64,000 nt of DNA from Candidatus Marinacidobacterales bacterium (GCA_965226495.1 OZ245365.1:2048001-2112000); one strand, 5' to 3'. Shown: positions 1 to 64,000, numbered from the stretch's first letter. Notes: generated by a model from the sequence alone, not told the origin. A program made the numbers and translations.

Positions 1-410
1 GTTTCCTTAGATCCATGTTCGAGCTCTTCGATCGTCACGAGGTCGCCGTCGACTTGGTCTCGACTTCCGAGGTCAGCGTCTCCTTGACCGTCGACTCGGT
101 TGAGAAGATATCCGCTATCGTGGAGGAGCTCTCGCAGTTCTCCGAGGTGACGGTGGAAAGAGAATGCGCCATCGTGTGTTTGGTGGGGGAAGAAATCCGC
201 TCTACTCCACGCATCGCTGCTCGTTCCTTGAGTGCCCTTGGTGACATCAACGTGAGAATGATCTCTCAAGGGGCGTCGGAAATGAATCTCTCGTTTGTGG
301 TACGAGAGGGAGATGCCGACGAAGGGGTCAAGAGGCTGCACCGCGAGTTTTTCACCGGCATCGATCGGCCCGAGGTCTTCGAGGAGGTGGATACGGAGAT
401 GGTGCCTTGA
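1..410 (+). CDS. lysC: Aspartate kinase, C-terminal ACT domains (5'-truncated by window)
   Basis: VDLVSTSEVSVSLT and MISQGASEMNLSFVV ACT-domain motifs; directly upstream of dapB/dapA/dapD. Confidence 0.9.
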   Translation, partial: FLRSMFELFDRHEVAVDLVSTSEVSVSLTVDSVEKISAIVEELSQFSEVTVERECAIVCLVGEEIRSTPRIAARSLSALGDINVRMISQGASEMNLSFVVREGDADEGVKRLHREFFTGIDRPEVFEEVDTEMVP

Positions 411-1144
411 TCCTGGGACTCACCGGCCAAGGTCGCATGGGCAGAGAGGTGGAGCGGCTGGCTCTTCAAGGCGGACACGAGATTGGGCTCTCTTTGGACG
501 AGCACTCGAACCCGGACGGGGTGGGCCTCACTAAGGATGCCTTGGCCGGAATGGACGTCGTCATAGATTTTAGCTGGCCCGAAGCCGTTCTCGAGAACAT
601 CCGTCGGGTAGCAGAGGCAGGTGTTCCCATGGTGGTGGGGACGACCGGATGGTACGATCACCTCGAAAAAGCGCGGGAGTTGATCGAGACACACCAAACG
701 GCGCTCGTCTACGGCGCGAATTTTTCGATCGGGGCTAATCTCTTCTTGAAGCTCGCAAAGATCGCCACCCGGCTCTTCGACCCTTTCCCTGCGTACGACC
801 CTTACGTTTTTGAGCAACACCATCGGGACAAGGTCGATGCGCCCAGTGGAACCGCCCTACGCCTAGCGGAGATCGTCGTCGCTAACACGGACCGCAAGAC
901 CCGCGTGCAGATCGGAAACCCGGAGGGGACGATCGATCCCGAAGCGCTTCACGTCTCTTCGCTAAGGGCGGGAGGGGCATCGGGTCGACACGACGTGGGG
1001 TTCGATAGTGCAGCCGACAGCGTGGAAATAGTGCATACCGCTCGCAACCGGGAAGGCTTCGCGCGGGGCGCGCTTTTTGCCGCGGAGTGGATCCGCGGCA
1101 AGAAAGGCGTGTTCGAGTTCGCCGATTTATTGGAGTTGGAGTGA
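407..1144 (+). CDS. dapB: 4-hydroxy-tetrahydrodipicolinate reductase
   Basis: GxGRMG dinucleotide fold, VVGTTG, EQHHRDKVDAPSGTA signature. Confidence 0.95.
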   Translation: MILGLTGQGRMGREVERLALQGGHEIGLSLDEHSNPDGVGLTKDALAGMDVVIDFSWPEAVLENIRRVAEAGVPMVVGTTGWYDHLEKARELIETHQTALVYGANFSIGANLFLKLAKIATRLFDPFPAYDPYVFEQHHRDKVDAPSGTALRLAEIVVANTDRKTRVQIGNPEGTIDPEALHVSSLRAGGASGRHDVGFDSAADSVEIVHTARNREGFARGALFAAEWIRGKKGVFEFADLLELE

Positions 1145-1147
1145 GCC

Positions 1148-2056
1148 ATGAGTGAGCCGTGGCAGGGAACCTATACTGCGGTAGTGACGCCTTTTCGCGC
1201 CGACGGAGCCGTGGACGACGAAACGCTCGAGAGGCTGGTGGATCTTCAAATTGAAGGAGGCGTGGAGGGAATCGTTCCTTGTGGCACAACCGGGGAAAGC
1301 GTCACTCTGAGCGGCGAGGAGCAGCTTCGCGTTATTCAAGTGGTACGAGACCGAGTCGACACGCGGGTTCGGGTGATCGCCGGTGTCGGCGGGAACGCTA
1401 CTGAGAAGGTCGTGGCTCAGGCTCGCGCCGCCGCGTCGTTGGGGGTCGAGGGGATTCTGTCCGTCGTTCCTTATTACAACAAACCAACCCAAGAGGGCCT
1501 GTTTCGACACTTTTCCGAATTGGCCGATGCGGTCGAGATACCGGTCATCGTCTACAACGTTCCGGGCCGCACCAGCACGAATCTTTCGCCCTCCACCTTG
1601 ATGCGTCTCGCCGAGCACGGGAACATTCGCGGCGTCAAAGAGGCATCTGGCAACCTCGTTCAAGTGATGGAGATTCTGTCGCGCCGGCCCGACGGCTTCC
1701 GCGTTTTTTCCGGGGAAGACAATCTGACCTTGCCGATTCTGGCTCTCGGCGGCGATGGAGTGATCTCGGTAGTCTCGAACGAAGTGCCGATGCTGATGAG
1801 TCGGATGGTTCAAGAGGCGTTGGCCGGGAGACTGCCCAACGCCCGCGACATCCATTTCCGACTCTTGGGTTTGATGAACGCAAATTTCATCGAGACGAAT
1901 CCCATCCCGGTCAAGGCGGCTCTGGCGATGATGGGACTTATTGGTGAACACTATCGCCTTCCGCTGGTGCCGATGAGCGCAGAGAATCGCAGGCGACTTC
2001 GTGAGCACCTGCTGCAATTGGAGCTGGTCGAGGAGTTGACCGGTAACAGGAGCTAA
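1148..2056 (+). CDS. dapA: 4-hydroxy-tetrahydrodipicolinate synthase
   Basis: GTTGES, YNVPGRT, GVKEASG, TNPIPVK motifs. Confidence 0.96.
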   Translation: MSEPWQGTYTAVVTPFRADGAVDDETLERLVDLQIEGGVEGIVPCGTTGESVTLSGEEQLRVIQVVRDRVDTRVRVIAGVGGNATEKVVAQARAAASLGVEGILSVVPYYNKPTQEGLFRHFSELADAVEIPVIVYNVPGRTSTNLSPSTLMRLAEHGNIRGVKEASGNLVQVMEILSRRPDGFRVFSGEDNLTLPILALGGDGVISVVSNEVPMLMSRMVQEALAGRLPNARDIHFRLLGLMNANFIETNPIPVKAALAMMGLIGEHYRLPLVPMSAENRRRLREHLLQLELVEELTGNRS

Positions 2057-2058
2057 GT

Positions 2059-2913
2059 GTGACGACGAAGGCAAAGACTGCTCTACAAGAAACCATCGAA
2101 CGGCTATTCGAGCTCGAGGGGGCCGACCTTCCATCAGATGCAGAGAGCTCTTTCCTCGAGTTCAGGGCGATGCTGTCCCGAGGTAAGGTGCGCGCCGCGG
2201 AGCTGGGGCCTCATGGTTGGGTCGTCAACACGTGGGTGAAGAAGGGGATCTTGCTGGGATTCCGCCTCGGACGAATCGAGGATTTCTCACTGAAGACGCC
2301 GCCGATGCGGTTTTTCGACAAGCACACGTTTCCGCTTCGGGATCTGGAGCTCGAAGAACAGGTTAGGGTGGTCCCGGGCGGTTCTTCCATTCGGGCCGGG
2401 GCGTTCGTGGGCCGAGGAGTCGTCTGCATGCCACCGATGTATGTGAACGTCGGTGCCTACGTGGATGAAGGGACTATGATCGATTCCCACGCGCTGGTAG
2501 GATCCTGCGCTCAGGTCGGCAAGCGCGTACACGTTTCCGCCGCCGCGCAGATTGGTGGTGTTCTCGAGCCGGTGGGAGCGATGCCGGTGATCATCGAAGA
2601 TCGCGTGTTGGTGGGAGGAAACTGCGGGGTGTACGAAGGTACTATCGTAAAGAAGGAAGCGGTATTGGCACCCGGGACAATATTGACTAGGTCCACGCCC
2701 GTCTACGACCTAGTGAACGAAACGGTGCTGCGTGCAAACGAGGACTCCCCCTTGACCATACCTCGAGGCGCGGTGGTAGTACCGGGTAGCCGTCCGGCGC
2801 GGGGAAACCTCGCCTTGCGAGAGGGCCTCCATCTCTACGCACCTATCATCGTCAAGTACCGCGATCCCGGAACCGATGCCGCGGTGGCGCTGGAAAGCGC
2901 ACTGCGTCCTTAG
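2059..2913 (+). CDS. dapD: Tetrahydrodipicolinate N-succinyltransferase
   Basis: WVKKGILLGF, hexapeptide repeats VNVGAYVDEGTMIDSHALVGSCAQVGK, IGGVLEP. Confidence 0.93.
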   Translation: MTTKAKTALQETIERLFELEGADLPSDAESSFLEFRAMLSRGKVRAAELGPHGWVVNTWVKKGILLGFRLGRIEDFSLKTPPMRFFDKHTFPLRDLELEEQVRVVPGGSSIRAGAFVGRGVVCMPPMYVNVGAYVDEGTMIDSHALVGSCAQVGKRVHVSAAAQIGGVLEPVGAMPVIIEDRVLVGGNCGVYEGTIVKKEAVLAPGTILTRSTPVYDLVNETVLRANEDSPLTIPRGAVVVPGSRPARGNLALREGLHLYAPIIVKYRDPGTDAAVALESALRP

Positions 2914-2925
2914 TCGGCTCAACTC

Positions 2926-4056
2926 TTGGAAAAGCCCGCTTCACGCCTCGACGGGGTAGGGATTTCTCTTATCCGTCGCGTCCTGGAGGCCGCCCCGAAA
3001 GACGCCATCAACCTGGGATTCGGAGAGCCCAACTTCGATACCCCACGTGCGATTCTCCGTGCTGCACACGAGGCACTCGACGAGGGCCGGCTTGGCTACA
3101 CGGCGACCGCGGGCCTGCCCGAATTGCGCCAGGCCATAGCGGAGTACTCGGGCGGTCGACTCAGTCCCGACTCGGTGCTCGTTACGGTGGGAGCCCAAGA
3201 GGCGCTTTTCGCGACCATGTTGGCGTGGCTTGGTCCAGGGCAGGAAGTCCTGGTTCCCGACCCAGGTTTCCCCGCTTATCCGGCGATTGCGAGGCTGGCC
3301 GGTGCGTCGCCCGTTGCTTATCCCCTGCGCGCCTCGAATGGCTTTCAGTTCCGCGCCGCCGCTCTCGAGCCTCTGATTTCGGCGCGCACGCGGGCACTGG
3401 TATTGAATAGCCCGGCCAATCCCACCGGAGTGATTATTCCTTTCGAGGAGCTTCGGGCTGTCGCGAAGCTCGCGGCAGATCACGAGCTCCTCGTGATCTC
3501 CGACGAGGTGTATCGGGAGATCTACTTCGGAGATCGGCCGCCCTCCTATCTAGACGTCAGCACCGACGGAGTCGTCGTCTCGAGTCTTTCCAAGGTGGCG
3601 AGCATGACCGGCTGGCGTCTCGGTTGGGCGGTAGGCACGCCCGAGCGGATGGAGCCGATTCGGGTCATCCACCAGTACGCCGTGACGTGTGCGCCGGCTC
3701 ACTCTCAAAAGGCCGCTCTCACAGCGTTCGGAACCAGTGCCCAACGGGAGGCGGAGTCTTTCCGGCGTGAGCTCAGGCATCGCAGGGATCTTCTCGCAAC
3801 ACTGGCTCGAGAGCGCTTGGGCTTCTCCCCCTTGATTCCGGAGGCGACCTTTTACATGTTGATCGAAGCCGCGCCGGCTGGAGACAGTTTGCGGACCGCA
3901 ATGGAATTGGTCGAGCACGCGCGGGTGATCACGATTCCAGGTGCCGCCTTCGGCGAAGAGGCTAGTCGCTTCTTGCGCTTGTCGTTTTCAGTAGAGGAAG
4001 AAGAGATCCGTCAGGGGATAGAACGTATCCGTGGCGCGGTACCCCGGAATCAATAG
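2926..4056 (+). CDS. PLP-dependent class I/II aminotransferase, probably the DapC-type step of the dap operon
   Basis: NSPANPTG, SDEVY, SLSKVASMTGWRLG; last gene of dap operon (specificity inferred from context). Confidence 0.8.
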   Translation: MEKPASRLDGVGISLIRRVLEAAPKDAINLGFGEPNFDTPRAILRAAHEALDEGRLGYTATAGLPELRQAIAEYSGGRLSPDSVLVTVGAQEALFATMLAWLGPGQEVLVPDPGFPAYPAIARLAGASPVAYPLRASNGFQFRAAALEPLISARTRALVLNSPANPTGVIIPFEELRAVAKLAADHELLVISDEVYREIYFGDRPPSYLDVSTDGVVVSSLSKVASMTGWRLGWAVGTPERMEPIRVIHQYAVTCAPAHSQKAALTAFGTSAQREAESFRRELRHRRDLLATLARERLGFSPLIPEATFYMLIEAAPAGDSLRTAMELVEHARVITIPGAAFGEEASRFLRLSFSVEEEEIRQGIERIRGAVPRNQ

Positions 4057-4241
4057 TAGTCCGAGCAGCTCATGTAGTAGTGGCACCGCGGACAGAGAAG
4101 CTTGCAGCGGTCCTCCCTCAAACTCGCCCCGCAGTTCGGACAAGTCAGGACGAGAATCTCGGGGTCGATCTGTAACTTAGTGGCGGGTTCCTGCTTGTTC
4201 TGTCTATCGAGTGGCTCAGGTGTTTCGCTGAGTTTCCGCAT
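4050..4241 (-). CDS. Small CPxCG zinc-finger protein
   Basis: CPNCG...CKLLCPRC..YMSCSDYY, Cys-rich; follows TPR gene on same strand. Confidence 0.7.
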   Translation of the reverse strand: MRKLSETPEPLDRQNKQEPATKLQIDPEILVLTCPNCGASLREDRCKLLCPRCHYYMSCSDYY

Positions 4242-4253
4242 AGGGGTGGCGAA

Positions 4254-5189
4254 TTAGCGTCGCTTGCCGACCTCTCCCTTGCCAGTGAGGGCCGCCTTGA
4301 AGCGCGGCTCCGAGCGGAGGGCCTCGAACTCCTTGGCTTTTCGTATCTCCGCACGGCGAGGGGGGTGGATGTCGATCGCAGTCTGCAACGCGTCGAGCGC
4401 GGCCTCACGGTCGCCGAGTTTCACGTACGCGATGGCCAGGTTGTAAAAGGCCTCGTCACAGTCCGGATGATTCTTGAGCGCGGCGCGCAGATCCAGTACT
4501 GCGTCTTCGTTGCGACGTAGACGCAGCAGCGCGATACCGCGGTGGAGCAGTGCCGAGTGGTCGTCCGGCTGGCGGTCGAGGGCGCGGGTGAAGCACTCGA
4601 TGGCCTCTTGGGGGCGACCGTTGTCCAGGCGTGCTAGCCCCTTTACGGAGTGAGCCTCGACCGAGGCAGGATCGATCTCCAATATGGCGTCGGCCGCAGC
4701 GATCGCCTCGTCGAACCTGCCGCACTCGATGAGAGCACTGGCCTTGGTAATGCGAGCGTCGAGTTTCTCGGGCGCGAGCTGAATAGCGCGATCGTAGCAA
4801 CTGATCGCCTCTTCGTAGCGCCCGACGTCCGCGAGGGCCGCCCCTCGGTTGTAGACAAAGTCGTCGTTGTCAGGATCAAATTTCAAAATCTCGTCGAAGC
4901 TCTTGAGCGCTTCTTCGGCGCGCCCGAGCTCTCGAAGAACCACCGCCCTATTATGGATGGACGCAAGATGGTTTGGTTGGATGGCAAGAGCCTGCTCATA
5001 ATCGGCGAGTGCGTCTTCCAACCGGTCCATTAGGTCGTAAACGATCCCGCGGTTGTAGTATGCAAAATAGGATTGGTCGTTCAGAGTGAGGGCACGGTTG
5101 AGGTAGCGGAGAGCTCGTTGGGGGTCGTCTTCTTCGATGAACTTCACGCCGAGATCGACGTAGCGTTCATGGAGTGTGATTCGTCCCAT
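4254..5189 (-). CDS. Tetratricopeptide repeat protein
   Basis: Multiple 34-aa TPR units (AYYNRG..., YNRGAAL..., LHRGIAL...). Confidence 0.9.
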   Translation of the reverse strand: MGRITLHERYVDLGVKFIEEDDPQRALRYLNRALTLNDQSYFAYYNRGIVYDLMDRLEDALADYEQALAIQPNHLASIHNRAVVLRELGRAEEALKSFDEILKFDPDNDDFVYNRGAALADVGRYEEAISCYDRAIQLAPEKLDARITKASALIECGRFDEAIAAADAILEIDPASVEAHSVKGLARLDNGRPQEAIECFTRALDRQPDDHSALLHRGIALLRLRRNEDAVLDLRAALKNHPDCDEAFYNLAIAYVKLGDREAALDALQTAIDIHPPRRAEIRKAKEFEALRSEPRFKAALTGKGEVGKRR

Positions 5190-5298
5190 AACCTTTGACG
5201 ACTGTATCAGTCAGGCTGCCAGCATAGCCCCGCCGGGTCTCGCTTTGCAACCGACCTCCGGGGCATGTCTCGCGCTGCAACGCTCCCTCCGGCTCGGG

Positions 5299-6078
5299 TC
5301 ATTTGCGCTGAACGATGACTTCTCGCGCCCCGATGCTGCACTCGCTCTCCGGGCCGGCAGCGATCGTTCCTTTGACAAGAATGCCCAGGCCCTCGCCGAG
5401 AGCGCTGTACGCAACGGGAGCCGAGCCACGTTTCAGACGGGTCGCGCTACCGACGTAGACGACATAGCTTAGACGATCGCTCCCCAGCAGCTCGAAGGAG
5501 TCGTTGTCGATGATTCGCGAAAGCTTACCCGTTCTAGTGACGGTAGCTCCGGGATCCGGGCATTTGGAAGAGGACGCCTTGGCCGGTCGAGTGGCCCGAG
5601 GGGGCGGTCGGGACGACTGTGGTTGGGGTCGTGGTTTGCTCTTTTGGACGCTCGCCGTTTGGGAAACCGTGCTGGACGGGACATCGTTAAGAAGGGTGGC
5701 CGCGGAGAAGGACTTCGTTGCCGGTCTGGAGTCGCCACTCACGCCCTTTACTCGGAACTCGTCCAACAAGATCGCGTTGCCGGTCACCAGGCGCACCTTT
5801 AGGCGGATGAACTCTCCCTCGTTCGCGGAACGGATATCGATCTCACCTAACAGGGTTTCCCTTTGGAAGAACGAGAGGTGGATGTCGCCGGCCGGCAGGC
5901 CGGGGAGCGTGACGGCTCCGTCGTCCTCCGGGACGCCTTCTCTTTCTCGCATCTCGGCGATGGTGACTCGAATCTCGGCGACCGGCAGCTCAGTGTCCAG
6001 GTGGCATCTGACCGTGACGGGAGGCTCGAATTGGGAACTGGGAAGAGTGAGGAGGAGCAGAGTGGTCGCGAGTTGCAT
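5299..6078 (-). CDS. Exported hypothetical protein with Pro/Ser linker and possible DUF5666-like C-terminal beta domain
   Basis: Hydrophobic N-terminus from MQLATTLLLL, Pro-rich linker, C-terminal ...LGEGLGILVKG...AREVIV pattern. Confidence 0.55.
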   Translation of the reverse strand: MQLATTLLLLTLPSSQFEPPVTVRCHLDTELPVAEIRVTIAEMREREGVPEDDGAVTLPGLPAGDIHLSFFQRETLLGEIDIRSANEGEFIRLKVRLVTGNAILLDEFRVKGVSGDSRPATKSFSAATLLNDVPSSTVSQTASVQKSKPRPQPQSSRPPPRATRPAKASSSKCPDPGATVTRTGKLSRIIDNDSFELLGSDRLSYVVYVGSATRLKRGSAPVAYSALGEGLGILVKGTIAAGPESECSIGAREVIVQRK

Positions 6079-6167
6079 GATGTTTCTGATTCGACTCGAG
6101 ATGCATCCTACCCCATTCGAGCCGGAGATCAAACGGCGCAGCCGCCTGAGGTATCATCGAGTCCATT

Positions 6168-7271
6168 GTGGCAAAACAGCCGAAGGGAACTCGGCAGACT
6201 TTACAAGCACGTCTGCTTTCTTGGTATCGACGCCATCGGCGTGAGCTCCCATGGCGGGAGCGGCCCGAACCCTACCGCGTTTGGGTCTCGGAGCTGATGC
6301 TGCAGCAGACGCAAGTCAAGACGGTTGTCCCCTATTTCGAGCGGTTCATTGGCCGGTTTCCCGACGTCGCGATGTTGGCGAGCGCGCCGGAGCACGATGT
6401 CTTGGCCGCGTGGTCGGGGCTAGGTTACTATCGCCGCGCCAAGGCGCTGCACCGAGCAGCCAAATGGGTGATGGAAGAGAACGGTGGTCGTTTTCCAGAG
6501 ACCCTCGATGGATGGCTGTCGCTCCCCGGAGTGGGGAGGTACACCGCGGGTGCGATTCTCTCGATCGCATACGGCCAGCGCCACCCGATCCTGGATGGAA
6601 ACGTCACGCGCGTGTTGTCTCGGATGTTCTTGGTTCGTGGGGATCCTAGGTCCAGCCCGGTCCGAAAGATCCTATGGCAGAAAGCGGAAGATCTGTTGCC
6701 GGCGCGATCGGTGTCGGATTTCAACCAAGCCCTCATGGAGCTGGGAGCGTTGGTATGCACACCGCGCGGTCCCCGGTGTCTGTTGTGCCCCGTTCAGGAA
6801 GATTGCAAGGCGTTTCAGCATGGCGTCCAGGAAGAACTGCCCGAGTTGACCGCCAGAAAGGTCTCCGTTCCCGTCGTGTTTACCGCCGCCGTCATTCGGA
6901 GGCGAGGGAAGGTTTTGATGTATCAGAGGGAGGAGGAAGAGCTCATGCGTGGGCTGTGGGAGTTTCCGGGAGGGTCGTGCCGGGCGGACGAGGAGCCGCG
7001 AGGGGCATTGGTTCGTGAGGCCCGCGAGAGGTATGGGCTTCGGTTGGAGCCGGGTGCGGAGCTCACCCGCGTCAAGCACAACATCATGAACCGACGGATT
7101 ACACTCTACGCCTTCGCCGCGCGACTGACCGACGGTTCGAGCCGCGGCCTGCGGAGTACGCCGAGTAAGAAGTCGCCAGTATGGATCCTACCCGAGAAGG
7201 TAGATGAATATCCCGTCTCCTCAATGACTCTCAAGGTGCTTCGAGGAATAAAAGAGAAAGAAAAACCCTAG
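6168..7271 (+). CDS. mutY: A/G-specific adenine DNA glycosylase
   Basis: WVSELMLQQTQV, WSGLGYYRRA, LPGVGRYTA HhH, CxxxxPxCxxCP Fe-S motif, C-terminal NUDIX-like domain. Confidence 0.96.
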   Translation: MAKQPKGTRQTLQARLLSWYRRHRRELPWRERPEPYRVWVSELMLQQTQVKTVVPYFERFIGRFPDVAMLASAPEHDVLAAWSGLGYYRRAKALHRAAKWVMEENGGRFPETLDGWLSLPGVGRYTAGAILSIAYGQRHPILDGNVTRVLSRMFLVRGDPRSSPVRKILWQKAEDLLPARSVSDFNQALMELGALVCTPRGPRCLLCPVQEDCKAFQHGVQEELPELTARKVSVPVVFTAAVIRRRGKVLMYQREEEELMRGLWEFPGGSCRADEEPRGALVREARERYGLRLEPGAELTRVKHNIMNRRITLYAFAARLTDGSSRGLRSTPSKKSPVWILPEKVDEYPVSSMTLKVLRGIKEKEKP

Positions 7272-7348
7272 ACAGGATTAACAGGATTTACAGAATTGAA
7301 CTGAACGGGACTTTGGTTTTCCTATCCTGCTATCCTGTTATCCGGTCT
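7269..7348. repeat. Palindromic ACAGGAT/ATCCTGT repeat element, copy 1
   Basis: tagacaggattaacaggatttacagaat...atcctgctatcctgttatccggtct; related to 42787 and 50449 copies. Confidence 0.75.
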
Positions 7349-7385
7349 GGTTTTGGGTTTGTCTTTTTCCTGGCTATATTGGTTT

Positions 7386-8534
7386 ATGCGGACGCTTTGC
7401 TTCGTCTTGGCGGTGGGGATTGTCGGCGTGCAAGGCGATCCGGCGGACATGTACAAACGGGGACTGGCGTTTTATAACGGCGGTCGATACGAAGAGGCGC
7501 TCGAGCTTCTCAAGAGTGCTTCGGCCTTTCGCCCGAATGTCCCCGACTACCGGTACAGCCTGGGACTTACCTACTTGAAGTTAGGACAAGCAAAACAAGC
7601 CGCCTACGAGCTAGAGGCGGTGCGGGGCATGATTGGCCTTCGACGAAACACGCGAGTCAAGGAGCCCCAGGTGCTGGTGCATTTGGCAACGGCGTTCATT
7701 CAGCTAAACAAGCTTTCCGGAGCGCGCTCACGTCTGGAGCTTGCTCTCGAACAAGAGCCGGACAACGTACCAGCGCTCTACGCACTCGGCCTCGTCGAGC
7801 AGAAGGAGGGCAACACGGAGCTGGCGTTCGAGCGTTTTCAGATGGTGTTGAAACATGAGCCCGACCATCCGGACGCCAATTTGGCTGTTGCCAAGTTCCT
7901 TCGAGAGCAGGGCAGAGGAGCGGATGCCCTCGAGCGTCTAAGGCATGCCGCCCATGGTGCTCCAGGGAGTGTCCAGCTCCAGCTCGCCTTAGGGGCGGCG
8001 GCCTACGAACAAGGCTTCCCCGACGAAGCGGAGGCGGCCTTTCAACAGGCATTGGCGCTCGAGCCCCAGAACGCAGAAGCGCTGTTCGGCTTCGGGACTC
8101 TGATGCTAGCCAAGAAGCAATACGATGCTGCGATCACGACTTTGGAGCCGTTGACGCGGACCGAGACGCCCCACGACCCCGCGGCATTCAATTTAGCTCA
8201 GGCCTACATGGCGAAGGACAGGAAAGAAGAAGCGCTGGGTGTGCTCGAGGCTCTCGCTACCCGTTCTCCCGAACATCCTAAGGTTCAGTTCACGCTCGCG
8301 CTCGTGTTCGAAATACGGGGAGAGGTGGACCTGGCGGAGGCAGCGTATCGGAGGGAGATTCAGGGTCGGCCGGACTTCGTGCCGGCGTACTTGAACCTCG
8401 CAGCGCTTCTGGAGAAAGAAGGACGGTCGGAAGAAGCGGTCGAGCAGCTTCGGTTGGCACTAGTCCAGAGCTCGGAAGCTTCGCAAGCGGAAAAGATCCA
8501 AGCTGCAATAACGGCCATGGAAGAGAGCGAATAA
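7386..8534 (+). CDS. Exported TPR protein
   Basis: Signal-like N-terminus MRTLCFVLAVGIVG; ~9 TPR units; ATG 7386 preferred over TTG 7353. Confidence 0.85.
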   Translation: MRTLCFVLAVGIVGVQGDPADMYKRGLAFYNGGRYEEALELLKSASAFRPNVPDYRYSLGLTYLKLGQAKQAAYELEAVRGMIGLRRNTRVKEPQVLVHLATAFIQLNKLSGARSRLELALEQEPDNVPALYALGLVEQKEGNTELAFERFQMVLKHEPDHPDANLAVAKFLREQGRGADALERLRHAAHGAPGSVQLQLALGAAAYEQGFPDEAEAAFQQALALEPQNAEALFGFGTLMLAKKQYDAAITTLEPLTRTETPHDPAAFNLAQAYMAKDRKEEALGVLEALATRSPEHPKVQFTLALVFEIRGEVDLAEAAYRREIQGRPDFVPAYLNLAALLEKEGRSEEAVEQLRLALVQSSEASQAEKIQAAITAMEESE

Positions 8535-8537
8535 GAA

Positions 8538-8572
8538 GGCGGCGGCTTCAAATTTGAATTTGAGGCCGCCGC
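8538..8572. terminator. GC-rich hairpin between convergent genes
   Basis: gcggcggcttcaaat-ttga-atttgaggccgccgc inverted repeat right after stop. Confidence 0.65.
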
Positions 8573-8610
8573 TCGTTTATCCCCGGCAGGTCTGTCCGCC
8601 TAGGGAGTGG

Positions 8611-9243
8611 CTATTGGTTTATCGGGTAGCCGAATGATCGCTCGATGATGATGGGAGACCCGGTCGATCCGCCTTGCCCGCATGCACCACCGCGGCCGCG
8701 ACCGATGCCGGACACACCGATACCTCCCCATCCTCCCTTACGACCTCGCTTGCCCGGTCTTCCCTCGCCGTCGCCGAATCGCGCCTGCGAAATGGCTCCC
8801 GGTATGAGCTCCTCAGGAGCGTCGGGAAGAGCCAGGGCCACCTGTACCGCCGCTGGTGCGTCGAACGCCACGGTGTCTACTCGCAGGGCGGTCAGGTTCA
8901 GGCCGGGGTTCGATGCTTCCTGCTGGTCTTCAGAAATCGGAGCGGGTTGTTGCCTTGGTGCGCGTTCATCCAGGTTGGGGAACTTCGGCAAGCGAATCTG
9001 CTCCGGCAGGAGATCGGCCGGTACCTGAGAGTCGGAGGCCGTGCGGACCGACTCGCTGCTAGCGTACCCGGCGAATCCCGCGGTGTCTCTCGCTACCTGG
9101 TCGGTAGAGGGAGGAGCCCCGATGAGAAACGCGAGCACGAACAGCCCGAGCCCTTGAAGCGCCACGACGAGGGGAAGGCTTTCCGATTTGCGCCAACTCC
9201 CCATGGTGATCGAGCTCGTATTGCCGGTCACTCGAGAAGCCAT
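8611..9243 (-). CDS. Hypothetical single-TM protein with Pro-rich linker and Gly/Arg-rich C-terminus
   Basis: GGAGG RBS before ATG 9243; one hydrophobic helix; low complexity. Confidence 0.55.
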   Translation of the reverse strand: MASRVTGNTSSITMGSWRKSESLPLVVALQGLGLFVLAFLIGAPPSTDQVARDTAGFAGYASSESVRTASDSQVPADLLPEQIRLPKFPNLDERAPRQQPAPISEDQQEASNPGLNLTALRVDTVAFDAPAAVQVALALPDAPEELIPGAISQARFGDGEGRPGKRGRKGGWGGIGVSGIGRGRGGACGQGGSTGSPIIIERSFGYPINQ

Positions 9244-9350
9244 GAACACCTCCTCAGATTGGAACTTGCTTGGCTTCCAATCGGCTCGGCGGGCCCCGCC
9301 AAGTTGCCCCAGCGAGTTGAGGGGCCCACCTCACCTAAGCGATTACTCTA

Positions 9351-9367
9351 GGCAAAAGGGATGCCAG
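9351..9367 (-). promoter_or_regulatory. Putative sigma-54 promoter (-24/-12)
   Basis: Minus strand CTGGCATCCCTTTTGCC = TGGCA-N6-TTGC with exact GG-N10-GC spacing, ~110 bp upstream of the 9243 start. Confidence 0.6.
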
Positions 9368-9640
9368 AAGGTGTGAGGCATTTAACATCCGCGAACAAAA
9401 GGACTTCCGGACCAAAGCCTCACTGAGCTTGCGTCATCATCAAGGGACAGTTGACCGCTTTTTTGGGCGTTCTTCAGTCTGTGAAGGCGTCGGGCCGAAG
9501 GGACGGCAAACTGTCGGGTGCCGCCCCGTGTCTGGCGTCAAAGCAGGAGGGGAAGTAGCCAGGCGTCGGTTGCCGGTTTCGACGAAGTCAAGGCGCCCGT
9601 GTGCGCTTGTGCTAGTATGAATAGTTTTTCCGAGGTTCCG

Positions 9641-12127
9641 ATGAGTCGAGAGTACGAGTTTCAGGCAATCGAGTCGAAGTGGCAGAAGCGTTGGGCCGAT
9701 ACCCGCGTCTTCGAGGTCAGCGAGGATTCTAGCCGTCCAAAGTTCTACTGCCTGGCCATGTTGCCCTATCCGTCGGGAAGAATTCATATGGGGCATGTGC
9801 GCAATTACTCGATTGTCGACGTCGTCGCGCGATTCAAAAGAATGAGAGGGTTCAACGTCCTCCATCCGATTGGCTGGGATGCGCTAGGGCTTCCGGCGGA
9901 GAATGCTGCCCTGAAGCACGGTACCCACCCCGAGGAGTGGACACTTTCCAACATCGACCACATGAAAACGCAGCTCAAACGCATGGGCTTCTCCTATGCC
10001 TGGGAGAGGGAAATAGCAAGCTGCGATCCAGACTACTATCGTTGGAACCAGTGGTTCTTCATCCAGATGTGGAAGAAGGGGCTGGCGTATCGAAAACAGG
10101 CCACCGTGAACTGGTGTCCAAGCTGCCAAACGGTGCTGGCCAACGAGCAAGTCGAAGGCGGGGGCTGCTGGAGGTGTGGCACCGAAGTGATTCAGCGCGA
10201 TCTCGAGCAGTGGTTTCTCAAGATCACGAGCTACGCGGAAGAACTGCTGTCGGATATGGCGCTGCTGGACAAATGGCCAGAGCGCGTTCTGACGATGCAA
10301 CGCAATTGGATTGGACGCTCGGAAGGCGCGGAGGTCGACTTCGCGGTGGAAGGGGAAGACCCCATTCGCGTCTTCACCACACGCATCGACACCATTTGCG
10401 GCGCGACCTTTCTGCTCTTGGCGCCGGAGCATCCACGGGCAAAGGCCTATGCGGAGCGATCGCCGGAGCTTCAGTCTTTTGTCCGGCAGGCCGTCGCGCG
10501 GGCAAAGGAAACAACAGAGGCGGCCGACCTGGAAAAAAATGGCATGGCCACCGGCCGCTTCGCGGTCAACCCGTTTACGCAGGAGCAGGTCCCCATTTGG
10601 GTCGCCGATTACGTTCTCATGGGCTACGGAACGGGCGCCGTCATGGCGGTGCCCGCTCACGACGATAGAGATTTCGAATTTGCGCGCAAATACGACCTCC
10701 CCATTCCGGTTGTGGTTCAGCCGTCGGGAAGTACGTTGAGCTCGGACTCTCTCGATAAGGCCCACTCCGACTACGGAACCTTGGTGGATTCAGGAATTTT
10801 CAGTGGCCTTCCGTCCGAGGAAGCCATGCCCGCCATGGCGGCGTACGCGGAAGAGCAGGGTTTCGGCAAGAAGACCGTCACCTACCGGCTCAGAGACTGG
10901 GGGATTTCTCGCCAACGGTATTGGGGAACTCCCATTCCGATGATTCACTGCGGTGCATGCGGCGTGGTACCGGTTCCGGAAGCAGATCTGCCGGTGTTGC
11001 TACCGAAGACCATCGACATTACTGGGCAAGGAAAGTCGCCACTCGAGGGGATTCAAGAGTTCGTCAATGTCGATTGTCCAAAATGCGGAGGTCCTGCAAA
11101 ACGCGAAACCGATACGATGGACACGTTCGTGGACTCTTCGTGGTACTTCTACCGTTATACCGATCCACGCAACGATACCGCTCCGTTCAGCAGCGACAAG
11201 CCGGGCTATTGGTTTCCCATCGATCTCTACGTCGGTGGTATCGAGCACGCGATTCTACATCTCATCTATTCCCGCTTTTGGACAAAAGTAATGCGTGATC
11301 TCGACTTGGTAACCAACACCGAGCCGGTGTCCGAACTGCTGTCGCAAGGGATGGTGCTCAAGGACGGTTCGGTCATGTCCAAGTCGAAGGGAAACGTCGT
11401 CGAGCCGGACGAAGTCGTCAGCCGAGTTGGCGCCGATACGTTGAGGCTCTATGTGCTCTTCGAAGCTCCACCCGAGAAGGAGATGGACTGGACCGACCAA
11501 AGGTTGGAGGGGCCGGCACGATTTCTCCAGCGGGTTTGGCGACTCGTGACCGGCGAACTGGAGAACATCGAGTCCGCCGAGGCGATCGATGGTGAAGAAG
11601 CCTGGAACGAAGTCGAGACCGCTTTAAGGCGGAAGACACATCAAACCATCCTACGTGTGACCCGAGACGTTGAAGAGCGGTTCCATTTGAACACTGCGAT
11701 CTCGGCGATCATGGAGCTCACCAACGAGGTCTACAAATATCTCGGGTCGCGCCCCGCGGAAGGAGACCGCTCGGAGGCCAGGAAAGCTCTTCGTGAGGCC
11801 GCTGAGACGATCGTGCTTTTGATCAGCCCCTTCACCCCGCACGCCTCCGAAGAAATGTGGGAGTTGCTCGGGCACCGGGGCGGCCTGCGGAAAGTCGACT
11901 GGCCCTCTTATGACCCATCGATCGCGGTTCAAGAAACCGTTACCCTGGTTCTGCAGGTGAACGGTAAAGTGCGGAGCTGCATCGCCATTCCCGCGGATCT
12001 CGAAGAGGAAGAGCTGAGGCAACTGGCGCTCGACGACGAGAAGGTCCGTTCTCTTACCTTGGGACGTAAAGTGGAGCGTGTGGTCGTTGTCCCGAAGCGG
12101 CTGGTCAACGTTGTGGTGGGGGAGTGA
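9641..12127 (+). CDS. leuS: Leucine--tRNA ligase
   Basis: MLPYPSGRIHMGH (HIGH), editing GYGTGAVMAVP, VMSKSKGN (KMSKS); start placed at ATG 9641. Confidence 0.98.
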   Translation: MSREYEFQAIESKWQKRWADTRVFEVSEDSSRPKFYCLAMLPYPSGRIHMGHVRNYSIVDVVARFKRMRGFNVLHPIGWDALGLPAENAALKHGTHPEEWTLSNIDHMKTQLKRMGFSYAWEREIASCDPDYYRWNQWFFIQMWKKGLAYRKQATVNWCPSCQTVLANEQVEGGGCWRCGTEVIQRDLEQWFLKITSYAEELLSDMALLDKWPERVLTMQRNWIGRSEGAEVDFAVEGEDPIRVFTTRIDTICGATFLLLAPEHPRAKAYAERSPELQSFVRQAVARAKETTEAADLEKNGMATGRFAVNPFTQEQVPIWVADYVLMGYGTGAVMAVPAHDDRDFEFARKYDLPIPVVVQPSGSTLSSDSLDKAHSDYGTLVDSGIFSGLPSEEAMPAMAAYAEEQGFGKKTVTYRLRDWGISRQRYWGTPIPMIHCGACGVVPVPEADLPVLLPKTIDITGQGKSPLEGIQEFVNVDCPKCGGPAKRETDTMDTFVDSSWYFYRYTDPRNDTAPFSSDKPGYWFPIDLYVGGIEHAILHLIYSRFWTKVMRDLDLVTNTEPVSELLSQGMVLKDGSVMSKSKGNVVEPDEVVSRVGADTLRLYVLFEAPPEKEMDWTDQRLEGPARFLQRVWRLVTGELENIESAEAIDGEEAWNEVETALRRKTHQTILRVTRDVEERFHLNTAISAIMELTNEVYKYLGSRPAEGDRSEARKALREAAETIVLLISPFTPHASEEMWELLGHRGGLRKVDWPSYDPSIAVQETVTLVLQVNGKVRSCIAIPADLEEEELRQLALDDEKVRSLTLGRKVERVVVVPKRLVNVVVGE

Positions 12128-12666
12128 TACGAACCGTGAGGATGAAGTTGGTCACGGTTGGACTGCTGTTTCTCTCCTCCGCCTGCGGCTATAGCTTGGC
12201 GGGGCGGGGCTCCTTTCTGCCCGAACACATTAAGACGATAGGTATCCCGACGTTCATCAACGCATCTACTCAACCCGGCGTCGCGGAGATATTTACCGAG
12301 AAAGTCATCGAGGAGTTCGCGTCGCGAGGGAAGTACGTTATCCAGCCCGAAGAGGCCGGGGCCGATGCGGTACTGGCTGGCACCGTCCTGTCCTTCACCG
12401 TGGCTCCACAGACGCTCCGTGGGGGCGTTAACGAGGTCACGGCCAACGAAGCCACGCGCTACTCGCTCGTCATCCAAGCCAAGGTCGAGTTCAAAGATCT
12501 TCTGGACGAGTCCATGATTTGGGAGGATGAGAATTTCCGCATGCGGGAGGCCTGGGAGATCGGTGAAGAGTCTGATGACTTTTTCGATCAGTCGGGGCTG
12601 GCGATCGAGCGCGTGGCGGAGGAGTTCGCGAAGACGCTGGTGAGCCGCATCCTCGAGGCCTTCTAG
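12124..12666 (+). CDS. lptE: LPS assembly lipoprotein LptE family
   Basis: Lipobox SSACGY; conserved leuS-lptE-holA order. Confidence 0.85.
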   Translation: MIRTVRMKLVTVGLLFLSSACGYSLAGRGSFLPEHIKTIGIPTFINASTQPGVAEIFTEKVIEEFASRGKYVIQPEEAGADAVLAGTVLSFTVAPQTLRGGVNEVTANEATRYSLVIQAKVEFKDLLDESMIWEDENFRMREAWEIGEESDDFFDQSGLAIERVAEEFAKTLVSRILEAF

Positions 12667-12668
12667 GT

Positions 12669-13736
12669 TTGAAGCTCGCCTACTCGCAGCTAGACAAGCA
12701 TTTAGCCTCTGGGAAGTTGGCCGCGGCATACGTGTTGCGCGGGGATCAAGACCTGCTCCGCGAGTTGGCGCTCGGCGAAATCCGGAAGGCCGCTCTCGGC
12801 GACACTTCGGACGAGTTCGACTTCAATCTCGAGCGATTCGACGGCGAAAAGACGACCGCCGAGTCGTTGGTGATGGCGGCGAATACGCTCCCGCTTCTAG
12901 GACTCGCCGGAGGGGGCGGACAACACCGCGTTCTCATCGTCAAGAGGGCCAAGCGTCTCGTAGAGGGAGCGCAGGCGGAGGCACTAGTCGGCTATTTGAA
13001 GGATCCGTCACCGCAGACGGTTCTGGTGATGGAGCTCGAGAGCTCCCCCGATGGTCGACGAAAGGCGTGGAAGGAGATCGAAAAACAAGTCACGGTCGTG
13101 CAGTGTGACCCACCGAAGGAATGGGAAATAGAGGAATGGGTTGCCGGGCAGGCGCGAATTCGAAAACTCCCCTTGGACGCCGAAGCGGCTCGATACCTAG
13201 CCAGCGAGTTCGGCTCGGACCTGCGACGCCAGCTCGGTGAGCTCGAGAAGATATCGCTCTACGCAGGTGCTGAGAAACTGGACGGGCAAGAGCTCGCGTC
13301 TCTACTGGGGCGCGGAAAGGCACAGAGCATCTTTAAATTCACCGACGCCGTCGCGTCTCGCCAAGCCGCGGTGGCCCTCAAGCAGTTGGGGCGGTTGTTG
13401 GACGAGGGTGAGCCCGCTCTGCGGATTCTGGCGCTGCTCGATCGGGTGCTGGGCCAGCTACTAGTAGCTAAGGAGTTCGGAGCGGGGAGGGGAAGGAGCG
13501 GCCAACTGATGAAAGTCTTGAGGGTACCACCCAGGGCTGCGGATAACATCGCTCTCTGGTCGGACCGATACCAAGAGCAGGATCTGTTGGACGCTATCGA
13601 AGGTCTGGCACGTTGTGATCGCCAGCTGAAGAGCAGCGGAACGCCGGCGCGATTGATACTCGAGGGTTTCGTCCTCTCGGTCTGCGGGACGGGCAATCGA
13701 AGAGGGCTTCCTTCCGTTATTCCCTCTCGCCTGTAG
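12669..13736 (+). CDS. holA: DNA polymerase III delta subunit
   Basis: FNLERFDG, YLKDPSPQTVLV, ELEKISLY, IFKFTDAV; synteny. Confidence 0.9.
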   Translation: MKLAYSQLDKHLASGKLAAAYVLRGDQDLLRELALGEIRKAALGDTSDEFDFNLERFDGEKTTAESLVMAANTLPLLGLAGGGGQHRVLIVKRAKRLVEGAQAEALVGYLKDPSPQTVLVMELESSPDGRRKAWKEIEKQVTVVQCDPPKEWEIEEWVAGQARIRKLPLDAEAARYLASEFGSDLRRQLGELEKISLYAGAEKLDGQELASLLGRGKAQSIFKFTDAVASRQAAVALKQLGRLLDEGEPALRILALLDRVLGQLLVAKEFGAGRGRSGQLMKVLRVPPRAADNIALWSDRYQEQDLLDAIEGLARCDRQLKSSGTPARLILEGFVLSVCGTGNRRGLPSVIPSRL

Positions 13737-13812
13737 CGAAGACTGCAGGCGTCAAGGAATGTCGTGCCGCTATCGATGGAGTCAGACGCCGGGTGAGGGC
13801 CGACGGCGAAAC

Positions 13813-14079
13813 TCAGCTCCCGGATGTAGCGCCGAGCTTGGCGAGCCGTGACTTGTAGCGAGAACCGGTGTTGTCGTGGATGACACCCTTCTTGACCATC
13901 CGATCGATCAGGGACGTCGTACTTGGGAGAAGCTCACGGGCCTTATCCGTATCCTCGCTAGCGATTGCCTGGCGGAGCTGCTTGATATCGCTACGCAACC
14001 GAGAACGATCGGAACGATTGCGGAGCCGGTGTTTCTCGTTTTGACGGATGCGTTTCTCCGCCGAACGACTATGAGCCAA
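13813..14079 (-). CDS. rpsT: 30S ribosomal protein S20
   Basis: MAHSRSAEKRIRQ...KKGVIHDNTGSRYKSRL. Confidence 0.97.
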   Translation of the reverse strand: MAHSRSAEKRIRQNEKHRLRNRSDRSRLRSDIKQLRQAIASEDTDKARELLPSTTSLIDRMVKKGVIHDNTGSRYKSRLAKLGATSGS

Positions 14080-14143
14080 TGACTACCTCCTTGGTTGGTT
14101 TCACTTCGGCGCCGGGGCCCTGGTGGCCTGGCACAACCAATAT

Positions 14144-14774
14144 ATGCTAGCACAAAAGAAGCAATTCCCGAAATGGGCCTGTCTTTTAGCCATCTTGGCA
14201 GCCATTTTCGCAGCAGCTTCGGTCCTCCCCGCGGGGCGAGCGGCCCCTGCGATCGGAGCCGCGGCGCCCAGGGTCATCGTCCTTGGGTTCGACGGGGCCG
14301 ATCCCGGCCTGGCGATCCGCTTCATGGAGGAAGGTCATCTGCCGAACCTCCAGAGACTCAGCCGGCAGGGGCAGTTTGCGCCCCTAGCCACCACCCGCCC
14401 CTCCGAGTCACCGGTCTCCTGGTCGTCCTTCGCGACCGGAATGAACCCCGGAAAAACAGGTATTTTCGACTTCCTCGCGCGGGTGCCGGCCCTATGTAGA
14501 CGATGCGTACGATATCGTTGTCGGGTTCAAGCCGGGGTATCGGGTGTCCTGGGAGACGACCTTGGGTGGTATTCCCCATGAGGTCATCACGAACAACCGC
14601 AACAACTGGAGCGGGGATCATTGTTCTTCCGACGCAAATATCACGGCGGGAGTTTTGTTTAGTAACCGCACGCTGAAACGAGAGAGTGCGCGCACTATCG
14701 ACATCGCGCCCACGGTTTTGGATCTCTTTGGCATTCTAGTGCCGGACGATATGGACGGCGAACCGTTGTTCTAG
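14144..14774 (+). pseudogene. Alkaline-phosphatase-superfamily (type I phosphodiesterase/nucleotide pyrophosphatase) gene with large internal deletion and frameshift
   Basis: N-terminal VIVLGFDGAD...SPVSWSSFATGMNPGKTGIFDF joined out of frame at ~14488 to C-terminal PYVDDAYDIVVGFKPGYRVSW...WSGDH...DIAPTVL...MDGEPL. Confidence 0.75.
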
Positions 14775-14782
14775 TTGTTGAA

Positions 14783-15421
14783 GTGACTAGTTACGCGCTC
14801 GTTTTTCGGAGGCTCGAGAAGGTCGGACTTCTTCTGCTTACGGATGTTGATTTGCCGAGCGTGGCCGGGCTGGTCGCCGGCGAGCCAGTTCGAGGCTCCT
14901 GGTGGGGACACGCGCGGGCGCAGGAGATCTTTAACGTGAGTGAGAAACTTGCCGAACATGTTGACGTAACCAGCGTCAAGTTCGTGAAGAACAAAGTGAC
15001 GTTCGTCCATCGTCGGCTCTGGCCCGCGCTCGTTGCGGTTGGTACTTCGCGCGCCTCTTGGCAGCTGGAACAGCTGTCTGGGGCTGCGCTCTCCTTTCTC
15101 GATCGGGTGGAGCGGGCTGGGCCGGTTCGGAGCGACGATGTAAAGGTTGCAGAGGCAGTTCGTGGTGGTTCGCGGAAGGTAAGTGAACTTATCCGCGATC
15201 TCGAGAAGCGACTCTTGTTACACAGCGAGCCGGTTCACACCGAGTCGGGCGCGCATGCCAAGTCTCTGGAGAGTTGGGGGCAGTGGGCTGCTAGGGTTAA
15301 CCTGGGCGGCACGACGACGAGCGCGAAGGAAGGCAAACGGGTATTGCAGAACGCGACTCGCGCGCTATGCGGCGGTTCCAGTGTGGCTCCAGGACTCCCA
15401 TGGATTTCGGAAGATGATTGA
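14783..15421 (+). CDS. Hypothetical protein, possibly AlkZ-related winged-helix family
   Basis: GSWWGH and KFVKNKVTFVHRRLWP motifs; family assignment tentative. Confidence 0.5.
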   Translation: MTSYALVFRRLEKVGLLLLTDVDLPSVAGLVAGEPVRGSWWGHARAQEIFNVSEKLAEHVDVTSVKFVKNKVTFVHRRLWPALVAVGTSRASWQLEQLSGAALSFLDRVERAGPVRSDDVKVAEAVRGGSRKVSELIRDLEKRLLLHSEPVHTESGAHAKSLESWGQWAARVNLGGTTTSAKEGKRVLQNATRALCGGSSVAPGLPWISEDD

Positions 15422-16760
15422 AAGGTTAAGTCGCTTTTTCGGCGTTTCGGCGGCCGGTAGCTCGGTCCGAACCGAAATCCTAGCCGGTGTCAGCACCTAC
15501 ATGGCGCTGTCCTACATCGTCTTGGTCAATCCCGCCGTGCTCGCCGGTGCGGGAATGGACGCGGGGGCGGTGATGATGGCGACCTGCCTGGCCTCGGCAC
15601 TCGCAACGGCCTGGATGGCATTTCATGCCAACTATCCCATCGCCTTGGCACCGGGAATGGGGCACAACTTCTTCTTCGCCATCACGGTCTGCGGTCCCAT
15701 TGCGGCGGGCGGTCTCGGCTACAGTTGGCAGGTGGCTCTGGCCGCGGTGTTCGTATCAGGAAGCATCTTCCTCGTGGGCTCGTTCTGGGGGCTGCGGGCC
15801 CGCATCATCACCCTCGTGCCAGCGCACATGAAGACCAGCATTGCCGTTGGGATCGGGCTGCTCATTGCGGTCGTGGGTTTGCGATGGGGCGGCCTGTTGG
15901 TTGCTCGTCCGGGCATCTACATCGGTCTAGGGGAGCTCGGAGAGTCACCCGTCCTTTTGACTCTGTTCGGCCTGACGGTCATGTCGGTGTTGACCGCCGC
16001 CCGGGTTCCCGCCGCATTGGTCGTTGGGATTCTCGTGACCACGCTACTCGCGGCCTTGACCGGTTTGGCCAAGCTCCACGGAGTTGTGGCATGGCCGCCT
16101 TCGATCGCTCCGACTCTGTTCGCTCTCGATTTTAGGGGCCTCCTGCGCGAAGCAGATTTTGTTTCCGTCGTTTTCGTCTTTCTCTTCGTGGATATCTTCG
16201 ACACCGTCGGCACCTTGATCGGGGTGGGGCAAAGAGCCGGGCTCATCGTGAACGGTGAACTTCCTCGCGCCCGCCAGGCACTGACTGCAGACGCGGTGGG
16301 GACTGTCGCGGGATCGGTTTTGGGGACCTCGACGGTAACGAGCTATGTCGAGAGCGCGGCGGGAGTGGCCGCAGGAGGGAAGACGGGCTTCGCGGCACTG
16401 GTGACGGCGGTGCTCCTGGCGGGTTCGATTTTCTTCCATCCTCTCGTCGAGGTAGTCGGGGTGGGATTCGACGTTGGTGGGGGAGTCGTGCTCTACCCAA
16501 TTCTCGCGCCGGCGCTCATTCTGATCGGAGTCTTCATGATGCATGGGATCGGTGATATCGCTTGGAACGATCCCCGGCAGGCTATCCCCGCGTTTCTCAC
16601 CATAGTCATGATGCCTCTCACTACGAATATCACCGAGGGCATCTCGTTCGGGTTCATCTCTACTTCGGTGCTCTATTTGGCGAGTGGTAAGCGGAAGTCG
16701 CTACATTGGGGAGTGCATGTCATTGCCGCCTGCTTCCTGTTAAGGTATTTGCTGCTATGA
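15414..16760 (+). CDS. NCS2/AzgA-type purine (guanine/hypoxanthine) permease
   Basis: RTEILAG, ALAPGMG, DIFDTVGT, GTSTVTSYVESAAG; start ATG 15414. Confidence 0.92.
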   Translation: MIERLSRFFGVSAAGSSVRTEILAGVSTYMALSYIVLVNPAVLAGAGMDAGAVMMATCLASALATAWMAFHANYPIALAPGMGHNFFFAITVCGPIAAGGLGYSWQVALAAVFVSGSIFLVGSFWGLRARIITLVPAHMKTSIAVGIGLLIAVVGLRWGGLLVARPGIYIGLGELGESPVLLTLFGLTVMSVLTAARVPAALVVGILVTTLLAALTGLAKLHGVVAWPPSIAPTLFALDFRGLLREADFVSVVFVFLFVDIFDTVGTLIGVGQRAGLIVNGELPRARQALTADAVGTVAGSVLGTSTVTSYVESAAGVAAGGKTGFAALVTAVLLAGSIFFHPLVEVVGVGFDVGGGVVLYPILAPALILIGVFMMHGIGDIAWNDPRQAIPAFLTIVMMPLTTNITEGISFGFISTSVLYLASGKRKSLHWGVHVIAACFLLRYLLL

Positions 16761-17800
16761 AGGCCAGGAAGAAACCGCGCTATTCAACCGGTCAGCCCGA
16801 GCTAGATGCAAAGCTCGAGGAGCTGGTGAGTTCCACGTGTCCCGGCCGCGAAAAGGAGTACGTCCTACAGATCGCCACCAGCGCCTTGAAGCTTGGCCTC
16901 GAGAAGGCCAAGCGCGGTGATCTCAAGATCGCGAATGCGGCGCTGAAGGAAATGCGCTCCGCATTCAAGATGTTCACGCCGTATCGACGGGTCCACAAGG
17001 TCACGGTGTTCGGCTCTGCCCGCACCGAGCCCGGTCAGCCGGACTACGAGCGCGCCGAAGAGCTCGGCCGTCGCATGGCGGAGGCGGGATGGATGGTCGT
17101 GACCGGCGCGGGCAGCGGCATCATGGGAGCGGCACACCGTGGAGCGGGGCGCGACATGAGTATCGGGGTCAACATCCGACTGCCCTTCGAACAGCAAGCC
17201 AACCGGACCATCCGTGGCGATCGAAAACTCCTCTCGTTCCGATACTTTTTCACCCGTAAACTCTTTCTGTTGAAGGAGTCCTCTGCGGTGGCATTATTTC
17301 CAGGGGGCTTCGGCACCCTCGACGAAACGTTCGAGGTTCTAACCCTATTGCAGACCGGCAAGCAAAGCCCCCTTCCGGTAGTCATGGTAGAAAGTCCGGA
17401 AACGGGTTACTTCCGCGCGCTAGAGCGTTTTATCGAGGAGCGAATGGTGTCGGGCGGACTCGTCTCCGAGGAGGACAGATCATTATTCAAGGTGGTGCCG
17501 AATCCGAAGGCGGCCTGCGAAGAGACTCTCCGCTTCTATCGTCTCTACCATTCGTCTCGCTACGTGGGAGGGAGACTGCTGATTCGGCTGCAGCGTGAGC
17601 TCAGCGGCAAGGAGCTCGACGATTTGAATCATTCCTTTGCTGACATTCTAAACTCGGGCGATATCGAAGTGGCTCCAATCTCGTCCGAAGAAGAGAAGGA
17701 CCCTCAGCTTGGGAAGCTCTCCCGTATTCAGCTCGACTTCAACCGCAGAAACTTCGGAAGGCTCCGCCAGCTCATCGATATGATTAACGGGTTTGATTAG
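16757..17800 (+). CDS. LOG-family nucleotide 5'-monophosphate phosphoribohydrolase (long type)
   Basis: VFGSART, FRYFFTRK, PGGFGTLDE motifs. Confidence 0.9.
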   Translation: MKARKKPRYSTGQPELDAKLEELVSSTCPGREKEYVLQIATSALKLGLEKAKRGDLKIANAALKEMRSAFKMFTPYRRVHKVTVFGSARTEPGQPDYERAEELGRRMAEAGWMVVTGAGSGIMGAAHRGAGRDMSIGVNIRLPFEQQANRTIRGDRKLLSFRYFFTRKLFLLKESSAVALFPGGFGTLDETFEVLTLLQTGKQSPLPVVMVESPETGYFRALERFIEERMVSGGLVSEEDRSLFKVVPNPKAACEETLRFYRLYHSSRYVGGRLLIRLQRELSGKELDDLNHSFADILNSGDIEVAPISSEEEKDPQLGKLSRIQLDFNRRNFGRLRQLIDMINGFD

Positions 17801-17805
17801 ATGGT

Positions 17806-17880
17806 TGGCTTCCTTCCTTTAATCCCTCTCCCTCTGGGAGAGGGCCTGGGTGAGGGTGAACGCTGGCTTCCTTCCTTTAA
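17806..17880. repeat. Short palindromic element (CCCTCTCCC...GGGAGAGGG...GGTGAGGG) flanked by 17-bp direct repeats
   Basis: tggcttccttcctttaa at 17806-17822 and 17864-17880 around ccctctccctctgggagagggcctgggtgaggg. Confidence 0.75.
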
Positions 17881-19724
17881 CGCGGAAACATCACCGTAAA
17901 ATCAGCATCCCGCTCCGCGACCTGTTCGGTGTTTTCGTCGGTGACGCGAGCGCGGAGAGAGTAGCTTCCCGGTGGAAGCGCCTTGAGCGACACGTCACTC
18001 TTCAGCGCAACGCCCGAGACCCTGGATGGCCGGTGATAGGAAGGGGCTACTTTCGAGAAGAGTCTCCCGTCCTTGAGAATGAAGAAGTCGACCCGCAGTC
18101 TCGCCTGATTGGTTATCGGGCCCACCGAGTAGCCGAGGGCTTGAACGTAGGCGGTCAGGCTCGAGGTCCGCTCGAAGCGGTGCAGGACGTTGGGTATCAA
18201 GCGCAAGTTCCCGAATTGGAAGGGAGGGCGCGGGGCTCCGGCGGGGAGTGGATCGGTTTCTACCGCAGCGCTTGCCAAAAGGAGGCTCGAGAGCGTGAGC
18301 CCCTCTCCGGTGAAGACCGGGACTTCTATCGTGGTCGAGGACCGACCCACTGCACCGCTGGGGTTGTCCCGAACCAGGGATTCTATCTGATAGGTACCGG
18401 GAGCCAGATTTAGGGATGCTTCGTAAAGCATCTGGCTGGATCGGTAGGCATCCAAGTCATTGGCTGGAAATTGGATTTCGATGCGGTCCTCGATCGGAGG
18501 TTGTTCGGTACCCGACTCGTCCCTCACCTGAACCAAGATGTCCGCTTCATAGCCATAGCCGGTCCCGTCCTCCGTCGGTCGAGGAGTCAGTCGCGCGTAA
18601 GGCATGGAGACCGTGATGGGCACCCAGGCCGAGCCTGTCTGCGAGGGGAAGAAAGCGGCGGTAGTGGTGAGCGGCACCGACGGAAAGTCGGCACGAGCCT
18701 CGGTGACCTCCCGGAGTGAAGGCAGGTTGAGCTCGGGCACTTTCGCCACTTCGAGGAGGTTCCGCTGGAAATCGAATTGATCCATGGACATCTGGTCGCC
18801 GAAGTATTGGTTCTGAGCGCCACTTATTGGATCCATGAGCGTACCGCCGTCGCGCATGAATCCGAGCGCGTCGAGCTCGCTCATGGCCCAAGCCTGGTTG
18901 GTGCGCAACGGCGCCAAAGCATCGATGTTGTCGGCGGAGACGATCTCGAATCGCCCCGTCGAGGTGAAATCGACGAAACCGATGTCGAAGGAGGCCGGCA
19001 GCCGAGGGTTCGGCGCGTTGTTGTAGGTCCATACCTCGGACGGCCGCTCAAAGGCGTTGCGCCCTGCCGGGGCCCTGTCGATCGTACTGGGCGCGCCGAG
19101 AATGATGTAGATCTTGCCGCGGTCGGTCGCCCAGCCGGGAATTCCAGCGCCGAAGTGTTGGACGGAGTGCGCGAACCGCCGCTGATGTTCCTGCCGGGGC
19201 TCGTTCTCGGGAGTCTCAGGTGTGGTATCGCGCCGGCGCCAGAAAGACTCCATAAACGCTAGCCTGTCGGAGGGTGTCTCCAAAGACTCGAAGCGCTCTC
19301 TCTCCTCTCGGGACACGATCCACTTGACGTACTGATTCACCCAACGATCGAAAAGCTTGTCCAGCTCTTCCACGTCCGGATAGGTGACGAAACTGAACGT
19401 ATCGCCAACCGCGAAGTCGTCGTTCCCGCTATTGATCCGGAAGGATACGCCGCTCTCGACCTCCTGGTAGAGGTTGCCCACGACCGTGGTGGGCGGAACC
19501 CCGTCTTCGCCGGAACGCTTCACGGAAAAGGAGATTGCGTCGGAGTCGGCGCTCACACACTGAACGGTATAGAATTCGAGCGGCACGTTCTCCGGAACGT
19601 CCACAATAGTGAGGGTTCCGTCTCCCAGGCCCTGCAATACGGGTCGGGTCGCGCGCTCAGTGACCTCGGGTCTGGCGGCCACCAATGCGAGTACGAGTAG
19701 CAAAGAGCTCATGACAGGGCCCAT
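17877..19724 (-). CDS. GWxTD domain-containing exported protein
   Basis: FWRRRD...GWATDRGKIYIILGAP motif; signal peptide; C-terminal Ig-like domains. Confidence 0.9.
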   Translation of the reverse strand: MGPVMSSLLLVLALVAARPEVTERATRPVLQGLGDGTLTIVDVPENVPLEFYTVQCVSADSDAISFSVKRSGEDGVPPTTVVGNLYQEVESGVSFRINSGNDDFAVGDTFSFVTYPDVEELDKLFDRWVNQYVKWIVSREERERFESLETPSDRLAFMESFWRRRDTTPETPENEPRQEHQRRFAHSVQHFGAGIPGWATDRGKIYIILGAPSTIDRAPAGRNAFERPSEVWTYNNAPNPRLPASFDIGFVDFTSTGRFEIVSADNIDALAPLRTNQAWAMSELDALGFMRDGGTLMDPISGAQNQYFGDQMSMDQFDFQRNLLEVAKVPELNLPSLREVTEARADFPSVPLTTTAAFFPSQTGSAWVPITVSMPYARLTPRPTEDGTGYGYEADILVQVRDESGTEQPPIEDRIEIQFPANDLDAYRSSQMLYEASLNLAPGTYQIESLVRDNPSGAVGRSSTTIEVPVFTGEGLTLSSLLLASAAVETDPLPAGAPRPPFQFGNLRLIPNVLHRFERTSSLTAYVQALGYSVGPITNQARLRVDFFILKDGRLFSKVAPSYHRPSRVSGVALKSDVSLKALPPGSYSLRARVTDENTEQVAERDADFTVMFPR

Positions 19725-19741
19725 AACGAGGGAATTTTAGC

Positions 19742-21106
19742 ATGGTCCAATACTTGATGTTGTTGGCGTTGCTTCAGGCCGAGCCGGTCGATCGGTTGGT
19801 CCAGGGTGGCACGGTCGTGACTATGGATCGGGAGATGCGGGTTCTCGAAGGGGCGGCTGTTGCGATCCGCGGCGAGCGCATCGTGGCGGTCGTCGAGGCG
19901 GGTGATCCTCTTCCCGACGCCCGAGAAGTGGTAGATGCCGCGGGGCATCTCGTGATTCCCGGGCTGATAAACACCCATGGCCATGTGCCGATGATTTTGC
20001 TTCGTGGCCTGGCTGACGACATGGCGCTGATGGAATGGCTCAACGATTTCATCTTTCCCGCCGAGGCACGGAACGTGAACAAGGAGTTCGTCTATTGGGG
20101 AACTCTTCTCGGTGCGATCGAGATGGCTCGAGGCGGGACGACGACTTTCACCGACATGTATTACTTCGAAGACGAAATCGCACGAGCTACCGATCGATCG
20201 GGGCTGCGGGCGGTACTTGGTCAGACGATCATCGGTTTCCCCGCGCCGGATTACAAGACCACCGACGAAGCGTTAGCCGCCACCGAGGCCTTCGTTCGTG
20301 AATATCGAGACCACCCTAGGGTCACGCCCTCGGTGGCACCCCATGCGCTCTACACCACCGACATCGAAGTGATCATCAAGGCTCGGGAGATGGCGTGCCA
20401 ATACGATGTCCCGTTCCAGATTCACGCCCACGAGTCACCGGAGGAAGATACCGCGGTGAGAAAGAAGATGGGTATGACGACGGTATCCGTGCTAGATCGG
20501 GCAGGCGTGCTCGACTCGGGGGTGATCCTGCATCATGTGATCACACTGACCGACGAGGATATTCGACTCATTGCCCGCAGCGGTGCTACCACCTCTCATA
20601 ACCCGGAGTCCAACATGAAGGGGGCGTCGGGCCTCGCCCGGGCTCCGGATTTGCTGGCAGCGGGGATTCCGGTGGGACTCGGTACCGACGGCGCGGCGAG
20701 CAACAATAACTTGGACATGTTCGAGGAGATGGACACCGCGGCCAAAGTGCACAAGCTCAATCGACAGGACCCGACCGCCATGCCCGCTCGCGACGTGTTT
20801 CGGATGGCAACCATCGGCGCCGCGGAGGCATTGGGGCTTGCGGACGATGTGGGCTCGATCGAGGTAGGGAAGCTTGCTGATTTGGTGTTGATCGACCTCG
20901 ACAAGCCGGAGCTGACGCCTCTCTACGACGTTTACTCGCACTTGGTTTACGTCATCAAAGGGCCGTATGTGCGTTCGGTGCTTGTTGGAGGCGAGTGGAT
21001 AGTTCGGGACCATAAGGTGGTCACCATGGACGTGGAAGAAGTGTTGACCAAGGCGCGGCAGATTCAGGAGCGAATCCGAGCCAGCCTTGCCCGAGCGGAA
21101 AAATGA
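19742..21106 (+). CDS. Amidohydrolase, MtaD/SAH-deaminase-like
   Basis: PGLINTHGH, HAHES, HNPESNMK, LGTDG metal ligands. Confidence 0.88.
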   Translation: MVQYLMLLALLQAEPVDRLVQGGTVVTMDREMRVLEGAAVAIRGERIVAVVEAGDPLPDAREVVDAAGHLVIPGLINTHGHVPMILLRGLADDMALMEWLNDFIFPAEARNVNKEFVYWGTLLGAIEMARGGTTTFTDMYYFEDEIARATDRSGLRAVLGQTIIGFPAPDYKTTDEALAATEAFVREYRDHPRVTPSVAPHALYTTDIEVIIKAREMACQYDVPFQIHAHESPEEDTAVRKKMGMTTVSVLDRAGVLDSGVILHHVITLTDEDIRLIARSGATTSHNPESNMKGASGLARAPDLLAAGIPVGLGTDGAASNNNLDMFEEMDTAAKVHKLNRQDPTAMPARDVFRMATIGAAEALGLADDVGSIEVGKLADLVLIDLDKPELTPLYDVYSHLVYVIKGPYVRSVLVGGEWIVRDHKVVTMDVEEVLTKARQIQERIRASLARAEK

Positions 21107-22620
21107 AGCGCCGACTCGAGATCGTCGGACTGGTCGTTGCCGTTGCGGCGGGTTCGGCCTGCAAAACCCGTGAGAGCTCATCGCCGACTCCAAGAGCCCG
21201 CAACGTCATTCTGTTCATCGGAGATGGACTAGGAGCGACCCAAATAGCGCTCGGACTCGAGTACGCCCGCGTCGTCGAAGGGCGTCAGCTTCATCTGGAG
21301 AAACTCATGGAATCCGGTGAGATCGGGTATGCACTCCCGGTTTCGCACCAGACCACGGTGATTGATTCCGCTGCCGCGGCTACTCAAATCGCGACCGGCC
21401 AGGTAGCTTGGAATCAGACACTCGGGATCGATATCGAGGGAAAGCCGATCGAGACGATACTCGAGCTATCCGAGAGCCGGGGGCTAGCAACGGGTCTGGT
21501 AACCAACATGCGACTGGTTCATGCAACCCCCGCCGCCTTCGCCTCACACCAACTGTCCCGCTATGACCCGGAACCAGAGATCGCCGATCAGATCCTAGCG
21601 GAGCACGAGATCGAAGTCCTTCTCGGTGGGGGAGCGCGGGCTTTCGTCCCGCAGGGACAGCGGACGTCCGAGAGCCTACCGGGAATTCCGGCCCGACTCG
21701 ACGGGCGTTCACGGCGCACCGACGATCGGGATCTCATCGCGGAAGCGCGCGAACGCGGCTACGCCGTCGTGAGCGAGCGCGAGGCGCTTCTCGACCATGC
21801 GTCCAAAAGGAAGAAGCTTCTGGGTCTATTCTCGGCCAGCAACCTGCCTTATGTCTTGGATCGTCGAAGTGAATCGTTGGACGGTGTTCCCAGCCTCGCG
21901 GAGCTAACCGAAGCCGCACTCCGAGTGCTTGGTGCGGAGGAAAAAGGGTTCTTCCTCATGGTCGAAGGAGGGCGCATCGACTATGCGGGCCACGACAACG
22001 ATGCCGGTGCGATGCTCCACGAGATTCTCGATTTCGATGAGGCGTTGGGTGTCGCGTCTCGTTTTCAATCGAAGAATCCCGATACCCTGCTTCTGGTGAC
22101 CGCCGACCACGGGACTGGAGGGTTCACTTTCACTTACTCTCGACACGCTGATTGGGAAAGACGTCCGGCGATTCCTCTGGCGAGTGGGGAAGTGTATCGC
22201 CCGCGTTATTTCTACCCCGGCAGGAACGAGTTGGAGCTCCTGGGGAAGCAATCGAGGTCGTATGAGTTGATCGGAGAGAGAGCCGGAACCGATCCCGCGA
22301 AGCTTCAAAAGGAGGTGCGAGATGCCACCGGTCTGGAGCTTACCTGGGAGGAGGCGACGAAGGCCGCGGCACGGAACACTGAGGGCAAACCTGAGGTCGG
22401 CGATTTTTCGCAGTTTTACACCGACGAGGAAGACACCGCACAGGCGTTGTTGGGACGGGCGCTATCTCGGCAGACGTCCATCAGCTGGTCGACCGGGGGG
22501 CACACCACCGATCCGGTCCTTGCCTTCGGTGTGGGTCCGGGCGCGCATAGGCTGCGGGGGGTGTATCGAAATACTCATATCCACGAAGTGATGGAGAAGA
22601 GCCTAAGCGGGATGCAATAA
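21103..22620 (+). CDS. phoA: Alkaline phosphatase (PhoA family), probable lipoprotein
   Basis: NVILFIGDG, DSAAAAT catalytic Ser, HATPAAF, EGGRIDYAGH, VTADH; lipobox AGSAC. Confidence 0.9.
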   Translation: MKRRLEIVGLVVAVAAGSACKTRESSSPTPRARNVILFIGDGLGATQIALGLEYARVVEGRQLHLEKLMESGEIGYALPVSHQTTVIDSAAAATQIATGQVAWNQTLGIDIEGKPIETILELSESRGLATGLVTNMRLVHATPAAFASHQLSRYDPEPEIADQILAEHEIEVLLGGGARAFVPQGQRTSESLPGIPARLDGRSRRTDDRDLIAEARERGYAVVSEREALLDHASKRKKLLGLFSASNLPYVLDRRSESLDGVPSLAELTEAALRVLGAEEKGFFLMVEGGRIDYAGHDNDAGAMLHEILDFDEALGVASRFQSKNPDTLLLVTADHGTGGFTFTYSRHADWERRPAIPLASGEVYRPRYFYPGRNELELLGKQSRSYELIGERAGTDPAKLQKEVRDATGLELTWEEATKAAARNTEGKPEVGDFSQFYTDEEDTAQALLGRALSRQTSISWSTGGHTTDPVLAFGVGPGAHRLRGVYRNTHIHEVMEKSLSGMQ

Positions 22621-22652
22621 ATAAGGCGCCACCGGTCGGCGGCGCCTTATTA
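22620..22652. terminator. Bidirectional intrinsic terminator
   Basis: aataaggcgcc...ggcgccttatt inverted repeat between convergent genes. Confidence 0.7.
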
Positions 22653-22673
22653 GCTTCGTTTCAGGGCGCAACA

Positions 22674-23636
22674 CTATTCTCTCGAAATCGTTACACTCCC
22701 ACTAAAAGTCGAGGCCTCGATCACCACGCTGCCGTCGCCGTAGATGCCGTGGACTTCCCGCTTGCTGATCGCTCCAGACATAGTGAGCGGGAACTCGCTT
22801 TCGATGTCGCCGCTGAAAGTCTCGGCGGTGAGCTCGAAGCCGATGTCGTTGGCGATGTAGATCTGGACGTCGCCAGAATGGCTCTCGAACTCGTAGCGTC
22901 CTCCCTTTGCGAACGTGCCGCCGTATCGGATATCGCCGCTGACGCTTTCTATCGCAGCACGCTCACAATCGGCTTGGGTGAGAATCACGTCGCCGCTTAC
23001 ACTGCTCACTTCCACCTCCCGCGCCTTCAGTCCTGTGACCTGGACGTCGCCGCTGACGCTGGCGATCTCGGGGTCCTCGAGCGATGCGGCCGACTCGACG
23101 GTGACTTCGCCGGAGACACTCTGGGCCACCAACAGGTTCTCCGCATTGTTGACCGTGACGTCGCCGCTGACGGACTCCGCTTCGAGCTCGCCACCAACGT
23201 CTGCTACATGAACGTCTCCCGACACCGACTCCGCGGACACCGATGTGCCGGTGGGAACGGTAACACTGAAATCCACCGACATATGCTTGTGCTGTTTGCC
23301 CTTGGTGTACTTGGTCTCGATCCGCACACGATCTCCGGTTTGGCTCACCTCGATGCTTACGAGAGAAGGATCGCCATGACCGTGTTTCTCGGCCTCGACC
23401 CGAATCTCGGTGCCCGGTCCGCCCCGGATCTCGATATCGCCTGATAAGTTGCCGATGTCGAGCGAGCCCGAGGGGCCGACGTCGAATGTGCGAGAGAACT
23501 GCTCGCCTTCCTGAAGGTAGAGGTGCGTCGAGCGTTCCACGGGGGCCGCCGCTCCGAGGAACGAGGCACCGAACAGCAACGTTAGAACAACCTGTATGGG
23601 TTTACGGAAGTTTGTCTTCATGGTTTTCTGTCTCAT
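22674..23636 (-). CDS. DUF4097 beta-strand repeat protein (exported)
   Basis: Repeated S[V/F]SGD[V/I] units; downstream of ECF/anti-sigma. Confidence 0.85.
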   Translation of the reverse strand: MRQKTMKTNFRKPIQVVLTLLFGASFLGAAAPVERSTHLYLQEGEQFSRTFDVGPSGSLDIGNLSGDIEIRGGPGTEIRVEAEKHGHGDPSLVSIEVSQTGDRVRIETKYTKGKQHKHMSVDFSVTVPTGTSVSAESVSGDVHVADVGGELEAESVSGDVTVNNAENLLVAQSVSGEVTVESAASLEDPEIASVSGDVQVTGLKAREVEVSSVSGDVILTQADCERAAIESVSGDIRYGGTFAKGGRYEFESHSGDVQIYIANDIGFELTAETFSGDIESEFPLTMSGAISKREVHGIYGDGSVVIEASTFSGSVTISRE

Positions 23637-23640
23637 CCCT

Positions 23641-24369
23641 TCAGCTGGGATCCGGACTTTCCGAATCGCGTATTTCGTCGATCAAATCCAGCGCGTTCTC
23701 GCCTTGCCCCTTTCGCACTTCATTGATCAGGAGCACCGTATTCTGGAGAAGGCTGAGCTTGCGTCGGAGAGCGGTAAGAAGACTGTCCCCGGCTACCAGG
23801 TTCTCCGGCTGTTGGCGGGCCGCTGTCCGACTCTCTCCGATAGCGTCTTCGATGACGGTTAGGTTCGCCGTGAGCACCGCCATCAATTCGGGATCGAGAG
23901 TAGACTGATCGGTCTCGACGATCTTTTCCAGTCCTTGGATGGCGTTTTCGTAGTGCTCTTCCGCGGCTAGGAGCTCTGCCGCAACCCACTCTGCACTACC
24001 TTCGGGCGGTTGGCTGGAAAAGAAGTCGAGCTGGTTCATGATTGCCATTGTGCCGATCAAGACAATCGCTGTAGCGGCGAGGGCCCATCGATGTGACGAG
24101 AGATTGTTCGCAATCCCGTTTCTCCAAGAAGAAGTCTGCGGCGTGCCGCTTTGCGCTCGTATTGAATCAGCAATCCGCTTCCAGGCATCTGCAGGGGGAG
24201 TCAGGCGCTCGAGCGATGCTGCCGCCCTCTTAACCTCGAGGAGATCTTCCGCCATCGCCCGGCACGATTGGCATCTCTTGAGATGCGCCTCGAGCGATTG
24301 TTGTTCGGAGCTGCTCATCGAGCCGTCTACGTAATCATCGAGCTGGGCTCGGTATCGATCCTCAGTCAC
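23641..24369 (-). CDS. Anti-sigma factor, zf-HC2
   Basis: HLKRCQSC (HxxxCxxC), one TM helix. Confidence 0.88.
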   Translation of the reverse strand: MTEDRYRAQLDDYVDGSMSSSEQQSLEAHLKRCQSCRAMAEDLLEVKRAAASLERLTPPADAWKRIADSIRAQSGTPQTSSWRNGIANNLSSHRWALAATAIVLIGTMAIMNQLDFFSSQPPEGSAEWVAAELLAAEEHYENAIQGLEKIVETDQSTLDPELMAVLTANLTVIEDAIGESRTAARQQPENLVAGDSLLTALRRKLSLLQNTVLLINEVRKGQGENALDLIDEIRDSESPDPS

Positions 24370-24985
24370 CGCTTTTCTCCCGTGGAGGTTTGCCCAAGAG
24401 CTCTCGTAGTTTCAGTCTGGCTTTGTGAACCAGAGACTTGGATGTGCCCTCCGCGACACCCAATATGTCCGCCACCTCGCGGTGGCCGAATCCCTCGACG
24501 TCGAACAGCAAGAAAGCCGCCCGGTAGGAATGGGGAAGTTGCACGATGGCGTTCTCTAGGTCGAGTCGGGCCGCCGTCGACTCGGGAGCAGCGGAGGGGG
24601 AGAATCCCGTCGACTCGTCCAGGCTTTTGGTCACCGATTGTCTCTGCGCAGCCCCACTTCTGAGATGGTCGAGGCAACGGTTGACTGCCAATCGATACAA
24701 CCAAGTCCCAAAGGCGGCCCGCCCTTCGTAGCTCGGTAGCTTGTTGTAAGCCAGTAAGAAGATCTCTTGAAGGAGATCCTCCGCTTCGGCGAGGTCTCGG
24801 ACCATGCGGAACGCCAGGTTGTACATGGCCGAACTGTGCCTTTGATAGATGGCCTCGAAAGCCTCCACGTCGCCGGATCGACACCTGGCGACCAGGGTTG
24901 CTTCTTCCGCTCGAGCCTGCTGCTTGGTAGTTGAGACAGAGGAAGGGCCTTGTGGAACGCCGGCCCCGTCCCTGACGTCTTGCAT
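24362..24985 (-). CDS. ECF RNA polymerase sigma factor
   Basis: AEDLLQEIF, TWLYRLAVN, region 4 EGFGHREVADILGVAEGTSKS. Confidence 0.93.
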   Translation of the reverse strand: MQDVRDGAGVPQGPSSVSTTKQQARAEEATLVARCRSGDVEAFEAIYQRHSSAMYNLAFRMVRDLAEAEDLLQEIFLLAYNKLPSYEGRAAFGTWLYRLAVNRCLDHLRSGAAQRQSVTKSLDESTGFSPSAAPESTAARLDLENAIVQLPHSYRAAFLLFDVEGFGHREVADILGVAEGTSKSLVHKARLKLRELLGKPPREKSGD

Positions 24986-25243
24986 GGGCGCTAGCATATC
25001 TCAGGAGAGCAGCGCGGCTTGCGCATCCTGGTGGCCACCCAAAACACGAAGTTGCCATCAAATATCTCGTCAGGGGGCGGTTCATCTTGTTGCCTGGGTC
25101 CTTTGGACATTCGGTTCTTTTCCTGCGCTTACATGGGTTTGGACGAGGGTGGGGCCAAAATGGTTTACGCGGGGTCCAGATCTCCCGACTGCGGCTGGCA
25201 ACTTCAACCCTATGATAGACTTGCCCCCCCAGGGAGGGCCGGG

Positions 25244-26359
25244 ATGAAGTCGCTTTCACTGTTGCTTCTTATTAATGCGCTCACCGTCGGACCAAGCTTC
25301 GCAACCCAGCCTAGGATCAAGGTCATCGCCGATCAGGACAGCGCGGGGCCGGAGGGAACGAACTATCTCTCCCTGTTGATGCTCCTCCTGGCCCCCGAAA
25401 TCGATCTGCCGGGAATCACCACGGTGAGTGGCGACCAGTGGGTTAAGCAGGCGACGGTTTTTGCGCGCCACGCCGTTGAGCTTACTGGGCGGTCCGACGT
25501 GCCGGTGGTTCAGGGCGCCGAGATGCCGTTGCTCAATAGTGGAGGCGAGCAGGAGCGTCGCGAACGCCTGTTCGGGTCTTATGCAACATGGCATGGGGTG
25601 TTCAATCCCGATGCTCCTTCTCCCGATCGCATTTGGGAACCACCTGGTGGCTGGCCTGAGATGCCAGCTCGGTCAGGGCATGCGGTCGACTTCATCATCG
25701 AGACGATCCGCAAGAATCCAGGCGAGGTCGTGCTCTACTGCGCGGGACCTCTGACCAACGTCGCGCTCGCCGTTCGCTTGGACCCCGGCATCGTGCAACT
25801 CACCCGGTCCATCTACATCATGGGGGGAAGCAGCGGCGGAGGCCCGGAGCTCAATTGGTGGTGGGATCCCGAAGCGGCGGCCATCGTTTTGCGAGAGCCT
25901 TGGAAGGAAATCGTGGTGACGCCGTTCGAGACGGGAGGCCAAGCATGGTCCAGCCCAGACCTTATGCGGCCGATTGTCGCTTCCGGAGGTCGACTTGCCA
26001 GTCACGTGAGCTCGACGTACCTAGATTACAAGCCTCAGGATTCCAATACCGTGTGGGGGATGATGTGGGATGAAGTCACGGTCGCCTCTTTGCTCGACCC
26101 GACGGTGATTGGTAAGTGGGAGGAATTGTATCTCGACGTGGTGATCGACCATGGACCCACCTACGGTGAAACTCGCGTCTGGCGGAAGCCGCCAGCGGTC
26201 CTGAGTTTTTTCTTGGCCTACAGTGGGCCCGATCCGATGGACTCTGAGAGTTGGACAGAACATCATCGGTTACCCTACGGCCGCCGTCCTGCGCAGGTTC
26301 AGATGGAAGTCGATCTGGAGAAATTCAATTCGCTTTTCATAGAGGTCTTGTCACGATAG
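25244..26359 (+). CDS. Nucleoside hydrolase family protein with signal peptide (non-canonical Asp motif)
   Basis: DQDSAGPEGTN, AGPLTNVA, NWWWDPEAA, MWDE; start ATG 25244 after GGGAGG. Confidence 0.85.
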   Translation: MKSLSLLLLINALTVGPSFATQPRIKVIADQDSAGPEGTNYLSLLMLLLAPEIDLPGITTVSGDQWVKQATVFARHAVELTGRSDVPVVQGAEMPLLNSGGEQERRERLFGSYATWHGVFNPDAPSPDRIWEPPGGWPEMPARSGHAVDFIIETIRKNPGEVVLYCAGPLTNVALAVRLDPGIVQLTRSIYIMGGSSGGGPELNWWWDPEAAAIVLREPWKEIVVTPFETGGQAWSSPDLMRPIVASGGRLASHVSSTYLDYKPQDSNTVWGMMWDEVTVASLLDPTVIGKWEELYLDVVIDHGPTYGETRVWRKPPAVLSFFLAYSGPDPMDSESWTEHHRLPYGRRPAQVQMEVDLEKFNSLFIEVLSR

Positions 26360-26380
26360 CTCTCTGCGAGGGGTTCGATC

Positions 26381-27400
26381 ATGAAGCCAAGTGTGGTGTT
26401 GATTGGTTTGTTGCTGGCAGCCGGCTGCGCTCGAGATCCCGGAGGCTCCGGCCGATGGGAGCTCTCAGAGTCGGCAGCCGGCGAGGTGGACGAGACCCTG
26501 GCGCGACAGATTTTTCTCGCGCTCGATGCAGCAGAGCAGGCAGGTACCGATCCGTCGATTTCTCACTACGATGTGCGTGCAGCGACGGTAGTGGAGGCCG
26601 AAGGGAGAGAGCACGTCGTGGTCGGGAGCAACACCGAGTACCAGGTTCCAGAGGCCATACATGGAGAGACTTCTCTTCTTAACCACGTGACGAGCCTGCT
26701 CGGGAAAGAGGCGACCCGGAGCGTTCGCTTCCTCGCTTTCTACTCCGATGGCAGGTGTGGGAGCGGCTCGAGCTGCGGTGACTGTCGAGATTACCAAATC
26801 GCGGTAACCGACTACCAGAACCTCTTGATCGCCTGTGGGCAGAGCTCAGATCGCACCGTACACATCAAGAAGTTCGCGGATGCGGTGGTTCCCGAAGAGA
26901 GTTTTCCAGCAGTCTCTGCCGACGGGATCCCTCTGAGCGAGGCGGTTTTAGAGCAGCTGGTGGGGGCGGCCATCGAAGCTCGCCAGGGTGGGATTACTCT
27001 CTTTACTTCTGGGGAACATCATGCCGGTGCCGCCGGAGTCTCGTCCAAGGGCAAGTTATACCGGGCGGCCGGTGCGGACGACGCGGCGTTTCATTACCGT
27101 TACCCGATTGGCGGGCTGCTTCAACAGGCGGCGGCGGAAAGCGACTACTTCATCGAAGCGATCGTCGTGGTAGGTGAGCCGGGTGAGTGGCCCCGCATCA
27201 GCTACCGCGACCGCCAGTACGGCTATGAGTCGAGCAGTTTCAATCTTCGGGAGGGCCTCGAGCCGATCCGCTTGATCCTGACCGACGGGGAGGGGAACTA
27301 CCGCATGACGACTTTCGAAGAGGCTTTGCCAGGGGCATTCAGCACCAGCGCCTTCATGCCCGATGCGGTGGGGGAGTTTTTGGAGAGCCACACTCGGTGA
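26381..27400 (+). CDS. Two-domain cytidine deaminase-like lipoprotein
   Basis: GSNTE, IHGE, SCGDCR Zn motif; second CDA-like domain lacking Zn ligands; lipobox LAAGC. Confidence 0.75.
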   Translation: MKPSVVLIGLLLAAGCARDPGGSGRWELSESAAGEVDETLARQIFLALDAAEQAGTDPSISHYDVRAATVVEAEGREHVVVGSNTEYQVPEAIHGETSLLNHVTSLLGKEATRSVRFLAFYSDGRCGSGSSCGDCRDYQIAVTDYQNLLIACGQSSDRTVHIKKFADAVVPEESFPAVSADGIPLSEAVLEQLVGAAIEARQGGITLFTSGEHHAGAAGVSSKGKLYRAAGADDAAFHYRYPIGGLLQQAAAESDYFIEAIVVVGEPGEWPRISYRDRQYGYESSSFNLREGLEPIRLILTDGEGNYRMTTFEEALPGAFSTSAFMPDAVGEFLESHTR

Positions 27401-27689
27401 AAGTCTCTCTCTCGTTGTTACGTTGGGGAGAGAGGAGCGGTTAGTCCCGAAACGATGCACGGGCGCGGTGGAACGCGCAAAAAAAGTCATTTTCTTGTTT
27501 TTTTACTTGACAATTTTCGAAGGTCTTTTAAAGCGAAGTTGTTGACACGATCGTGGACGCGCGTGTGGCGCCCTGAAATAGAGGAGGAAGGCGTGATCCG
27601 CGTCGCGAGCTTCGAACGTCATCGCAGGTCGTATTGATTTAACACCGGCCATCCCAGGACCTCGAAAAACCCCGCGCTATATTAGGAGC

Positions 27690-28832
27690 ATGACACACGA
27701 GTTCCAACTGAAATCGATTTCAGATGATGAGCTACTCCGTCGGTTGTCGGAACTCACGCAACAGTCCCGACGCGTCGAGTCCGAGTTGGTCGCTCACATC
27801 GGCGAAGTGGACGAACGTCGACTGTATGCGCGCGAAGCTTTCTCTTCGATGTTTTCCTATTGCACCGAAAAGTTGCACTTGTCGGAGCACGAGGCTTACC
27901 TGCGCATCGCAGTGGGGCGCGCGTCTCGTACGCACCCCATGCTTCTCGAGATGCTCGGTGATGGGCAACTTCACTTGAGCGGCATCGCCAAGATCGCACC
28001 GCACCTCACCGAGGCCAATCGAGAGACGCTTTTGGCTCGTGCGGCGCACAAGTCCAAGCGGAAGATTGAGGAGCTGGTGGCCGAGATTTCACCCAAGCCT
28101 GATGTTCAGGCGACGATACGCAAACTGCCCGAGCGTCCCGAGAAAACAGAACGGACCCCAGCCCCCCAACTCGGTCCGGAACGAGTTGCTATGCCTTCCC
28201 CGGCTCCCGCTCCGGCCAAGCTCGCGGTGGTGGAGCCTCTTGCACCCGCGCGCTATAAAGTGCAGTTCACCGCCAGCTCCGAGCTTCACGATAAGCTGGC
28301 GCGACTCCGGGTGCTCATGCGCTCCTCGGTACCCGACGGTGATCTGGCTGCGATCATAGAAGAGGCCGTGACCGAGAAGCTCGAGCGGCTAGAGTCGAAG
28401 CGGCTTGCCAAGACCAAGTCCGCAAGAAAGAGTCTTGAAGAAACCGACACGTCGCCCTCATCGCGCTACATCCCGGCCGCGGTGAAACGCGCCGTGCGGG
28501 AGCGGGACGGGAACCAATGCACGTTTGTGGACGCAAACGGTAGACGCTGTAGGGAGCGCCACGGCCTCGAGTTCCACCACCACCAGCCCTTTGGCCGTGG
28601 CGGCGACCACAGCCCGGAGAACCTGCGGATGATGTGCCCCGCGCACAACCGGTATCTGGCCGAGCGCGACTACGGAAGAGAGGTGATGAGGCGATACCGG
28701 CGCTCAGGCGACCATGCACGCGAGCCCGCGCCTGTTTACTTCCTCGGCAACCGGCTCTCGAACGCGACGAGTGGGGCCCGTCGCGACAGGAGCGGCGGCA
28801 GCACGACGTGGTCTAGGGCGAAATACGGTTAG
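27690..28832 (+). CDS. HNH endonuclease with DUF222-like N-terminal region
   Basis: RYIPAAVKRAVRERDGNQC...C...EFHH...GGDHSPENLRMMCPAHN. Confidence 0.85.
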   Translation: MTHEFQLKSISDDELLRRLSELTQQSRRVESELVAHIGEVDERRLYAREAFSSMFSYCTEKLHLSEHEAYLRIAVGRASRTHPMLLEMLGDGQLHLSGIAKIAPHLTEANRETLLARAAHKSKRKIEELVAEISPKPDVQATIRKLPERPEKTERTPAPQLGPERVAMPSPAPAPAKLAVVEPLAPARYKVQFTASSELHDKLARLRVLMRSSVPDGDLAAIIEEAVTEKLERLESKRLAKTKSARKSLEETDTSPSSRYIPAAVKRAVRERDGNQCTFVDANGRRCRERHGLEFHHHQPFGRGGDHSPENLRMMCPAHNRYLAERDYGREVMRRYRRSGDHAREPAPVYFLGNRLSNATSGARRDRSGGSTTWSRAKYG

Positions 28833-29767
28833 CCCTTGTCCCTCTTCTTCCACTCCTTGTTGAAGCGGGTTCGCTTGAGGAAAGACTTCTGGGTGCCGAC
28901 ACCCATCGTGGAGAGACCGGCGTAGAGATTGGCGCGGGCCAAGGCGTCCCGTTCCGGCATGCCTTCGGCGAGGAAGACCGCGAAGCTTCCAATGAACGCA
29001 TCGCCGGCCCCGGTAGTGTCTTTGGTTGTTACCTTGTAAGACGGGATGAGCTCCATGCCCTCCGAGCCCGCGAGCAAAGCTCCTTTTTCGCCGAGGGTGA
29101 TGATCACTCGACGAATCCCCTGTGCGAGAAGGTACTCGGCGCATGCCTTCGCTTGATCAACGGTCGTAACCGGCTTCCCGGTGATGGCGGCAGCCTCGGT
29201 CTCGTTGGGAACGAAGTAGTCGACGTTGGCCAACTGCTTCAGATCCGCGGGGAGCGCCGGGGCCGGATTCACGATACAGCGGATCTTGTTCTTCCGGGCG
29301 AATCGAACCGTGTGGTAGACGGTGTCGAGGGGAATCTCGAACTGCAAGATGATGATGTCGGCGCGTTTCAGTCGGGACGCTGCTTGATTGACTCCCTTGG
29401 CAGTCAGCTTGTCGTTGGCGCCCTTTACCACGATGATTCGATTCTGGCCGCTCTTCTCGACGAAGATGGGAGCCACACCACTCGAAACTCCCTTGACGGT
29501 TTGGACGTTGCGGGCCCCGATACCGAGGGACTTGAAGTTCTTGATGGTGGCCGGCCCGAAAAGGTCGTCTCCCACTCGTGCGACCATTTGCACCTTGGCG
29601 CCGCAGTACTTCGCCGCGACCGCCTGGTTCGCCCCTTTACCCCCGAAGCCGAGGTCGAAGGCTTCTCCGAAGACGGTCTCTCCCGGTTTGGGGAATTGAT
29701 CGGTGAAGCTGGTGAGGTCGACATTGGCACTTCCTACTACTGCGATTCGCGCTTGTCTTTTAGCCAT
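28829..29767 (-). CDS. rbsK: Ribokinase
   Basis: VVGSANVD, GGKGANQAVA, NETEA, DTTGAGDAF; start ATG 29767. Confidence 0.93.
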   Translation of the reverse strand: MAKRQARIAVVGSANVDLTSFTDQFPKPGETVFGEAFDLGFGGKGANQAVAAKYCGAKVQMVARVGDDLFGPATIKNFKSLGIGARNVQTVKGVSSGVAPIFVEKSGQNRIIVVKGANDKLTAKGVNQAASRLKRADIIILQFEIPLDTVYHTVRFARKNKIRCIVNPAPALPADLKQLANVDYFVPNETEAAAITGKPVTTVDQAKACAEYLLAQGIRRVIITLGEKGALLAGSEGMELIPSYKVTTKDTTGAGDAFIGSFAVFLAEGMPERDALARANLYAGLSTMGVGTQKSFLKRTRFNKEWKKRDKG

Positions 29768-29790
29768 TTGTTTGCTGGGCCTCCGGCCCT

Positions 29791-30852
29791 CTAATCCGAT
29801 TGCGGCGAGGGCCGTGTCATCAAGTCCACGAAGAGCTTCTCGAAACGCTCGCGATCGATGTCGGTCTGGACTTTCCACGTTCGTCCGGCCCACCAAGGGC
29901 GATTCTTCTTGGTCCACCACACGGTCTTTCCGTAATCCGGTCCCCAGGCGAATTCGCAATCAACATAGAGCTCTTCCTTCTTGGTAATGACCTTGGGGTC
30001 GATGATGGAAGCCGCTGAGAGCTCGTCCCACATGTAGGAGAAGATACCTTCGTCTACGTTGGGTCCTAGATACGATTCCTTCATGTAGTTGGCGAGCGGG
30101 GTGTTCGCCGTGGCGATGCGCTCGATCAGCTCTTTCGTCATCTGGGTCTTGTGGCACACGTCAATGGGAGTAAGCTCCATGTCTTTCCACGGCGCGCGAA
30201 GGTGCATCGCGGCCGCCTCGGCATCCCACCAAAAATTGAACATGTGGTTCACGTGGGTTGCCCCACCCATCGTGTAGACGGCTTTGATCTTGCCGATGAT
30301 ATCCGGCGCGATCCGGATCGCCAAAGCGATATTGGTGAGCGGACCGGCGGTGTAGAGCACGAGCTCGCCCGGGTACTTCCGTGCCATCTCGATGAGCAGC
30401 TCCGCGGCGTGTTTATCCACCGGTTTGATGGTCGGGGGGCCGCCCGGGGCAGGAGGGATGGTCGTCTTCGGTGCGACCTCTGGGCCCCATGCACCGTGCC
30501 ATCCATCGCCTTCCTTCGGTCCCCAAAGGGCCTCGCGACGGTTCATCGCCCCCTCGCTATTAATAAGCGGATCTTCCGAGCCGGCCGCCACCGGAACGTC
30601 GGGCTGGCCGCAAACTTCTACAATCTTGAGCGTGTGATAGACGGCTTGATCGAGCCAGGCGTCACCACCAACGACGCCGATCCCCACGACCTCGATGTTA
30701 GGAGCCATGAGCAGCATGGCGATGGACACCACGTCGGTCCCGCCGGGACCGGAAGTGTCCTGGTCGATGAAGACCTTGATGCGCTCTTGTCCGGAAGAGG
30801 AGCTGGCGAGCAGGAAGACAGCAAGAGAAACGGCGACTGATACACGATGCAT
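29791..30852 (-). CDS. Nucleoside hydrolase family protein with signal peptide
   Basis: DQDTSGPGGTD, AGPLTNIA, NFWWDAEAA, MWDE. Confidence 0.88.
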   Translation of the reverse strand: MHRVSVAVSLAVFLLASSSSGQERIKVFIDQDTSGPGGTDVVSIAMLLMAPNIEVVGIGVVGGDAWLDQAVYHTLKIVEVCGQPDVPVAAGSEDPLINSEGAMNRREALWGPKEGDGWHGAWGPEVAPKTTIPPAPGGPPTIKPVDKHAAELLIEMARKYPGELVLYTAGPLTNIALAIRIAPDIIGKIKAVYTMGGATHVNHMFNFWWDAEAAAMHLRAPWKDMELTPIDVCHKTQMTKELIERIATANTPLANYMKESYLGPNVDEGIFSYMWDELSAASIIDPKVITKKEELYVDCEFAWGPDYGKTVWWTKKNRPWWAGRTWKVQTDIDRERFEKLFVDLMTRPSPQSD

Positions 30853-30871
30853 AAGCTCCTCCTCGTCGAGC

Positions 30872-31957
30872 CTATGGTTTCCGCGGTGGTGCGGATAGGC
30901 GCTCTATGAACGTAGCCACGAACCGGTCACCGTCCACGACGGTCGGCACGTCGGCGTTCGGCTCCACCTTGGGGAAATTCGTAACCTCGTAATGGTCTCC
31001 CACGTCCTCGATGCCTTCCAGGAGCAAGTAGCGGTTGGCGACCGTCTCCCCATAGGTCAGGTCTCCTTTGGTTTCCACATCGATGAGCATGGATTTCATC
31101 TCAGTGGCGTAGGTCTTGTCGAAGGCCATGCCTACTGCCAGTGGATCGTGAAGATCGGCGCCCTCGAAGCCAAGCCTTTCCGAGAAACCGATGTAGAAGT
31201 CGTTGATGTCGGCTACGAACTTGCCAATCGCCGAGCCGGAGTTGGCGAGAGCAGGGAGGTGCCGGCGGTACAACTTGGTCTGTGATGTGGCTCCGAGACC
31301 TACCATGGTGATAGGGATACCGGAGTTGAAGACAATCTTCGCGGCCTCGGGATCATTGTAGATGTTGGCTTCGGCCGCCGGGCTCGCGTTGCCCCCGACG
31401 GTCGAGCCTCCCATCAGTATGATCTCGGGAACCTTCTCCCGCAGGGTGGGATCCTGCAGCAGTGCGAGCGCGATGTTGGTCAGCGGGCCCACCGGGACCA
31501 AGGTGATAACCCCGGGATTCGCGTTCACGATATCGATGATCACTTCCACGGCGTGGCGGGGGTCCAGCTTCTTGGTAGGAGCGGGGAGCTCGACGTCTCC
31601 CAAGCCGTTGGCCCCGTGAATCGATTCCGCGGTGATGAGCTTCCGCTGTAGAGGATACTTGGCGCCCTTCGCCACGATGATGTCGGGCCGCTCCGCCAAC
31701 TCGACGAGCTTGAGGGCGTTCACCGCGCCCTTGTCCACGATCACGTTTCCCGACACGACGGTGATGGCTTCGATCTGAAGCTCCGGTGACTGCGTTGCCA
31801 GCAAGACCGCCATGGCATCGTCGATACCGGGATCGATATCTAGGATGATGCGCCGTGGGTTCTGGGCGGTGGGGTTCTGCGCCGCGATGACCGCCTGGTT
31901 GTCGGCGACGATTCCGGCGGCGAGTAGCGCGGAGAAAAGGACTGGTAGTCGTTGCAT
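30872..31957 (-). CDS. Nucleoside hydrolase (canonical IU-NH type) with signal peptide
   Basis: DIDPGIDDA, IHGANGLG, AEANIYNDPEAA, LHDP. Confidence 0.93.
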   Translation of the reverse strand: MQRLPVLFSALLAAGIVADNQAVIAAQNPTAQNPRRIILDIDPGIDDAMAVLLATQSPELQIEAITVVSGNVIVDKGAVNALKLVELAERPDIIVAKGAKYPLQRKLITAESIHGANGLGDVELPAPTKKLDPRHAVEVIIDIVNANPGVITLVPVGPLTNIALALLQDPTLREKVPEIILMGGSTVGGNASPAAEANIYNDPEAAKIVFNSGIPITMVGLGATSQTKLYRRHLPALANSGSAIGKFVADINDFYIGFSERLGFEGADLHDPLAVGMAFDKTYATEMKSMLIDVETKGDLTYGETVANRYLLLEGIEDVGDHYEVTNFPKVEPNADVPTVVDGDRFVATFIERLSAPPRKP

Positions 31958-31972
31958 CGAGGGCAGGCTCCG

Positions 31973-32950
31973 TCAGAAAGCGTTGGCGATGGCGGCGATG
32001 GCTCCCGCGTAGAAAATGAACATCAGAAGCAGATAGAACTTAGCCTTACTGTTCGCTCCGGCGAACTCCTTCCACACGAAGATTCCCCAGACGGCGGCAA
32101 CCATGGGCGCACTCTGGCCGATGGCGTAGGAGATTGCGAAGCCAGCGGTACGACCAGCGATCAAATTGAAGGCGGTGCCGATGCACCAGATGAAGCCGCC
32201 GACGAGGCCCAGAACGTGCCAGCTCGGCGCGCCCTGCACGTAGCCCGACAAAGAGACCGGCTCTCCCACCAGTGGTTTCTCCATGAAGTAGATGTTGAAG
32301 ATGAAGGTCGAGACTAGGGCGGCCAACGTGAAGAAGACCACGCTCGTGTAGGGGGTCAACTGACCGGCGCCGGACGCCATGGAGGCCGCGGTGAAGGGCG
32401 ACCAGCCTCCCATGAGGAGACCGCTCACGATGCAGATCCAGATTCCCTTCTTCGTGACCTTGAGCTTTCCACCTCCCAGCTCTTTGTAGGCGAGCGCATC
32501 GGCGATGATGGCAACGAGCGCGAGTACAACACCGACGGCGAGCAACCGGACATCGCCCTTCGGCTCCACCAAGTAGGTCACGATGGTTCCCACGACCAGC
32601 GCCGTGCCAATAGCCACCGGAAAGGCGACGGCCAGGCCGGCGATGGCAATGGCGGCGACCAGCAAGATGTTCGCGAGATTGAATACCGTCCCCCCGATCA
32701 TCGCGAGGCCTAGTCGCGAGCCGGTGGCTTGCATCAGGTTCGGCATGAAGGCTTCCTCACCGCCGCCCCAGCTGCCGAGCGTGAAGGCGAGAAGTAACGC
32801 CATCACGAAGATGCCGATGGCGTAGTCCCAGTAGAAGAGCTCGAAGCGGACGTCTTTGGTGAGTTTATAAGTGTTGGCCCAGGAGCCCCAGCAGATCATG
32901 CAGATGATCATTAAAAGGAGGGCGAGCCCGTAAGATTCGGGTATGAACAT
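31973..32950 (-). CDS. DMT-superfamily transporter (GRP/ureide permease-like), probable ribose or nucleobase uptake
   Basis: MICWGSWANT, FELFYWDY, ISYAIGQ, WGIFVWKEF; ~10 TM; heads the NH-NH-rbsK run. Confidence 0.8.
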   Translation of the reverse strand: MFIPESYGLALLLMIICMICWGSWANTYKLTKDVRFELFYWDYAIGIFVMALLLAFTLGSWGGGEEAFMPNLMQATGSRLGLAMIGGTVFNLANILLVAAIAIAGLAVAFPVAIGTALVVGTIVTYLVEPKGDVRLLAVGVVLALVAIIADALAYKELGGGKLKVTKKGIWICIVSGLLMGGWSPFTAASMASGAGQLTPYTSVVFFTLAALVSTFIFNIYFMEKPLVGEPVSLSGYVQGAPSWHVLGLVGGFIWCIGTAFNLIAGRTAGFAISYAIGQSAPMVAAVWGIFVWKEFAGANSKAKFYLLLMFIFYAGAIAAIANAF

Positions 32951-33026
32951 TCTTCATTCCCCTTTCTCGCGATTGCGAGACCAGACGAAGATTCGAGCAC
33001 TCTAGCATAAAGTACCTGAAAAAGGA

Positions 33027-34103
33027 CTAGTGCATCGAGGCCGACGACGCGACCGGACGCTTCATCAGCTGGAGGAACGCCTCGATGAAACGGGGATAGT
33101 CCAGATCGAGCTGCACCGTTGCGTTGCGCACACCTTCCGGTGGTTTGCGGCCATTGCCCCAATAGAGCATCGCCCCGTACTCGGCGTCGTGGTCGATCTC
33201 GATGTCGACCGGCATCTCCTCGGAACGCGCAATGATCCCCGGCTCGATCAACGCCAGCACCGCGATCTGGTCGTACATCAGCGGCGAGGCGGCGTGCTCG
33301 GACCGTGAGAGGAACGTGTCGGCGAAGTAACGGGAGATAGGAGAGTTTCCCTCCGCGGCGGCAGTTGCGACGTCCTTGGTAAACGGAGCCTGCTCGCAGA
33401 TGTTCAGGGGGGCAATCGCGACTCGCCGCCAAGGAGCTCGGAGAACCATCCGCGCCGCCTCCGGATCCATCCAAAAGTTGAACTCGGGAAGCGTTCCGAT
33501 ACCTCCCCCCATAATAATGATCTCCTTTGCTAGGGTAGCGATGGCGGGATCCTTTGCTAGGGCGAGTGCGACGTTAGTCAGAGGCCCGATCGCGGCGAGC
33601 ACCACTTCTCCCGGATGCCGGTGGATCGTGTCGATGATGAAGTTGACCGCGTGGGAAGATTCCGCTTTCTTTTCGGCGAACTCGCCATCCGGAGGGCTGA
33701 CGTCCCGGGGGCCTGGCCCATCTTCTCGCCAGGCGCCCTTGTAACCGCCATCACTGGTTTCGCCGAAGAGGATCTCTCGTCGCTTGGTTTCCTCCTGGGT
33801 ATTTAGGAGGGGTCTCTCTGCGCCGGCGAAGACGGGGACATCCGGACGAGCAGCAATCTCCAGAATCCTCAAAGCGTTCGCTACCTCTTGTTCCAGCCAA
33901 TCGTTGCCGGTGACGACCGTGACGCCGAGCACGTCGACCTCCTCTGACTGTAGGAGAATGAGCAAGGCCATGGCGTCGTCGCTTGCGAAGCCGAGGTCGG
34001 TGTCCACGATGACCTTGAGCCGCCCGGACGATTCCTGGGCGGCGCCATTTGTCACAAAGAATACAGTATGCAAGCTAAATAAAAGTGCTGCCGATCTGAT
34101 CAT
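33027..34103 (-). CDS. Nucleoside hydrolase family protein with signal peptide
   Basis: DTDLGFASDDA, IGPLTNVA, EFNFWMDPEAA, MYDQ. Confidence 0.9.
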   Translation of the reverse strand: MIRSAALLFSLHTVFFVTNGAAQESSGRLKVIVDTDLGFASDDAMALLILLQSEEVDVLGVTVVTGNDWLEQEVANALRILEIAARPDVPVFAGAERPLLNTQEETKRREILFGETSDGGYKGAWREDGPGPRDVSPPDGEFAEKKAESSHAVNFIIDTIHRHPGEVVLAAIGPLTNVALALAKDPAIATLAKEIIIMGGGIGTLPEFNFWMDPEAARMVLRAPWRRVAIAPLNICEQAPFTKDVATAAAEGNSPISRYFADTFLSRSEHAASPLMYDQIAVLALIEPGIIARSEEMPVDIEIDHDAEYGAMLYWGNGRKPPEGVRNATVQLDLDYPRFIEAFLQLMKRPVASSASMH

Positions 34104-34110
34104 GCGCCCG

Positions 34111-34140
34111 AGTCTATGAGACGACCTGCCTTCATATCAA
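34111..34140 (-). promoter_or_regulatory. Putative sigma-70 promoter, leaderless, for nucleoside hydrolase
   Basis: Minus strand TTGATA-N18-TAGACT-N7-ATG. Confidence 0.5.
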
Positions 34141-34175
34141 GACTTCTAATAATGGCTTATGGTGGCAGTTTGGAA

Positions 34176-34205
34176 TTGACAGGCGGGACGCGCACTCGCT
34201 ACAAT
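34176..34205 (+). promoter_or_regulatory. Putative sigma-70 promoter for TonB receptor
   Basis: TTGACA-N18-TACAAT. Confidence 0.65.
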
Positions 34206-34299
34206 CCTCACGCGTCAGCGAAAAGGGGAGGGGAGTCTGCGCCGGCCCGCGCAACGGTTCCCAAACGGCCGACATGCTCTGGGCAGAAACGGAGGCCAT

Positions 34300-37254
34300 A
34301 TGACCGAAAACAGAAATTGCTTCAAGGTTTTCATGACCGTTCTCATTTTCGTCTTTGGAACGACGGCTGGCTTCGCGCAGACCCTCGACCGAGGTGAGCT
34401 GAGTGGGACGGTCATGGACGAGACGGGCGCCGCCCTTCCAGGCGCGACGGTCACTGTGACCCACTTGGGAAGCGGATTGACCCGCGTTGTTGTCAGCGAT
34501 AGTTCGGGTCGCTATCGAGCTCCGTTGCTGCCCGTGGGACCTTACCGGATCCAAGCCGAGCTTGCCGGCTTCGCCACACTGACCCGAGAAGGTGTCGTTG
34601 TGACGGTGGGATCGGCGCCGATCATCGACCTGACATTGCCTCTGGCAAGCGTGACGGAAGCGATCACTGTGACCGCCGACACTCCGGTCGTGCAAACGTC
34701 GCGAGCGGTCACCAGCACGACCCTCAACCAGGAGGCCATTTCCACGCTGCCTATCAACGGCCGGGACTTCCGTAACTTCGCTCTGCTCTCGCCGAGCGTG
34801 CAACAAAACGAAGCCCTCCGTGCCACGCTTCGCTTCGGCGGGCAGTCGGGCGACTATTCGCTGGTTGCGGTCGACGGTGCCGACCAAACCAATGCCTTCT
34901 TCGCGGAGTACACCGGCTCCCTGGAGACTAAGAACTTCGCCATCTCGCAAGAGGCCATCCAGGAGTTCCAGGTCCTGACCAACGGGTTCAACGCCGAGTT
35001 CGGCCGGTCCACCGGAGGGGTGATGAATGTGGTCACCAAGTCGGGGACAAATCAGACGCGCGCTTCGGCCTTTGCCTTCTTTCGAGACGGCGGCCTCAAG
35101 GCCGACGACCCGTTCGGGAATCCGGCTGGCGAGTTTAGCCAGAAACAGTTTGGGGGGAGCATCGGCGGTCCCATTGCCAAGGACAAGGCCTTCTTTTTCC
35201 TCGCGGCCGATCTGCAAAGACAAGATCAGACGAGCTTTACTCAATTCCGGCGGAACGTGGACGGAATCGCCGTTCCCGAATACGGGATCGCCAACCTGGC
35301 GGATCTGGAAGGGCCTTTCGTCGGAAGTCAGGATCTATCCACGGTCTTTGGAAAAGTCGATTTCGACGTCGCCGCCAACCATCGCCTCACGGTGCGTATG
35401 AATTACAGCAAGAACGAGACCACCAACTTCACGGCGCGGGGGACAGGAGTCGTAGCGGCCTCGGAGAGCAACTTCGAAGATTTCAGCAATACGGCCCTTT
35501 CGTTCGTGACCAGCTTGACCAGCGTCATCGGGACGAACGCGTTCAACGAGTTCAAGTTCCAGTACGTATTCGAGGATCGGCCACGCGAAGCGAAATCCGA
35601 CCTTCCGCAGGTTTCAATATTCGACACTTGCTCCGGGGGTTGCTTCGGACGCGAGTTCTTCCTCCCCATCAAGGGCGACAACGTCAAGATCCAATTCCAG
35701 GATAGTTTCAGCTATCTCTTCGGAAGCCACGACGTGAAGTTCGGCGTCGACTGGAACTCGAACCAGATCACCAACAACTCCTTCATCGGCTGGTCGCGGG
35801 GCCAATGGGACTTCTTCAGTTTGGAGGATTTTCAACGCCGGGCGCCGGGTGGATTCATTCAGCGGCAGTTCTTCGCCCCCTTCGATGAAGAGACAACCGA
35901 GACGAATAACTATTGGACTCACGAGCTTGGCCTTTTCATTCAGGACAAGTGGCAGCCGAAATCGAACCTGACGGTCAACTACGGTCTCCGCTACGAGGCT
36001 CAGTACAATGGTGATCCCAAGTTCCCTATTTCCGGACCAGACGGTACGATGGGCATGGTTCGGCAGGCACCGGGTACGGACCTGATTCCGGTTCCTCAGA
36101 CGATTGCCAACGACACCAACAATTTTGCTCCCCGGCTAGGTGTCTCGTGGGATCCCACGAACGATGGCCGCACCGTGGTGCGTGCTGCCTGGGGACTCTA
36201 CTTCGGCCGGACGGCGAGCATCTTCATGCCGACCGGAGGCGCCGGGTTCCGTGACACGACTTCCTTTCTTTTTCCGCCACCGGCAGGTTTGACCTTCCCC
36301 GACACTCTTCCGAGTCAGATACCGCCGGCCGCCGGCGTTCCTTCTATCAACTTTGTTGCCAACAACTTCAACAACCCACGCACCATGAACCTCAACGTCG
36401 GTATCGAGCGGGAGGTTGCTGACAGCATGTCGATCGGGTTTGACTACATCTTCTCCGACACCAAGAGCTCTCGCATCGGCGGGTTCAATAGTCAGTTCGA
36501 TCAAAACACTTTCGCCCCAACCGGGACGGACGAGTTCGGTCGCAACGTGGGGATCGGTGTCTTCACCCGAGGACGGCCCGATCCGAACTTCTTCCAGGCC
36601 GATATGCTGTCCAGCCTCGGACGCGGCCGCTACAACGCCGTCACCGTGACCTTCAAGAAGGGCTTCACCGAGCGCGGCCAGTTCTTTGCGCACTACACCT
36701 GGTCGAAGGATCAGTCGAATGCCGATGCAGAGCGGGATATCGGGATCAACATGGGGGTCGATAACCCGTTCGACGTGGAGTCGGCGTTCGGTCTCGATGA
36801 GCGGGACATGCCACATCGCTTCGTATTTCAGGGAACGGTGGATGTCGGGGCGGGCTTTTTGGTGAGCGGACTCGGCACTTTCCGCAGCGGTCGTGCCCTC
36901 GCCGCCTTCAACGACGTGGACGTCAACGGAGACGGCATCGGCAATCCTCCGTTCGACCGTCCGGTCGATGGCGGGGGCATCGTGGCGCGCTTTCCGGAGA
37001 GTCAGCCTAATTTCTATAACGTCGACATGCGCGTACAGTGGAGCGCCAACCTGGGTGGAGGAGGCGAGCTGGATCTCATCTTCGAGGTCTTCAACTTGTT
37101 CAACTTCAGCAACTACATCGCCACTCTCAATCATTTCACGGCACCGGCCTATGGTGCATGCAGCGCCGATCCGAACAGGGCTCTTTGCGACGCTTTTCTT
37201 GGCACGCCGAGAGAAGCTCAAATCGGCTTGAGGTGGAGATTCGGCGGAAATTAA
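34300..37254 (+). CDS. TonB-dependent receptor, Oar/Acidobacteria type with N-terminal carboxypeptidase-regulatory-like domain
   Basis: GTVMDETGAALPGATV, LPINGRDF, EFGRSTGGVMNVVTKSGTN, NNFAPRLG, C-terminal QIGLRWRF. Confidence 0.95.
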   Translation: MTENRNCFKVFMTVLIFVFGTTAGFAQTLDRGELSGTVMDETGAALPGATVTVTHLGSGLTRVVVSDSSGRYRAPLLPVGPYRIQAELAGFATLTREGVVVTVGSAPIIDLTLPLASVTEAITVTADTPVVQTSRAVTSTTLNQEAISTLPINGRDFRNFALLSPSVQQNEALRATLRFGGQSGDYSLVAVDGADQTNAFFAEYTGSLETKNFAISQEAIQEFQVLTNGFNAEFGRSTGGVMNVVTKSGTNQTRASAFAFFRDGGLKADDPFGNPAGEFSQKQFGGSIGGPIAKDKAFFFLAADLQRQDQTSFTQFRRNVDGIAVPEYGIANLADLEGPFVGSQDLSTVFGKVDFDVAANHRLTVRMNYSKNETTNFTARGTGVVAASESNFEDFSNTALSFVTSLTSVIGTNAFNEFKFQYVFEDRPREAKSDLPQVSIFDTCSGGCFGREFFLPIKGDNVKIQFQDSFSYLFGSHDVKFGVDWNSNQITNNSFIGWSRGQWDFFSLEDFQRRAPGGFIQRQFFAPFDEETTETNNYWTHELGLFIQDKWQPKSNLTVNYGLRYEAQYNGDPKFPISGPDGTMGMVRQAPGTDLIPVPQTIANDTNNFAPRLGVSWDPTNDGRTVVRAAWGLYFGRTASIFMPTGGAGFRDTTSFLFPPPAGLTFPDTLPSQIPPAAGVPSINFVANNFNNPRTMNLNVGIEREVADSMSIGFDYIFSDTKSSRIGGFNSQFDQNTFAPTGTDEFGRNVGIGVFTRGRPDPNFFQADMLSSLGRGRYNAVTVTFKKGFTERGQFFAHYTWSKDQSNADAERDIGINMGVDNPFDVESAFGLDERDMPHRFVFQGTVDVGAGFLVSGLGTFRSGRALAAFNDVDVNGDGIGNPPFDRPVDGGGIVARFPESQPNFYNVDMRVQWSANLGGGGELDLIFEVFNLFNFSNYIATLNHFTAPAYGACSADPNRALCDAFLGTPREAQIGLRWRFGGN

Positions 37255-37278
37255 TCCTCCGTAAGAACTGCTAGAATG

Positions 37279-37311
37279 ATGCCGGGGCCCGTTGGGACCC
37301 CGGCATTTTTT
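37279..37311 (+). terminator. Intrinsic terminator after TonB receptor
   Basis: atgccgggg...ccccggcat hairpin followed by T6. Confidence 0.7.
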
Positions 37312-38742
37312 ATGACTCCGGCGCTGGTTGTTCTTGCATGGCTGGTTGCCCCACCCACGATCGTCCAGGAGGAGACGTTCGAAGAGGTGATTACGCGCGC
37401 GGTTGTATCGGAGCGTGAGGGCCGGCTTGAAGATGCCACTGTCGCGTTCCAAGAAGCAGCACGACTTCGGCGCGACCATCCCCGCGTTTACTACAGCCTC
37501 GCATGGACCCTGTTCCAAAGGGGCTTGCTCAACGAGGCCCTCGAAGCCGTGGACTCTGCCCTGCGGCTCGACTCCGACGAAGCACTTTTTCACCTTTTCC
37601 AGGGTAAGGTTTTCCACGAGCTTGGAAACCTGCGAGAAGCCGAGAGAGCTTACCTAGAAACCATTCGCTTGGATCCCGAATCGAGCGATGCGTACCTGGC
37701 GCTCGCCGATGTCTATGCGACCACCGAGCAGTTCGAGAAATCGGTCGACGCGCTCCGCGCCTATCTGAGGATTCATCCGCAGGATACGCGGGCGTTGTAT
37801 TTCTTGGCCGGCGCCTTGAGCGATCAAAAACGCAGGGAAGAGGCGCTCGAGGTTTTCAATCAGGTCATCGAGCGGGAGCCCGATCATTCGCGCGCCTGGT
37901 TCCACAAGGCGCGTCTCGAGGCTCAAGATCCAAAAAATGCGGAGCTGGCGCTCGGTAGTTACGAGAGGTCTCTTCAGTTGGACTCGGCTTACGCGTTTAC
38001 TTACTACGAGTATGGGGCGCTCCTAGGAAAGCTAGGTCGTCTCGAAGAGGGAATAGCGGCCCTCGAGAAAGCGGTCGAGTTGGCACCCGAGTTATCTCAG
38101 GCTACGTACGCGCTCGGGAATCTCCTGAGTCGGGCGGGTCGTACCGACGAGGCCAAAGCCTATCTGGAGCGTTTCAAGTCACAAAGAGATGAGCAAGCCC
38201 GAACCGACGAACGGGCCAGGCGGGCGGTAGCGGCCCTGGGTACGGGACGCCAGCTACTTGAGGGGAATCGTTTGGAGGAGGCGGCAGAGGCCTTTCTCGA
38301 GCTCACCGAACTCGATCCGAAGAGCCATCAAGGCTACTCTTATCTTGCCAAGACCTATCGGTCCTTGGGGCAGGTTGAGGTGGCGATCGCGTACATCCGG
38401 CGCGCCATCGAGCTCGCTCCCGGAGCCTCAGAATATCCGTACCTGCTTTCGCTTTTTCTGAAAGATCGGCGAGATTTCGCAGGCTCGGTGGAAGCGGCGC
38501 GGCGCGCGGTAGCCTTGGGTCCAGGGAACTCAATGCTTCATAACGCCTTGGGGGTTATCTTGAGCGAGGCCGGCGATGCGCGAGGGGCCGTTGCGGCGTT
38601 CGAGGCCGCCGCCGAGCTCGATCCGGAGAACCCAACCTACAGTCTTAACCTCGCCGCTGCCTACGAAAGGATCGGGTCTGTGGAAAAAAGTGCCGTGGCT
38701 ATGGAGCGCTACCGGCAGCAGGTCGCAGCGCCGCCACCGTAG
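37312..38742 (+). CDS. Exported TPR protein
   Basis: ~12 TPR units; signal-like N-terminus; start after terminator preferred. Confidence 0.88.
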   Translation: MTPALVVLAWLVAPPTIVQEETFEEVITRAVVSEREGRLEDATVAFQEAARLRRDHPRVYYSLAWTLFQRGLLNEALEAVDSALRLDSDEALFHLFQGKVFHELGNLREAERAYLETIRLDPESSDAYLALADVYATTEQFEKSVDALRAYLRIHPQDTRALYFLAGALSDQKRREEALEVFNQVIEREPDHSRAWFHKARLEAQDPKNAELALGSYERSLQLDSAYAFTYYEYGALLGKLGRLEEGIAALEKAVELAPELSQATYALGNLLSRAGRTDEAKAYLERFKSQRDEQARTDERARRAVAALGTGRQLLEGNRLEEAAEAFLELTELDPKSHQGYSYLAKTYRSLGQVEVAIAYIRRAIELAPGASEYPYLLSLFLKDRRDFAGSVEAARRAVALGPGNSMLHNALGVILSEAGDARGAVAAFEAAAELDPENPTYSLNLAAAYERIGSVEKSAVAMERYRQQVAAPPP

Positions 38743-38745
38743 ACC

Positions 38746-39558
38746 ATGACCGATTGGGGAAACGCGCTGGCGCGTTCATATGCGCAAGCCAAACGAGGCG
38801 AAGGCGGGTTCACCTGCGCACAGATCCGCGACCTCACGAAGATCGACTTAGGCGACGAGTTTTCGCTGGTGATTGCGGTAGATTCCGACGGGGGTATCGG
38901 CTCTCGTGCACACGATCTGGTCAAAGTTCGCGAGTACGTCTTGGGACGATTCGCGATGAGAGTTCCTCTCATGGAGGTTCTCTCGTGTGGCGCGCTTCCC
39001 GTCGCCGCCTTCGACATGCTCACCGTGCCAATGGACGAGCTCGGTCGGGAAATTGTTCGCGGGGTGCGTGACGAGCTTGCGGAAGCCGGACTGGGTGCCG
39101 ACTTCCCATTGTCCGGAAGCACCGAAGATAACGTGCCCACCAATGCGACCGGAGTAGCAACGACGGTTCTAGGCGTTGTGCATCAGGACGATTTTCGTCC
39201 CGGAAGCTCTAGAGCCGGGGACAGAGTGCTGTGCGTAGGCCTTCCCAAGTCAGCGCCCGATGATGAGATTACTCTGGAAGACAAAGAGATTGTCCGGCTA
39301 TCGCATATCGCCAAATTATTGCGGATGGACGGTGTTCACGACGTTTTACCTGTGGGTTCGCGGGGAGTTTCGTACGAGGCGCGCGAGCTGGCGAGCTCGG
39401 CGGGCCTCGAGTTGATCGTGACTCGCGACACGAAGTTGGACGTAGACAAATCGGCAGGCCCTTCTACCTGCGTACTCTTATCCGTCTCCGCCGAGGAGAG
39501 CGTATCGGTAGCTCGAGGATTGAGCGTTCCCGTGACGGAGACTGGAACGCTCGCCTAG
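38746..39558 (+). CDS. PurM/AIR-synthase-related kinase, alpha-ribazole kinase (CblS)-like
   Basis: RDLT...LVIAVDSDGGIG...RVPLMEVL...GSTEDN...TTVLG...PVGSRG...KSAGPSTC, motif string recalled from CblS homologues. Confidence 0.7.
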   Translation: MTDWGNALARSYAQAKRGEGGFTCAQIRDLTKIDLGDEFSLVIAVDSDGGIGSRAHDLVKVREYVLGRFAMRVPLMEVLSCGALPVAAFDMLTVPMDELGREIVRGVRDELAEAGLGADFPLSGSTEDNVPTNATGVATTVLGVVHQDDFRPGSSRAGDRVLCVGLPKSAPDDEITLEDKEIVRLSHIAKLLRMDGVHDVLPVGSRGVSYEARELASSAGLELIVTRDTKLDVDKSAGPSTCVLLSVSAEESVSVARGLSVPVTETGTLA

Positions 39559-39579
39559 GACGCTCGTCGGACAGTCGCT

Positions 39580-40017
39580 CTACCGCACCATCAACCACGT
39601 CCCGAAGAGAAGCGACGTCACTCCCAGAGTGCGTGCGATATCGAAGGGACGCACGTTGGTACCGAACAATCCGAAGTGGTCGACGAGCGCTCCCACCGTG
39701 AGCTGTGCGGCAACGAAAAGAGTGATCGTCGTTCCCACACCGAGCCGCGGGATCGCGTAGTTGATCGCGCTCAGTATGCCGACGCCTAGGGTGCCCGCGC
39801 CCAGCGCATACCAGGGTACCGTACGCCACTGAGCGATATTCCCGCCGCCCTGGCCGAGCAGCAGGATAGCGGCGAGGAGCGTCCCGCCGATGTGAATGAT
39901 GAGCACGCTTGCCATCAATCCCACGCGCTGTCCCATGAGACTGGCCAGCGTTGCCTGAAGCGCGGCCGCAACGCCTCCGGAGAACGCGACCAGGAGCTTG
40001 AACGCCATTCCCAACAT
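39580..40017 (-). CDS. YdcZ-like DMT family small transporter
   Basis: ~5 TM, PWYALGAG, AQL..GALVDHFGLFG. Confidence 0.85.
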   Translation of the reverse strand: MLGMAFKLLVAFSGGVAAALQATLASLMGQRVGLMASVLIIHIGGTLLAAILLLGQGGGNIAQWRTVPWYALGAGTLGVGILSAINYAIPRLGVGTTITLFVAAQLTVGALVDHFGLFGTNVRPFDIARTLGVTSLLFGTWLMVR

Positions 40018-40087
40018 CTGCATCACCCTCCACGTGTCATCGGCAGGTCGCGGTCCATACCGGATTGCCGTGGTATCCTCTGGAACC

Positions 40088-41089
40088 ATGGCGAGTATAA
40101 AAGAACGCATCTATGGTTGTCTGGTCGGTGTCGCCGCCGGGGACGCTATGGGGATGCCAACTTCCCTCATGAGTCGGGAGGCTATTAAGGAGACTTTCGG
40201 GGAGTACATCGAGGACTTCCTGCCGGCGCCCAAGGGACACGTCATTCATGATCGCATGGTGGCCGGACAAATCACCGACGATACGCAACACACGCTTCTG
40301 ATTGCCGACTCCATCATTCAAAAGGGACGAGTCGATCCGCACGATATCGCCGCTAGATTGATGAAGTGGGCGGAGGAGATGGGGGCCTTTGAGGGGTTGA
40401 TCGTGGGACCGAGCTCGTTGAGGGCGCTGCACCGACTCCGTCAGGGGGTACCCATCGAAGAGTCCGGCGTCACGGGAGATACCAATGGCGCTTCCATGAG
40501 GGTCTCGACGGTGGGGATCTATGGGGGTGGTGATCTCGGGAAAACGGTAGATGCCGTGGCGGCTGCCTGCATGCCGACCCACAACACGAACATCGCTATC
40601 GCGGGCGCGAGCGCAGTGGCTATGGTCATCGGTTGCGGCATCGCCGGCAGCGGGGACGTTGACGAGTTGATATCGCGAGCGCTCGAAGCGGTGGAGCTCG
40701 GTAGCAGCAAGGGGCGAGCCTGGTACGGGGCGTCGATCGTCAAACGTACCAAGCGGGCGCTCGAAATCGTCGAGGGTTCCACGGATCGCGATACGATCAT
40801 GAACGAGCTTTACGATGTCGTGGGCGCTGGCGTAGCCACGACCGAGACGGTACCGGTCTGCCTTGCCATGCTGAAGCTCGCCCAGGGAGAACCGGTGGAC
40901 GCCATCCGCCTGGCCACCAATTTGGGAGGGGATTGCGATACGACGGCCAGTATCGTGGGCGGCATGTGTGGCGCGATTGCCAGTATAAACGCCTTTCCGG
41001 TAGAGTGGATCGACAAACTGGAAGAGGTAAACGGCCTGCACCTCGAGGACTACGCCGATAAACTGACGCAGGTGGTTTCGAGCACTTAA
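40088..41089 (+). CDS. ADP-ribosylglycohydrolase family protein
   Basis: GDAMG, TDDT, NGASMR, PTH, GGDCDT metal motifs. Confidence 0.92.
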   Translation: MASIKERIYGCLVGVAAGDAMGMPTSLMSREAIKETFGEYIEDFLPAPKGHVIHDRMVAGQITDDTQHTLLIADSIIQKGRVDPHDIAARLMKWAEEMGAFEGLIVGPSSLRALHRLRQGVPIEESGVTGDTNGASMRVSTVGIYGGGDLGKTVDAVAAACMPTHNTNIAIAGASAVAMVIGCGIAGSGDVDELISRALEAVELGSSKGRAWYGASIVKRTKRALEIVEGSTDRDTIMNELYDVVGAGVATTETVPVCLAMLKLAQGEPVDAIRLATNLGGDCDTTASIVGGMCGAIASINAFPVEWIDKLEEVNGLHLEDYADKLTQVVSST

Positions 41090-41112
41090 TCCCCTTATCA
41101 CCCCATATCATT

Positions 41113-42789
41113 TTGACCCACGCGTTCTTCCCCACGTTCCTAGCTGCGCTCATTGCTCTTTTGGGTCCCGTACCTACAGAGGAGCGCTTCGAGCTCGCGT
41201 CGCCCCTCGACTTCACGCATCTCGCTGGAGCACCGGACAAGGACTACATCGTTGAGACGATGGGTTCGGGAGTTGCGCTCTTCGACTACGACGGCGACGC
41301 CGATCTAGACATCTACCTCATCAATGGCTCGACGCTCGACAGGGTGGCGACTGGCGAGCCGGGTGAGGCGAATCGGCTCTTCCGAAACGAGGGGGCCTGG
41401 TCGTTCACCGACGTCACCGAGCAGGCGGGAGTGGGGGATCGTGGATTCGGCCAAGGTGTCGCAGTAGCCGATATCGACAACGACGGAGATTCCGATCTCT
41501 ATCTGACCAACTACGGACCCAACGTTCTCTATAGCAACAACGGGGATGGTACGTTCTCCGCGAGCCCCGCGGGGGTCGAGGAAGAGCGGTGGAGCTCGGG
41601 AGCCGCTTTCGGTGATGTCGATAGCGACGGATTCGTCGATCTTTACGTCAGCAATTACCTCGACTTCGACCGTGAGCTGCTCGATCGCGCCATCCCGCGC
41701 CGGTTCTGTGAATGGAAGGGCCTGAAGGTACAGTGTGGGCCCAAGGGTTTCGGCTTCGTATCGGGAGTGCTCTATCACAACCGGGGCGATGGAACTTTCG
41801 AGGACTGGACGGAGCGATCGGGGGTCATGAACCGCGAGACCTACCAGCTGGGTGCCATCTTCTCCGACCTGGACTTGGATGGGGACCAGGACCTCTACGT
41901 CACGACCGACACCACCCTCAACCTGCTCTTCGAGAATCAAGGTGATGGGCGGTTTCGGGATCTATCGCTTCTGTCGGGAACCGCACTCTCCCAAAACGGC
42001 ATGGAACAAGCGGGGATGGGAATCGATGTCGGTGACGTGAACGCCGACGGCCGACCCGACTTGTTCGTTACGAACTTCTCGGACGATTACAACACCCTCT
42101 ACTTGAACCAAGAGGGCTTGACGTTCGTCGACTCCACGGATCTGGCGGGTCTCGGTTTGGCCAGCCTTCACTATCTCGGGTGGAGCACGAGGCTCGCGGA
42201 TTTGGATGCGGATGGAGACCTGGATATTTTCGTGGTGAATGGACATGTTTATCCGCAAGTAGATGGCTCGGATGTCGACGCAAGCTTCCGTCAACCGATG
42301 CAGGTGTTTCTCAATGACGGGCGCGGCAAGTTCGAAGACGCGACCGCAGGGCTCGGGTCGGTTCTCTCGGAGCCTCGTGCTTCGCGAGGCGCCGGGCTCG
42401 GAGATCTGGATGGAAACCACAGCCAGGACGTCGTGGTGAACGTCATGGATGGGTCTCCGGTATTGATTCGCAATCGAATTCCCGTCGCGGACCGCACTGT
42501 GGTCCTGAAGTTGGTCGGGCAGGAATCCAATCGCGGCGCCGTTGGGGCTCTGGTAATCGCGGAGATCGGGGACCGCACAACGGTCCGGGAGGTGCGTGGA
42601 GACCGTGGCTATCAGTCTCATAGCGATTCACGAATCTACATCGGTCTTGGAAACTCCCGGAGGATCGATGGGCTCACCATACGGTGGCCGAGCGGGAGGC
42701 GTGAGCTCCTAACCGAGCTCTCCCCTGGCTCTTATACCGTGCTAGAGGGCCAGGGCATCGTCTGGAAAAGCAAGAAGAAGAAAAACTAG
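41113..42789 (+). CDS. CRTAC1-family protein (FG-GAP repeats + ASPIC/UnbV)
   Basis: Repeated DxDxDGDxD motifs, C-terminal SNRGAVGA...IRWPSG. Confidence 0.9.
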   Translation: MTHAFFPTFLAALIALLGPVPTEERFELASPLDFTHLAGAPDKDYIVETMGSGVALFDYDGDADLDIYLINGSTLDRVATGEPGEANRLFRNEGAWSFTDVTEQAGVGDRGFGQGVAVADIDNDGDSDLYLTNYGPNVLYSNNGDGTFSASPAGVEEERWSSGAAFGDVDSDGFVDLYVSNYLDFDRELLDRAIPRRFCEWKGLKVQCGPKGFGFVSGVLYHNRGDGTFEDWTERSGVMNRETYQLGAIFSDLDLDGDQDLYVTTDTTLNLLFENQGDGRFRDLSLLSGTALSQNGMEQAGMGIDVGDVNADGRPDLFVTNFSDDYNTLYLNQEGLTFVDSTDLAGLGLASLHYLGWSTRLADLDADGDLDIFVVNGHVYPQVDGSDVDASFRQPMQVFLNDGRGKFEDATAGLGSVLSEPRASRGAGLGDLDGNHSQDVVVNVMDGSPVLIRNRIPVADRTVVLKLVGQESNRGAVGALVIAEIGDRTTVREVRGDRGYQSHSDSRIYIGLGNSRRIDGLTIRWPSGRRELLTELSPGSYTVLEGQGIVWKSKKKKN

Positions 42790-42853
42790 ACAGGATAACG
42801 GGATAAGAGACTTCTTGGGTTTTGAATCCTGTTCATCTTGTCAATCCTGTCTA
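42787..42853. repeat. Palindromic ACAGGAT/ATCCTGT repeat element, copy 2
   Basis: Perfect terminal IR tagacaggat ... atcctgtcta. Confidence 0.8.
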
Positions 42854-42904
42854 AATGTCTTTTGAAGGTGGTAGAATTCCTGCCGGTTGGAAGAAGGGAG
42901 GGGC

Positions 42905-43450
42905 ATGGCGTCGGCGATTGAACACGGGCGGACGGACAACATCAGGCGGGCCATTGTCTTTCTCATCCTGTTCGGTTTCTGGCTGATCTTTTCCGGGCAC
43001 TACGATCGGTTCCATATCAGCCTCGGTGTCATTTGTGCCGGACTCGTCGCGTTCTTCTCTTACGACCTGCTACTTCCCGAGCCGAAGTCGTCCAACACAC
43101 TACTGAAAACGTGGCGGTTTCTTCGCTACATACCCTGGCTGGTCTACCAGGTGCTGCTAGCGAACCTTCATGTCGTATACCTGGTCTTCTATCCCAACAA
43201 GATACGCCCTCAGATTGTCCGCTTCAAGACGACTCTGACGAGTGACCTCGCCAAGGTCAGCCTCGCCAACTCCATCACGCTGACGCCGGGGACGATCACG
43301 ATGGATATCAGCGATGGGGAGTTCACCATTCACGCACTGAGCGACAAAGTGGCGAAGGATTTGCTTACCGGCGAAATGGAGCGGCGCGTCGCACACGTCT
43401 TTCTCGAACCGGCTCCTCCAATAAGCCCCACCAGCGGTCGGGAGAGGTGA
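42905..43450 (+). CDS. mrpE: Na+/H+ antiporter subunit E
   Basis: LANSITLTPGTIT signature. Confidence 0.93.
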   Translation: MASAIEHGRTDNIRRAIVFLILFGFWLIFSGHYDRFHISLGVICAGLVAFFSYDLLLPEPKSSNTLLKTWRFLRYIPWLVYQVLLANLHVVYLVFYPNKIRPQIVRFKTTLTSDLAKVSLANSITLTPGTITMDISDGEFTIHALSDKVAKDLLTGEMERRVAHVFLEPAPPISPTSGRER

Positions 43451-43734
43451 TGCCGGGTTTCTTCATCGCCGTTTCTTTGATCATCCTGTTTGCGGCCTTA
43501 CTGTCACTCTACCGGGTGGTCATGGGCCCCGTTATCATCGATCGCATCATCGGCGTCAACGTGCTCGGTACCAAGACAGTCGCCATTATTGTACTCACCG
43601 GGTTCATTTTCGATCGAGTCGAGTTCTTCATCGACATCGCTTTTGTCTATGCGCTCATCAATTTCATTGGAGCCTTGGCGTTTTCGAAGTACTTCGAGAG
43701 GAAGGGTGTGGAAGATCGTAGGATGGCGCCATGA
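43447..43734 (+). CDS. mrpF: Na+/H+ antiporter subunit F
   Basis: RVVMGP..DRI, DIAFVYALINFIG. Confidence 0.92.
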   Translation: MMPGFFIAVSLIILFAALLSLYRVVMGPVIIDRIIGVNVLGTKTVAIIVLTGFIFDRVEFFIDIAFVYALINFIGALAFSKYFERKGVEDRRMAP

Positions 43735-44033
43735 TTGCGGTTGCGGTGATTCTCGTTTGTGCGGGAGTCTTCTTCTTGCTGATGGGGGCGATGGGGCTGC
43801 TCCGCTTCCCCGATTTCTACACCAGGATGCATGCCGCCGGAAAAAGCGACACTCTGGGCAGTCTACTGGTGCTCACCGGCCTCGCGTTTTACGAAGGAGT
43901 CGACCTCACCGCGGTCAAGATCTTGATAATCGCGCTTTTCATCTTCGTAACCAGTCCCACCGCGACACATGCCATGGCTAGAGCCGCCCTCAAGAACAAG
44001 ATGCCGCTCTGGGAAAAGGGAGGAGAGGGCTAG
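43731..44033 (+). CDS. mrpG: Na+/H+ antiporter subunit G
   Basis: GLLRFPDFYTRMHAAGKSDTLG. Confidence 0.93.
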   Translation: MIAVAVILVCAGVFFLLMGAMGLLRFPDFYTRMHAAGKSDTLGSLLVLTGLAFYEGVDLTAVKILIIALFIFVTSPTATHAMARAALKNKMPLWEKGGEG

Positions 44034-44278
44034 TGATTTGGCAACTCGATGTCGCCTTGCTGCTGTTCGCAGTGGTGTGTGCGTTTTGGGCACTGATGGT
44101 CAAGGATCTGTTGGCATCGGTCATTTTGCTCGGAGCCTTTAGTTTATTCATGTGCCTGCTGTGGGTCGAGATGGGTGCGGTGGACGTCGCCTTCACAGAG
44201 GCGTCGGTGGGCGCCGGTATTACTACCGTCTTCTTCGTCATCACGGTCTTCAAGACCGAGAGAGTGAGCAAAGATTGA
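44033..44278 (+). CDS. DUF4040/MbhD-like antiporter subunit
   Basis: AVDVAFTEASVGAG. Confidence 0.88.
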   Translation: MIWQLDVALLLFAVVCAFWALMVKDLLASVILLGAFSLFMCLLWVEMGAVDVAFTEASVGAGITTVFFVITVFKTERVSKD

Positions 44279-44553
44279 AGTACCTCCACCTGGTTGTAAC
44301 CGGAGTGACCGGGCTGCTTCTGATCTTCGGGTCACTGGGTATGCCTAACACCGGCGATCCGGAGTCGCCGGCTAGCCTGCATGTATCTCCGAGATACATC
44401 GAGGAGGGGTATTCGGAGACCAACACTCCGAATATGGTCACCGCAGTGTTGGCCGATTACCGCAGCTTCGACACGTTCGGGGAGACCGTCGTCATCTTTA
44501 CCGCGGCGTTGGCGGTGATTCTCATCCTGCGGACGCGTCGAGACGAGGACTAA
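44275..44553 (+). CDS. MbhE-like antiporter subunit
   Basis: PNMVTAVLADYRSFDTFGE; TTG start overlapping previous stop. Confidence 0.85.
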   Translation: MKYLHLVVTGVTGLLLIFGSLGMPNTGDPESPASLHVSPRYIEEGYSETNTPNMVTAVLADYRSFDTFGETVVIFTAALAVILILRTRRDED

Positions 44554-44555
44554 AC

Positions 44556-44972
44556 GTGATTGCGATACAACAGAGCATCGTCGTGAAGACGGTCTGCCGG
44601 ATTCTCGTGCCTTTCATACAAATGTTCGGTCTCTACGTCATCATGCACGGGCACAGCAGTCCCGGAGGAGGTTTTCAAGGGGGCGTGATCCTGGGATCTA
44701 GCTTCATTTTGCTTTCGCTCGCCTATGGTATCGAGGCGGTGAAACGAAGATTCTCCCTGGCAGCGTTGACCGTACTGACGAGTTTCGGCGTATTTCTCTA
44801 CGCCGCGATCGGTGTCCTTTGCTTGTTCCTTGGGGGGAATTTTCTCGACTACGGGGTCCTTCCCATCGCCGAGCCTCGAGTCATCGGCTCGTTGGGGATC
44901 GAGATCGGCGTGGGAATCACGGTAATGGCGGTGATGGTCTCTATTTTCCACGACCTGATCACGTTCGAGTAG
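44556..44972 (+). CDS. mrpB: MnhB-domain antiporter subunit B
   Basis: HGHSSPGGGFQGG. Confidence 0.92.
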   Translation: MIAIQQSIVVKTVCRILVPFIQMFGLYVIMHGHSSPGGGFQGGVILGSSFILLSLAYGIEAVKRRFSLAALTVLTSFGVFLYAAIGVLCLFLGGNFLDYGVLPIAEPRVIGSLGIEIGVGITVMAVMVSIFHDLITFE

Positions 44973-44980
44973 AGGACGGG

Positions 44981-45367
44981 ATGGACTTCGTCATCGGACA
45001 TTTCAATAGCGTCACCTATATCGTCCTGATGATGATCGGCTTCTACGCTATGACCGGAAAAACCAACCTGGTCAAGAAGCTCGTGGGGATGAATATCTTC
45101 CAGTGGTCCATCATCCTTTTCGTCGTTTCGCTCGGCGCGAAGCGCGGTGCGACAATACCTATCGTTGAGGGAGGCCACGGAGAGCATTTGGTTTTGCAGG
45201 CCGCACGGTACGTGAACCCTTTGCCCCACGTTTTGATGCTGACCGCCATCGTCGTGGGAGTCTCCACGACCGGAGTGGCCCTGGCCCTTCTGCTGCGAAT
45301 CTACAAACGCTACGGGACGCTGGAAGAGGATGAGCTGCTCGAGAAAGTAAGGGCCTCGGGCGACTAG
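44981..45367 (+). CDS. mrpC: Na+/H+ antiporter subunit C
   Basis: NLVKKL, NPLPHVLMLTAIVV. Confidence 0.93.
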   Translation: MDFVIGHFNSVTYIVLMMIGFYAMTGKTNLVKKLVGMNIFQWSIILFVVSLGAKRGATIPIVEGGHGEHLVLQAARYVNPLPHVLMLTAIVVGVSTTGVALALLLRIYKRYGTLEEDELLEKVRASGD

Positions 45368-46875
45368 TGATGAACATCCATCAATCGGCGCTGCCGGTTC
45401 TCATTATCGCGGTCCCACTCATCACCGCCTTCATTCTACCTGTGGTGGCCTTGTGGAAGAGGGGAATGGCATTCCCTCTGGCACTGGCTGCGCTTGCTTT
45501 CTCCTTCGGGGGATCGATCGTGGCGGCCCGAGAGGTGGTGACGCGCGGGCCCCTTCGATATTCCATGGGCGGATGGGCTCCCCCTTGGGGAATCGAGTAT
45601 CACATCGATCACCTCGCGGCGCTCATGTTATTGCTCCTGAGCTTCATCACGTTGCTGGTGGGGATCTATTCGAAGAAGAGCATCTTGAAAGAGCTGCCAG
45701 AAAAAGAGGCTCCTTTTTACGCCGTGTACCTACTCCTGGTCAGCGGTCTGATGGGCATCGTCGCGACCGCCGACATGTTCAACCTGTATGTCTTCCTCGA
45801 AATCACTTCCTTGGCCAGCTACGCCCTCATCTCGCTTGGTGGCGGACGAGCGGTGGTATCGGCCTTCCGGTACGTCATCCTTGGAACTGTGGGGGCGGCC
45901 TTTTATCTGCTATCGGTGAGCTATCTCTACGGCGTCACCGGCACTCTCAACATGGCGGACTTGTCGGGCATTCTTCCCGGTCTCTACCAATCTGATGCGG
46001 TGCTGGTAGGATTCGCCTTCTTCGTGATTGGAATCTCCATCAAGATGGCGCTGTTCCCTATGCACGCGTGGCTCCCGGGGGCGTACTCCGACGCGCCGTC
46101 CGCGGTGAGCGCTCTGATCGCCGCCACCACGACCAAAGTCGCCGCCTACGTGCTGGTTCGCGTGATGTTCTTCGTTTTCGAGCCTCGCTTCGCGATCGAG
46201 TTGATTCCGGTCACAACGCTCTTGAGCTGGATGGGGGCCGTCGCGATGATCCTGGGCTCGGTCATGGCGATCGCTCAGACCGACTTCAAACGGATGCTCG
46301 CCTACTCTTCGGTCGCCCAAATCGGCTACATCGTTTTGGGCATAGGGTTAGCCAATCAAGCTGGGTTGACCGGTGGCCTCTTACACCTCGTCAACCACGC
46401 TTTCATGAAAGGGTGCCTCTTCTTGGTGGCAGGAGCCATCATTTACAGGACGGGCCTACGAAGAATCAGCGACTTTCGAACCCTTTCCGTGAAGATGCCC
46501 TGGACCGCGGCCATCTTCATCATTGCGGCATTCTCGATGATCGGTATTCCTCCGACTTGTGGGTTCTTCAGCAAGCTCTATTTGATCGCCGGTGCCATCG
46601 AGGCGCAGCAGTGGGTCTTCGTGGGTTTCATCCTTTTTAGCAGCGTCTTGGCTCTGGCGTATTTCGGGAACGTAATCCGGTACATGTATTTCCCGTCAGA
46701 GGTTGCGGTGGGGGAGAGTGCGCCAGAAGAGGAACCCACGCGGGATGAGGCTCCTTTGACGATGCTACTCCCAATGATCTGCTTGGCAGTGGGGATCGTG
46801 CTCTTGGGCTTTTTCAATGGTGAGGTGGTCTCCCATTTCCTGGCGCACGCCGTCCCGGAGAGCTTCTCAAGGTGA
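45367..46875 (+). CDS. mrpD: Na+/H+ antiporter subunit D
   Basis: DMFNLYVFLEI, KMALFPMHAWLP, KRMLAYSS. Confidence 0.92.
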   Translation: MMNIHQSALPVLIIAVPLITAFILPVVALWKRGMAFPLALAALAFSFGGSIVAAREVVTRGPLRYSMGGWAPPWGIEYHIDHLAALMLLLLSFITLLVGIYSKKSILKELPEKEAPFYAVYLLLVSGLMGIVATADMFNLYVFLEITSLASYALISLGGGRAVVSAFRYVILGTVGAAFYLLSVSYLYGVTGTLNMADLSGILPGLYQSDAVLVGFAFFVIGISIKMALFPMHAWLPGAYSDAPSAVSALIAATTTKVAAYVLVRVMFFVFEPRFAIELIPVTTLLSWMGAVAMILGSVMAIAQTDFKRMLAYSSVAQIGYIVLGIGLANQAGLTGGLLHLVNHAFMKGCLFLVAGAIIYRTGLRRISDFRTLSVKMPWTAAIFIIAAFSMIGIPPTCGFFSKLYLIAGAIEAQQWVFVGFILFSSVLALAYFGNVIRYMYFPSEVAVGESAPEEEPTRDEAPLTMLLPMICLAVGIVLLGFFNGEVVSHFLAHAVPESFSR

Positions 46876-48929
46876 GATCGTTGACGCCGCTTCTGGCCGC
46901 CTGGATTTGCATCTTCTCACCTTTGGCCGGTGTGGCGGTCACCCCGGTGCTTGCTCGGATCCACGACAAGGCTCGGGATTGGGGGGCGGTCCTATTTTCC
47001 TTCGTCGCGGCGGCTGCGGCTCTCTCCCTACTTCCTCAATTGCTTCATCCGGACGCTCTTCCTTTAGAGAGTAGGCTCGGTTGGCTCGATACGCCGATCG
47101 AGATTGGATTCGGCGTCTTGCTCGATCCGTTGAGCATCGTCCTCGCGAACGTGGTCGCCGTCGTGAGCTTCATCATCATGGTGTACTGCCTCGGCTATAT
47201 GAAAGGCGACGCTGCCCGAACCCGGTTCTGGATGTGGATGAACGGATTCATCGGTAGCATGCTGCTGCTGGTTCTATCCAACAATCTCTTGTTTCTTTTC
47301 GTCGGCTGGAAATTGGTCGGAGTCTGTAGTTACGGCCTCATCGGTTACTACTATCAGGACCAACGGCAATACTGGATCGGGGGGCCGACCCCGACCGCCT
47401 TTGTGACGCCGTCCCAGGCAGGTCTCAAGGCACTTGTGGTCACCGGAGCTGGCGACATGCTCATGTTGGGGGGCATCCTCATCATGTATTTCTACTCCGG
47501 GACTTTGAATCTTCTAAAGCTTTACCAAACCTCCTCCACGTGGATCCCCGAGATGGCGGAGACGCCAGGTATGCTCGCGCTTTTGAGCGTTCTCCTTTTG
47601 GCAGGACCGGTCGGCAAATCGGCTCAGTTTCCTTTTCACGAATGGCTTCCGGAAGCCATGGCCGGTCCGGGGCCGGTCTCCGCTCTCATTCACGCCGCCA
47701 CGATGGTCAAGAGCGGCGTCTATCTAGTGGCGCGATTGGTCCCGCTGTTTTACTACGGGTACTGGGTGGCGGGTGTCGAGGAGGCCTCGTGGTTTTTTTA
47801 CCTGACCGCCTGGATCGGAGCCGTCACTGCTTTTCTCGCCGCGACCCAGGGCATGGTGTCTCTGGAGCTCAAAAAGATCCTCGCTTATTCCACGGTCAGC
47901 CAGATCGGCTACATGATGCTCGGGCTCGGTGTGGCCGGGTTGACTCCCACGCTCCTTCTCGATGGCTACACTGCTGGAATTTTTCATCTCGTGAGCCATG
48001 CTTTGTTCAAGGCCTGCCTGTTCCTCGCCGCCGGGACGATCATTCACGCCGTACATTCCATCTACGTCCAGGACATGGGCGCAATGAGAAAGTATCTACC
48101 TATAACTTGGATTTTCACGCTTCTGGCGGCCCTGTCGTTGGTCGGGCTACCACCTTTCCCCGGCTTCTGGAGCAAGGACGCCGTATTACTTGTCGTCCTG
48201 GAGGCCAACCGGCCGTTGTTCGTTCTGGCGCTCATCACCGTGGGAATCACGGCCTTTTATACTGTTCGCTTCCTGGGCCTCGTCTTTTTCGGTCCGGAGA
48301 GCAAGAACCTTCTACACGTCAAGGGGGAGGGCGGACATCTAAACGACGGTGAGACGTCGATGCGAGTTGCCACCGGCGTCCTGGCGCTTCTCATCGTGGT
48401 GGCGGGCCTCGGGGGCCCGTTCGTGGAGAGAGTGCTTCATCATAGCTTCGAGGTCGGCCTCGCCGGAGAGGTCGCGTCAGTCCCGGTGTTAGCTACCGAG
48501 GTTGCAGAAGAATCTTCTTCTCATGGATTGGTTCCGGTTCTCTCTTTGCTTTTCGTAGCTTTAGGTGCGCTGCCGGCCTACTATCTCTACGTCGGGGGCA
48601 AAGCTTCTCCCCGAGCGTTGATGGAAAGTTATTCTCCGCTCCGAGCGGTCTACACTTTTTTCTGGGACCGATGGTTCATCGATGCGTTCTACCAGCGCGT
48701 CTTCGTCGACGGAACCAAGCGGGCCGCATCATTCGTAGCCGACGACATCGAAGCCTCTTGGGACCGCGTCGTGCACCGTAAGCTTCCGTTGTTGTTCACG
48801 CAAAGCGCAGAGCGTCTACTGCGTCGCTTGCGGACGGAAACGGAGGAGTTGGTTTACAACGTCTCCTATGTTCTCGTCCTATTCGTCTTGTTCTTGACCT
48901 TCCTGTTCATCCGAAAGGGTGGAGGTTAG
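46872..48929 (+). CDS. NuoL/MrpA-like antiporter-type subunit
   Basis: GKSAQFPFHEWLPEAMAGP..VSALIHAATMV, HALFKA. Confidence 0.9.
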   Translation: MRSLTPLLAAWICIFSPLAGVAVTPVLARIHDKARDWGAVLFSFVAAAAALSLLPQLLHPDALPLESRLGWLDTPIEIGFGVLLDPLSIVLANVVAVVSFIIMVYCLGYMKGDAARTRFWMWMNGFIGSMLLLVLSNNLLFLFVGWKLVGVCSYGLIGYYYQDQRQYWIGGPTPTAFVTPSQAGLKALVVTGAGDMLMLGGILIMYFYSGTLNLLKLYQTSSTWIPEMAETPGMLALLSVLLLAGPVGKSAQFPFHEWLPEAMAGPGPVSALIHAATMVKSGVYLVARLVPLFYYGYWVAGVEEASWFFYLTAWIGAVTAFLAATQGMVSLELKKILAYSTVSQIGYMMLGLGVAGLTPTLLLDGYTAGIFHLVSHALFKACLFLAAGTIIHAVHSIYVQDMGAMRKYLPITWIFTLLAALSLVGLPPFPGFWSKDAVLLVVLEANRPLFVLALITVGITAFYTVRFLGLVFFGPESKNLLHVKGEGGHLNDGETSMRVATGVLALLIVVAGLGGPFVERVLHHSFEVGLAGEVASVPVLATEVAEESSSHGLVPVLSLLFVALGALPAYYLYVGGKASPRALMESYSPLRAVYTFFWDRWFIDAFYQRVFVDGTKRAASFVADDIEASWDRVVHRKLPLLFTQSAERLLRRLRTETEELVYNVSYVLVLFVLFLTFLFIRKGGG

Positions 48930-48930
48930 G

Positions 48931-50427
48931 ATGCCCGCGGTTCTCCTACAGATTCTTCTTACTCCTGTTGTCGCGGCGGTAGTGATCTTTGTGGCGAGGA
49001 AAAGAATCGGACGCCTGGCCGGGTGGGCGGCGGCGTTGACCATGCTTTACACGACGTTGCTCGTTTCCATCGCGGGCGTGGAGGTCTATGCAGGACGAGT
49101 AATCTTCGAGGAATACCTGCTCATCGCTCCCGACATCCGTCTGGGACTCTTGGCGGATGGGCTGAGCTTTCCTACGCTGGCGATTGTTGTGCTTCTTTGC
49201 ACGGCGTTGGGGTTCTACTCCATCCGCTACGTCGAGCACAGAGTCGAGCTTCTCTATCACACTGCGAGCGAGAGCGCCCAGATCGGTTACTACGCTCGGT
49301 TTTTTTACCTGTTCCTGTTTTTCCCTGCCGGTTTCATCGGGTCGATCTTGAGCACGAATCTCGTGTCCCTCTACTTCTTCTTGGAAGTCCTGACCATCGC
49401 CCTCTTCTTTCTGATGGCCTACTTCGGGTACTTAGAGCGGGTGCGGGTCGCCTTCATCAGCTTGTCGTGGGGGATCATCGGTGCGTTGTTCTTTCTGGCC
49501 GCATCGGTCGCGGTCTATACCCAGATTGGGAGCTTCGACATCTCGGAGCTTCACCGCATGGCGGGAAACGACCTGGTGAGTTGGACCATCGGTCTGTTCA
49601 TCATCGGATTGCTGATGAAGCTAGCGATCGTACCGTTCCACGTCTGGATGCCTTCGGTACATGCAGAACACCCGACCTGCATTGCCGGCCTACTGGCGGT
49701 ATATGCCAACTTGGGCCTTTACATCCTCATCCGGGTTGGAGTCCTGCCACTGGCAGAGGATTTTCAAAAATTCGGCGCCCCCCTCATGGTGCTCGCCCTC
49801 ATCACCATGGTTTACGGGTCCCTTCTCACATTGGCACAAACGGATATCAAACGCTTGGCGGCGTGCTCGACCATCAGCCAGATCGCCTACTCCGTCCTTG
49901 GCCTCGGCGCGCTGACGACAGTGAGTATCGAGGGCAGCATGTTTTTCTTCCTGAGCCACATTATGGGGAAGACGCTCTTCTTCTCGACCGCGGGGATCGT
50001 CGTATACACCACCGGGATCCGTGACATGCGGGAGATGGGCGGCCTGGCTCGTAAGATGCCGTTGACCGCCATCCTGTGGGTGATGGGCTGCATGATGCTC
50101 TCTGGGTTTCCACCCTTCAGCAGTTTTACCGCGGAATGGATCATGTTCACGGGGATCTTCGAGCGTGGATTGCTCACCGGGCCAACCGGGATCTTCATCG
50201 CGCTAGGCGGCGTCACCGCCATCCTACTAACGGTGGCTTATTCCTTCGGAGCTGCGCGCCGCATTTTCTTCGGTCCTTTGAGTCCCGCGCTCGAGGGCAA
50301 GGATATTTCCGACCCACGGTGGACTATGAGTGTCCCCCTGCTGGTAGTCGCCGCCACTTCCATCGTCCTTGGGATGTACCCGCGCCTCATCATGGACTTG
50401 CTGCATTCTGTGATCGGGGCCTCGTAG
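48931..50427 (+). CDS. NuoM/MrpD-like antiporter-type subunit
   Basis: LADGLS, YFFLE, KLAIVPFHVWMP, MGGLARKMP. Confidence 0.88.
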   Translation: MPAVLLQILLTPVVAAVVIFVARKRIGRLAGWAAALTMLYTTLLVSIAGVEVYAGRVIFEEYLLIAPDIRLGLLADGLSFPTLAIVVLLCTALGFYSIRYVEHRVELLYHTASESAQIGYYARFFYLFLFFPAGFIGSILSTNLVSLYFFLEVLTIALFFLMAYFGYLERVRVAFISLSWGIIGALFFLAASVAVYTQIGSFDISELHRMAGNDLVSWTIGLFIIGLLMKLAIVPFHVWMPSVHAEHPTCIAGLLAVYANLGLYILIRVGVLPLAEDFQKFGAPLMVLALITMVYGSLLTLAQTDIKRLAACSTISQIAYSVLGLGALTTVSIEGSMFFFLSHIMGKTLFFSTAGIVVYTTGIRDMREMGGLARKMPLTAILWVMGCMMLSGFPPFSSFTAEWIMFTGIFERGLLTGPTGIFIALGGVTAILLTVAYSFGAARRIFFGPLSPALEGKDISDPRWTMSVPLLVVAATSIVLGMYPRLIMDLLHSVIGAS

Positions 50428-50448
50428 ACGGTATCTCGTGCTTTTTTT

Positions 50449-50521
50449 TAGACGGGATTACAGGATTGACAGGATAGAGACACAAGGCGCCTTTGACTTT
50501 TTTATCCTGTCAATCTTGTCC
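50449..50521. repeat. Palindromic ACAGGAT/ATCCTGT repeat element, copy 3
   Basis: tagacgggattacaggattgacaggata...tatcctgtcaatcttgtc. Confidence 0.78.
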
Positions 50522-50534
50522 AATTTCTTTCTTT

Positions 50535-52955
50535 TCAGACGCTGAGATTCAGGAAAGTCTCCGGGTCGAACGAGTCCACTTGGATGACCTCGGCACGAGC
50601 TTCATCCGCGGCGAGAACCTTTTGGCGCTCCTCCTCGTCGATGATGCCCGCTTCGAGCGCGAGATTCAGGAGCTCGTCGCCGGGGGCACGGTCGAGAAGT
50701 CCCGAACGAACAGCATCCCGAATCTTCGTCTCCACCGCCAGTGCGGCGACCGCTTTGTCGAGTGCCGCCTCCATTTTGCCAAGCCCGGGCTCGTCGGGTC
50801 CGGGGATGTAGATGTCCTTGGTGAGATGTAGCCGAGCTTGTCGGTCCTCGAGAAGCCCGCGCGCCACCGCACCGCCCAAGCGATCACTAGGCGGACGCAG
50901 CCGGGCGCCCAGCGGAACGACGAGGAAGTGAAGCAACCACGCTGCCGGGCGGTTGGGAAGGTTGTCCATGATTCCGAGAAGAGCGGATTGAATTTGAAAC
51001 AGAGCGTGCTCGCAGGACCACGAGACGAAAGGGAGATCTCTTTTGAGCTGGCCGTCGTCGAAAAATTGCTTGAGGGAGGCGGAAGCGAGATACATCCAAG
51101 CGAGAGCATCTGCCAGGCGAGCGCTGATTTTCTCCTTGCGTTTGAGACGACCACCCAATGTTGCCATCGCAACGCCAGAGACGATGGCAAAGGCGCTGCT
51201 CATGCGGCTGAGTTGTTGAAAGTAGGTCTTGATCTTGCCCCGTCCCGGCGTGTGGAGTAGCTTACCGCCGGTCAGGCCCAGCAGAAAGGAACGCGTCGAG
51301 TTTTTCAAAGCGAACCCGATGTGCTTGAAGAAGGCGCGGTCGAAACTAGCCAGATCGCCCGCTGCAATAGCTTGCATTTCCTCTCGCACGTACGGATGGC
51401 AACGAATCGCCCCTTGCCCGTATATGATCATGGATCGCGTGAGGATGTTCGCGCCCTCCACCGTGATGGCGATGGGGACGGACTTGAAGATGGGCTCAAG
51501 AGTGTTGCGAGGACCGCGGCTGATTGCAGCGCCGGCTCGGATATCCATGGCATCGTTGACGACCTGCCGCATCGCCTCCGTCGAATAAGCTTTCATGATG
51601 GCCGAGACGACCGATGGTTTTTCCCCGTGATCGATGGCGCCGAGAGTAAGTTTCCGCGCTGCGTTCATGAGATAGGTGAGCCCTCCGATCCGCGCGAGGG
51701 GCTCCTCGATTCCCTCGAAGCGACCAATCGGAGTATCGAACTGCTCCCGCACGGTGGCGTAAGCCCCTACCAGCCGTGTGGACAGCTCTGCGGCTCCTAC
51801 GGAGAGGGAAGGTAGTGAGATGCCCCTTCCCACTGCCAGACTTTCCATGAGCATGCGCCAGCCCTTGCCGGCCATCTCCTTGCCTCCGATGATGAAATCC
51901 AAGGGAACGAAGACGTCGTGACCATAGTTGGGACCGTTTTGGAACGCGACGCCCATGGCATCGTGCCGATCCCCGATTTTGACGCCGGGCAGGTGGGAGG
52001 GGATCAGGGCGGCGGTGATTCCCAAGTCTTCGGATCCTCCGAGAAGGCCGTCAGGGTCTTTGAGCCGGAAAGCCAAGCCTATGACCGTCGAAATCGGTCC
52101 TAGGGTGATATAGCGTTTGCTCCAGTTAAGACGCATTCCCAAGACTTCTTTTCCCTCGAACTGCCCGTGGCAAACGACGCCGATACTCTGGGTGGCGGCG
52201 GCATCGCTGCCGGCTTCCGGGCCGGTCAGCGCGAAGCAGGGGATCTCTTCGCCGTTCGCCAACCGGGGTAGGTAATAGCGCTTCTGATCGTCGGTGCCGT
52301 AGTGGAGAAGGAGCTCGGCCGGTCCGAGAGAATTGGGCACCATCACCGTTACCGCGGCGGCAACACTGCGGCTGGCGACTTTTATGACAACCGCGGAATG
52401 GGCTCGAGCGGAGAAACCGAGGCCGCCGTACTCCTCGGGGATGATCATCCCCAAGAAGCCATGTTTCTTCATGAAGTCCCAAGCCTCGGGGGGGAGTTGG
52501 CGGGCCTGGGTGATCTCCCATTCGTTCAACATCCGACAAAGCTCTTCGACCGGCCCTTGGAGAAACTCCCGCTCCCGCTCAGAGAGACCGGGGATCTCGA
52601 AATCGAGCAGCTTCTTCCAGTCGGGATTGCCGGAGAAGAGGTCGCCGTCCCACCAGACCGTGCCCGCATCGAGGGCTACCCGCTCGGTCTCTCCCATGCG
52701 CGGTAGAGCCGACGCGAAGGCGGGCATCAGCGGGCGGGTCACCAACTGACGGCGTATGGCCGGGATTCCGAATAGGACTGCCAGAACTCCGAAGAGAACC
52801 CCCAGAATCGTCCATGTGGTGGGTGAAATCGAGCCGTGGTACGAGGCGGCGGGTGCCAATGCCAGCCCGCCGAGGACCCACGCCCAATATCCGTGGCCGC
52901 GGTATAACAAAGTGATGGCTAGGACGGCAGCGAGGGCGACGAAGAGCCACGGCAT
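50535..52955 (-). CDS. fadE: Long-chain acyl-CoA dehydrogenase (FadE type)
   Basis: VMVPNSLGPAELL, PCFALTGPEAGSDA, ITVEGANILTR, C-terminal DUF1974-like. Confidence 0.93.
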   Translation of the reverse strand: MPWLFVALAAVLAITLLYRGHGYWAWVLGGLALAPAASYHGSISPTTWTILGVLFGVLAVLFGIPAIRRQLVTRPLMPAFASALPRMGETERVALDAGTVWWDGDLFSGNPDWKKLLDFEIPGLSEREREFLQGPVEELCRMLNEWEITQARQLPPEAWDFMKKHGFLGMIIPEEYGGLGFSARAHSAVVIKVASRSVAAAVTVMVPNSLGPAELLLHYGTDDQKRYYLPRLANGEEIPCFALTGPEAGSDAAATQSIGVVCHGQFEGKEVLGMRLNWSKRYITLGPISTVIGLAFRLKDPDGLLGGSEDLGITAALIPSHLPGVKIGDRHDAMGVAFQNGPNYGHDVFVPLDFIIGGKEMAGKGWRMLMESLAVGRGISLPSLSVGAAELSTRLVGAYATVREQFDTPIGRFEGIEEPLARIGGLTYLMNAARKLTLGAIDHGEKPSVVSAIMKAYSTEAMRQVVNDAMDIRAGAAISRGPRNTLEPIFKSVPIAITVEGANILTRSMIIYGQGAIRCHPYVREEMQAIAAGDLASFDRAFFKHIGFALKNSTRSFLLGLTGGKLLHTPGRGKIKTYFQQLSRMSSAFAIVSGVAMATLGGRLKRKEKISARLADALAWMYLASASLKQFFDDGQLKRDLPFVSWSCEHALFQIQSALLGIMDNLPNRPAAWLLHFLVVPLGARLRPPSDRLGGAVARGLLEDRQARLHLTKDIYIPGPDEPGLGKMEAALDKAVAALAVETKIRDAVRSGLLDRAPGDELLNLALEAGIIDEEERQKVLAADEARAEVIQVDSFDPETFLNLSV

Positions 52956-53005
52956 CGAGCTTGCTCAGGAGGAACGAATGGAAACGAGTCTCTCGATTAC
53001 TAAGA

Positions 53006-53071
53006 TACCACGGATAGTAAGGCGTGCCATATGAGTGTTACCACGGATAGTAAGGCGTGCCATATGAGTGT
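53006..53071. repeat. Perfect 33-bp tandem duplication
   Basis: taccacggatagtaaggcgtgccatatgagtgt x2. Confidence 0.9.
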
Positions 53072-53101
53072 TTATGGGGGTTCAACGGTCGCGGACGGTT
53101 C

Positions 53102-53130
53102 TTGCTTGTCCGGCTCACCGTCATTATAAT
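53102..53130 (+). promoter_or_regulatory. Putative sigma-70 promoter for murJ
   Basis: TTGCTT-N17-TATAAT. Confidence 0.6.
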
Positions 53131-53138
53131 GACGGAAC

Positions 53139-54875
53139 TTGATGTCCTCTTCTCCAACTGAGAGGCAAATCCACGCGAAATCAAGCCATCATTCTCCTTC
53201 CACGACAGGATCCAACTCCCAGGGTACCGGCGGCGCCGGATCGCGTGACTCCACCGAAAAGCTGACGCGTTCCGCCGGGACGGTCACCATCGGCGTGATG
53301 GGTTCCCGTCTGCTCGGACTCGTCCGCGAAATGGTTCTCGCCTACTTCTTCCGTACCGGTGCCGGCCTAGATGCTTTTTACGCGGCCTTCCGCATCCCGA
53401 ACTTGCTGCGGGATATGTTTGGAGAAGGAGCTCTCAGTAAGGCGTTCGTCTCTACGTTCAGCGAGGTCGGGGAGAAAGAGGGCGAGGAAGCGGGGGTTCG
53501 CCTCGCCAATCTGGTGCTCAACGCGCTGTTAGTCATCGTTGGCATGGCGACATTGCTGGGGATCTATTTCTCCGAAGAGATCGTGAGCGCCATGCTGCCC
53601 GGCAGCGGCTTCAACCTGCCGCTCCCCGCGGATGAAAGTTTTGGTTTCGCCAGTAAGCGTGAGCTGACCGTCTTCCTGACGCAGGTCATGTTTCCCTTCC
53701 TACTCCTGGTCAGCGTGGCGGCGGTGGCAATGGGATTCTTGAACGCCCGTGGGCGGTTCATTGTGCCGGCTATGGCCTCGATGTTCTTCAACCTGGGCGC
53801 GATTGTGGTCGGTGTGGCCGGTTACTTTGTGGCACCGAGTTTTGGGCAGCATCCCACAGTAGGGATGGCGGTGGGAGTGCTCGCGGGTGGCGTGCTGCAG
53901 CTGCTGTGGCAGGTTCCGGCGCTCTGGAGGCAGGGCTATCGCTATCGTGCGGCACTCAACTTTCGCGATCCGGGTTTCCAGAAAGTCCTTCGCTTGTTCG
54001 GCCCCGGGGCGTTGGTCGCTGCGACCGTGCAGGTGAACGTCTTCATCAATTCGGTCTTCGCCTCCTTGGGCTCTGGCTGGTTGTCTTGGATCACTCAGTC
54101 ATTCCGCCTTTTGCATCTACCCATTGGGCTTGTCGGCGTGGCGGTATCGGTTGTGTCTTTGCCTGCTCTCAGCAGAGCGGTGGCGCGGAGCGACCAAACG
54201 GAGTTTCGCGAAACCTTCTCTCATGCCATGCGGCTCGTGTTGCTTTTCATGATTCCGGCGTCGGTTGGGCTGATCGTTCTGTCGGAGCCCATCGTGCGTC
54301 TCATCTACGAACGAGGGCGGTTCGAGGCTAACGATACGCGCCAGGTTGCTGCGACGCTCGTTTTCTACGCCCTCGGGCTGACCAGCTACGCAGCGGTGAA
54401 GATCGTGACCGACGGTTTCTATGCGCTTCAGGATATTCGGGCGCCGTTGGTAGTCAGCATCTTGACGATGATCGCCAACGCTGGGCTGAACTGGTTCTTT
54501 ATCGCCAAATTGGGTATGGATCACCGCGGCTTGGCGCTCTCCACTTCCTGTACGATGACCGTTTCTCTGGCATGGCTGTGGTTCCTACTGCGTCGCCGAA
54601 GTGGATTGGCTGGGCTAGGGGGAGGGGCAACCCTGGCGATGATGGGGAAAATGATCGTCGCGTCGGCGATTATGGGAATGGTGGCCGCCGGCACCAGTGA
54701 GTTCCTCGATTCCCGGCTAGGCCACGAGGCACTGCTGCCCCGGCTGGCACAAGTGGGCGCTTCAATAGGCTTGGCGTTCGTCGTACTTTATGGGGCGTGC
54801 AAAGTTCTGCGCGTCAGTGAAATGGATCAGGCGTTGCGCGCCCTCGCCGGCCGAGGGCGCGAGATGGAGGTGTGA
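53139..54875 (+). CDS. murJ: Lipid II flippase MurJ
   Basis: SRLLGLVRE, AFRIPNLLRDMFGEGALS, RLIYERGRF. Confidence 0.95.
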   Translation: MMSSSPTERQIHAKSSHHSPSTTGSNSQGTGGAGSRDSTEKLTRSAGTVTIGVMGSRLLGLVREMVLAYFFRTGAGLDAFYAAFRIPNLLRDMFGEGALSKAFVSTFSEVGEKEGEEAGVRLANLVLNALLVIVGMATLLGIYFSEEIVSAMLPGSGFNLPLPADESFGFASKRELTVFLTQVMFPFLLLVSVAAVAMGFLNARGRFIVPAMASMFFNLGAIVVGVAGYFVAPSFGQHPTVGMAVGVLAGGVLQLLWQVPALWRQGYRYRAALNFRDPGFQKVLRLFGPGALVAATVQVNVFINSVFASLGSGWLSWITQSFRLLHLPIGLVGVAVSVVSLPALSRAVARSDQTEFRETFSHAMRLVLLFMIPASVGLIVLSEPIVRLIYERGRFEANDTRQVAATLVFYALGLTSYAAVKIVTDGFYALQDIRAPLVVSILTMIANAGLNWFFIAKLGMDHRGLALSTSCTMTVSLAWLWFLLRRRSGLAGLGGGATLAMMGKMIVASAIMGMVAAGTSEFLDSRLGHEALLPRLAQVGASIGLAFVVLYGACKVLRVSEMDQALRALAGRGREMEV

Positions 54876-55672
54876 TGATACTAGGCCGAACCGGAGTTCT
54901 TCTTGTCTTTTTCGTGTTGTCAGTCGGCTATGCGAGCGCCCAGCAGCGGCGTGCCCCCGGCAAGGCAGCTGGGACGGGCTACGGCGAATTCTTCCGAGTC
55001 GAGTTCCAGTATCGTAATTGGAACGCCAAACATACCACCGAGCTCGAGATCGGGCCCGATTCCACGAATATCTCATTGGGTGACGATCTGAACTTGCCGG
55101 ACGAGCGGATCAACGCGTTCATGGGGACGGTGCGCATATTGCGTTTCCTGAAAGCCAGGGGCTCTTACCTGAAACGAGACTACGAGGGGAGCGCAACCAT
55201 TCGCCGCGACCGGACCATCGGGGGCGTGACGTTTCCGGCTCTGACAGATATGGATACCGCGCTCACCATCGAGTACACGACGATTGGAGCGGAAGGAGAT
55301 CTCTACGAGACCCGCGAGTTCATCTTTTCGGTGGTCGGTGACTACACGCGCTTCCGCGCTGACACGGCCATAAGGGGCTCGAACGGCGGGTCTGCGGCTC
55401 TCGGCAGGAGGGAAGTGGCGCTTCTGACTCTCGGTCTCAAGGTTAAACTCTACCTCACGCCGGCTGCGGCTGTCGTTTTGGAGGCCAGCGGTATGAGGAA
55501 GGGGGGGACCGGAGCCCTGACCAACTTAGACGCTACGTTCTTCTACAACTTCAATAAGAGCTTTGCCGTCTCCTTAGGATACGAGAACAGGTACGCGCGT
55601 ATAGACCGGCCCGGGAGGCGGGAGATCTTTCGCCTGGCGGGCGCGTATTTCGTGGTGGCGGCTCGCTTTTGA
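54872..55672 (+). CDS. Putative outer-membrane beta-barrel protein
   Basis: Signal peptide, alternating beta strands, C-terminal Phe. Confidence 0.65.
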   Translation: MMILGRTGVLLVFFVLSVGYASAQQRRAPGKAAGTGYGEFFRVEFQYRNWNAKHTTELEIGPDSTNISLGDDLNLPDERINAFMGTVRILRFLKARGSYLKRDYEGSATIRRDRTIGGVTFPALTDMDTALTIEYTTIGAEGDLYETREFIFSVVGDYTRFRADTAIRGSNGGSAALGRREVALLTLGLKVKLYLTPAAAVVLEASGMRKGGTGALTNLDATFFYNFNKSFAVSLGYENRYARIDRPGRREIFRLAGAYFVVAARF

Positions 55673-56547
55673 AAAAATCCTTTCTTGAATATCTCGAAGT
55701 GGAGAGGGGTCTTTCCGAGAACACCATCGCTGCCTATCGGCGCGATATGGCAAAGCTCGACGTGTTTGCCCGAGAGGACGGGAAGAAACTCGAGGAGCTA
55801 ACCGCTTCTGATATTCGAAGTTTTCTTCGTCAACTTCACCGCCAGGGTCTTTCTCACCGCTCTATCGCTCGGGCCTTATCGGCCACCAAGGGGCTCTATC
55901 GTTTCGCCGCGGCGGAGCGCATGGTAGCAATGGATCCGACGGAACAAGTCGAATCTCCCAGTGTGCCACGTAGCCTGCCACACTATCTTTCGCTGGAGGA
56001 AGTAGACCAGATCTTGGCTGCCCCGGACACGAAGACCGCGGCCGGTCTTCGTGACCGAACCATGATGGAGACGTTATACGCCACCGGGCTTCGAGTCTCC
56101 GAGTTGGTCTCGCTACGTGTCGACGACCTCTACCTCGACGCCGGATACCTCCGTTGCCGGGGCAAGGGGAGAAAAGAACGAATCGTTCCGCTGGGGCGTT
56201 CCGCGGCAAAGTGGCTCCGGCGTTACCTGAGTCGAGGGCGCCGCGAGCTTTCCGCCAAGGCCGGTCCGTGGGTCTTTCTAAGCCGTTTGGGGACCCGGAT
56301 GACCCGCCAGCGCTTTTGGCAAATCCTCCAAGGCTGCGGAACGAAGTGCGGGATTAACCGGAGGCTCTCCCCCCACGTGGTCCGTCACTCCTTCGCCACG
56401 CATCTTCTGGAGAGGGGCGCCGACTTGCGCTCGCTGCAGCTCATGCTCGGACATTCGGACATCGGGACCACGCAGATCTATACGCACGTCAGCCGCGAAC
56501 GCCTGCGCCGCGTCTACGATCAGTACCATCCCCGCGCCCGCCGGTAG
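55669..56547 (+). CDS. xerD: Tyrosine recombinase XerD
   Basis: YATGLRVSEL, GKGRKER, HVVRHSFATH, LGHSDIGTTQIY. Confidence 0.93.
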   Translation: MKKSFLEYLEVERGLSENTIAAYRRDMAKLDVFAREDGKKLEELTASDIRSFLRQLHRQGLSHRSIARALSATKGLYRFAAAERMVAMDPTEQVESPSVPRSLPHYLSLEEVDQILAAPDTKTAAGLRDRTMMETLYATGLRVSELVSLRVDDLYLDAGYLRCRGKGRKERIVPLGRSAAKWLRRYLSRGRRELSAKAGPWVFLSRLGTRMTRQRFWQILQGCGTKCGINRRLSPHVVRHSFATHLLERGADLRSLQLMLGHSDIGTTQIYTHVSRERLRRVYDQYHPRARR

Positions 56548-56662
56548 CCGCCTGAATTACAACTCCGGCGTCCTGGCTTCCGGGGGCGACAACCAGATGG
56601 ATGACCTGCAGGCCGAGTTGACGAAAATCTACGACCCGCTCGCCTAGAGCCTCTCCCAAGAG

Positions 56663-58469
56663 TCAAAGCTCTAGCGCTTCCAGCCGCCGTTGTCCCCAGC
56701 GAATGGGGAGCACGACCGCCGCTAGATTGAGAAGTCCCACTGCTACGAGTGCCAGGAGGGCAACGAGCAACGGTAGGTTGAGCGGCTCTCCCCGATACTG
56801 TGCGGACAAGTAGAAATAGACGGGCAGCGCTTCTAAGAACAACACCAGGGCAATGAAGGAAGTCGTCGCGATCATGTAGAGAAGGCCGCCACTGCTCCCG
56901 GCTATTTGAGTGATGTTCTCGAAGCGGAAACGAGGAAACATGGCACCCATCCCCACGCCCAATCCGACGATGCCGAAGCAGACGAAAAGAATGGTCACCG
57001 AGGCGAGGATGGTCATGAATTGCGACGCACCGAGAAAGTGGTTCGATGCCAGCGTCAGGATCTGAGATAGCACGAGGAGGGGAGGTAGTGCGGTCCAGAA
57101 CTTGCTCCACAGAAACCGCCGCAACGATAGGTGGCGATGCCAGCGTCAGGATCTGAGATAGCACGAGGAGGGGAGGTAGTGCGGTCCAGAACTTGCTCCA
57201 CAGAAACCGCCGCAACGATAGGGGCGAGCTACGAATAATCCAGAATGCTTGGCCTTCGATGGAAACCGCGGTGAAGACGAAGCGGACCGCTACCGCCGAG
57301 AGGACAAAGCCGGCTAACCCCAGATTCAAGAACGAGAATAGGTTTTGTAGGAAGAAAGTCGCAAAAGTGAAGTTGGAGGGAAGGACACTGAAGTTGTAAA
57401 GGTAGACGACCACCAAGGCCAAGAGAAGGAAAAGCTGTGACCACTGAGTTGGATCTCGTAAGAAGCTCTTCAGGTCTTTCAGTAGTAGAGAGCGAAATCG
57501 GAGCTCGAGGGGCCGGGTCGCGAGCTCGAGTAAGCGATCGAGCATCGGCGCGGCGGTGAAGCGAGCGGGCTGCGCCTCCTGGGCCCGTGAGTAACCCTGG
57601 CGGTAGAGTGCCCGCGCCTGCCAACATCCCAGGACGATCATCGCCGCCGCCGTGGACCACAGGAGGAACAAGACGAACCACGGAAGCGCGTCTCCCTGCC
57701 GCGCGGTTGCCAAGACCTCGGTTGCCCAGGTGCTGGGCAGGAGCGGAGAGGCCGGGGCGCGGAAAGCGGAAAAAAACTCACTGATGTCGTAGATAGAGCT
57801 GGGGTTCAACAGCCTTTCAGGCTGCTGAGTTCGTATCAAGAACACCAACAGGGCCACGAAAAGAGCTCCGATCATCATGAGCAACTCGCGAACCCGTCGG
57901 GCGGGAAATATGAACATGAGCGCCGAAGTGATCATTGTGCCTAGCGCTGCCGGGATAGCTAGCAAGGGGAGCAAAACCAGCACCACCGCGAGGAGAAACC
58001 AAAGCGGTGTCGGAGAGGTCAAGGCGAAGGCGATGTACATGGGTAAGCTGAAGACGAGCACCATCCAAGAAGACTGGACCAGCGTCAGGACGAGTCGGGA
58101 TGCGTAGAGCGCAGGCAGTGACACCGGGCTGCTAGCTAGTAGTGCCAGGTCCGCGGATACGTATTGGGTGGAGTGTGCGGTCACCACATTGCTGGCGAGG
58201 AGGACGGCGAACAAGAACACCGAGACCGTTGCCAAGACTTGGTGGGTGAGCGGGGCGGTGAACTCGGAGAATCGTCCGATGTACCAGAGCATGCGGTAGA
58301 AACCGGCGAAAATACCTAGGGAGAACAAGACCGTGATCCCGCCAAAGAGTGTAAAACGGAGGAACTCGCCCTTGCCCGCCAGTCGCCGCCGGTTTTGAAA
58401 TGCCAGGACGGAGGGAGTGAGGAGGTGAAGGATTTGGCGCGGAGTGAACTCCGGAGTCGCTAGCGTCAA
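56663..58469 (-). pseudogene. ABC transporter permease frameshifted by an internal 91-bp duplication (possibly artefact)
   Basis: KDLKSFLRDPTQWSQ, SIEGQAFWIIRSSP; C-terminus continues in the 56663..57124 frame. Confidence 0.8.
57044..57222. repeat. 88-bp perfect direct duplication (period 91 bp)
   Basis: 57044-57131 identical to 57135-57222. Confidence 0.9.
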
Positions 58470-59221
58470 CTCCCTGCTCCGCCCCCCTCGCGGAAACCTT
58501 CCCCGCCGGTGAGTTTCAGGAAAATGGGCTCGAGCTCTGGAATCTCACTTTCCGCTTGGCGCTGAAGCGCATCCATGGATCCGAGTGCGATCAGCTTTCC
58601 CTTGAGAATGATGCCGATGCGGTCGCACATCGTCTGCGCGACTTCCAGCGTATGAGTCGACATGAAGATGGTTGCACCATTTTGGCAAAGAGTGCGAAAG
58701 ATGTGCTTGATGAGGCGGTGCCCTCTCGGATCCAGTCCCACCATGGGCTCGTCGACGACCAGAACCTTGGGGTCGTGAATAAAGGAGGAGGCCATCACCA
58801 GTCGCTGTTTCATTCCATGGGAGAAACTCTCGATCAGGTTTGCACGAAACTCGCTCAGCTCGACCAGCTCGAGGAGCTCGTCGATGCGGCGCCCAACATC
58901 ATTCCCGTTGATGCCATAGATGCCAGCGACGAATTGCAGGAATTCGGTGGCGGAGAGTTTCTCGTACAGAAACGGGCGTTCGGGTATGAAACCCAGGGCC
59001 GCCTTCGCCTTTTCAGGTTCGAGATCCAGGTCGTGGCCGGCCAGCACGATGCGACCCGAGGTGGGCCGCAAGAGCCCAGCCATCATCTTGATCGTCGTTG
59101 TCTTACCGGCACCGTTGGGGCCCAGGAAGCCGAAGAGCTCACCCGGTTGGACATCGAGATCGAGTTGATCGACGGCGACGTGTTGACCATATCGCTTGGT
59201 CAGTCCTTGGAGTTTAATCAT
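58466..59221 (-). CDS. ABC transporter ATP-binding protein
   Basis: GPNGAGKT, FSHGMKQR, VVDEP, H-loop. Confidence 0.95.
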   Translation of the reverse strand: MIKLQGLTKRYGQHVAVDQLDLDVQPGELFGFLGPNGAGKTTTIKMMAGLLRPTSGRIVLAGHDLDLEPEKAKAALGFIPERPFLYEKLSATEFLQFVAGIYGINGNDVGRRIDELLELVELSEFRANLIESFSHGMKQRLVMASSFIHDPKVLVVDEPMVGLDPRGHRLIKHIFRTLCQNGATIFMSTHTLEVAQTMCDRIGIILKGKLIALGSMDALQRQAESEIPELEPIFLKLTGGEGFREGGGAGS

Positions 59222-60687
59222 TCCGCCTCCAAGATTTCGATCGTGGCCCCACGCCCCAGTAGTTTGAGAACCTCGAACTGTTGTTCGAAGCCGCCGGTGA
59301 GGAGTCGCAAGTGAAGAGGATCAGCCGGGAACTGCCCGAATGTAGGATCGACTGCCAGCCACTTGCCGACCCAGACCTCCGGCCAAGCGTGGTAGTAGAA
59401 CTGTCCCGCGCTGAAGGCGAGGCCGGTGCACATCCTAGTCGGTATCCCGGATGCTCTTGCGAGAGCGGTGAACAGCACGGTGTGCTCGTTACAGTCTCCG
59501 GCCATTTGTTCGAGAACCTCGCGCGCGCTTGGGACTGACAGAGTGGGGGTCTTGCGCACGTTCTCGTAGACCCAGCTCGTGATGACACGAGCCGCTTCGA
59601 CGGGAGAGAGGTTTGTCGTGAGTCGCGCGGCTTGCGCCTTGATGTCGGGATCGTCCGACTGCACGAAACTATCGTTGGCGAGGGCCTGCCGGCGCTCTTC
59701 ACCCGGTAGAGTGGCGGGGCCCGAAAAGGGAAGCTTCTCGACTTCGATGACCACCTCGGTGTCGAAGAGCGTTTGGCGGCCGCCGTCGAGGCCGCTCCAA
59801 GGGAACGGGAACTTCTCCAGTCGAAGCCGTGCAACCTTCAACGAGCCCGGATTTTCCGCAAAACCGATGGCGGGAACAGCGGTGGCAGCCAGCATATCGG
59901 GCGCCGGGCCTTCGTTTTGAGCTTGGAGGCCGCTCCCCGGTGCTTCCTTAATCAACGTCCAACCGAGAGGGGTTTCCTCTTTGAGTATCTCACCGTCGGC
60001 GTTGATCCAGGCGGTCGTACTGAGCCCCGCGAACCGAGAACGAATCCTGAAGGCTTCCTCTTCGCGCCCACCCCAGCGAACGATTTCTCTCTCCAGAACA
60101 GTGATCTCCGCTTCACCTTCGGTCAGGGTCATCGGATCGAGCAAGCGAAGCCGGTACTCCTGACCGGATGCCAATCCCTTGGCGGCTAGAGACCGGTGGA
60201 GGTTGATGGGTAGCACCAGCGGCTCTTCGAGTTGTCGTCGTTCGGTCCGAGAGCTGCTGCCGGACCGGATGTCGAGGACCAGCTCTTGCCCCTCTACTTT
60301 TCCTCTGACCTCAGTCTCGAATGGGGAGCGATCGGAGGCGGTTGTTAGGCGAAAGCTAAACTCGTCGAGCTCGCCGCCGGCCCCAACCGTAGCCGACCCG
60401 GCGATGTCCATTTGCCGTTCCCGGCCCAAGATGTTCAGGGTGAATCGTCCTTCTTGCTCGGCTCGCGCACCCTCTTTCAAAGGGGTGAATCTCTCTCGCA
60501 CGAAACCGATTCGATTCCCCAGATAGAATACTCCTCGCTGTGTGATGCCGGCTTCCCCGGGCGATGCGGCGTCGAGGATGGTCGCCGAGGCTTTCCTAGG
60601 GGCATTCCGTAGGATGTGCATACCGAATGCGACCGCCCAGCAGACCACAATCGCGACGGCAACGGGCCGCCCGGGCTTTATTGTCAT
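59218..60687 (-). CDS. Membrane-anchored transglutaminase-like domain protein
   Basis: GDCNEH, YHAWPEV, VDPT triad; N-terminal TM; start ATG 60687. Confidence 0.88.
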   Translation of the reverse strand: MTIKPGRPVAVAIVVCWAVAFGMHILRNAPRKASATILDAASPGEAGITQRGVFYLGNRIGFVRERFTPLKEGARAEQEGRFTLNILGRERQMDIAGSATVGAGGELDEFSFRLTTASDRSPFETEVRGKVEGQELVLDIRSGSSSRTERRQLEEPLVLPINLHRSLAAKGLASGQEYRLRLLDPMTLTEGEAEITVLEREIVRWGGREEEAFRIRSRFAGLSTTAWINADGEILKEETPLGWTLIKEAPGSGLQAQNEGPAPDMLAATAVPAIGFAENPGSLKVARLRLEKFPFPWSGLDGGRQTLFDTEVVIEVEKLPFSGPATLPGEERRQALANDSFVQSDDPDIKAQAARLTTNLSPVEAARVITSWVYENVRKTPTLSVPSAREVLEQMAGDCNEHTVLFTALARASGIPTRMCTGLAFSAGQFYYHAWPEVWVGKWLAVDPTFGQFPADPLHLRLLTGGFEQQFEVLKLLGRGATIEILEAE

Positions 60688-60792
60688 TTGAGGGATGGAC
60701 TTTCTTCTAGGAGGAACAGCGCTATTATAGCACGGTAAACCCTTGAGTAGGCAGGGCTCGCGCGTCATCACACGGCAGGGGGGAGGCGACAG

Positions 60793-61437
60793 GTGTCGGA
60801 TCGTATCAAAGTAAACCCTGACTCGCCGGAACCAGAGGTCATGAAGCACGCCGCCGAGATCGTGCGACATGGTGGGGTCATCGGCTATCCCACCGAGACC
60901 TCATACGGGCTGGGAGCTGACGCTCTCAACATCGAGGCGCGTGAAAAAATCTTCGTCATGAAGGGTCGACGAAGCGGACGGCAGCTGCCGCTCGTGGTGT
61001 ACAGTCTCGATCAACTCGCAACTCTATGCGATCCCATTCCGGCGTCGGCTCGTCTATTGGCAGAACGCTTCTGGCCTGGCCCTTTGACGGTCGTGGTTCC
61101 ACTACGCGCCCCGCTCCAAGAGGTGCTGGGCGGCGAAACGAGCGTCGCCGTGCGGATTAGTGGACTTGCGGTGGCGCGACAGTTGCCACGTGCCGTCGGA
61201 TGTTCGCTGACCGCCACCAGCGCCAACGAGAGCGGAAAACCTCCCGCGCAAACCGCGGATGAAGTGGCCGAGTTTTTCGGGGTTCGGCTGGACCTCATCC
61301 TGGACGGAGGCAGAACCTCGGGCACTCAACCGTCGACAATCGTCGACCTCCAAGGTGTCGCGCCCTTGCTTCTCCGGGCCGGGCCGGTCGATTTTGATGA
61401 GGTGCAGCACGCACTTAGCGGTGGGTCTATGCCTTGA
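60793..61437 (+). CDS. tsaC: Threonylcarbamoyl-AMP synthase (YrdC/TsaC)
   Basis: YPTETSYGL, KGR, FWPGPLT, TSANESG, PSTIVD. Confidence 0.93.
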   Translation: MSDRIKVNPDSPEPEVMKHAAEIVRHGGVIGYPTETSYGLGADALNIEAREKIFVMKGRRSGRQLPLVVYSLDQLATLCDPIPASARLLAERFWPGPLTVVVPLRAPLQEVLGGETSVAVRISGLAVARQLPRAVGCSLTATSANESGKPPAQTADEVAEFFGVRLDLILDGGRTSGTQPSTIVDLQGVAPLLLRAGPVDFDEVQHALSGGSMP

Positions 61438-61462
61438 CTTGGCGGCGGCGCGGGCATAGAAT
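61434..61462 (+). promoter_or_regulatory. Putative sigma-70 promoter
   Basis: TTGACT-N17-TAGAAT. Confidence 0.65.
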
Positions 61463-61556
61463 AACTTCGTCGTAGGGGTTGGACACCTCCACTGAATCCG
61501 TTAACTGAAAAAAATGGCCTGAGCGGGCCTCCATCACTCTTAGAGAACCCAAAACT

Positions 61557-62906
61557 GTGGGGCGGCGCGGTGCAATTCTATTGAGCTCCGCACTGGCTTT
61601 GTTCCATGCTTATGGGTGTGCCCCGGTTCGCTCGTACACCACGGTACCGGTTCCGGGTTGGAACTACGCCGCGGGACAGTTCCCGAACGCGCCGGCAAGT
61701 CTCTCCTCTGAAGATCGGGCTACGTTCGAGCAAGGCTGGCAGGCGCTCCTTACAGGCGATCTCGAGACATCGGCGCGTTTGCTGGAAGGACTCGGTCGTC
61801 AGCATCGCGATAACCCTTCGCTCGATGCGGCGATCGGTTACCTCGAGCTTCGCATGGGAAATCGCCAAACGGCGGAGAATCGGTTCGTCGTGGCGCTCGA
61901 GAAGGAACCCAAGATGTCTGCTGCGCAAGTGGGATGGTTCCTCACCGCACTCGCCGTGGACCACGAGGAAGCTGCGTTCGAACGGCTGCGTTTGCTGAGC
62001 CGGGATCATCCCGGCAACCCCCTGGTCACCGAATACATGCCGACCCTGCAGCTCAAGCTCGCCGAGACGAAGCTTCAGGAAGCCCGTTCCCTTAGGGACA
62101 AAAAGAACTATCGGGAAGCCGCCGATGTTTATCGCCAGGCCCTCAAGATCGCCCCTGAGGCGAGTGGCCTTGCCGTCGAAGTGGCGAAGGTAGAGCTGGC
62201 GGCCGGCGAACTCCGGCTCGCAGCCGAACATGCGGCCCAAGCTATCGCGTTGGAGCCGAGAAACATCGAAGCCTACCGGTTGAGAGGAGACGCCCTTCGG
62301 GAGATGGGGGATCTGGAGCTTGCCCTAGAGAACTATCGGCAAGCCATGCTTAGAAGCCCGGACGACAAGTCCCTCGCCGCGCTGTATCAGCAAACCAAAC
62401 GCGCTTTCGATCGCGAAAGCTTTCCTTCTCAGTATTTCTCGATCGCCGAATCGCCCAAGCTATCTCGTGAGCAGTTAGCAGCGCTCCTCTTCGTAAAGCT
62501 GCGCCCCGCCTTCGGGAATGCTCCCCGTCGCGTTAGCGTCATCGCGACCGACATCGGTGACAGCTGGGCACGGCAGTTTATCCGTGAGGTCGTGGCGGCC
62601 GGCATCCTGCAGATCTATCCCAACCACACGTTTCAGCCACGAGCGTTGGTTACGCGCGGCGATTTGGCGGCGGCATTGTCGGGCGCGGTGGGTGCCTTGG
62701 CCCCCGGCGCGCTTCCGAAGGAGACCCCACAGGTATCGATTGCGGATGTTGTTCCCAGCAACTTGAACTATGAACCGGTGGCACTGGCCGTCTCCCTGGG
62801 GTTCTTGTCACTGGATTCGTCGGGTCGATTCAATCCACAGCAGTTCGTTGCCGGGGCGGAGGGCCTGGCAGCCGCCGATTCTTTGGCAAGGAGAGCCATT
62901 CCTTGA
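61557..62906 (+). CDS. TPR lipoprotein with C-terminal S-layer-homology-like repeats
   Basis: Lipobox AYGC; TPRs; TDIGDSWA...GILQIYPNHTFQP...VTRGD. Confidence 0.78.
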   Translation: MGRRGAILLSSALALFHAYGCAPVRSYTTVPVPGWNYAAGQFPNAPASLSSEDRATFEQGWQALLTGDLETSARLLEGLGRQHRDNPSLDAAIGYLELRMGNRQTAENRFVVALEKEPKMSAAQVGWFLTALAVDHEEAAFERLRLLSRDHPGNPLVTEYMPTLQLKLAETKLQEARSLRDKKNYREAADVYRQALKIAPEASGLAVEVAKVELAAGELRLAAEHAAQAIALEPRNIEAYRLRGDALREMGDLELALENYRQAMLRSPDDKSLAALYQQTKRAFDRESFPSQYFSIAESPKLSREQLAALLFVKLRPAFGNAPRRVSVIATDIGDSWARQFIREVVAAGILQIYPNHTFQPRALVTRGDLAAALSGAVGALAPGALPKETPQVSIADVVPSNLNYEPVALAVSLGFLSLDSSGRFNPQQFVAGAEGLAAADSLARRAIP

Positions 62907-63580
62907 GTCTTAGCGCCGATCTATTTCGGGAAGTCCCGCTCTTCGCAGATTTAGACGAGCCGGACCTCGATAGCCTCCTTGCCGTCGCGACCCGCCGCAA
63001 GTTTCCGAAGGATTCGGTCATCTTCTTCGAGCACGATCCCGGGGACTCCTTGTTCATGATCTTGAGCGGGCGGGTCAAAGTGACGATTCTTTCCGACGAT
63101 GGACGGGAGATCATTCTTTCCGTCTTGGGGGAAAAGGATTTCTTTGGAGAGATGAGCTTGCTCGACAACGAGCCTCGCTCCGCCACCGCCATCGCCATGG
63201 AGGATACCGAGGTGGTTATCCTCCATCAAAGGGAGTTTCTGGCGATCGTGGAGAAACGACCGCGCGTCTTGGTTTTGTTGTTGGCGGTACTGTCTTCTCG
63301 CTTGCGTAAAGCCAATCACCAAATTGGAAGTCTCGCATTGCTCGATGTCTATGGACGGGTGGCCAGCGTACTCCTCGAAATGGCCAAGGAAAGCGGTACG
63401 CGCCTCAAGGACGGTCGCATCTGTTTTCGACGCCCCACCCACCAGGAGATTGCGAACATGATTGGGGCGACCCGAGAGACGGTCTCCCGTATGATTAGCG
63501 ATCTACATCGGCAGGGTTATATAGAGATCTCCGGTAAGAACGTCATCATTCAGGGACAGTTCACGAAAGAGTTCACTTAG
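62903..63580 (+). CDS. Crp/Fnr family transcriptional regulator (cNMP-binding)
   Basis: FFGEMSLL, PRSATA, HTH THQEIANMIGATRETVSR. Confidence 0.94.
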   Translation: MSLSADLFREVPLFADLDEPDLDSLLAVATRRKFPKDSVIFFEHDPGDSLFMILSGRVKVTILSDDGREIILSVLGEKDFFGEMSLLDNEPRSATAIAMEDTEVVILHQREFLAIVEKRPRVLVLLLAVLSSRLRKANHQIGSLALLDVYGRVASVLLEMAKESGTRLKDGRICFRRPTHQEIANMIGATRETVSRMISDLHRQGYIEISGKNVIIQGQFTKEFT

Positions 63581-63614
63581 ACCGATGTGTTTAAACCGTC
63601 AAGGAGGGAGGACG

Positions 63615-64000
63615 ATGAAACAATTTCTGACACCGGATCGGAACCAGTTTTTCGTGGGGTGGGTGGTGGCTTTCGTGCTGGCGACCCTGTTTTTCCCCGC
63701 GCAGGCGGACGCCCAGGCAAAGATCCGAATCGCCATTTGGGACTTCGAGAACAATGCCGAGCAGCGCTGGTGGTTTTACAACGACCTCGGTCCCGCGGCA
63801 AGAAACTACATCGACACCGCCTTTTTTGAAGACGAGACCTTGTCGGCCCAGTTCAGCGTGATCGAGCGGGAGAAGCTCGACATGGTGCTGAAGGAGCAGG
63901 GTTTGGCCACGACGGGTGCTCTCGATCAGCAGACTGCGGCCAAGGTTGGGAAGGTCCTGGGGATCAAGTACATTCTCACTGGCGCAGTGGACAAGTTCGC
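63615..64000 (+). CDS. CsgG/HfaB-family exported protein (3'-truncated; not in ORF track)
   Basis: Manual translation: RBS GGAGG, signal peptide, KIRIAIWDFEN...FSVIEREKLDMVLKEQGL...AAKVGKVLGIKYILTGAV. Confidence 0.8.
   Translation, partial: MKQFLTPDRNQFFVGWVVAFVLATLFFPAQADAQAKIRIAIWDFENNAEQRWWFYNDLGPAARNYIDTAFFEDETLSAQFSVIEREKLDMVLKEQGLATTGALDQQTAAKVGKVLGIKYILTGAVDKF

Follow-up and report, generated by a model that had tools for sequence, protein, structure and literature searches.

Two kinds of system described in other bacteria come closest to the locus reported here. The rus loci of Bacteroides combine SusC/D, a periplasmic nucleoside hydrolase (NH), ribokinases and a permease; some variants carry ADP-ribosylglycohydrolases, and NAD hydrolases also occur (bioRxiv 10.1101/574913). 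According to that preprint, growth on nucleosides was retained in mutants of rusC/D and of rusNH (10.1101/574913), and therefore the closest known system is no proof of nucleoside import. Pseudomonas aeruginosa has Nuh, a purine nucleoside hydrolase of the periplasm (PMC5437708; PMC5522865) that yields ribose and base for separate uptake (PMC5437708). The review states that no outer-membrane route has been identified for the Nuh substrates (PMC5437708).

We analyzed a window of 64,000 nt (the whole stretch of DNA under study) from the marine Candidatus Marinacidobacterales bacterium (GCA_965226495.1 OZ245365.1:2048001-2112000), in which the locus occupies positions 25244–42789. With moderate confidence we read it as a receptor-linked nucleoside (ribonucleoside) scavenging system made of two divergent units. 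The first-pass annotation knew of no such system. That claim of novelty is too strong, as the Bacteroides rus loci (10.1101/574913) and P. aeruginosa Nuh (PMC5437708) already show the logic, and the locus looks like a variant of ribose and nucleoside scavenging in these bacteria.

The locus shares with the B. thetaiotaomicron rus locus (BT2802-2809) and the rus-like loci of Bacteroidetes a TonB-dependent transporter, a periplasmic IU-type NH, a ribokinase and an inner-membrane permease. Unlike rus, the receptor here is not SusC-type (no SusC/RagA model is found among its NCBIfam matches) and is followed not by SusD but by TPR and CRTAC1-like propeller proteins. The locus also has four NHs instead of one, one ribokinase instead of two, an exported lipoprotein with a cytidine deaminase (CDA) fold and a DMT permease, neither a surface glycoside hydrolase nor a linked regulator, and a host from the phylum Acidobacteriota. 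With Nuh it shares periplasmic nucleoside cleavage, separate uptake of ribose and base, and a ribokinase leading to the pentose phosphate pathway; Nuh differs in being a single enzyme under quorum-sensing control, with no receptor, deaminase or permease linked to nuh. New here are the non-SusC/D receptor, the TPR:CRTAC1-like pair backed by a complex model, export leaders on all seven NH paralogues of the genome, and a conserved exported two-domain CDA-fold family without a Pfam model.

Gene Content and Organization of the Locus

All genes named by the first-pass annotation for this region are present according to Pfam and NCBIfam profiles (Table 1).

Table 1. Features of the locus and its surroundings, in window coordinates.
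Feature	Position	Strand	Evidence and remarks
Xanthine/uracil-family permease gene	15183-16760
Alkaline phosphatase	21103-22620	+	PF00245 286.8 bits; lipoprotein-type leader
NH-A	25244-26359	+	PF01156 IU_nuc_hydro 179.4 bits; exported, divergent subgroup
CDA-like two-domain protein	26381-27400	+	CDA fold model, lipoprotein-type leader
HNH endonuclease gene	27690-28832	+	PF01844 20.1 bits, below cut-off
Ribokinase, cytoplasmic	28829-29767	-	TIGR02152 337.2 bits (cut-off 299.65)
NH-B	29791-30852	-	PF01156 193.4 bits; exported, divergent subgroup
NH-C	30872-31957	-	PF01156 302.3 bits; exported, canonical motif
Inner-membrane DMT permease	31973-32950	-	Ureide_permease PF07168 85.6 bits
NH-D	33027-34103	-	PF01156 234.9 bits; exported
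Sigma-70-type promoter of receptor operon	34176-34205	+	TTGACA-18-TACAAT, 11/12 positions
TonB-dependent-type outer-membrane receptor	34300-37254	+	CarboxypepD_reg 77.9 bits, OMP_b-brl_4 259.6 bits
Exported TPR protein	37276-38742	+	TPR families (Pfam)
Short AIRS/PurM-type protein, cytoplasmic	38746-39558	+	PF00586 26.3 bits (cut-off 24)
YdcZ-type DMT membrane protein	39580-40110	-	PF04657 93.5 bits
ADP-ribosylglycohydrolase-family protein (ARH)	39998-41089	+	PF03747 214.2 bits
Exported CRTAC1-like FG-GAP beta-propeller	41113-42789	+	FG-GAP, UnbV_ASPIC domains

The locus consists of a plus-strand receptor unit (gaps of 21 bp between receptor and TPR genes and 3 bp between TPR and AIRS genes) and a divergent minus-strand operon of five genes (NH-D, DMT, NH-C, NH-B and ribokinase; intergenic gaps of 15–76 bp), whose first gene, NH-D, faces away from the receptor gene. 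The TTGACA hexamer of the receptor promoter is invariant in 7/7 aligned orthologous upstream regions. No regulator was found for the locus, and the search for riboswitches gave 0 Rfam matches at E ≤ 1 over positions 14000–45000. Neither a Tsx channel nor NupG was found in the genome (94.8% complete). RNA-library contigs identical to the locus, all short and originating in one study (two metatranscriptome runs), cover the receptor gene (six), NH-A (one of 259 nt) and the ARH/YdcZ region (one), but they are a weak hint only, because such libraries may contain DNA.

The ribokinase, whose gene ends the minus-strand operon, has no leader, and its assignment is shown by an equivalog model above cut-off. 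The DMT permease, which also matches PF06800 and TIGR00776 below their cut-offs, is a single-copy protein in the genome (tblastn) and is a candidate importer of ribose or bases, of the ureide-permease/glucose-ribose porter type. The alkaline phosphatase has a hydrophobic core at its N-terminus with a Cys at about residue 20. Its gene lies 2.6 kb from NH-A in the window and directly upstream of NH-A in the orthologous locus L002, without the ECF module between them. It is a probable outlying member of the system that would convert nucleotides to nucleosides.

Exported Nucleoside Hydrolases

The four NHs all score far above the PF01156 cut-off (34.2 bits), while none reaches an NCBIfam equivalog cut-off. 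The signal-peptide-like N-termini that had been ascribed to them are borne out: each has a hydrophobic leader, with small residues preceding the fold, and its Pfam domain begins at profile position 1–2 after 26–36 residues (leaders of 27 residues in NH-A and 36 in NH-C). We assessed leaders visually and by Kyte-Doolittle hydropathy, a heuristic that is backed by conservation in orthologues. The best 10-residue mean is 1.97–2.96 in the NH leaders compared to 0.09 for the ribokinase and 0.71 for the HNH protein. Besides the NHs, the receptor and the CDA-like, TPR and CRTAC1-like proteins have hydrophobic leaders. Orthologues from L001–L006, L009, L018 and L088–L090 retain the leaders of the NHs and the CDA-like protein, and two extra NH-C-like copies (39–40% identity; L005 and L006), which start directly at the fold without a leader, serve as an internal control. 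All 7/7 NH paralogues of the genome carry an export leader, one of them Tat-like, and four of the seven PF01156 matches of the 6.34-Mb genome fall within 9 kb.

The NHs differ in their motifs. NH-C has the full D-x-D-x-x-x-D-D and H-D motifs, matches structure 5tsq (E 8.1e-61) and is the NH most often retained beside the receptor in orthologous loci. NH-D keeps the D-D pair and has Y-D in place of H-D, whereas NH-A keeps the first two Asp residues, with T-N at the last two positions and W-D in place of H-D. Motif positions are also changed in NH-B (best solved structure 6ba0, E 1.6e-24; 312 homologues at E ≤ 1e-20). Because of these changes, the substrates of NH-A, NH-B and NH-D may not be standard nucleosides.

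An Exported CDA-Fold Protein

The protein annotated at first pass as a lipoprotein cytidine deaminase keeps the fold, the zinc motif and the lipobox-type leader of that description, but it has no Pfam match (neither PF00383 nor PF08211), and TIGR01354 hits both halves below threshold (24.6 bits against a cut-off of 113.65). Its AlphaFold2 model (pLDDT 80.4) matches B. subtilis CDA 1ux1 in Foldseek (E 1.9e-8, TM 0.85 normalized by target length) and its alignments with solved two-domain Cdd proteins, 4eg2 (V. cholerae), 1ctt (E. coli), 6k63 (K. pneumoniae) and 6l08 (Arabidopsis), span 247–293 columns. Like these, it has two tandem CDA-fold domains with the zinc/catalytic residues (His/Cys-Glu and Cys-x-x-Cys) in the first domain and absent from the second. 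The H..E/C..C zinc motif is retained, and H94, E96, C132 and C135 are invariant in 24/24 aligned sequences. Unlike two-domain Cdd, the protein is exported, in many cases as a lipoprotein (by eye, 13/24 aligned sequences have a Cys at the end of the leader), and it represents a separate, tightly conserved family, where the best 120 of 525 homologues are at least 60% identical.

In a 401-genome sample of the phylum, the CDA-like gene adjoins NH genes in four of the five other genomes having it; in L091 it stands alone. The neighbors of the CDA/NH cluster include an adenine deaminase (Tat-like leader) in L088 and an amidohydrolase with a leader in L090.

Receptor Neighborhood Across Genomes

The receptor has a carboxypeptidase-regulatory-like domain at its N-terminus and a weak Plug match (15.4 bits against a cut-off of 23.9). 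We fetched 80 receptor loci, of which nine are orthologous (L001–L007, L009 and L018; 49–70% identity) and 71 paralogous (26–39% identity). The orthologous receptors form a single clade (support 100), and at least one NH lies within 10 kb in eight of the nine loci, the ninth (L007) beginning inside the receptor gene. The receptor-NH link persists even where gene order is rearranged (L004, L005 and L018). By comparison, none of the 71 paralogous loci has an NH, ribokinase, CDA-like or DMT match (E ≤ 1e-8, query coverage of 50% or more). The nine loci come from related metagenome-assembled genomes (labeled Vicinamibacteria or 'Marinacidobacterales') and their synteny is therefore partly inherited. 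The co-location of receptor and NH genes that the first-pass annotation anticipated thus holds for the orthologous receptors, but CDA/NH(/ribokinase/DMT) clusters occur without a receptor in the 12–20 kb fetched from three other genomes of the same phylum (L088, L089 and L090).

Further receptors are paired with nucleoside genes. A second locus of the same genome (L092; G000:C1:1994001-2013000) has a partly broken receptor-CRTAC-TPR-CRTAC-TonB module, in the order DeoC, RpiB, GWxTD, receptor (about 40% identical, in pieces), CRTAC, TPR, CRTAC and TonB_C protein, followed by Cdd, PNP, NupC (the sole NupC of the genome), pyrimidine-nucleoside phosphorylase and Upp. Among the paralogous loci, the receptor gene of L014, L022 and L041 is immediately preceded, on its own strand, by (PyNP,) NupC, PNP and Cdd, and L031 has DeoC and RpiB. 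These four receptors, from other Acidobacteriota, belong to one clade of seven (support 100), so that nucleoside genes of the NupC/PNP/Cdd type adjoin the receptor in 4/7 loci, and none was found near the other three (L027, L048 and L056).

The TPR gene always follows the receptor in the orthologous loci, and the TPR and CRTAC1-like genes are kept together in all of them as well as in L088, L089 and L092. According to complex modeling the two proteins probably form a complex: the median score was 0.69, compared to 0.00 for the best of three controls, at least 71% of contacts agreed between runs, and partner pLDDT was at least 88. The score mark is reached by 58/80 solved complexes and 2/110 mismatched pairs. 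As in the SusC/SusD pairs of Bacteroidetes PULs, the gene of an exported all-helical repeat protein directly follows the receptor gene, and the receptor adjoins exported hydrolases for one substrate class. Unlike SusD, the TPR protein has no lipobox at its N-terminus and is predicted to pair with the CRTAC1-like propeller; the best 25 of the 32 Pfam families matching it include no SusD family. No TPR or CRTAC genes were found in the NupC-linked receptor clade, which in this respect is also unlike SusC/SusD pairs. The CRTAC1-like profile matches the solved human CRTAC1 structure 9etn (E 1.3e-29), and both proteins have FG-GAP repeats in a Ca-binding beta-propeller and a UnbV_ASPIC domain. Unlike vertebrate CRTAC1, the bacterial protein has no EGF-type tail, and its gene adjoins those of a TPR partner and a TonB-type receptor. 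In a limited literature search (titles and the beginnings of abstracts), no described function was found for bacterial CRTAC1 homologues.

Predicted Pathway and Cargo of the Receptor

Comparative evidence largely supports the functional reading at the level of sequence. Within the PUL-like periplasmic nucleoside system suggested at first pass, the receptor-NH linkage, the conserved NH and CDA-like leaders, and the ribokinase and permease in the NH operon all speak for it, but the receptor link is not universal and AIRS, YdcZ and ARH have no export leaders. While the enzyme families and export leaders are observed, the NH and CDA-like activities are predicted ones.

In the proposed pathway, the alkaline phosphatase would dephosphorylate nucleotides from decaying RNA, and the receptor would carry the resulting nucleosides, its presumed cargo, across the outer membrane. 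In the periplasm, cytidine-type substrates would be deaminated and N-glycosidic bonds cut by NHs differing in specificity. The DMT permease would then import a predicted substrate, ribose, for phosphorylation by the ribokinase, and free bases would enter through other permeases such as the xanthine/uracil-family protein.

At about 250–300 Da, nucleosides can pass through porins, so their size does not call for a TonB-powered route; the usual substrates of TonB-type receptors are either too big for porins or too scarce for that route. The receptor and the TPR:CRTAC1-like complex could accordingly import something larger, such as oligonucleotides, nucleotides, NAD/ADP-ribose-type or other ribosylated molecules, which the same enzymes would dismantle in the periplasm. 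We consider this unlikely, though it has several points in its favor: a Ca-binding beta-propeller with a TPR partner resembles a capture device for something above nucleoside size, the lipoprotein alkaline phosphatase is close to NH-A in the window and adjoins it in L002, and the receptor unit contains an inserted gene for an ADP-ribosylglycohydrolase, a type of enzyme that is found, like NAD hydrolases, in variants of rus (10.1101/574913). However, the Pfam search of the locus turned up neither an exported nuclease nor an exported phosphodiesterase, ARH has no leader and is missing from L001, L004, L005 and L006, and the pairing of receptor and nucleoside transporter NupC in L014, L022 and L041 points to nucleosides reaching the periplasm intact.

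Less probable still, the two units might not be coupled at all, with the NH/permease/ribokinase operon using nucleosides that diffuse through porins and the receptor-TPR-CRTAC unit importing an unrelated substrate. The divergent transcription of receptor and NH operon from separate promoters, the receptor-less clusters L088–L090, the presence of TPR-CRTAC pairs and CRTAC paralogues at other sites of the genome (UnbV_ASPIC has 11 matches) and the example of Nuh, for which porin diffusion without a dedicated receptor is proposed (PMC5437708), would all fit. Against this stand the retention of NH genes in 8/9 orthologous receptor loci despite rearrangement versus 0/71 paralogous ones, the two more independent receptor-nucleoside gene pairings (L092 and the L014/L022/L041/L031 clade), and the TPR and CRTAC genes that L088 and L089 keep in the same strand run as the NH genes even without a receptor.

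Very improbable is a role outside nutrition, in which NH-A, NH-B, NH-D and the CDA-fold protein would detoxify nucleoside analogues (nucleoside antibiotics), as blasticidin S deaminase does, or act on modified ribosides in the periplasm. Blasticidin S deaminases (1wn6, 2z3j and 3oj6) are among the structures matched by the CDA-fold model, leaving-group and motif positions are altered in 3/4 NHs and none is an equivalog match, but cytidine deaminases outrank the blasticidin deaminases in the fold search, the operon shared with ribokinase and permease implies ribose use, the canonical NH-C is the most constantly kept copy, and alkaline phosphatase and base-metabolism genes lie nearby.

Variable Genes Within the Locus

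The AIRS protein is found only in the window, L002, L003 and L007. The true start of YdcZ is probably near 40023, with a probable ARH start at 40088. The first-pass annotation had named the three as part of the locus; they form a variable insert without export leaders and therefore fall outside the periplasmic enzyme set. They may be a later cytoplasmic add-on for some special riboside. Of the CblS-like kinase that had been named, the AIRS domain is present, but 'CblS-like' comes only from language-model look-alikes (in the Atlas, these include an 'alpha-ribazole kinase' cluster at 0.97), and the protein is a possible riboside kinase.

The HNH gene, which interrupts the cluster and had gone unmentioned at first pass, is missing from L002 and L003, whose gene order otherwise corresponds, and the genome contains about 35 paralogues of it at other sites, up to 76% identical; by this distribution it is a putative selfish element, inserted into the locus and outside the system.

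Gene Content and Layout of the Locus

The window corresponds to G000:C1:2048001-2112000. The source genome is a single contig of 6.34 Mb (94.8% complete), and Pfam and NCBIfam searches recovered all the genes that the first-pass annotation had named at 25244-42789. The four nucleoside hydrolases, NH-A to NH-D, all belong to PF01156 by its curated cut-off, and none of the four reached the NCBIfam equivalog cut-offs for RihA, RihB, RihC or UriH. Within 9 kb the locus holds four of the seven PF01156 matches of the whole genome, a clustering that chance would hardly produce. The minus-strand genes run NH-D, a DMT permease, NH-C, NH-B, ribokinase, and the intergenic gaps are 76, 15, 19 and 23 bp in that order. 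On the plus strand 21 bp separate NH-A from the gene for a cytidine-deaminase-fold (CDA-like) protein, and the gaps are 21 bp between receptor and TPR protein, 3 bp between TPR and AIRS-domain protein and 23 bp between the ADP-ribosylglycohydrolase (ARH) and the CRTAC1-like (CRTAC) protein.

Features of the nucleoside locus, its flanks and related loci (window coordinates unless a contig or locus is given)
Feature	Coordinates	Strand	Family evidence
Xanthine/uracil-family permease	15183-16760		
LOG/TIGR00730-type protein	16706-17800		
GWxTD-domain protein	17877-19724	-	
TRZ/ATZ-family amidohydrolase	19742-21106		
Alkaline phosphatase	21103-22620		
ECF sigma factor, zf-HC2 anti-sigma factor, DUF4097/LiaG-like protein	22674-24997	-	three-gene unit
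NH-A	25244-26359	+	PF01156 179.4 bits (cut-off 34.2)
CDA-like protein	26381-27400	+	CDA fold
HNH endonuclease (380 aa)	27690-28832	+	
Ribokinase	true start 29767	-	TIGR02152 equivalog 337.2 bits (cut-off 299.65)
NH-B	29791-30852	-	PF01156 193.4 bits (cut-off 34.2)
NH-C	30872-31957	-	PF01156 302.3 bits (cut-off 34.2)
DMT permease	31973-32950	-	ureide-permease/GRP type
NH-D	33027-34103	-	PF01156 234.9 bits (cut-off 34.2)
TonB-type receptor	34300-37254	+	CarboxypepD_reg, OMP_b-brl_4
TPR protein	37276-38742	+	
AIRS-domain protein	38746-39558	+	PF00586 26.3 bits (cut-off 24)
YdcZ DMT	39580-40110	-	
ARH	39998-41089	+	
CRTAC1-like protein	41113-42789	+	FG-GAP/UnbV_ASPIC
Mnh/Mrp-type Na+/H+ antiporter operon	42887-50427	+	MnhE at 42887-43450
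NH paralogue with twin-arginine motif	G000:C1:6087418-6088332	+	
HNH paralogues (examples)	C1:1127052-1128071, C1:2325150-2326253		
Second nucleoside locus (L092)	G000:C1:1994001-2013000		
GWxTD-domain protein of L092	L092:2801-4156	-	
Adenine deaminase of L088	L088:7565-9622	-	TIGR01178 315.6 bits (cut-off 472.5)

The receptor has a promoter that matches the consensus at 11 of 12 positions (TTGACA-18-TACAAT), and its -35 hexamer is invariant across all seven aligned orthologous upstream regions. A shared operator in the 197-bp divergent region was rejected, as the seven regions gave no clear palindrome and conserved just the receptor -35 and -10 elements. Positions 14000-45000 gave no Rfam match at E ≤ 1, by which a riboswitch or other known RNA element in the leaders was likewise rejected. 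The locus has no linked regulator gene. The ECF unit between alkaline phosphatase and NH-A adjoins NH-A also in one colinear orthologous locus (L003) and is missing from that position in another (L002). Because the phosphatase abuts NH-A without the unit in L002, and because the receptor has no signalling-domain match, we rejected it as the regulator of the system.

Genes related to bases and nucleotides continue further upstream, namely a xanthine/uracil-family permease, a LOG/TIGR00730-type protein that is much extended at its N-terminus, and a TRZ/ATZ-family amidohydrolase that is akin to nucleoside and base deaminases and abuts the alkaline phosphatase. An Mnh/Mrp-type antiporter operon directly follows the CRTAC1-like gene, here as well as in L002 and L003, and this region coincides with a strongly negative AT skew at 46-50 kb.

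Export Leaders and Active Sites of the Hydrolases

Leaders were judged from sequence and hydropathy. In each window hydrolase the Pfam domain starts at profile position 1-2 only after 26-36 residues. This N-terminal stretch combines one or two basic residues with a hydrophobic core and, ahead of the fold, small residues; the best 10-residue hydropathy is 1.97-2.96, compared with 0.09-1.31 for ribokinase, HNH and AIRS proteins. ARH too has a hydrophobic stretch, but this is part of its fold. Leaders are also present on the receptor, the TPR protein and the CRTAC1-like protein, and those of the CDA-like protein and of the alkaline phosphatase end in a Cys in a lipobox-like context. The signal-peptide-like N-termini described in the first-pass annotation are seen in all four hydrolases. 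Leaders are retained in the orthologues of ten other loci. As an internal control, two extra NH-C-like copies (39-40% identity) located 3' of CRTAC in L005 and L006 begin at the fold. The three paralogues outside the window are leader-bearing as well, one with a twin-arginine (Tat-type) motif and the others seemingly of Sec type. All seven nucleoside hydrolases of this genome thus appear to be exported, and none looks cytoplasmic.

An alignment of the four window hydrolases shows that the first two Asp residues of the D-x-D-x-x-x-D-D motif, the T of G-P-L-T-N, the N and the D-x-E-A-A block, and the later Asp of the H-D pair are invariant. The last two positions of the first motif are D-D in NH-C and NH-D, T-D in NH-B and T-N in NH-A, while the His of the H-D pair is kept in NH-C and replaced by Y in NH-D and by W in NH-A and NH-B. 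NH-C is canonical, with full D-x-D-x-x-x-D-D and H-D motifs and a match to 5tsq at E 8.1e-61; the best solved relative of NH-B is 6ba0 (E 1.6e-24). NH-A, NH-B and NH-D are by their motifs divergent hydrolases. The first motif is taken to serve calcium and ribose, and the residue roles in part follow a figure legend of the preprint on the Bacteroides ribose utilisation (rus) loci (bioRxiv 10.1101/574913). The divergent enzymes may have kept the chemistry and altered the handling of the leaving group, and therefore might differ in base preference. The four co-located paralogues would form a panel for relating altered active-site positions to substrate preference.

An Exported Cytidine-Deaminase-Fold Family

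The CDA-like protein had been annotated as a lipoprotein cytidine deaminase, and the fold, the zinc motif and the lipobox-like Cys agree with this. Assignment to the cytidine deaminases proper did not stand: TIGR01354 gave 24.6 bits (cut-off 113.65), sub-threshold on both halves, and no Pfam model matched at E ≤ 0.1, PF00383 and PF08211 included. Because the curated cytidine-deaminase cut-offs failed, we classify it by fold only. It belongs to the CDA superfamily through its (H/C)-x-E and C-x-x-C motifs and its CDA fold, and H94, E96, C132 and C135 are invariant in all 24 aligned sequences. The second half shows weak matches to the Bacillus subtilis CDA. An AlphaFold2 model (pLDDT 80.4) matched the single-domain CDA 1ux1 in Foldseek with E 1.9e-8 and a TM-score of 0.85 by target length, and 247-293 columns could be aligned to the two-domain Cdd proteins of Vibrio cholerae, E. 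coli, Klebsiella pneumoniae and Arabidopsis. We thus take it to be an exported two-domain CDA-fold protein, a candidate deaminase that retains the zinc and catalytic residues in domain 1.

The family comprises 525 proteins at E ≤ 1e-3, and the best 120 of these 525 are all at least 60% identical. Many of the matches listed were named cytidine deaminase by JGI, and none of those listed carries a precomputed Pfam domain. Judged by sequence, these proteins seem to form a large, tightly conserved, exported family without a Pfam model, and it is this locus that defines it.

Association of the Receptor with Nucleoside Genes

The receptor matches the barrel model PF25183 with 259.6 bits; PF00593 (19.7 bits, cut-off 27) and the Plug domain PF07715 (15.4 bits, cut-off 23.9, residues 142-241) stay below their cut-offs. 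A receptor scan with one genome per species gave 80 loci, in which the window proteins were searched for by tblastn (E ≤ 1e-8, query coverage of 50% or more). Nine loci (L001-L007, L009 and L018) have at least 49% receptor identity and come from genomes labelled Vicinamibacteria, 'Marinacidobacterales' or Acidobacteriota. The expected co-location of receptor and nucleoside genes was confirmed in these: at least one nucleoside hydrolase lies within 10 kb in eight of the nine, and the ninth (L007) has a sequence that starts inside the receptor gene, which puts its upstream side beyond judgement. None of the 71 loci at 26-39% receptor identity has a match to a nucleoside hydrolase, ribokinase, the CDA-like protein or the DMT permease. 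In a FastTree phylogeny of 74 receptors the hydrolase-linked receptors form one clade (support 100).

The orthologous loci share a conserved core everywhere, namely a nucleoside hydrolase and the receptor-TPR-CRTAC series, around which the other genes vary. L002 and L003 are colinear with the window, L004 retains only the CDA-like protein and NH-C, L005 retains ribokinase and NH-C, and in L018 the hydrolases are relocated 3' of CRTAC. Apparent frameshifts or stops were seen in the highly similar orthologues of L002 (NH-A, CDA-like) and L003 (NH-D), which stem from two long-read metagenome assemblies; indel errors of assembly are a likelier cause than decay of the genes.

The CDA-like gene is rare: of 401 genomes sampled across the phylum 6 have it, among them the present genome and G011, the source of the L009 contig. 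In the other four genomes it is found with a nucleoside hydrolase, CRTAC and TPR (G136), with DMT, ribokinase, three hydrolases, two CRTACs and TPR (G015), with NH-A, ribokinase, another hydrolase and DMT (G131), or alone (G316). These four show no receptor in the fetched 12-20 kb, and the idea that the receptor always accompanies the CDA/hydrolase cluster is rejected by three such loci, L088, L089 and L090. The periplasmic enzyme set therefore also exists without a linked receptor, and the TPR-CRTAC pair accompanies hydrolase genes even there.

Beside the cluster of L088, in G136, lies an adenine deaminase that scores under the TIGR01178 cut-off and has an N-terminal extension of ∼100 residues holding a Tat-like motif; adenine may thus be deaminated in the periplasm of another acidobacterial lineage. 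L090 has next to its cluster a leader-bearing TRZ/ATZ-family amidohydrolase that shares 38% identity with the window gene at 19742-21106. The two neighbours would extend the theme of periplasmic base and nucleoside processing.

A Second Nucleoside Locus in the Same Genome

The genome (94.8% complete) has one NupC-type transporter, and neither NupG nor Tsx was found in it. The sole NupC gene lies in a second locus, L092, 35-54 kb upstream of the start of the window. Here DeoC, RpiB, a GWxTD protein, a receptor, a frameshifted CRTAC, TPR, a further CRTAC and a TonB_C protein occur in this order, and the other strand encodes Cdd (PF00383), a PNP/UDP phosphorylase, NupC and a pyrimidine-nucleoside phosphorylase, followed by Upp. 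The receptor is ∼40% identical to that of the window and is broken into five pieces in three frames with in-frame stops; it may be a true pseudogene, or the breaks may be assembly errors. A GWxTD-domain protein is found near both receptor/nucleoside loci of this genome, which may or may not be meaningful.

Similar pairings occur among the 71 paralogous loci. In L014, L022 and L041 NupC, PNP and Cdd, in part preceded by a pyrimidine-nucleoside phosphorylase (PyNP), are the immediate upstream neighbours of the receptor, in its own orientation; L031 has DeoC and RpiB, and L045 has DeoC together with TPR and CRTAC. L014, L022, L041 and L031 fall within one seven-member receptor clade (support 100), whose remaining members (L027, L048 and L056) have no nucleoside gene nearby. 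A constant association of TPR-CRTAC with nucleoside-linked receptors was rejected, since L014, L022 and L041 have no TPR or CRTAC match. Receptors of this type thus adjoin nucleoside catabolism genes in two clades or more and in two metabolic variants, which inherited synteny alone would hardly explain.

A Predicted TPR:CRTAC1-Like Complex

The CRTAC1-like profile matches the solved structure of human CRTAC1 (9etn, E 1.3e-29). Because the TPR-CRTAC pair recurs (in the window, L092, L088, L089 and L045), the complex was modelled from these two proteins only, with 10 and 12 orthologues in the alignments. Three runs scored 0.69, 0.62 and 0.77 (median 0.69), and the best of three controls gave 0.00. 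Between runs 71% or more of the contacts agree, and the partner pLDDT is 88 or higher. Of 80 solved complexes 58 attained this mark, as did 2 of 110 mismatched pairs; these counts hold only approximately for custom alignments. The predicted interface comprises TPR residues 274-300 and CRTAC residues 286-297 and 333-349. The model supports, but does not show, binding of TPR to the CRTAC1-like protein. For bacterial CRTAC1 homologues the locus offers a first functional setting, together with a predicted TPR partner.

Comparison with Known Nucleoside Systems

Breakdown products of extracellular RNA and DNA are a major source of C, N and P in soils and marine sediments. We know of no account of how abundant uncultured Acidobacteriota capture them. 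In the literature we found no acidobacterial or TonB-linked nucleoside hydrolase system beyond the rus preprint, the supplementary tables of which may hold examples from outside the Bacteroidetes. The first-pass remark that no description of such a system was known does not stand, because the overall logic is already known from rus and from Nuh, the nucleoside hydrolase of Pseudomonas aeruginosa. The rus locus BT2802-09 encodes SusC/D, a permease, two ribokinases, a regulator, a glycoside hydrolase at the surface and a periplasmic nucleoside hydrolase whose activity is weak and broad, and rus-type loci have at least 70 configurations across Bacteroidetes, with enzymes that include nucleoside hydrolases, ADP-ribosylglycohydrolases and NAD hydrolases (bioRxiv 10.1101/574913). 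Mutants in rusC/D and rusNH retained growth on nucleosides, and the preprint leaves the outer-membrane route for nucleosides unresolved (bioRxiv 10.1101/574913). Nuh is periplasmic, with separate uptake of ribose and adenine and, according to the review, an unidentified outer-membrane route (PMC5437708).

Like rus, the window locus has a receptor co-located with exported nucleoside hydrolases, ribokinase and a permease. Unlike rus, it lacks the SusC-SusD pairing: there is no SusC/RagA model among the receptor's NCBIfam matches, and the gene after the receptor encodes a TPR protein without a lipobox and with no SusD family among the best 25 of its 32 Pfam families. The locus would thus work like a rus locus without being a member of that group. 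In the PUL-like reading first proposed, the part in which periplasmic nucleoside cleavage feeds ribokinase is well supported by sequence and synteny, while uptake of nucleosides by way of the receptor is a reasonable proposal short of proof. The locus is a concrete candidate for an energised outer-membrane nucleoside route. Its noteworthy new elements are the exported CDA-fold family, a set of hydrolases that all appear to be exported, the presence of two nucleoside loci in one genome, and a non-SusC receptor with its predicted TPR:CRTAC1-like complex.

A more far-reaching reading, which we put forward tentatively and judge rather unlikely, takes receptor, TPR and CRTAC1-like protein as an acidobacterial counterpart of SusC/SusD. 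A heterodimer of TPR protein and calcium-binding beta-propeller would capture nucleosides or small nucleic-acid fragments for a dedicated TonB-powered channel, in two flavours within one genome, one feeding a wholly periplasmic hydrolase/deaminase route served by the seven exported hydrolases and the other a classical NupC/phosphorylase route. If true, this would be the first function for bacterial CRTAC1 homologues and the first TonB-dependent nucleoside uptake system.

Occurrence in Sequencing Runs

Each of 18 DNA-type runs, drawn from seven studies, contained at least half of the sampled words from window positions 30000-38000. In two metatranscriptome runs, both from one study, short contigs were identical to the receptor gene (6), NH-A (1) and the YdcZ/ARH region (1). 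These are only a weak hint of expression of the locus, given that such libraries may carry DNA and that contigs do not allow genes to be ranked. Over 24000-43500 most of the hydrolase operon is without contigs in both runs, which has no bearing either way.

Variable and Inserted Genes

Among the nine orthologous loci the AIRS-YdcZ-ARH genes occur, besides the window, only in L002, L003 and L007, and they are therefore regarded as a variable insert. The AIRS-domain protein has just weak SelD and methanogenesis-marker matches in NCBIfam and no useful PDB match; its third Atlas look-alike cluster is named 'Alpha-ribazole kinase' (0.97), and the first reading had labelled it CblS-like. Short AIRS-domain kinases of the CblS group normally accompany a CblT transporter.

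An HNH endonuclease gene, which the first-pass annotation had passed over, lies between the CDA-like and ribokinase genes. We do not count it among the genes of the system, since the genome has many copies of it and the syntenic, otherwise colinear loci L002 and L003 lack it. About 35 paralogues of up to 76% identity occur elsewhere in the genome, with ∼20 copies at 58-76% and a second tier at 30-35%. By this pattern the gene looks like a selfish insertion that is seemingly proliferating.
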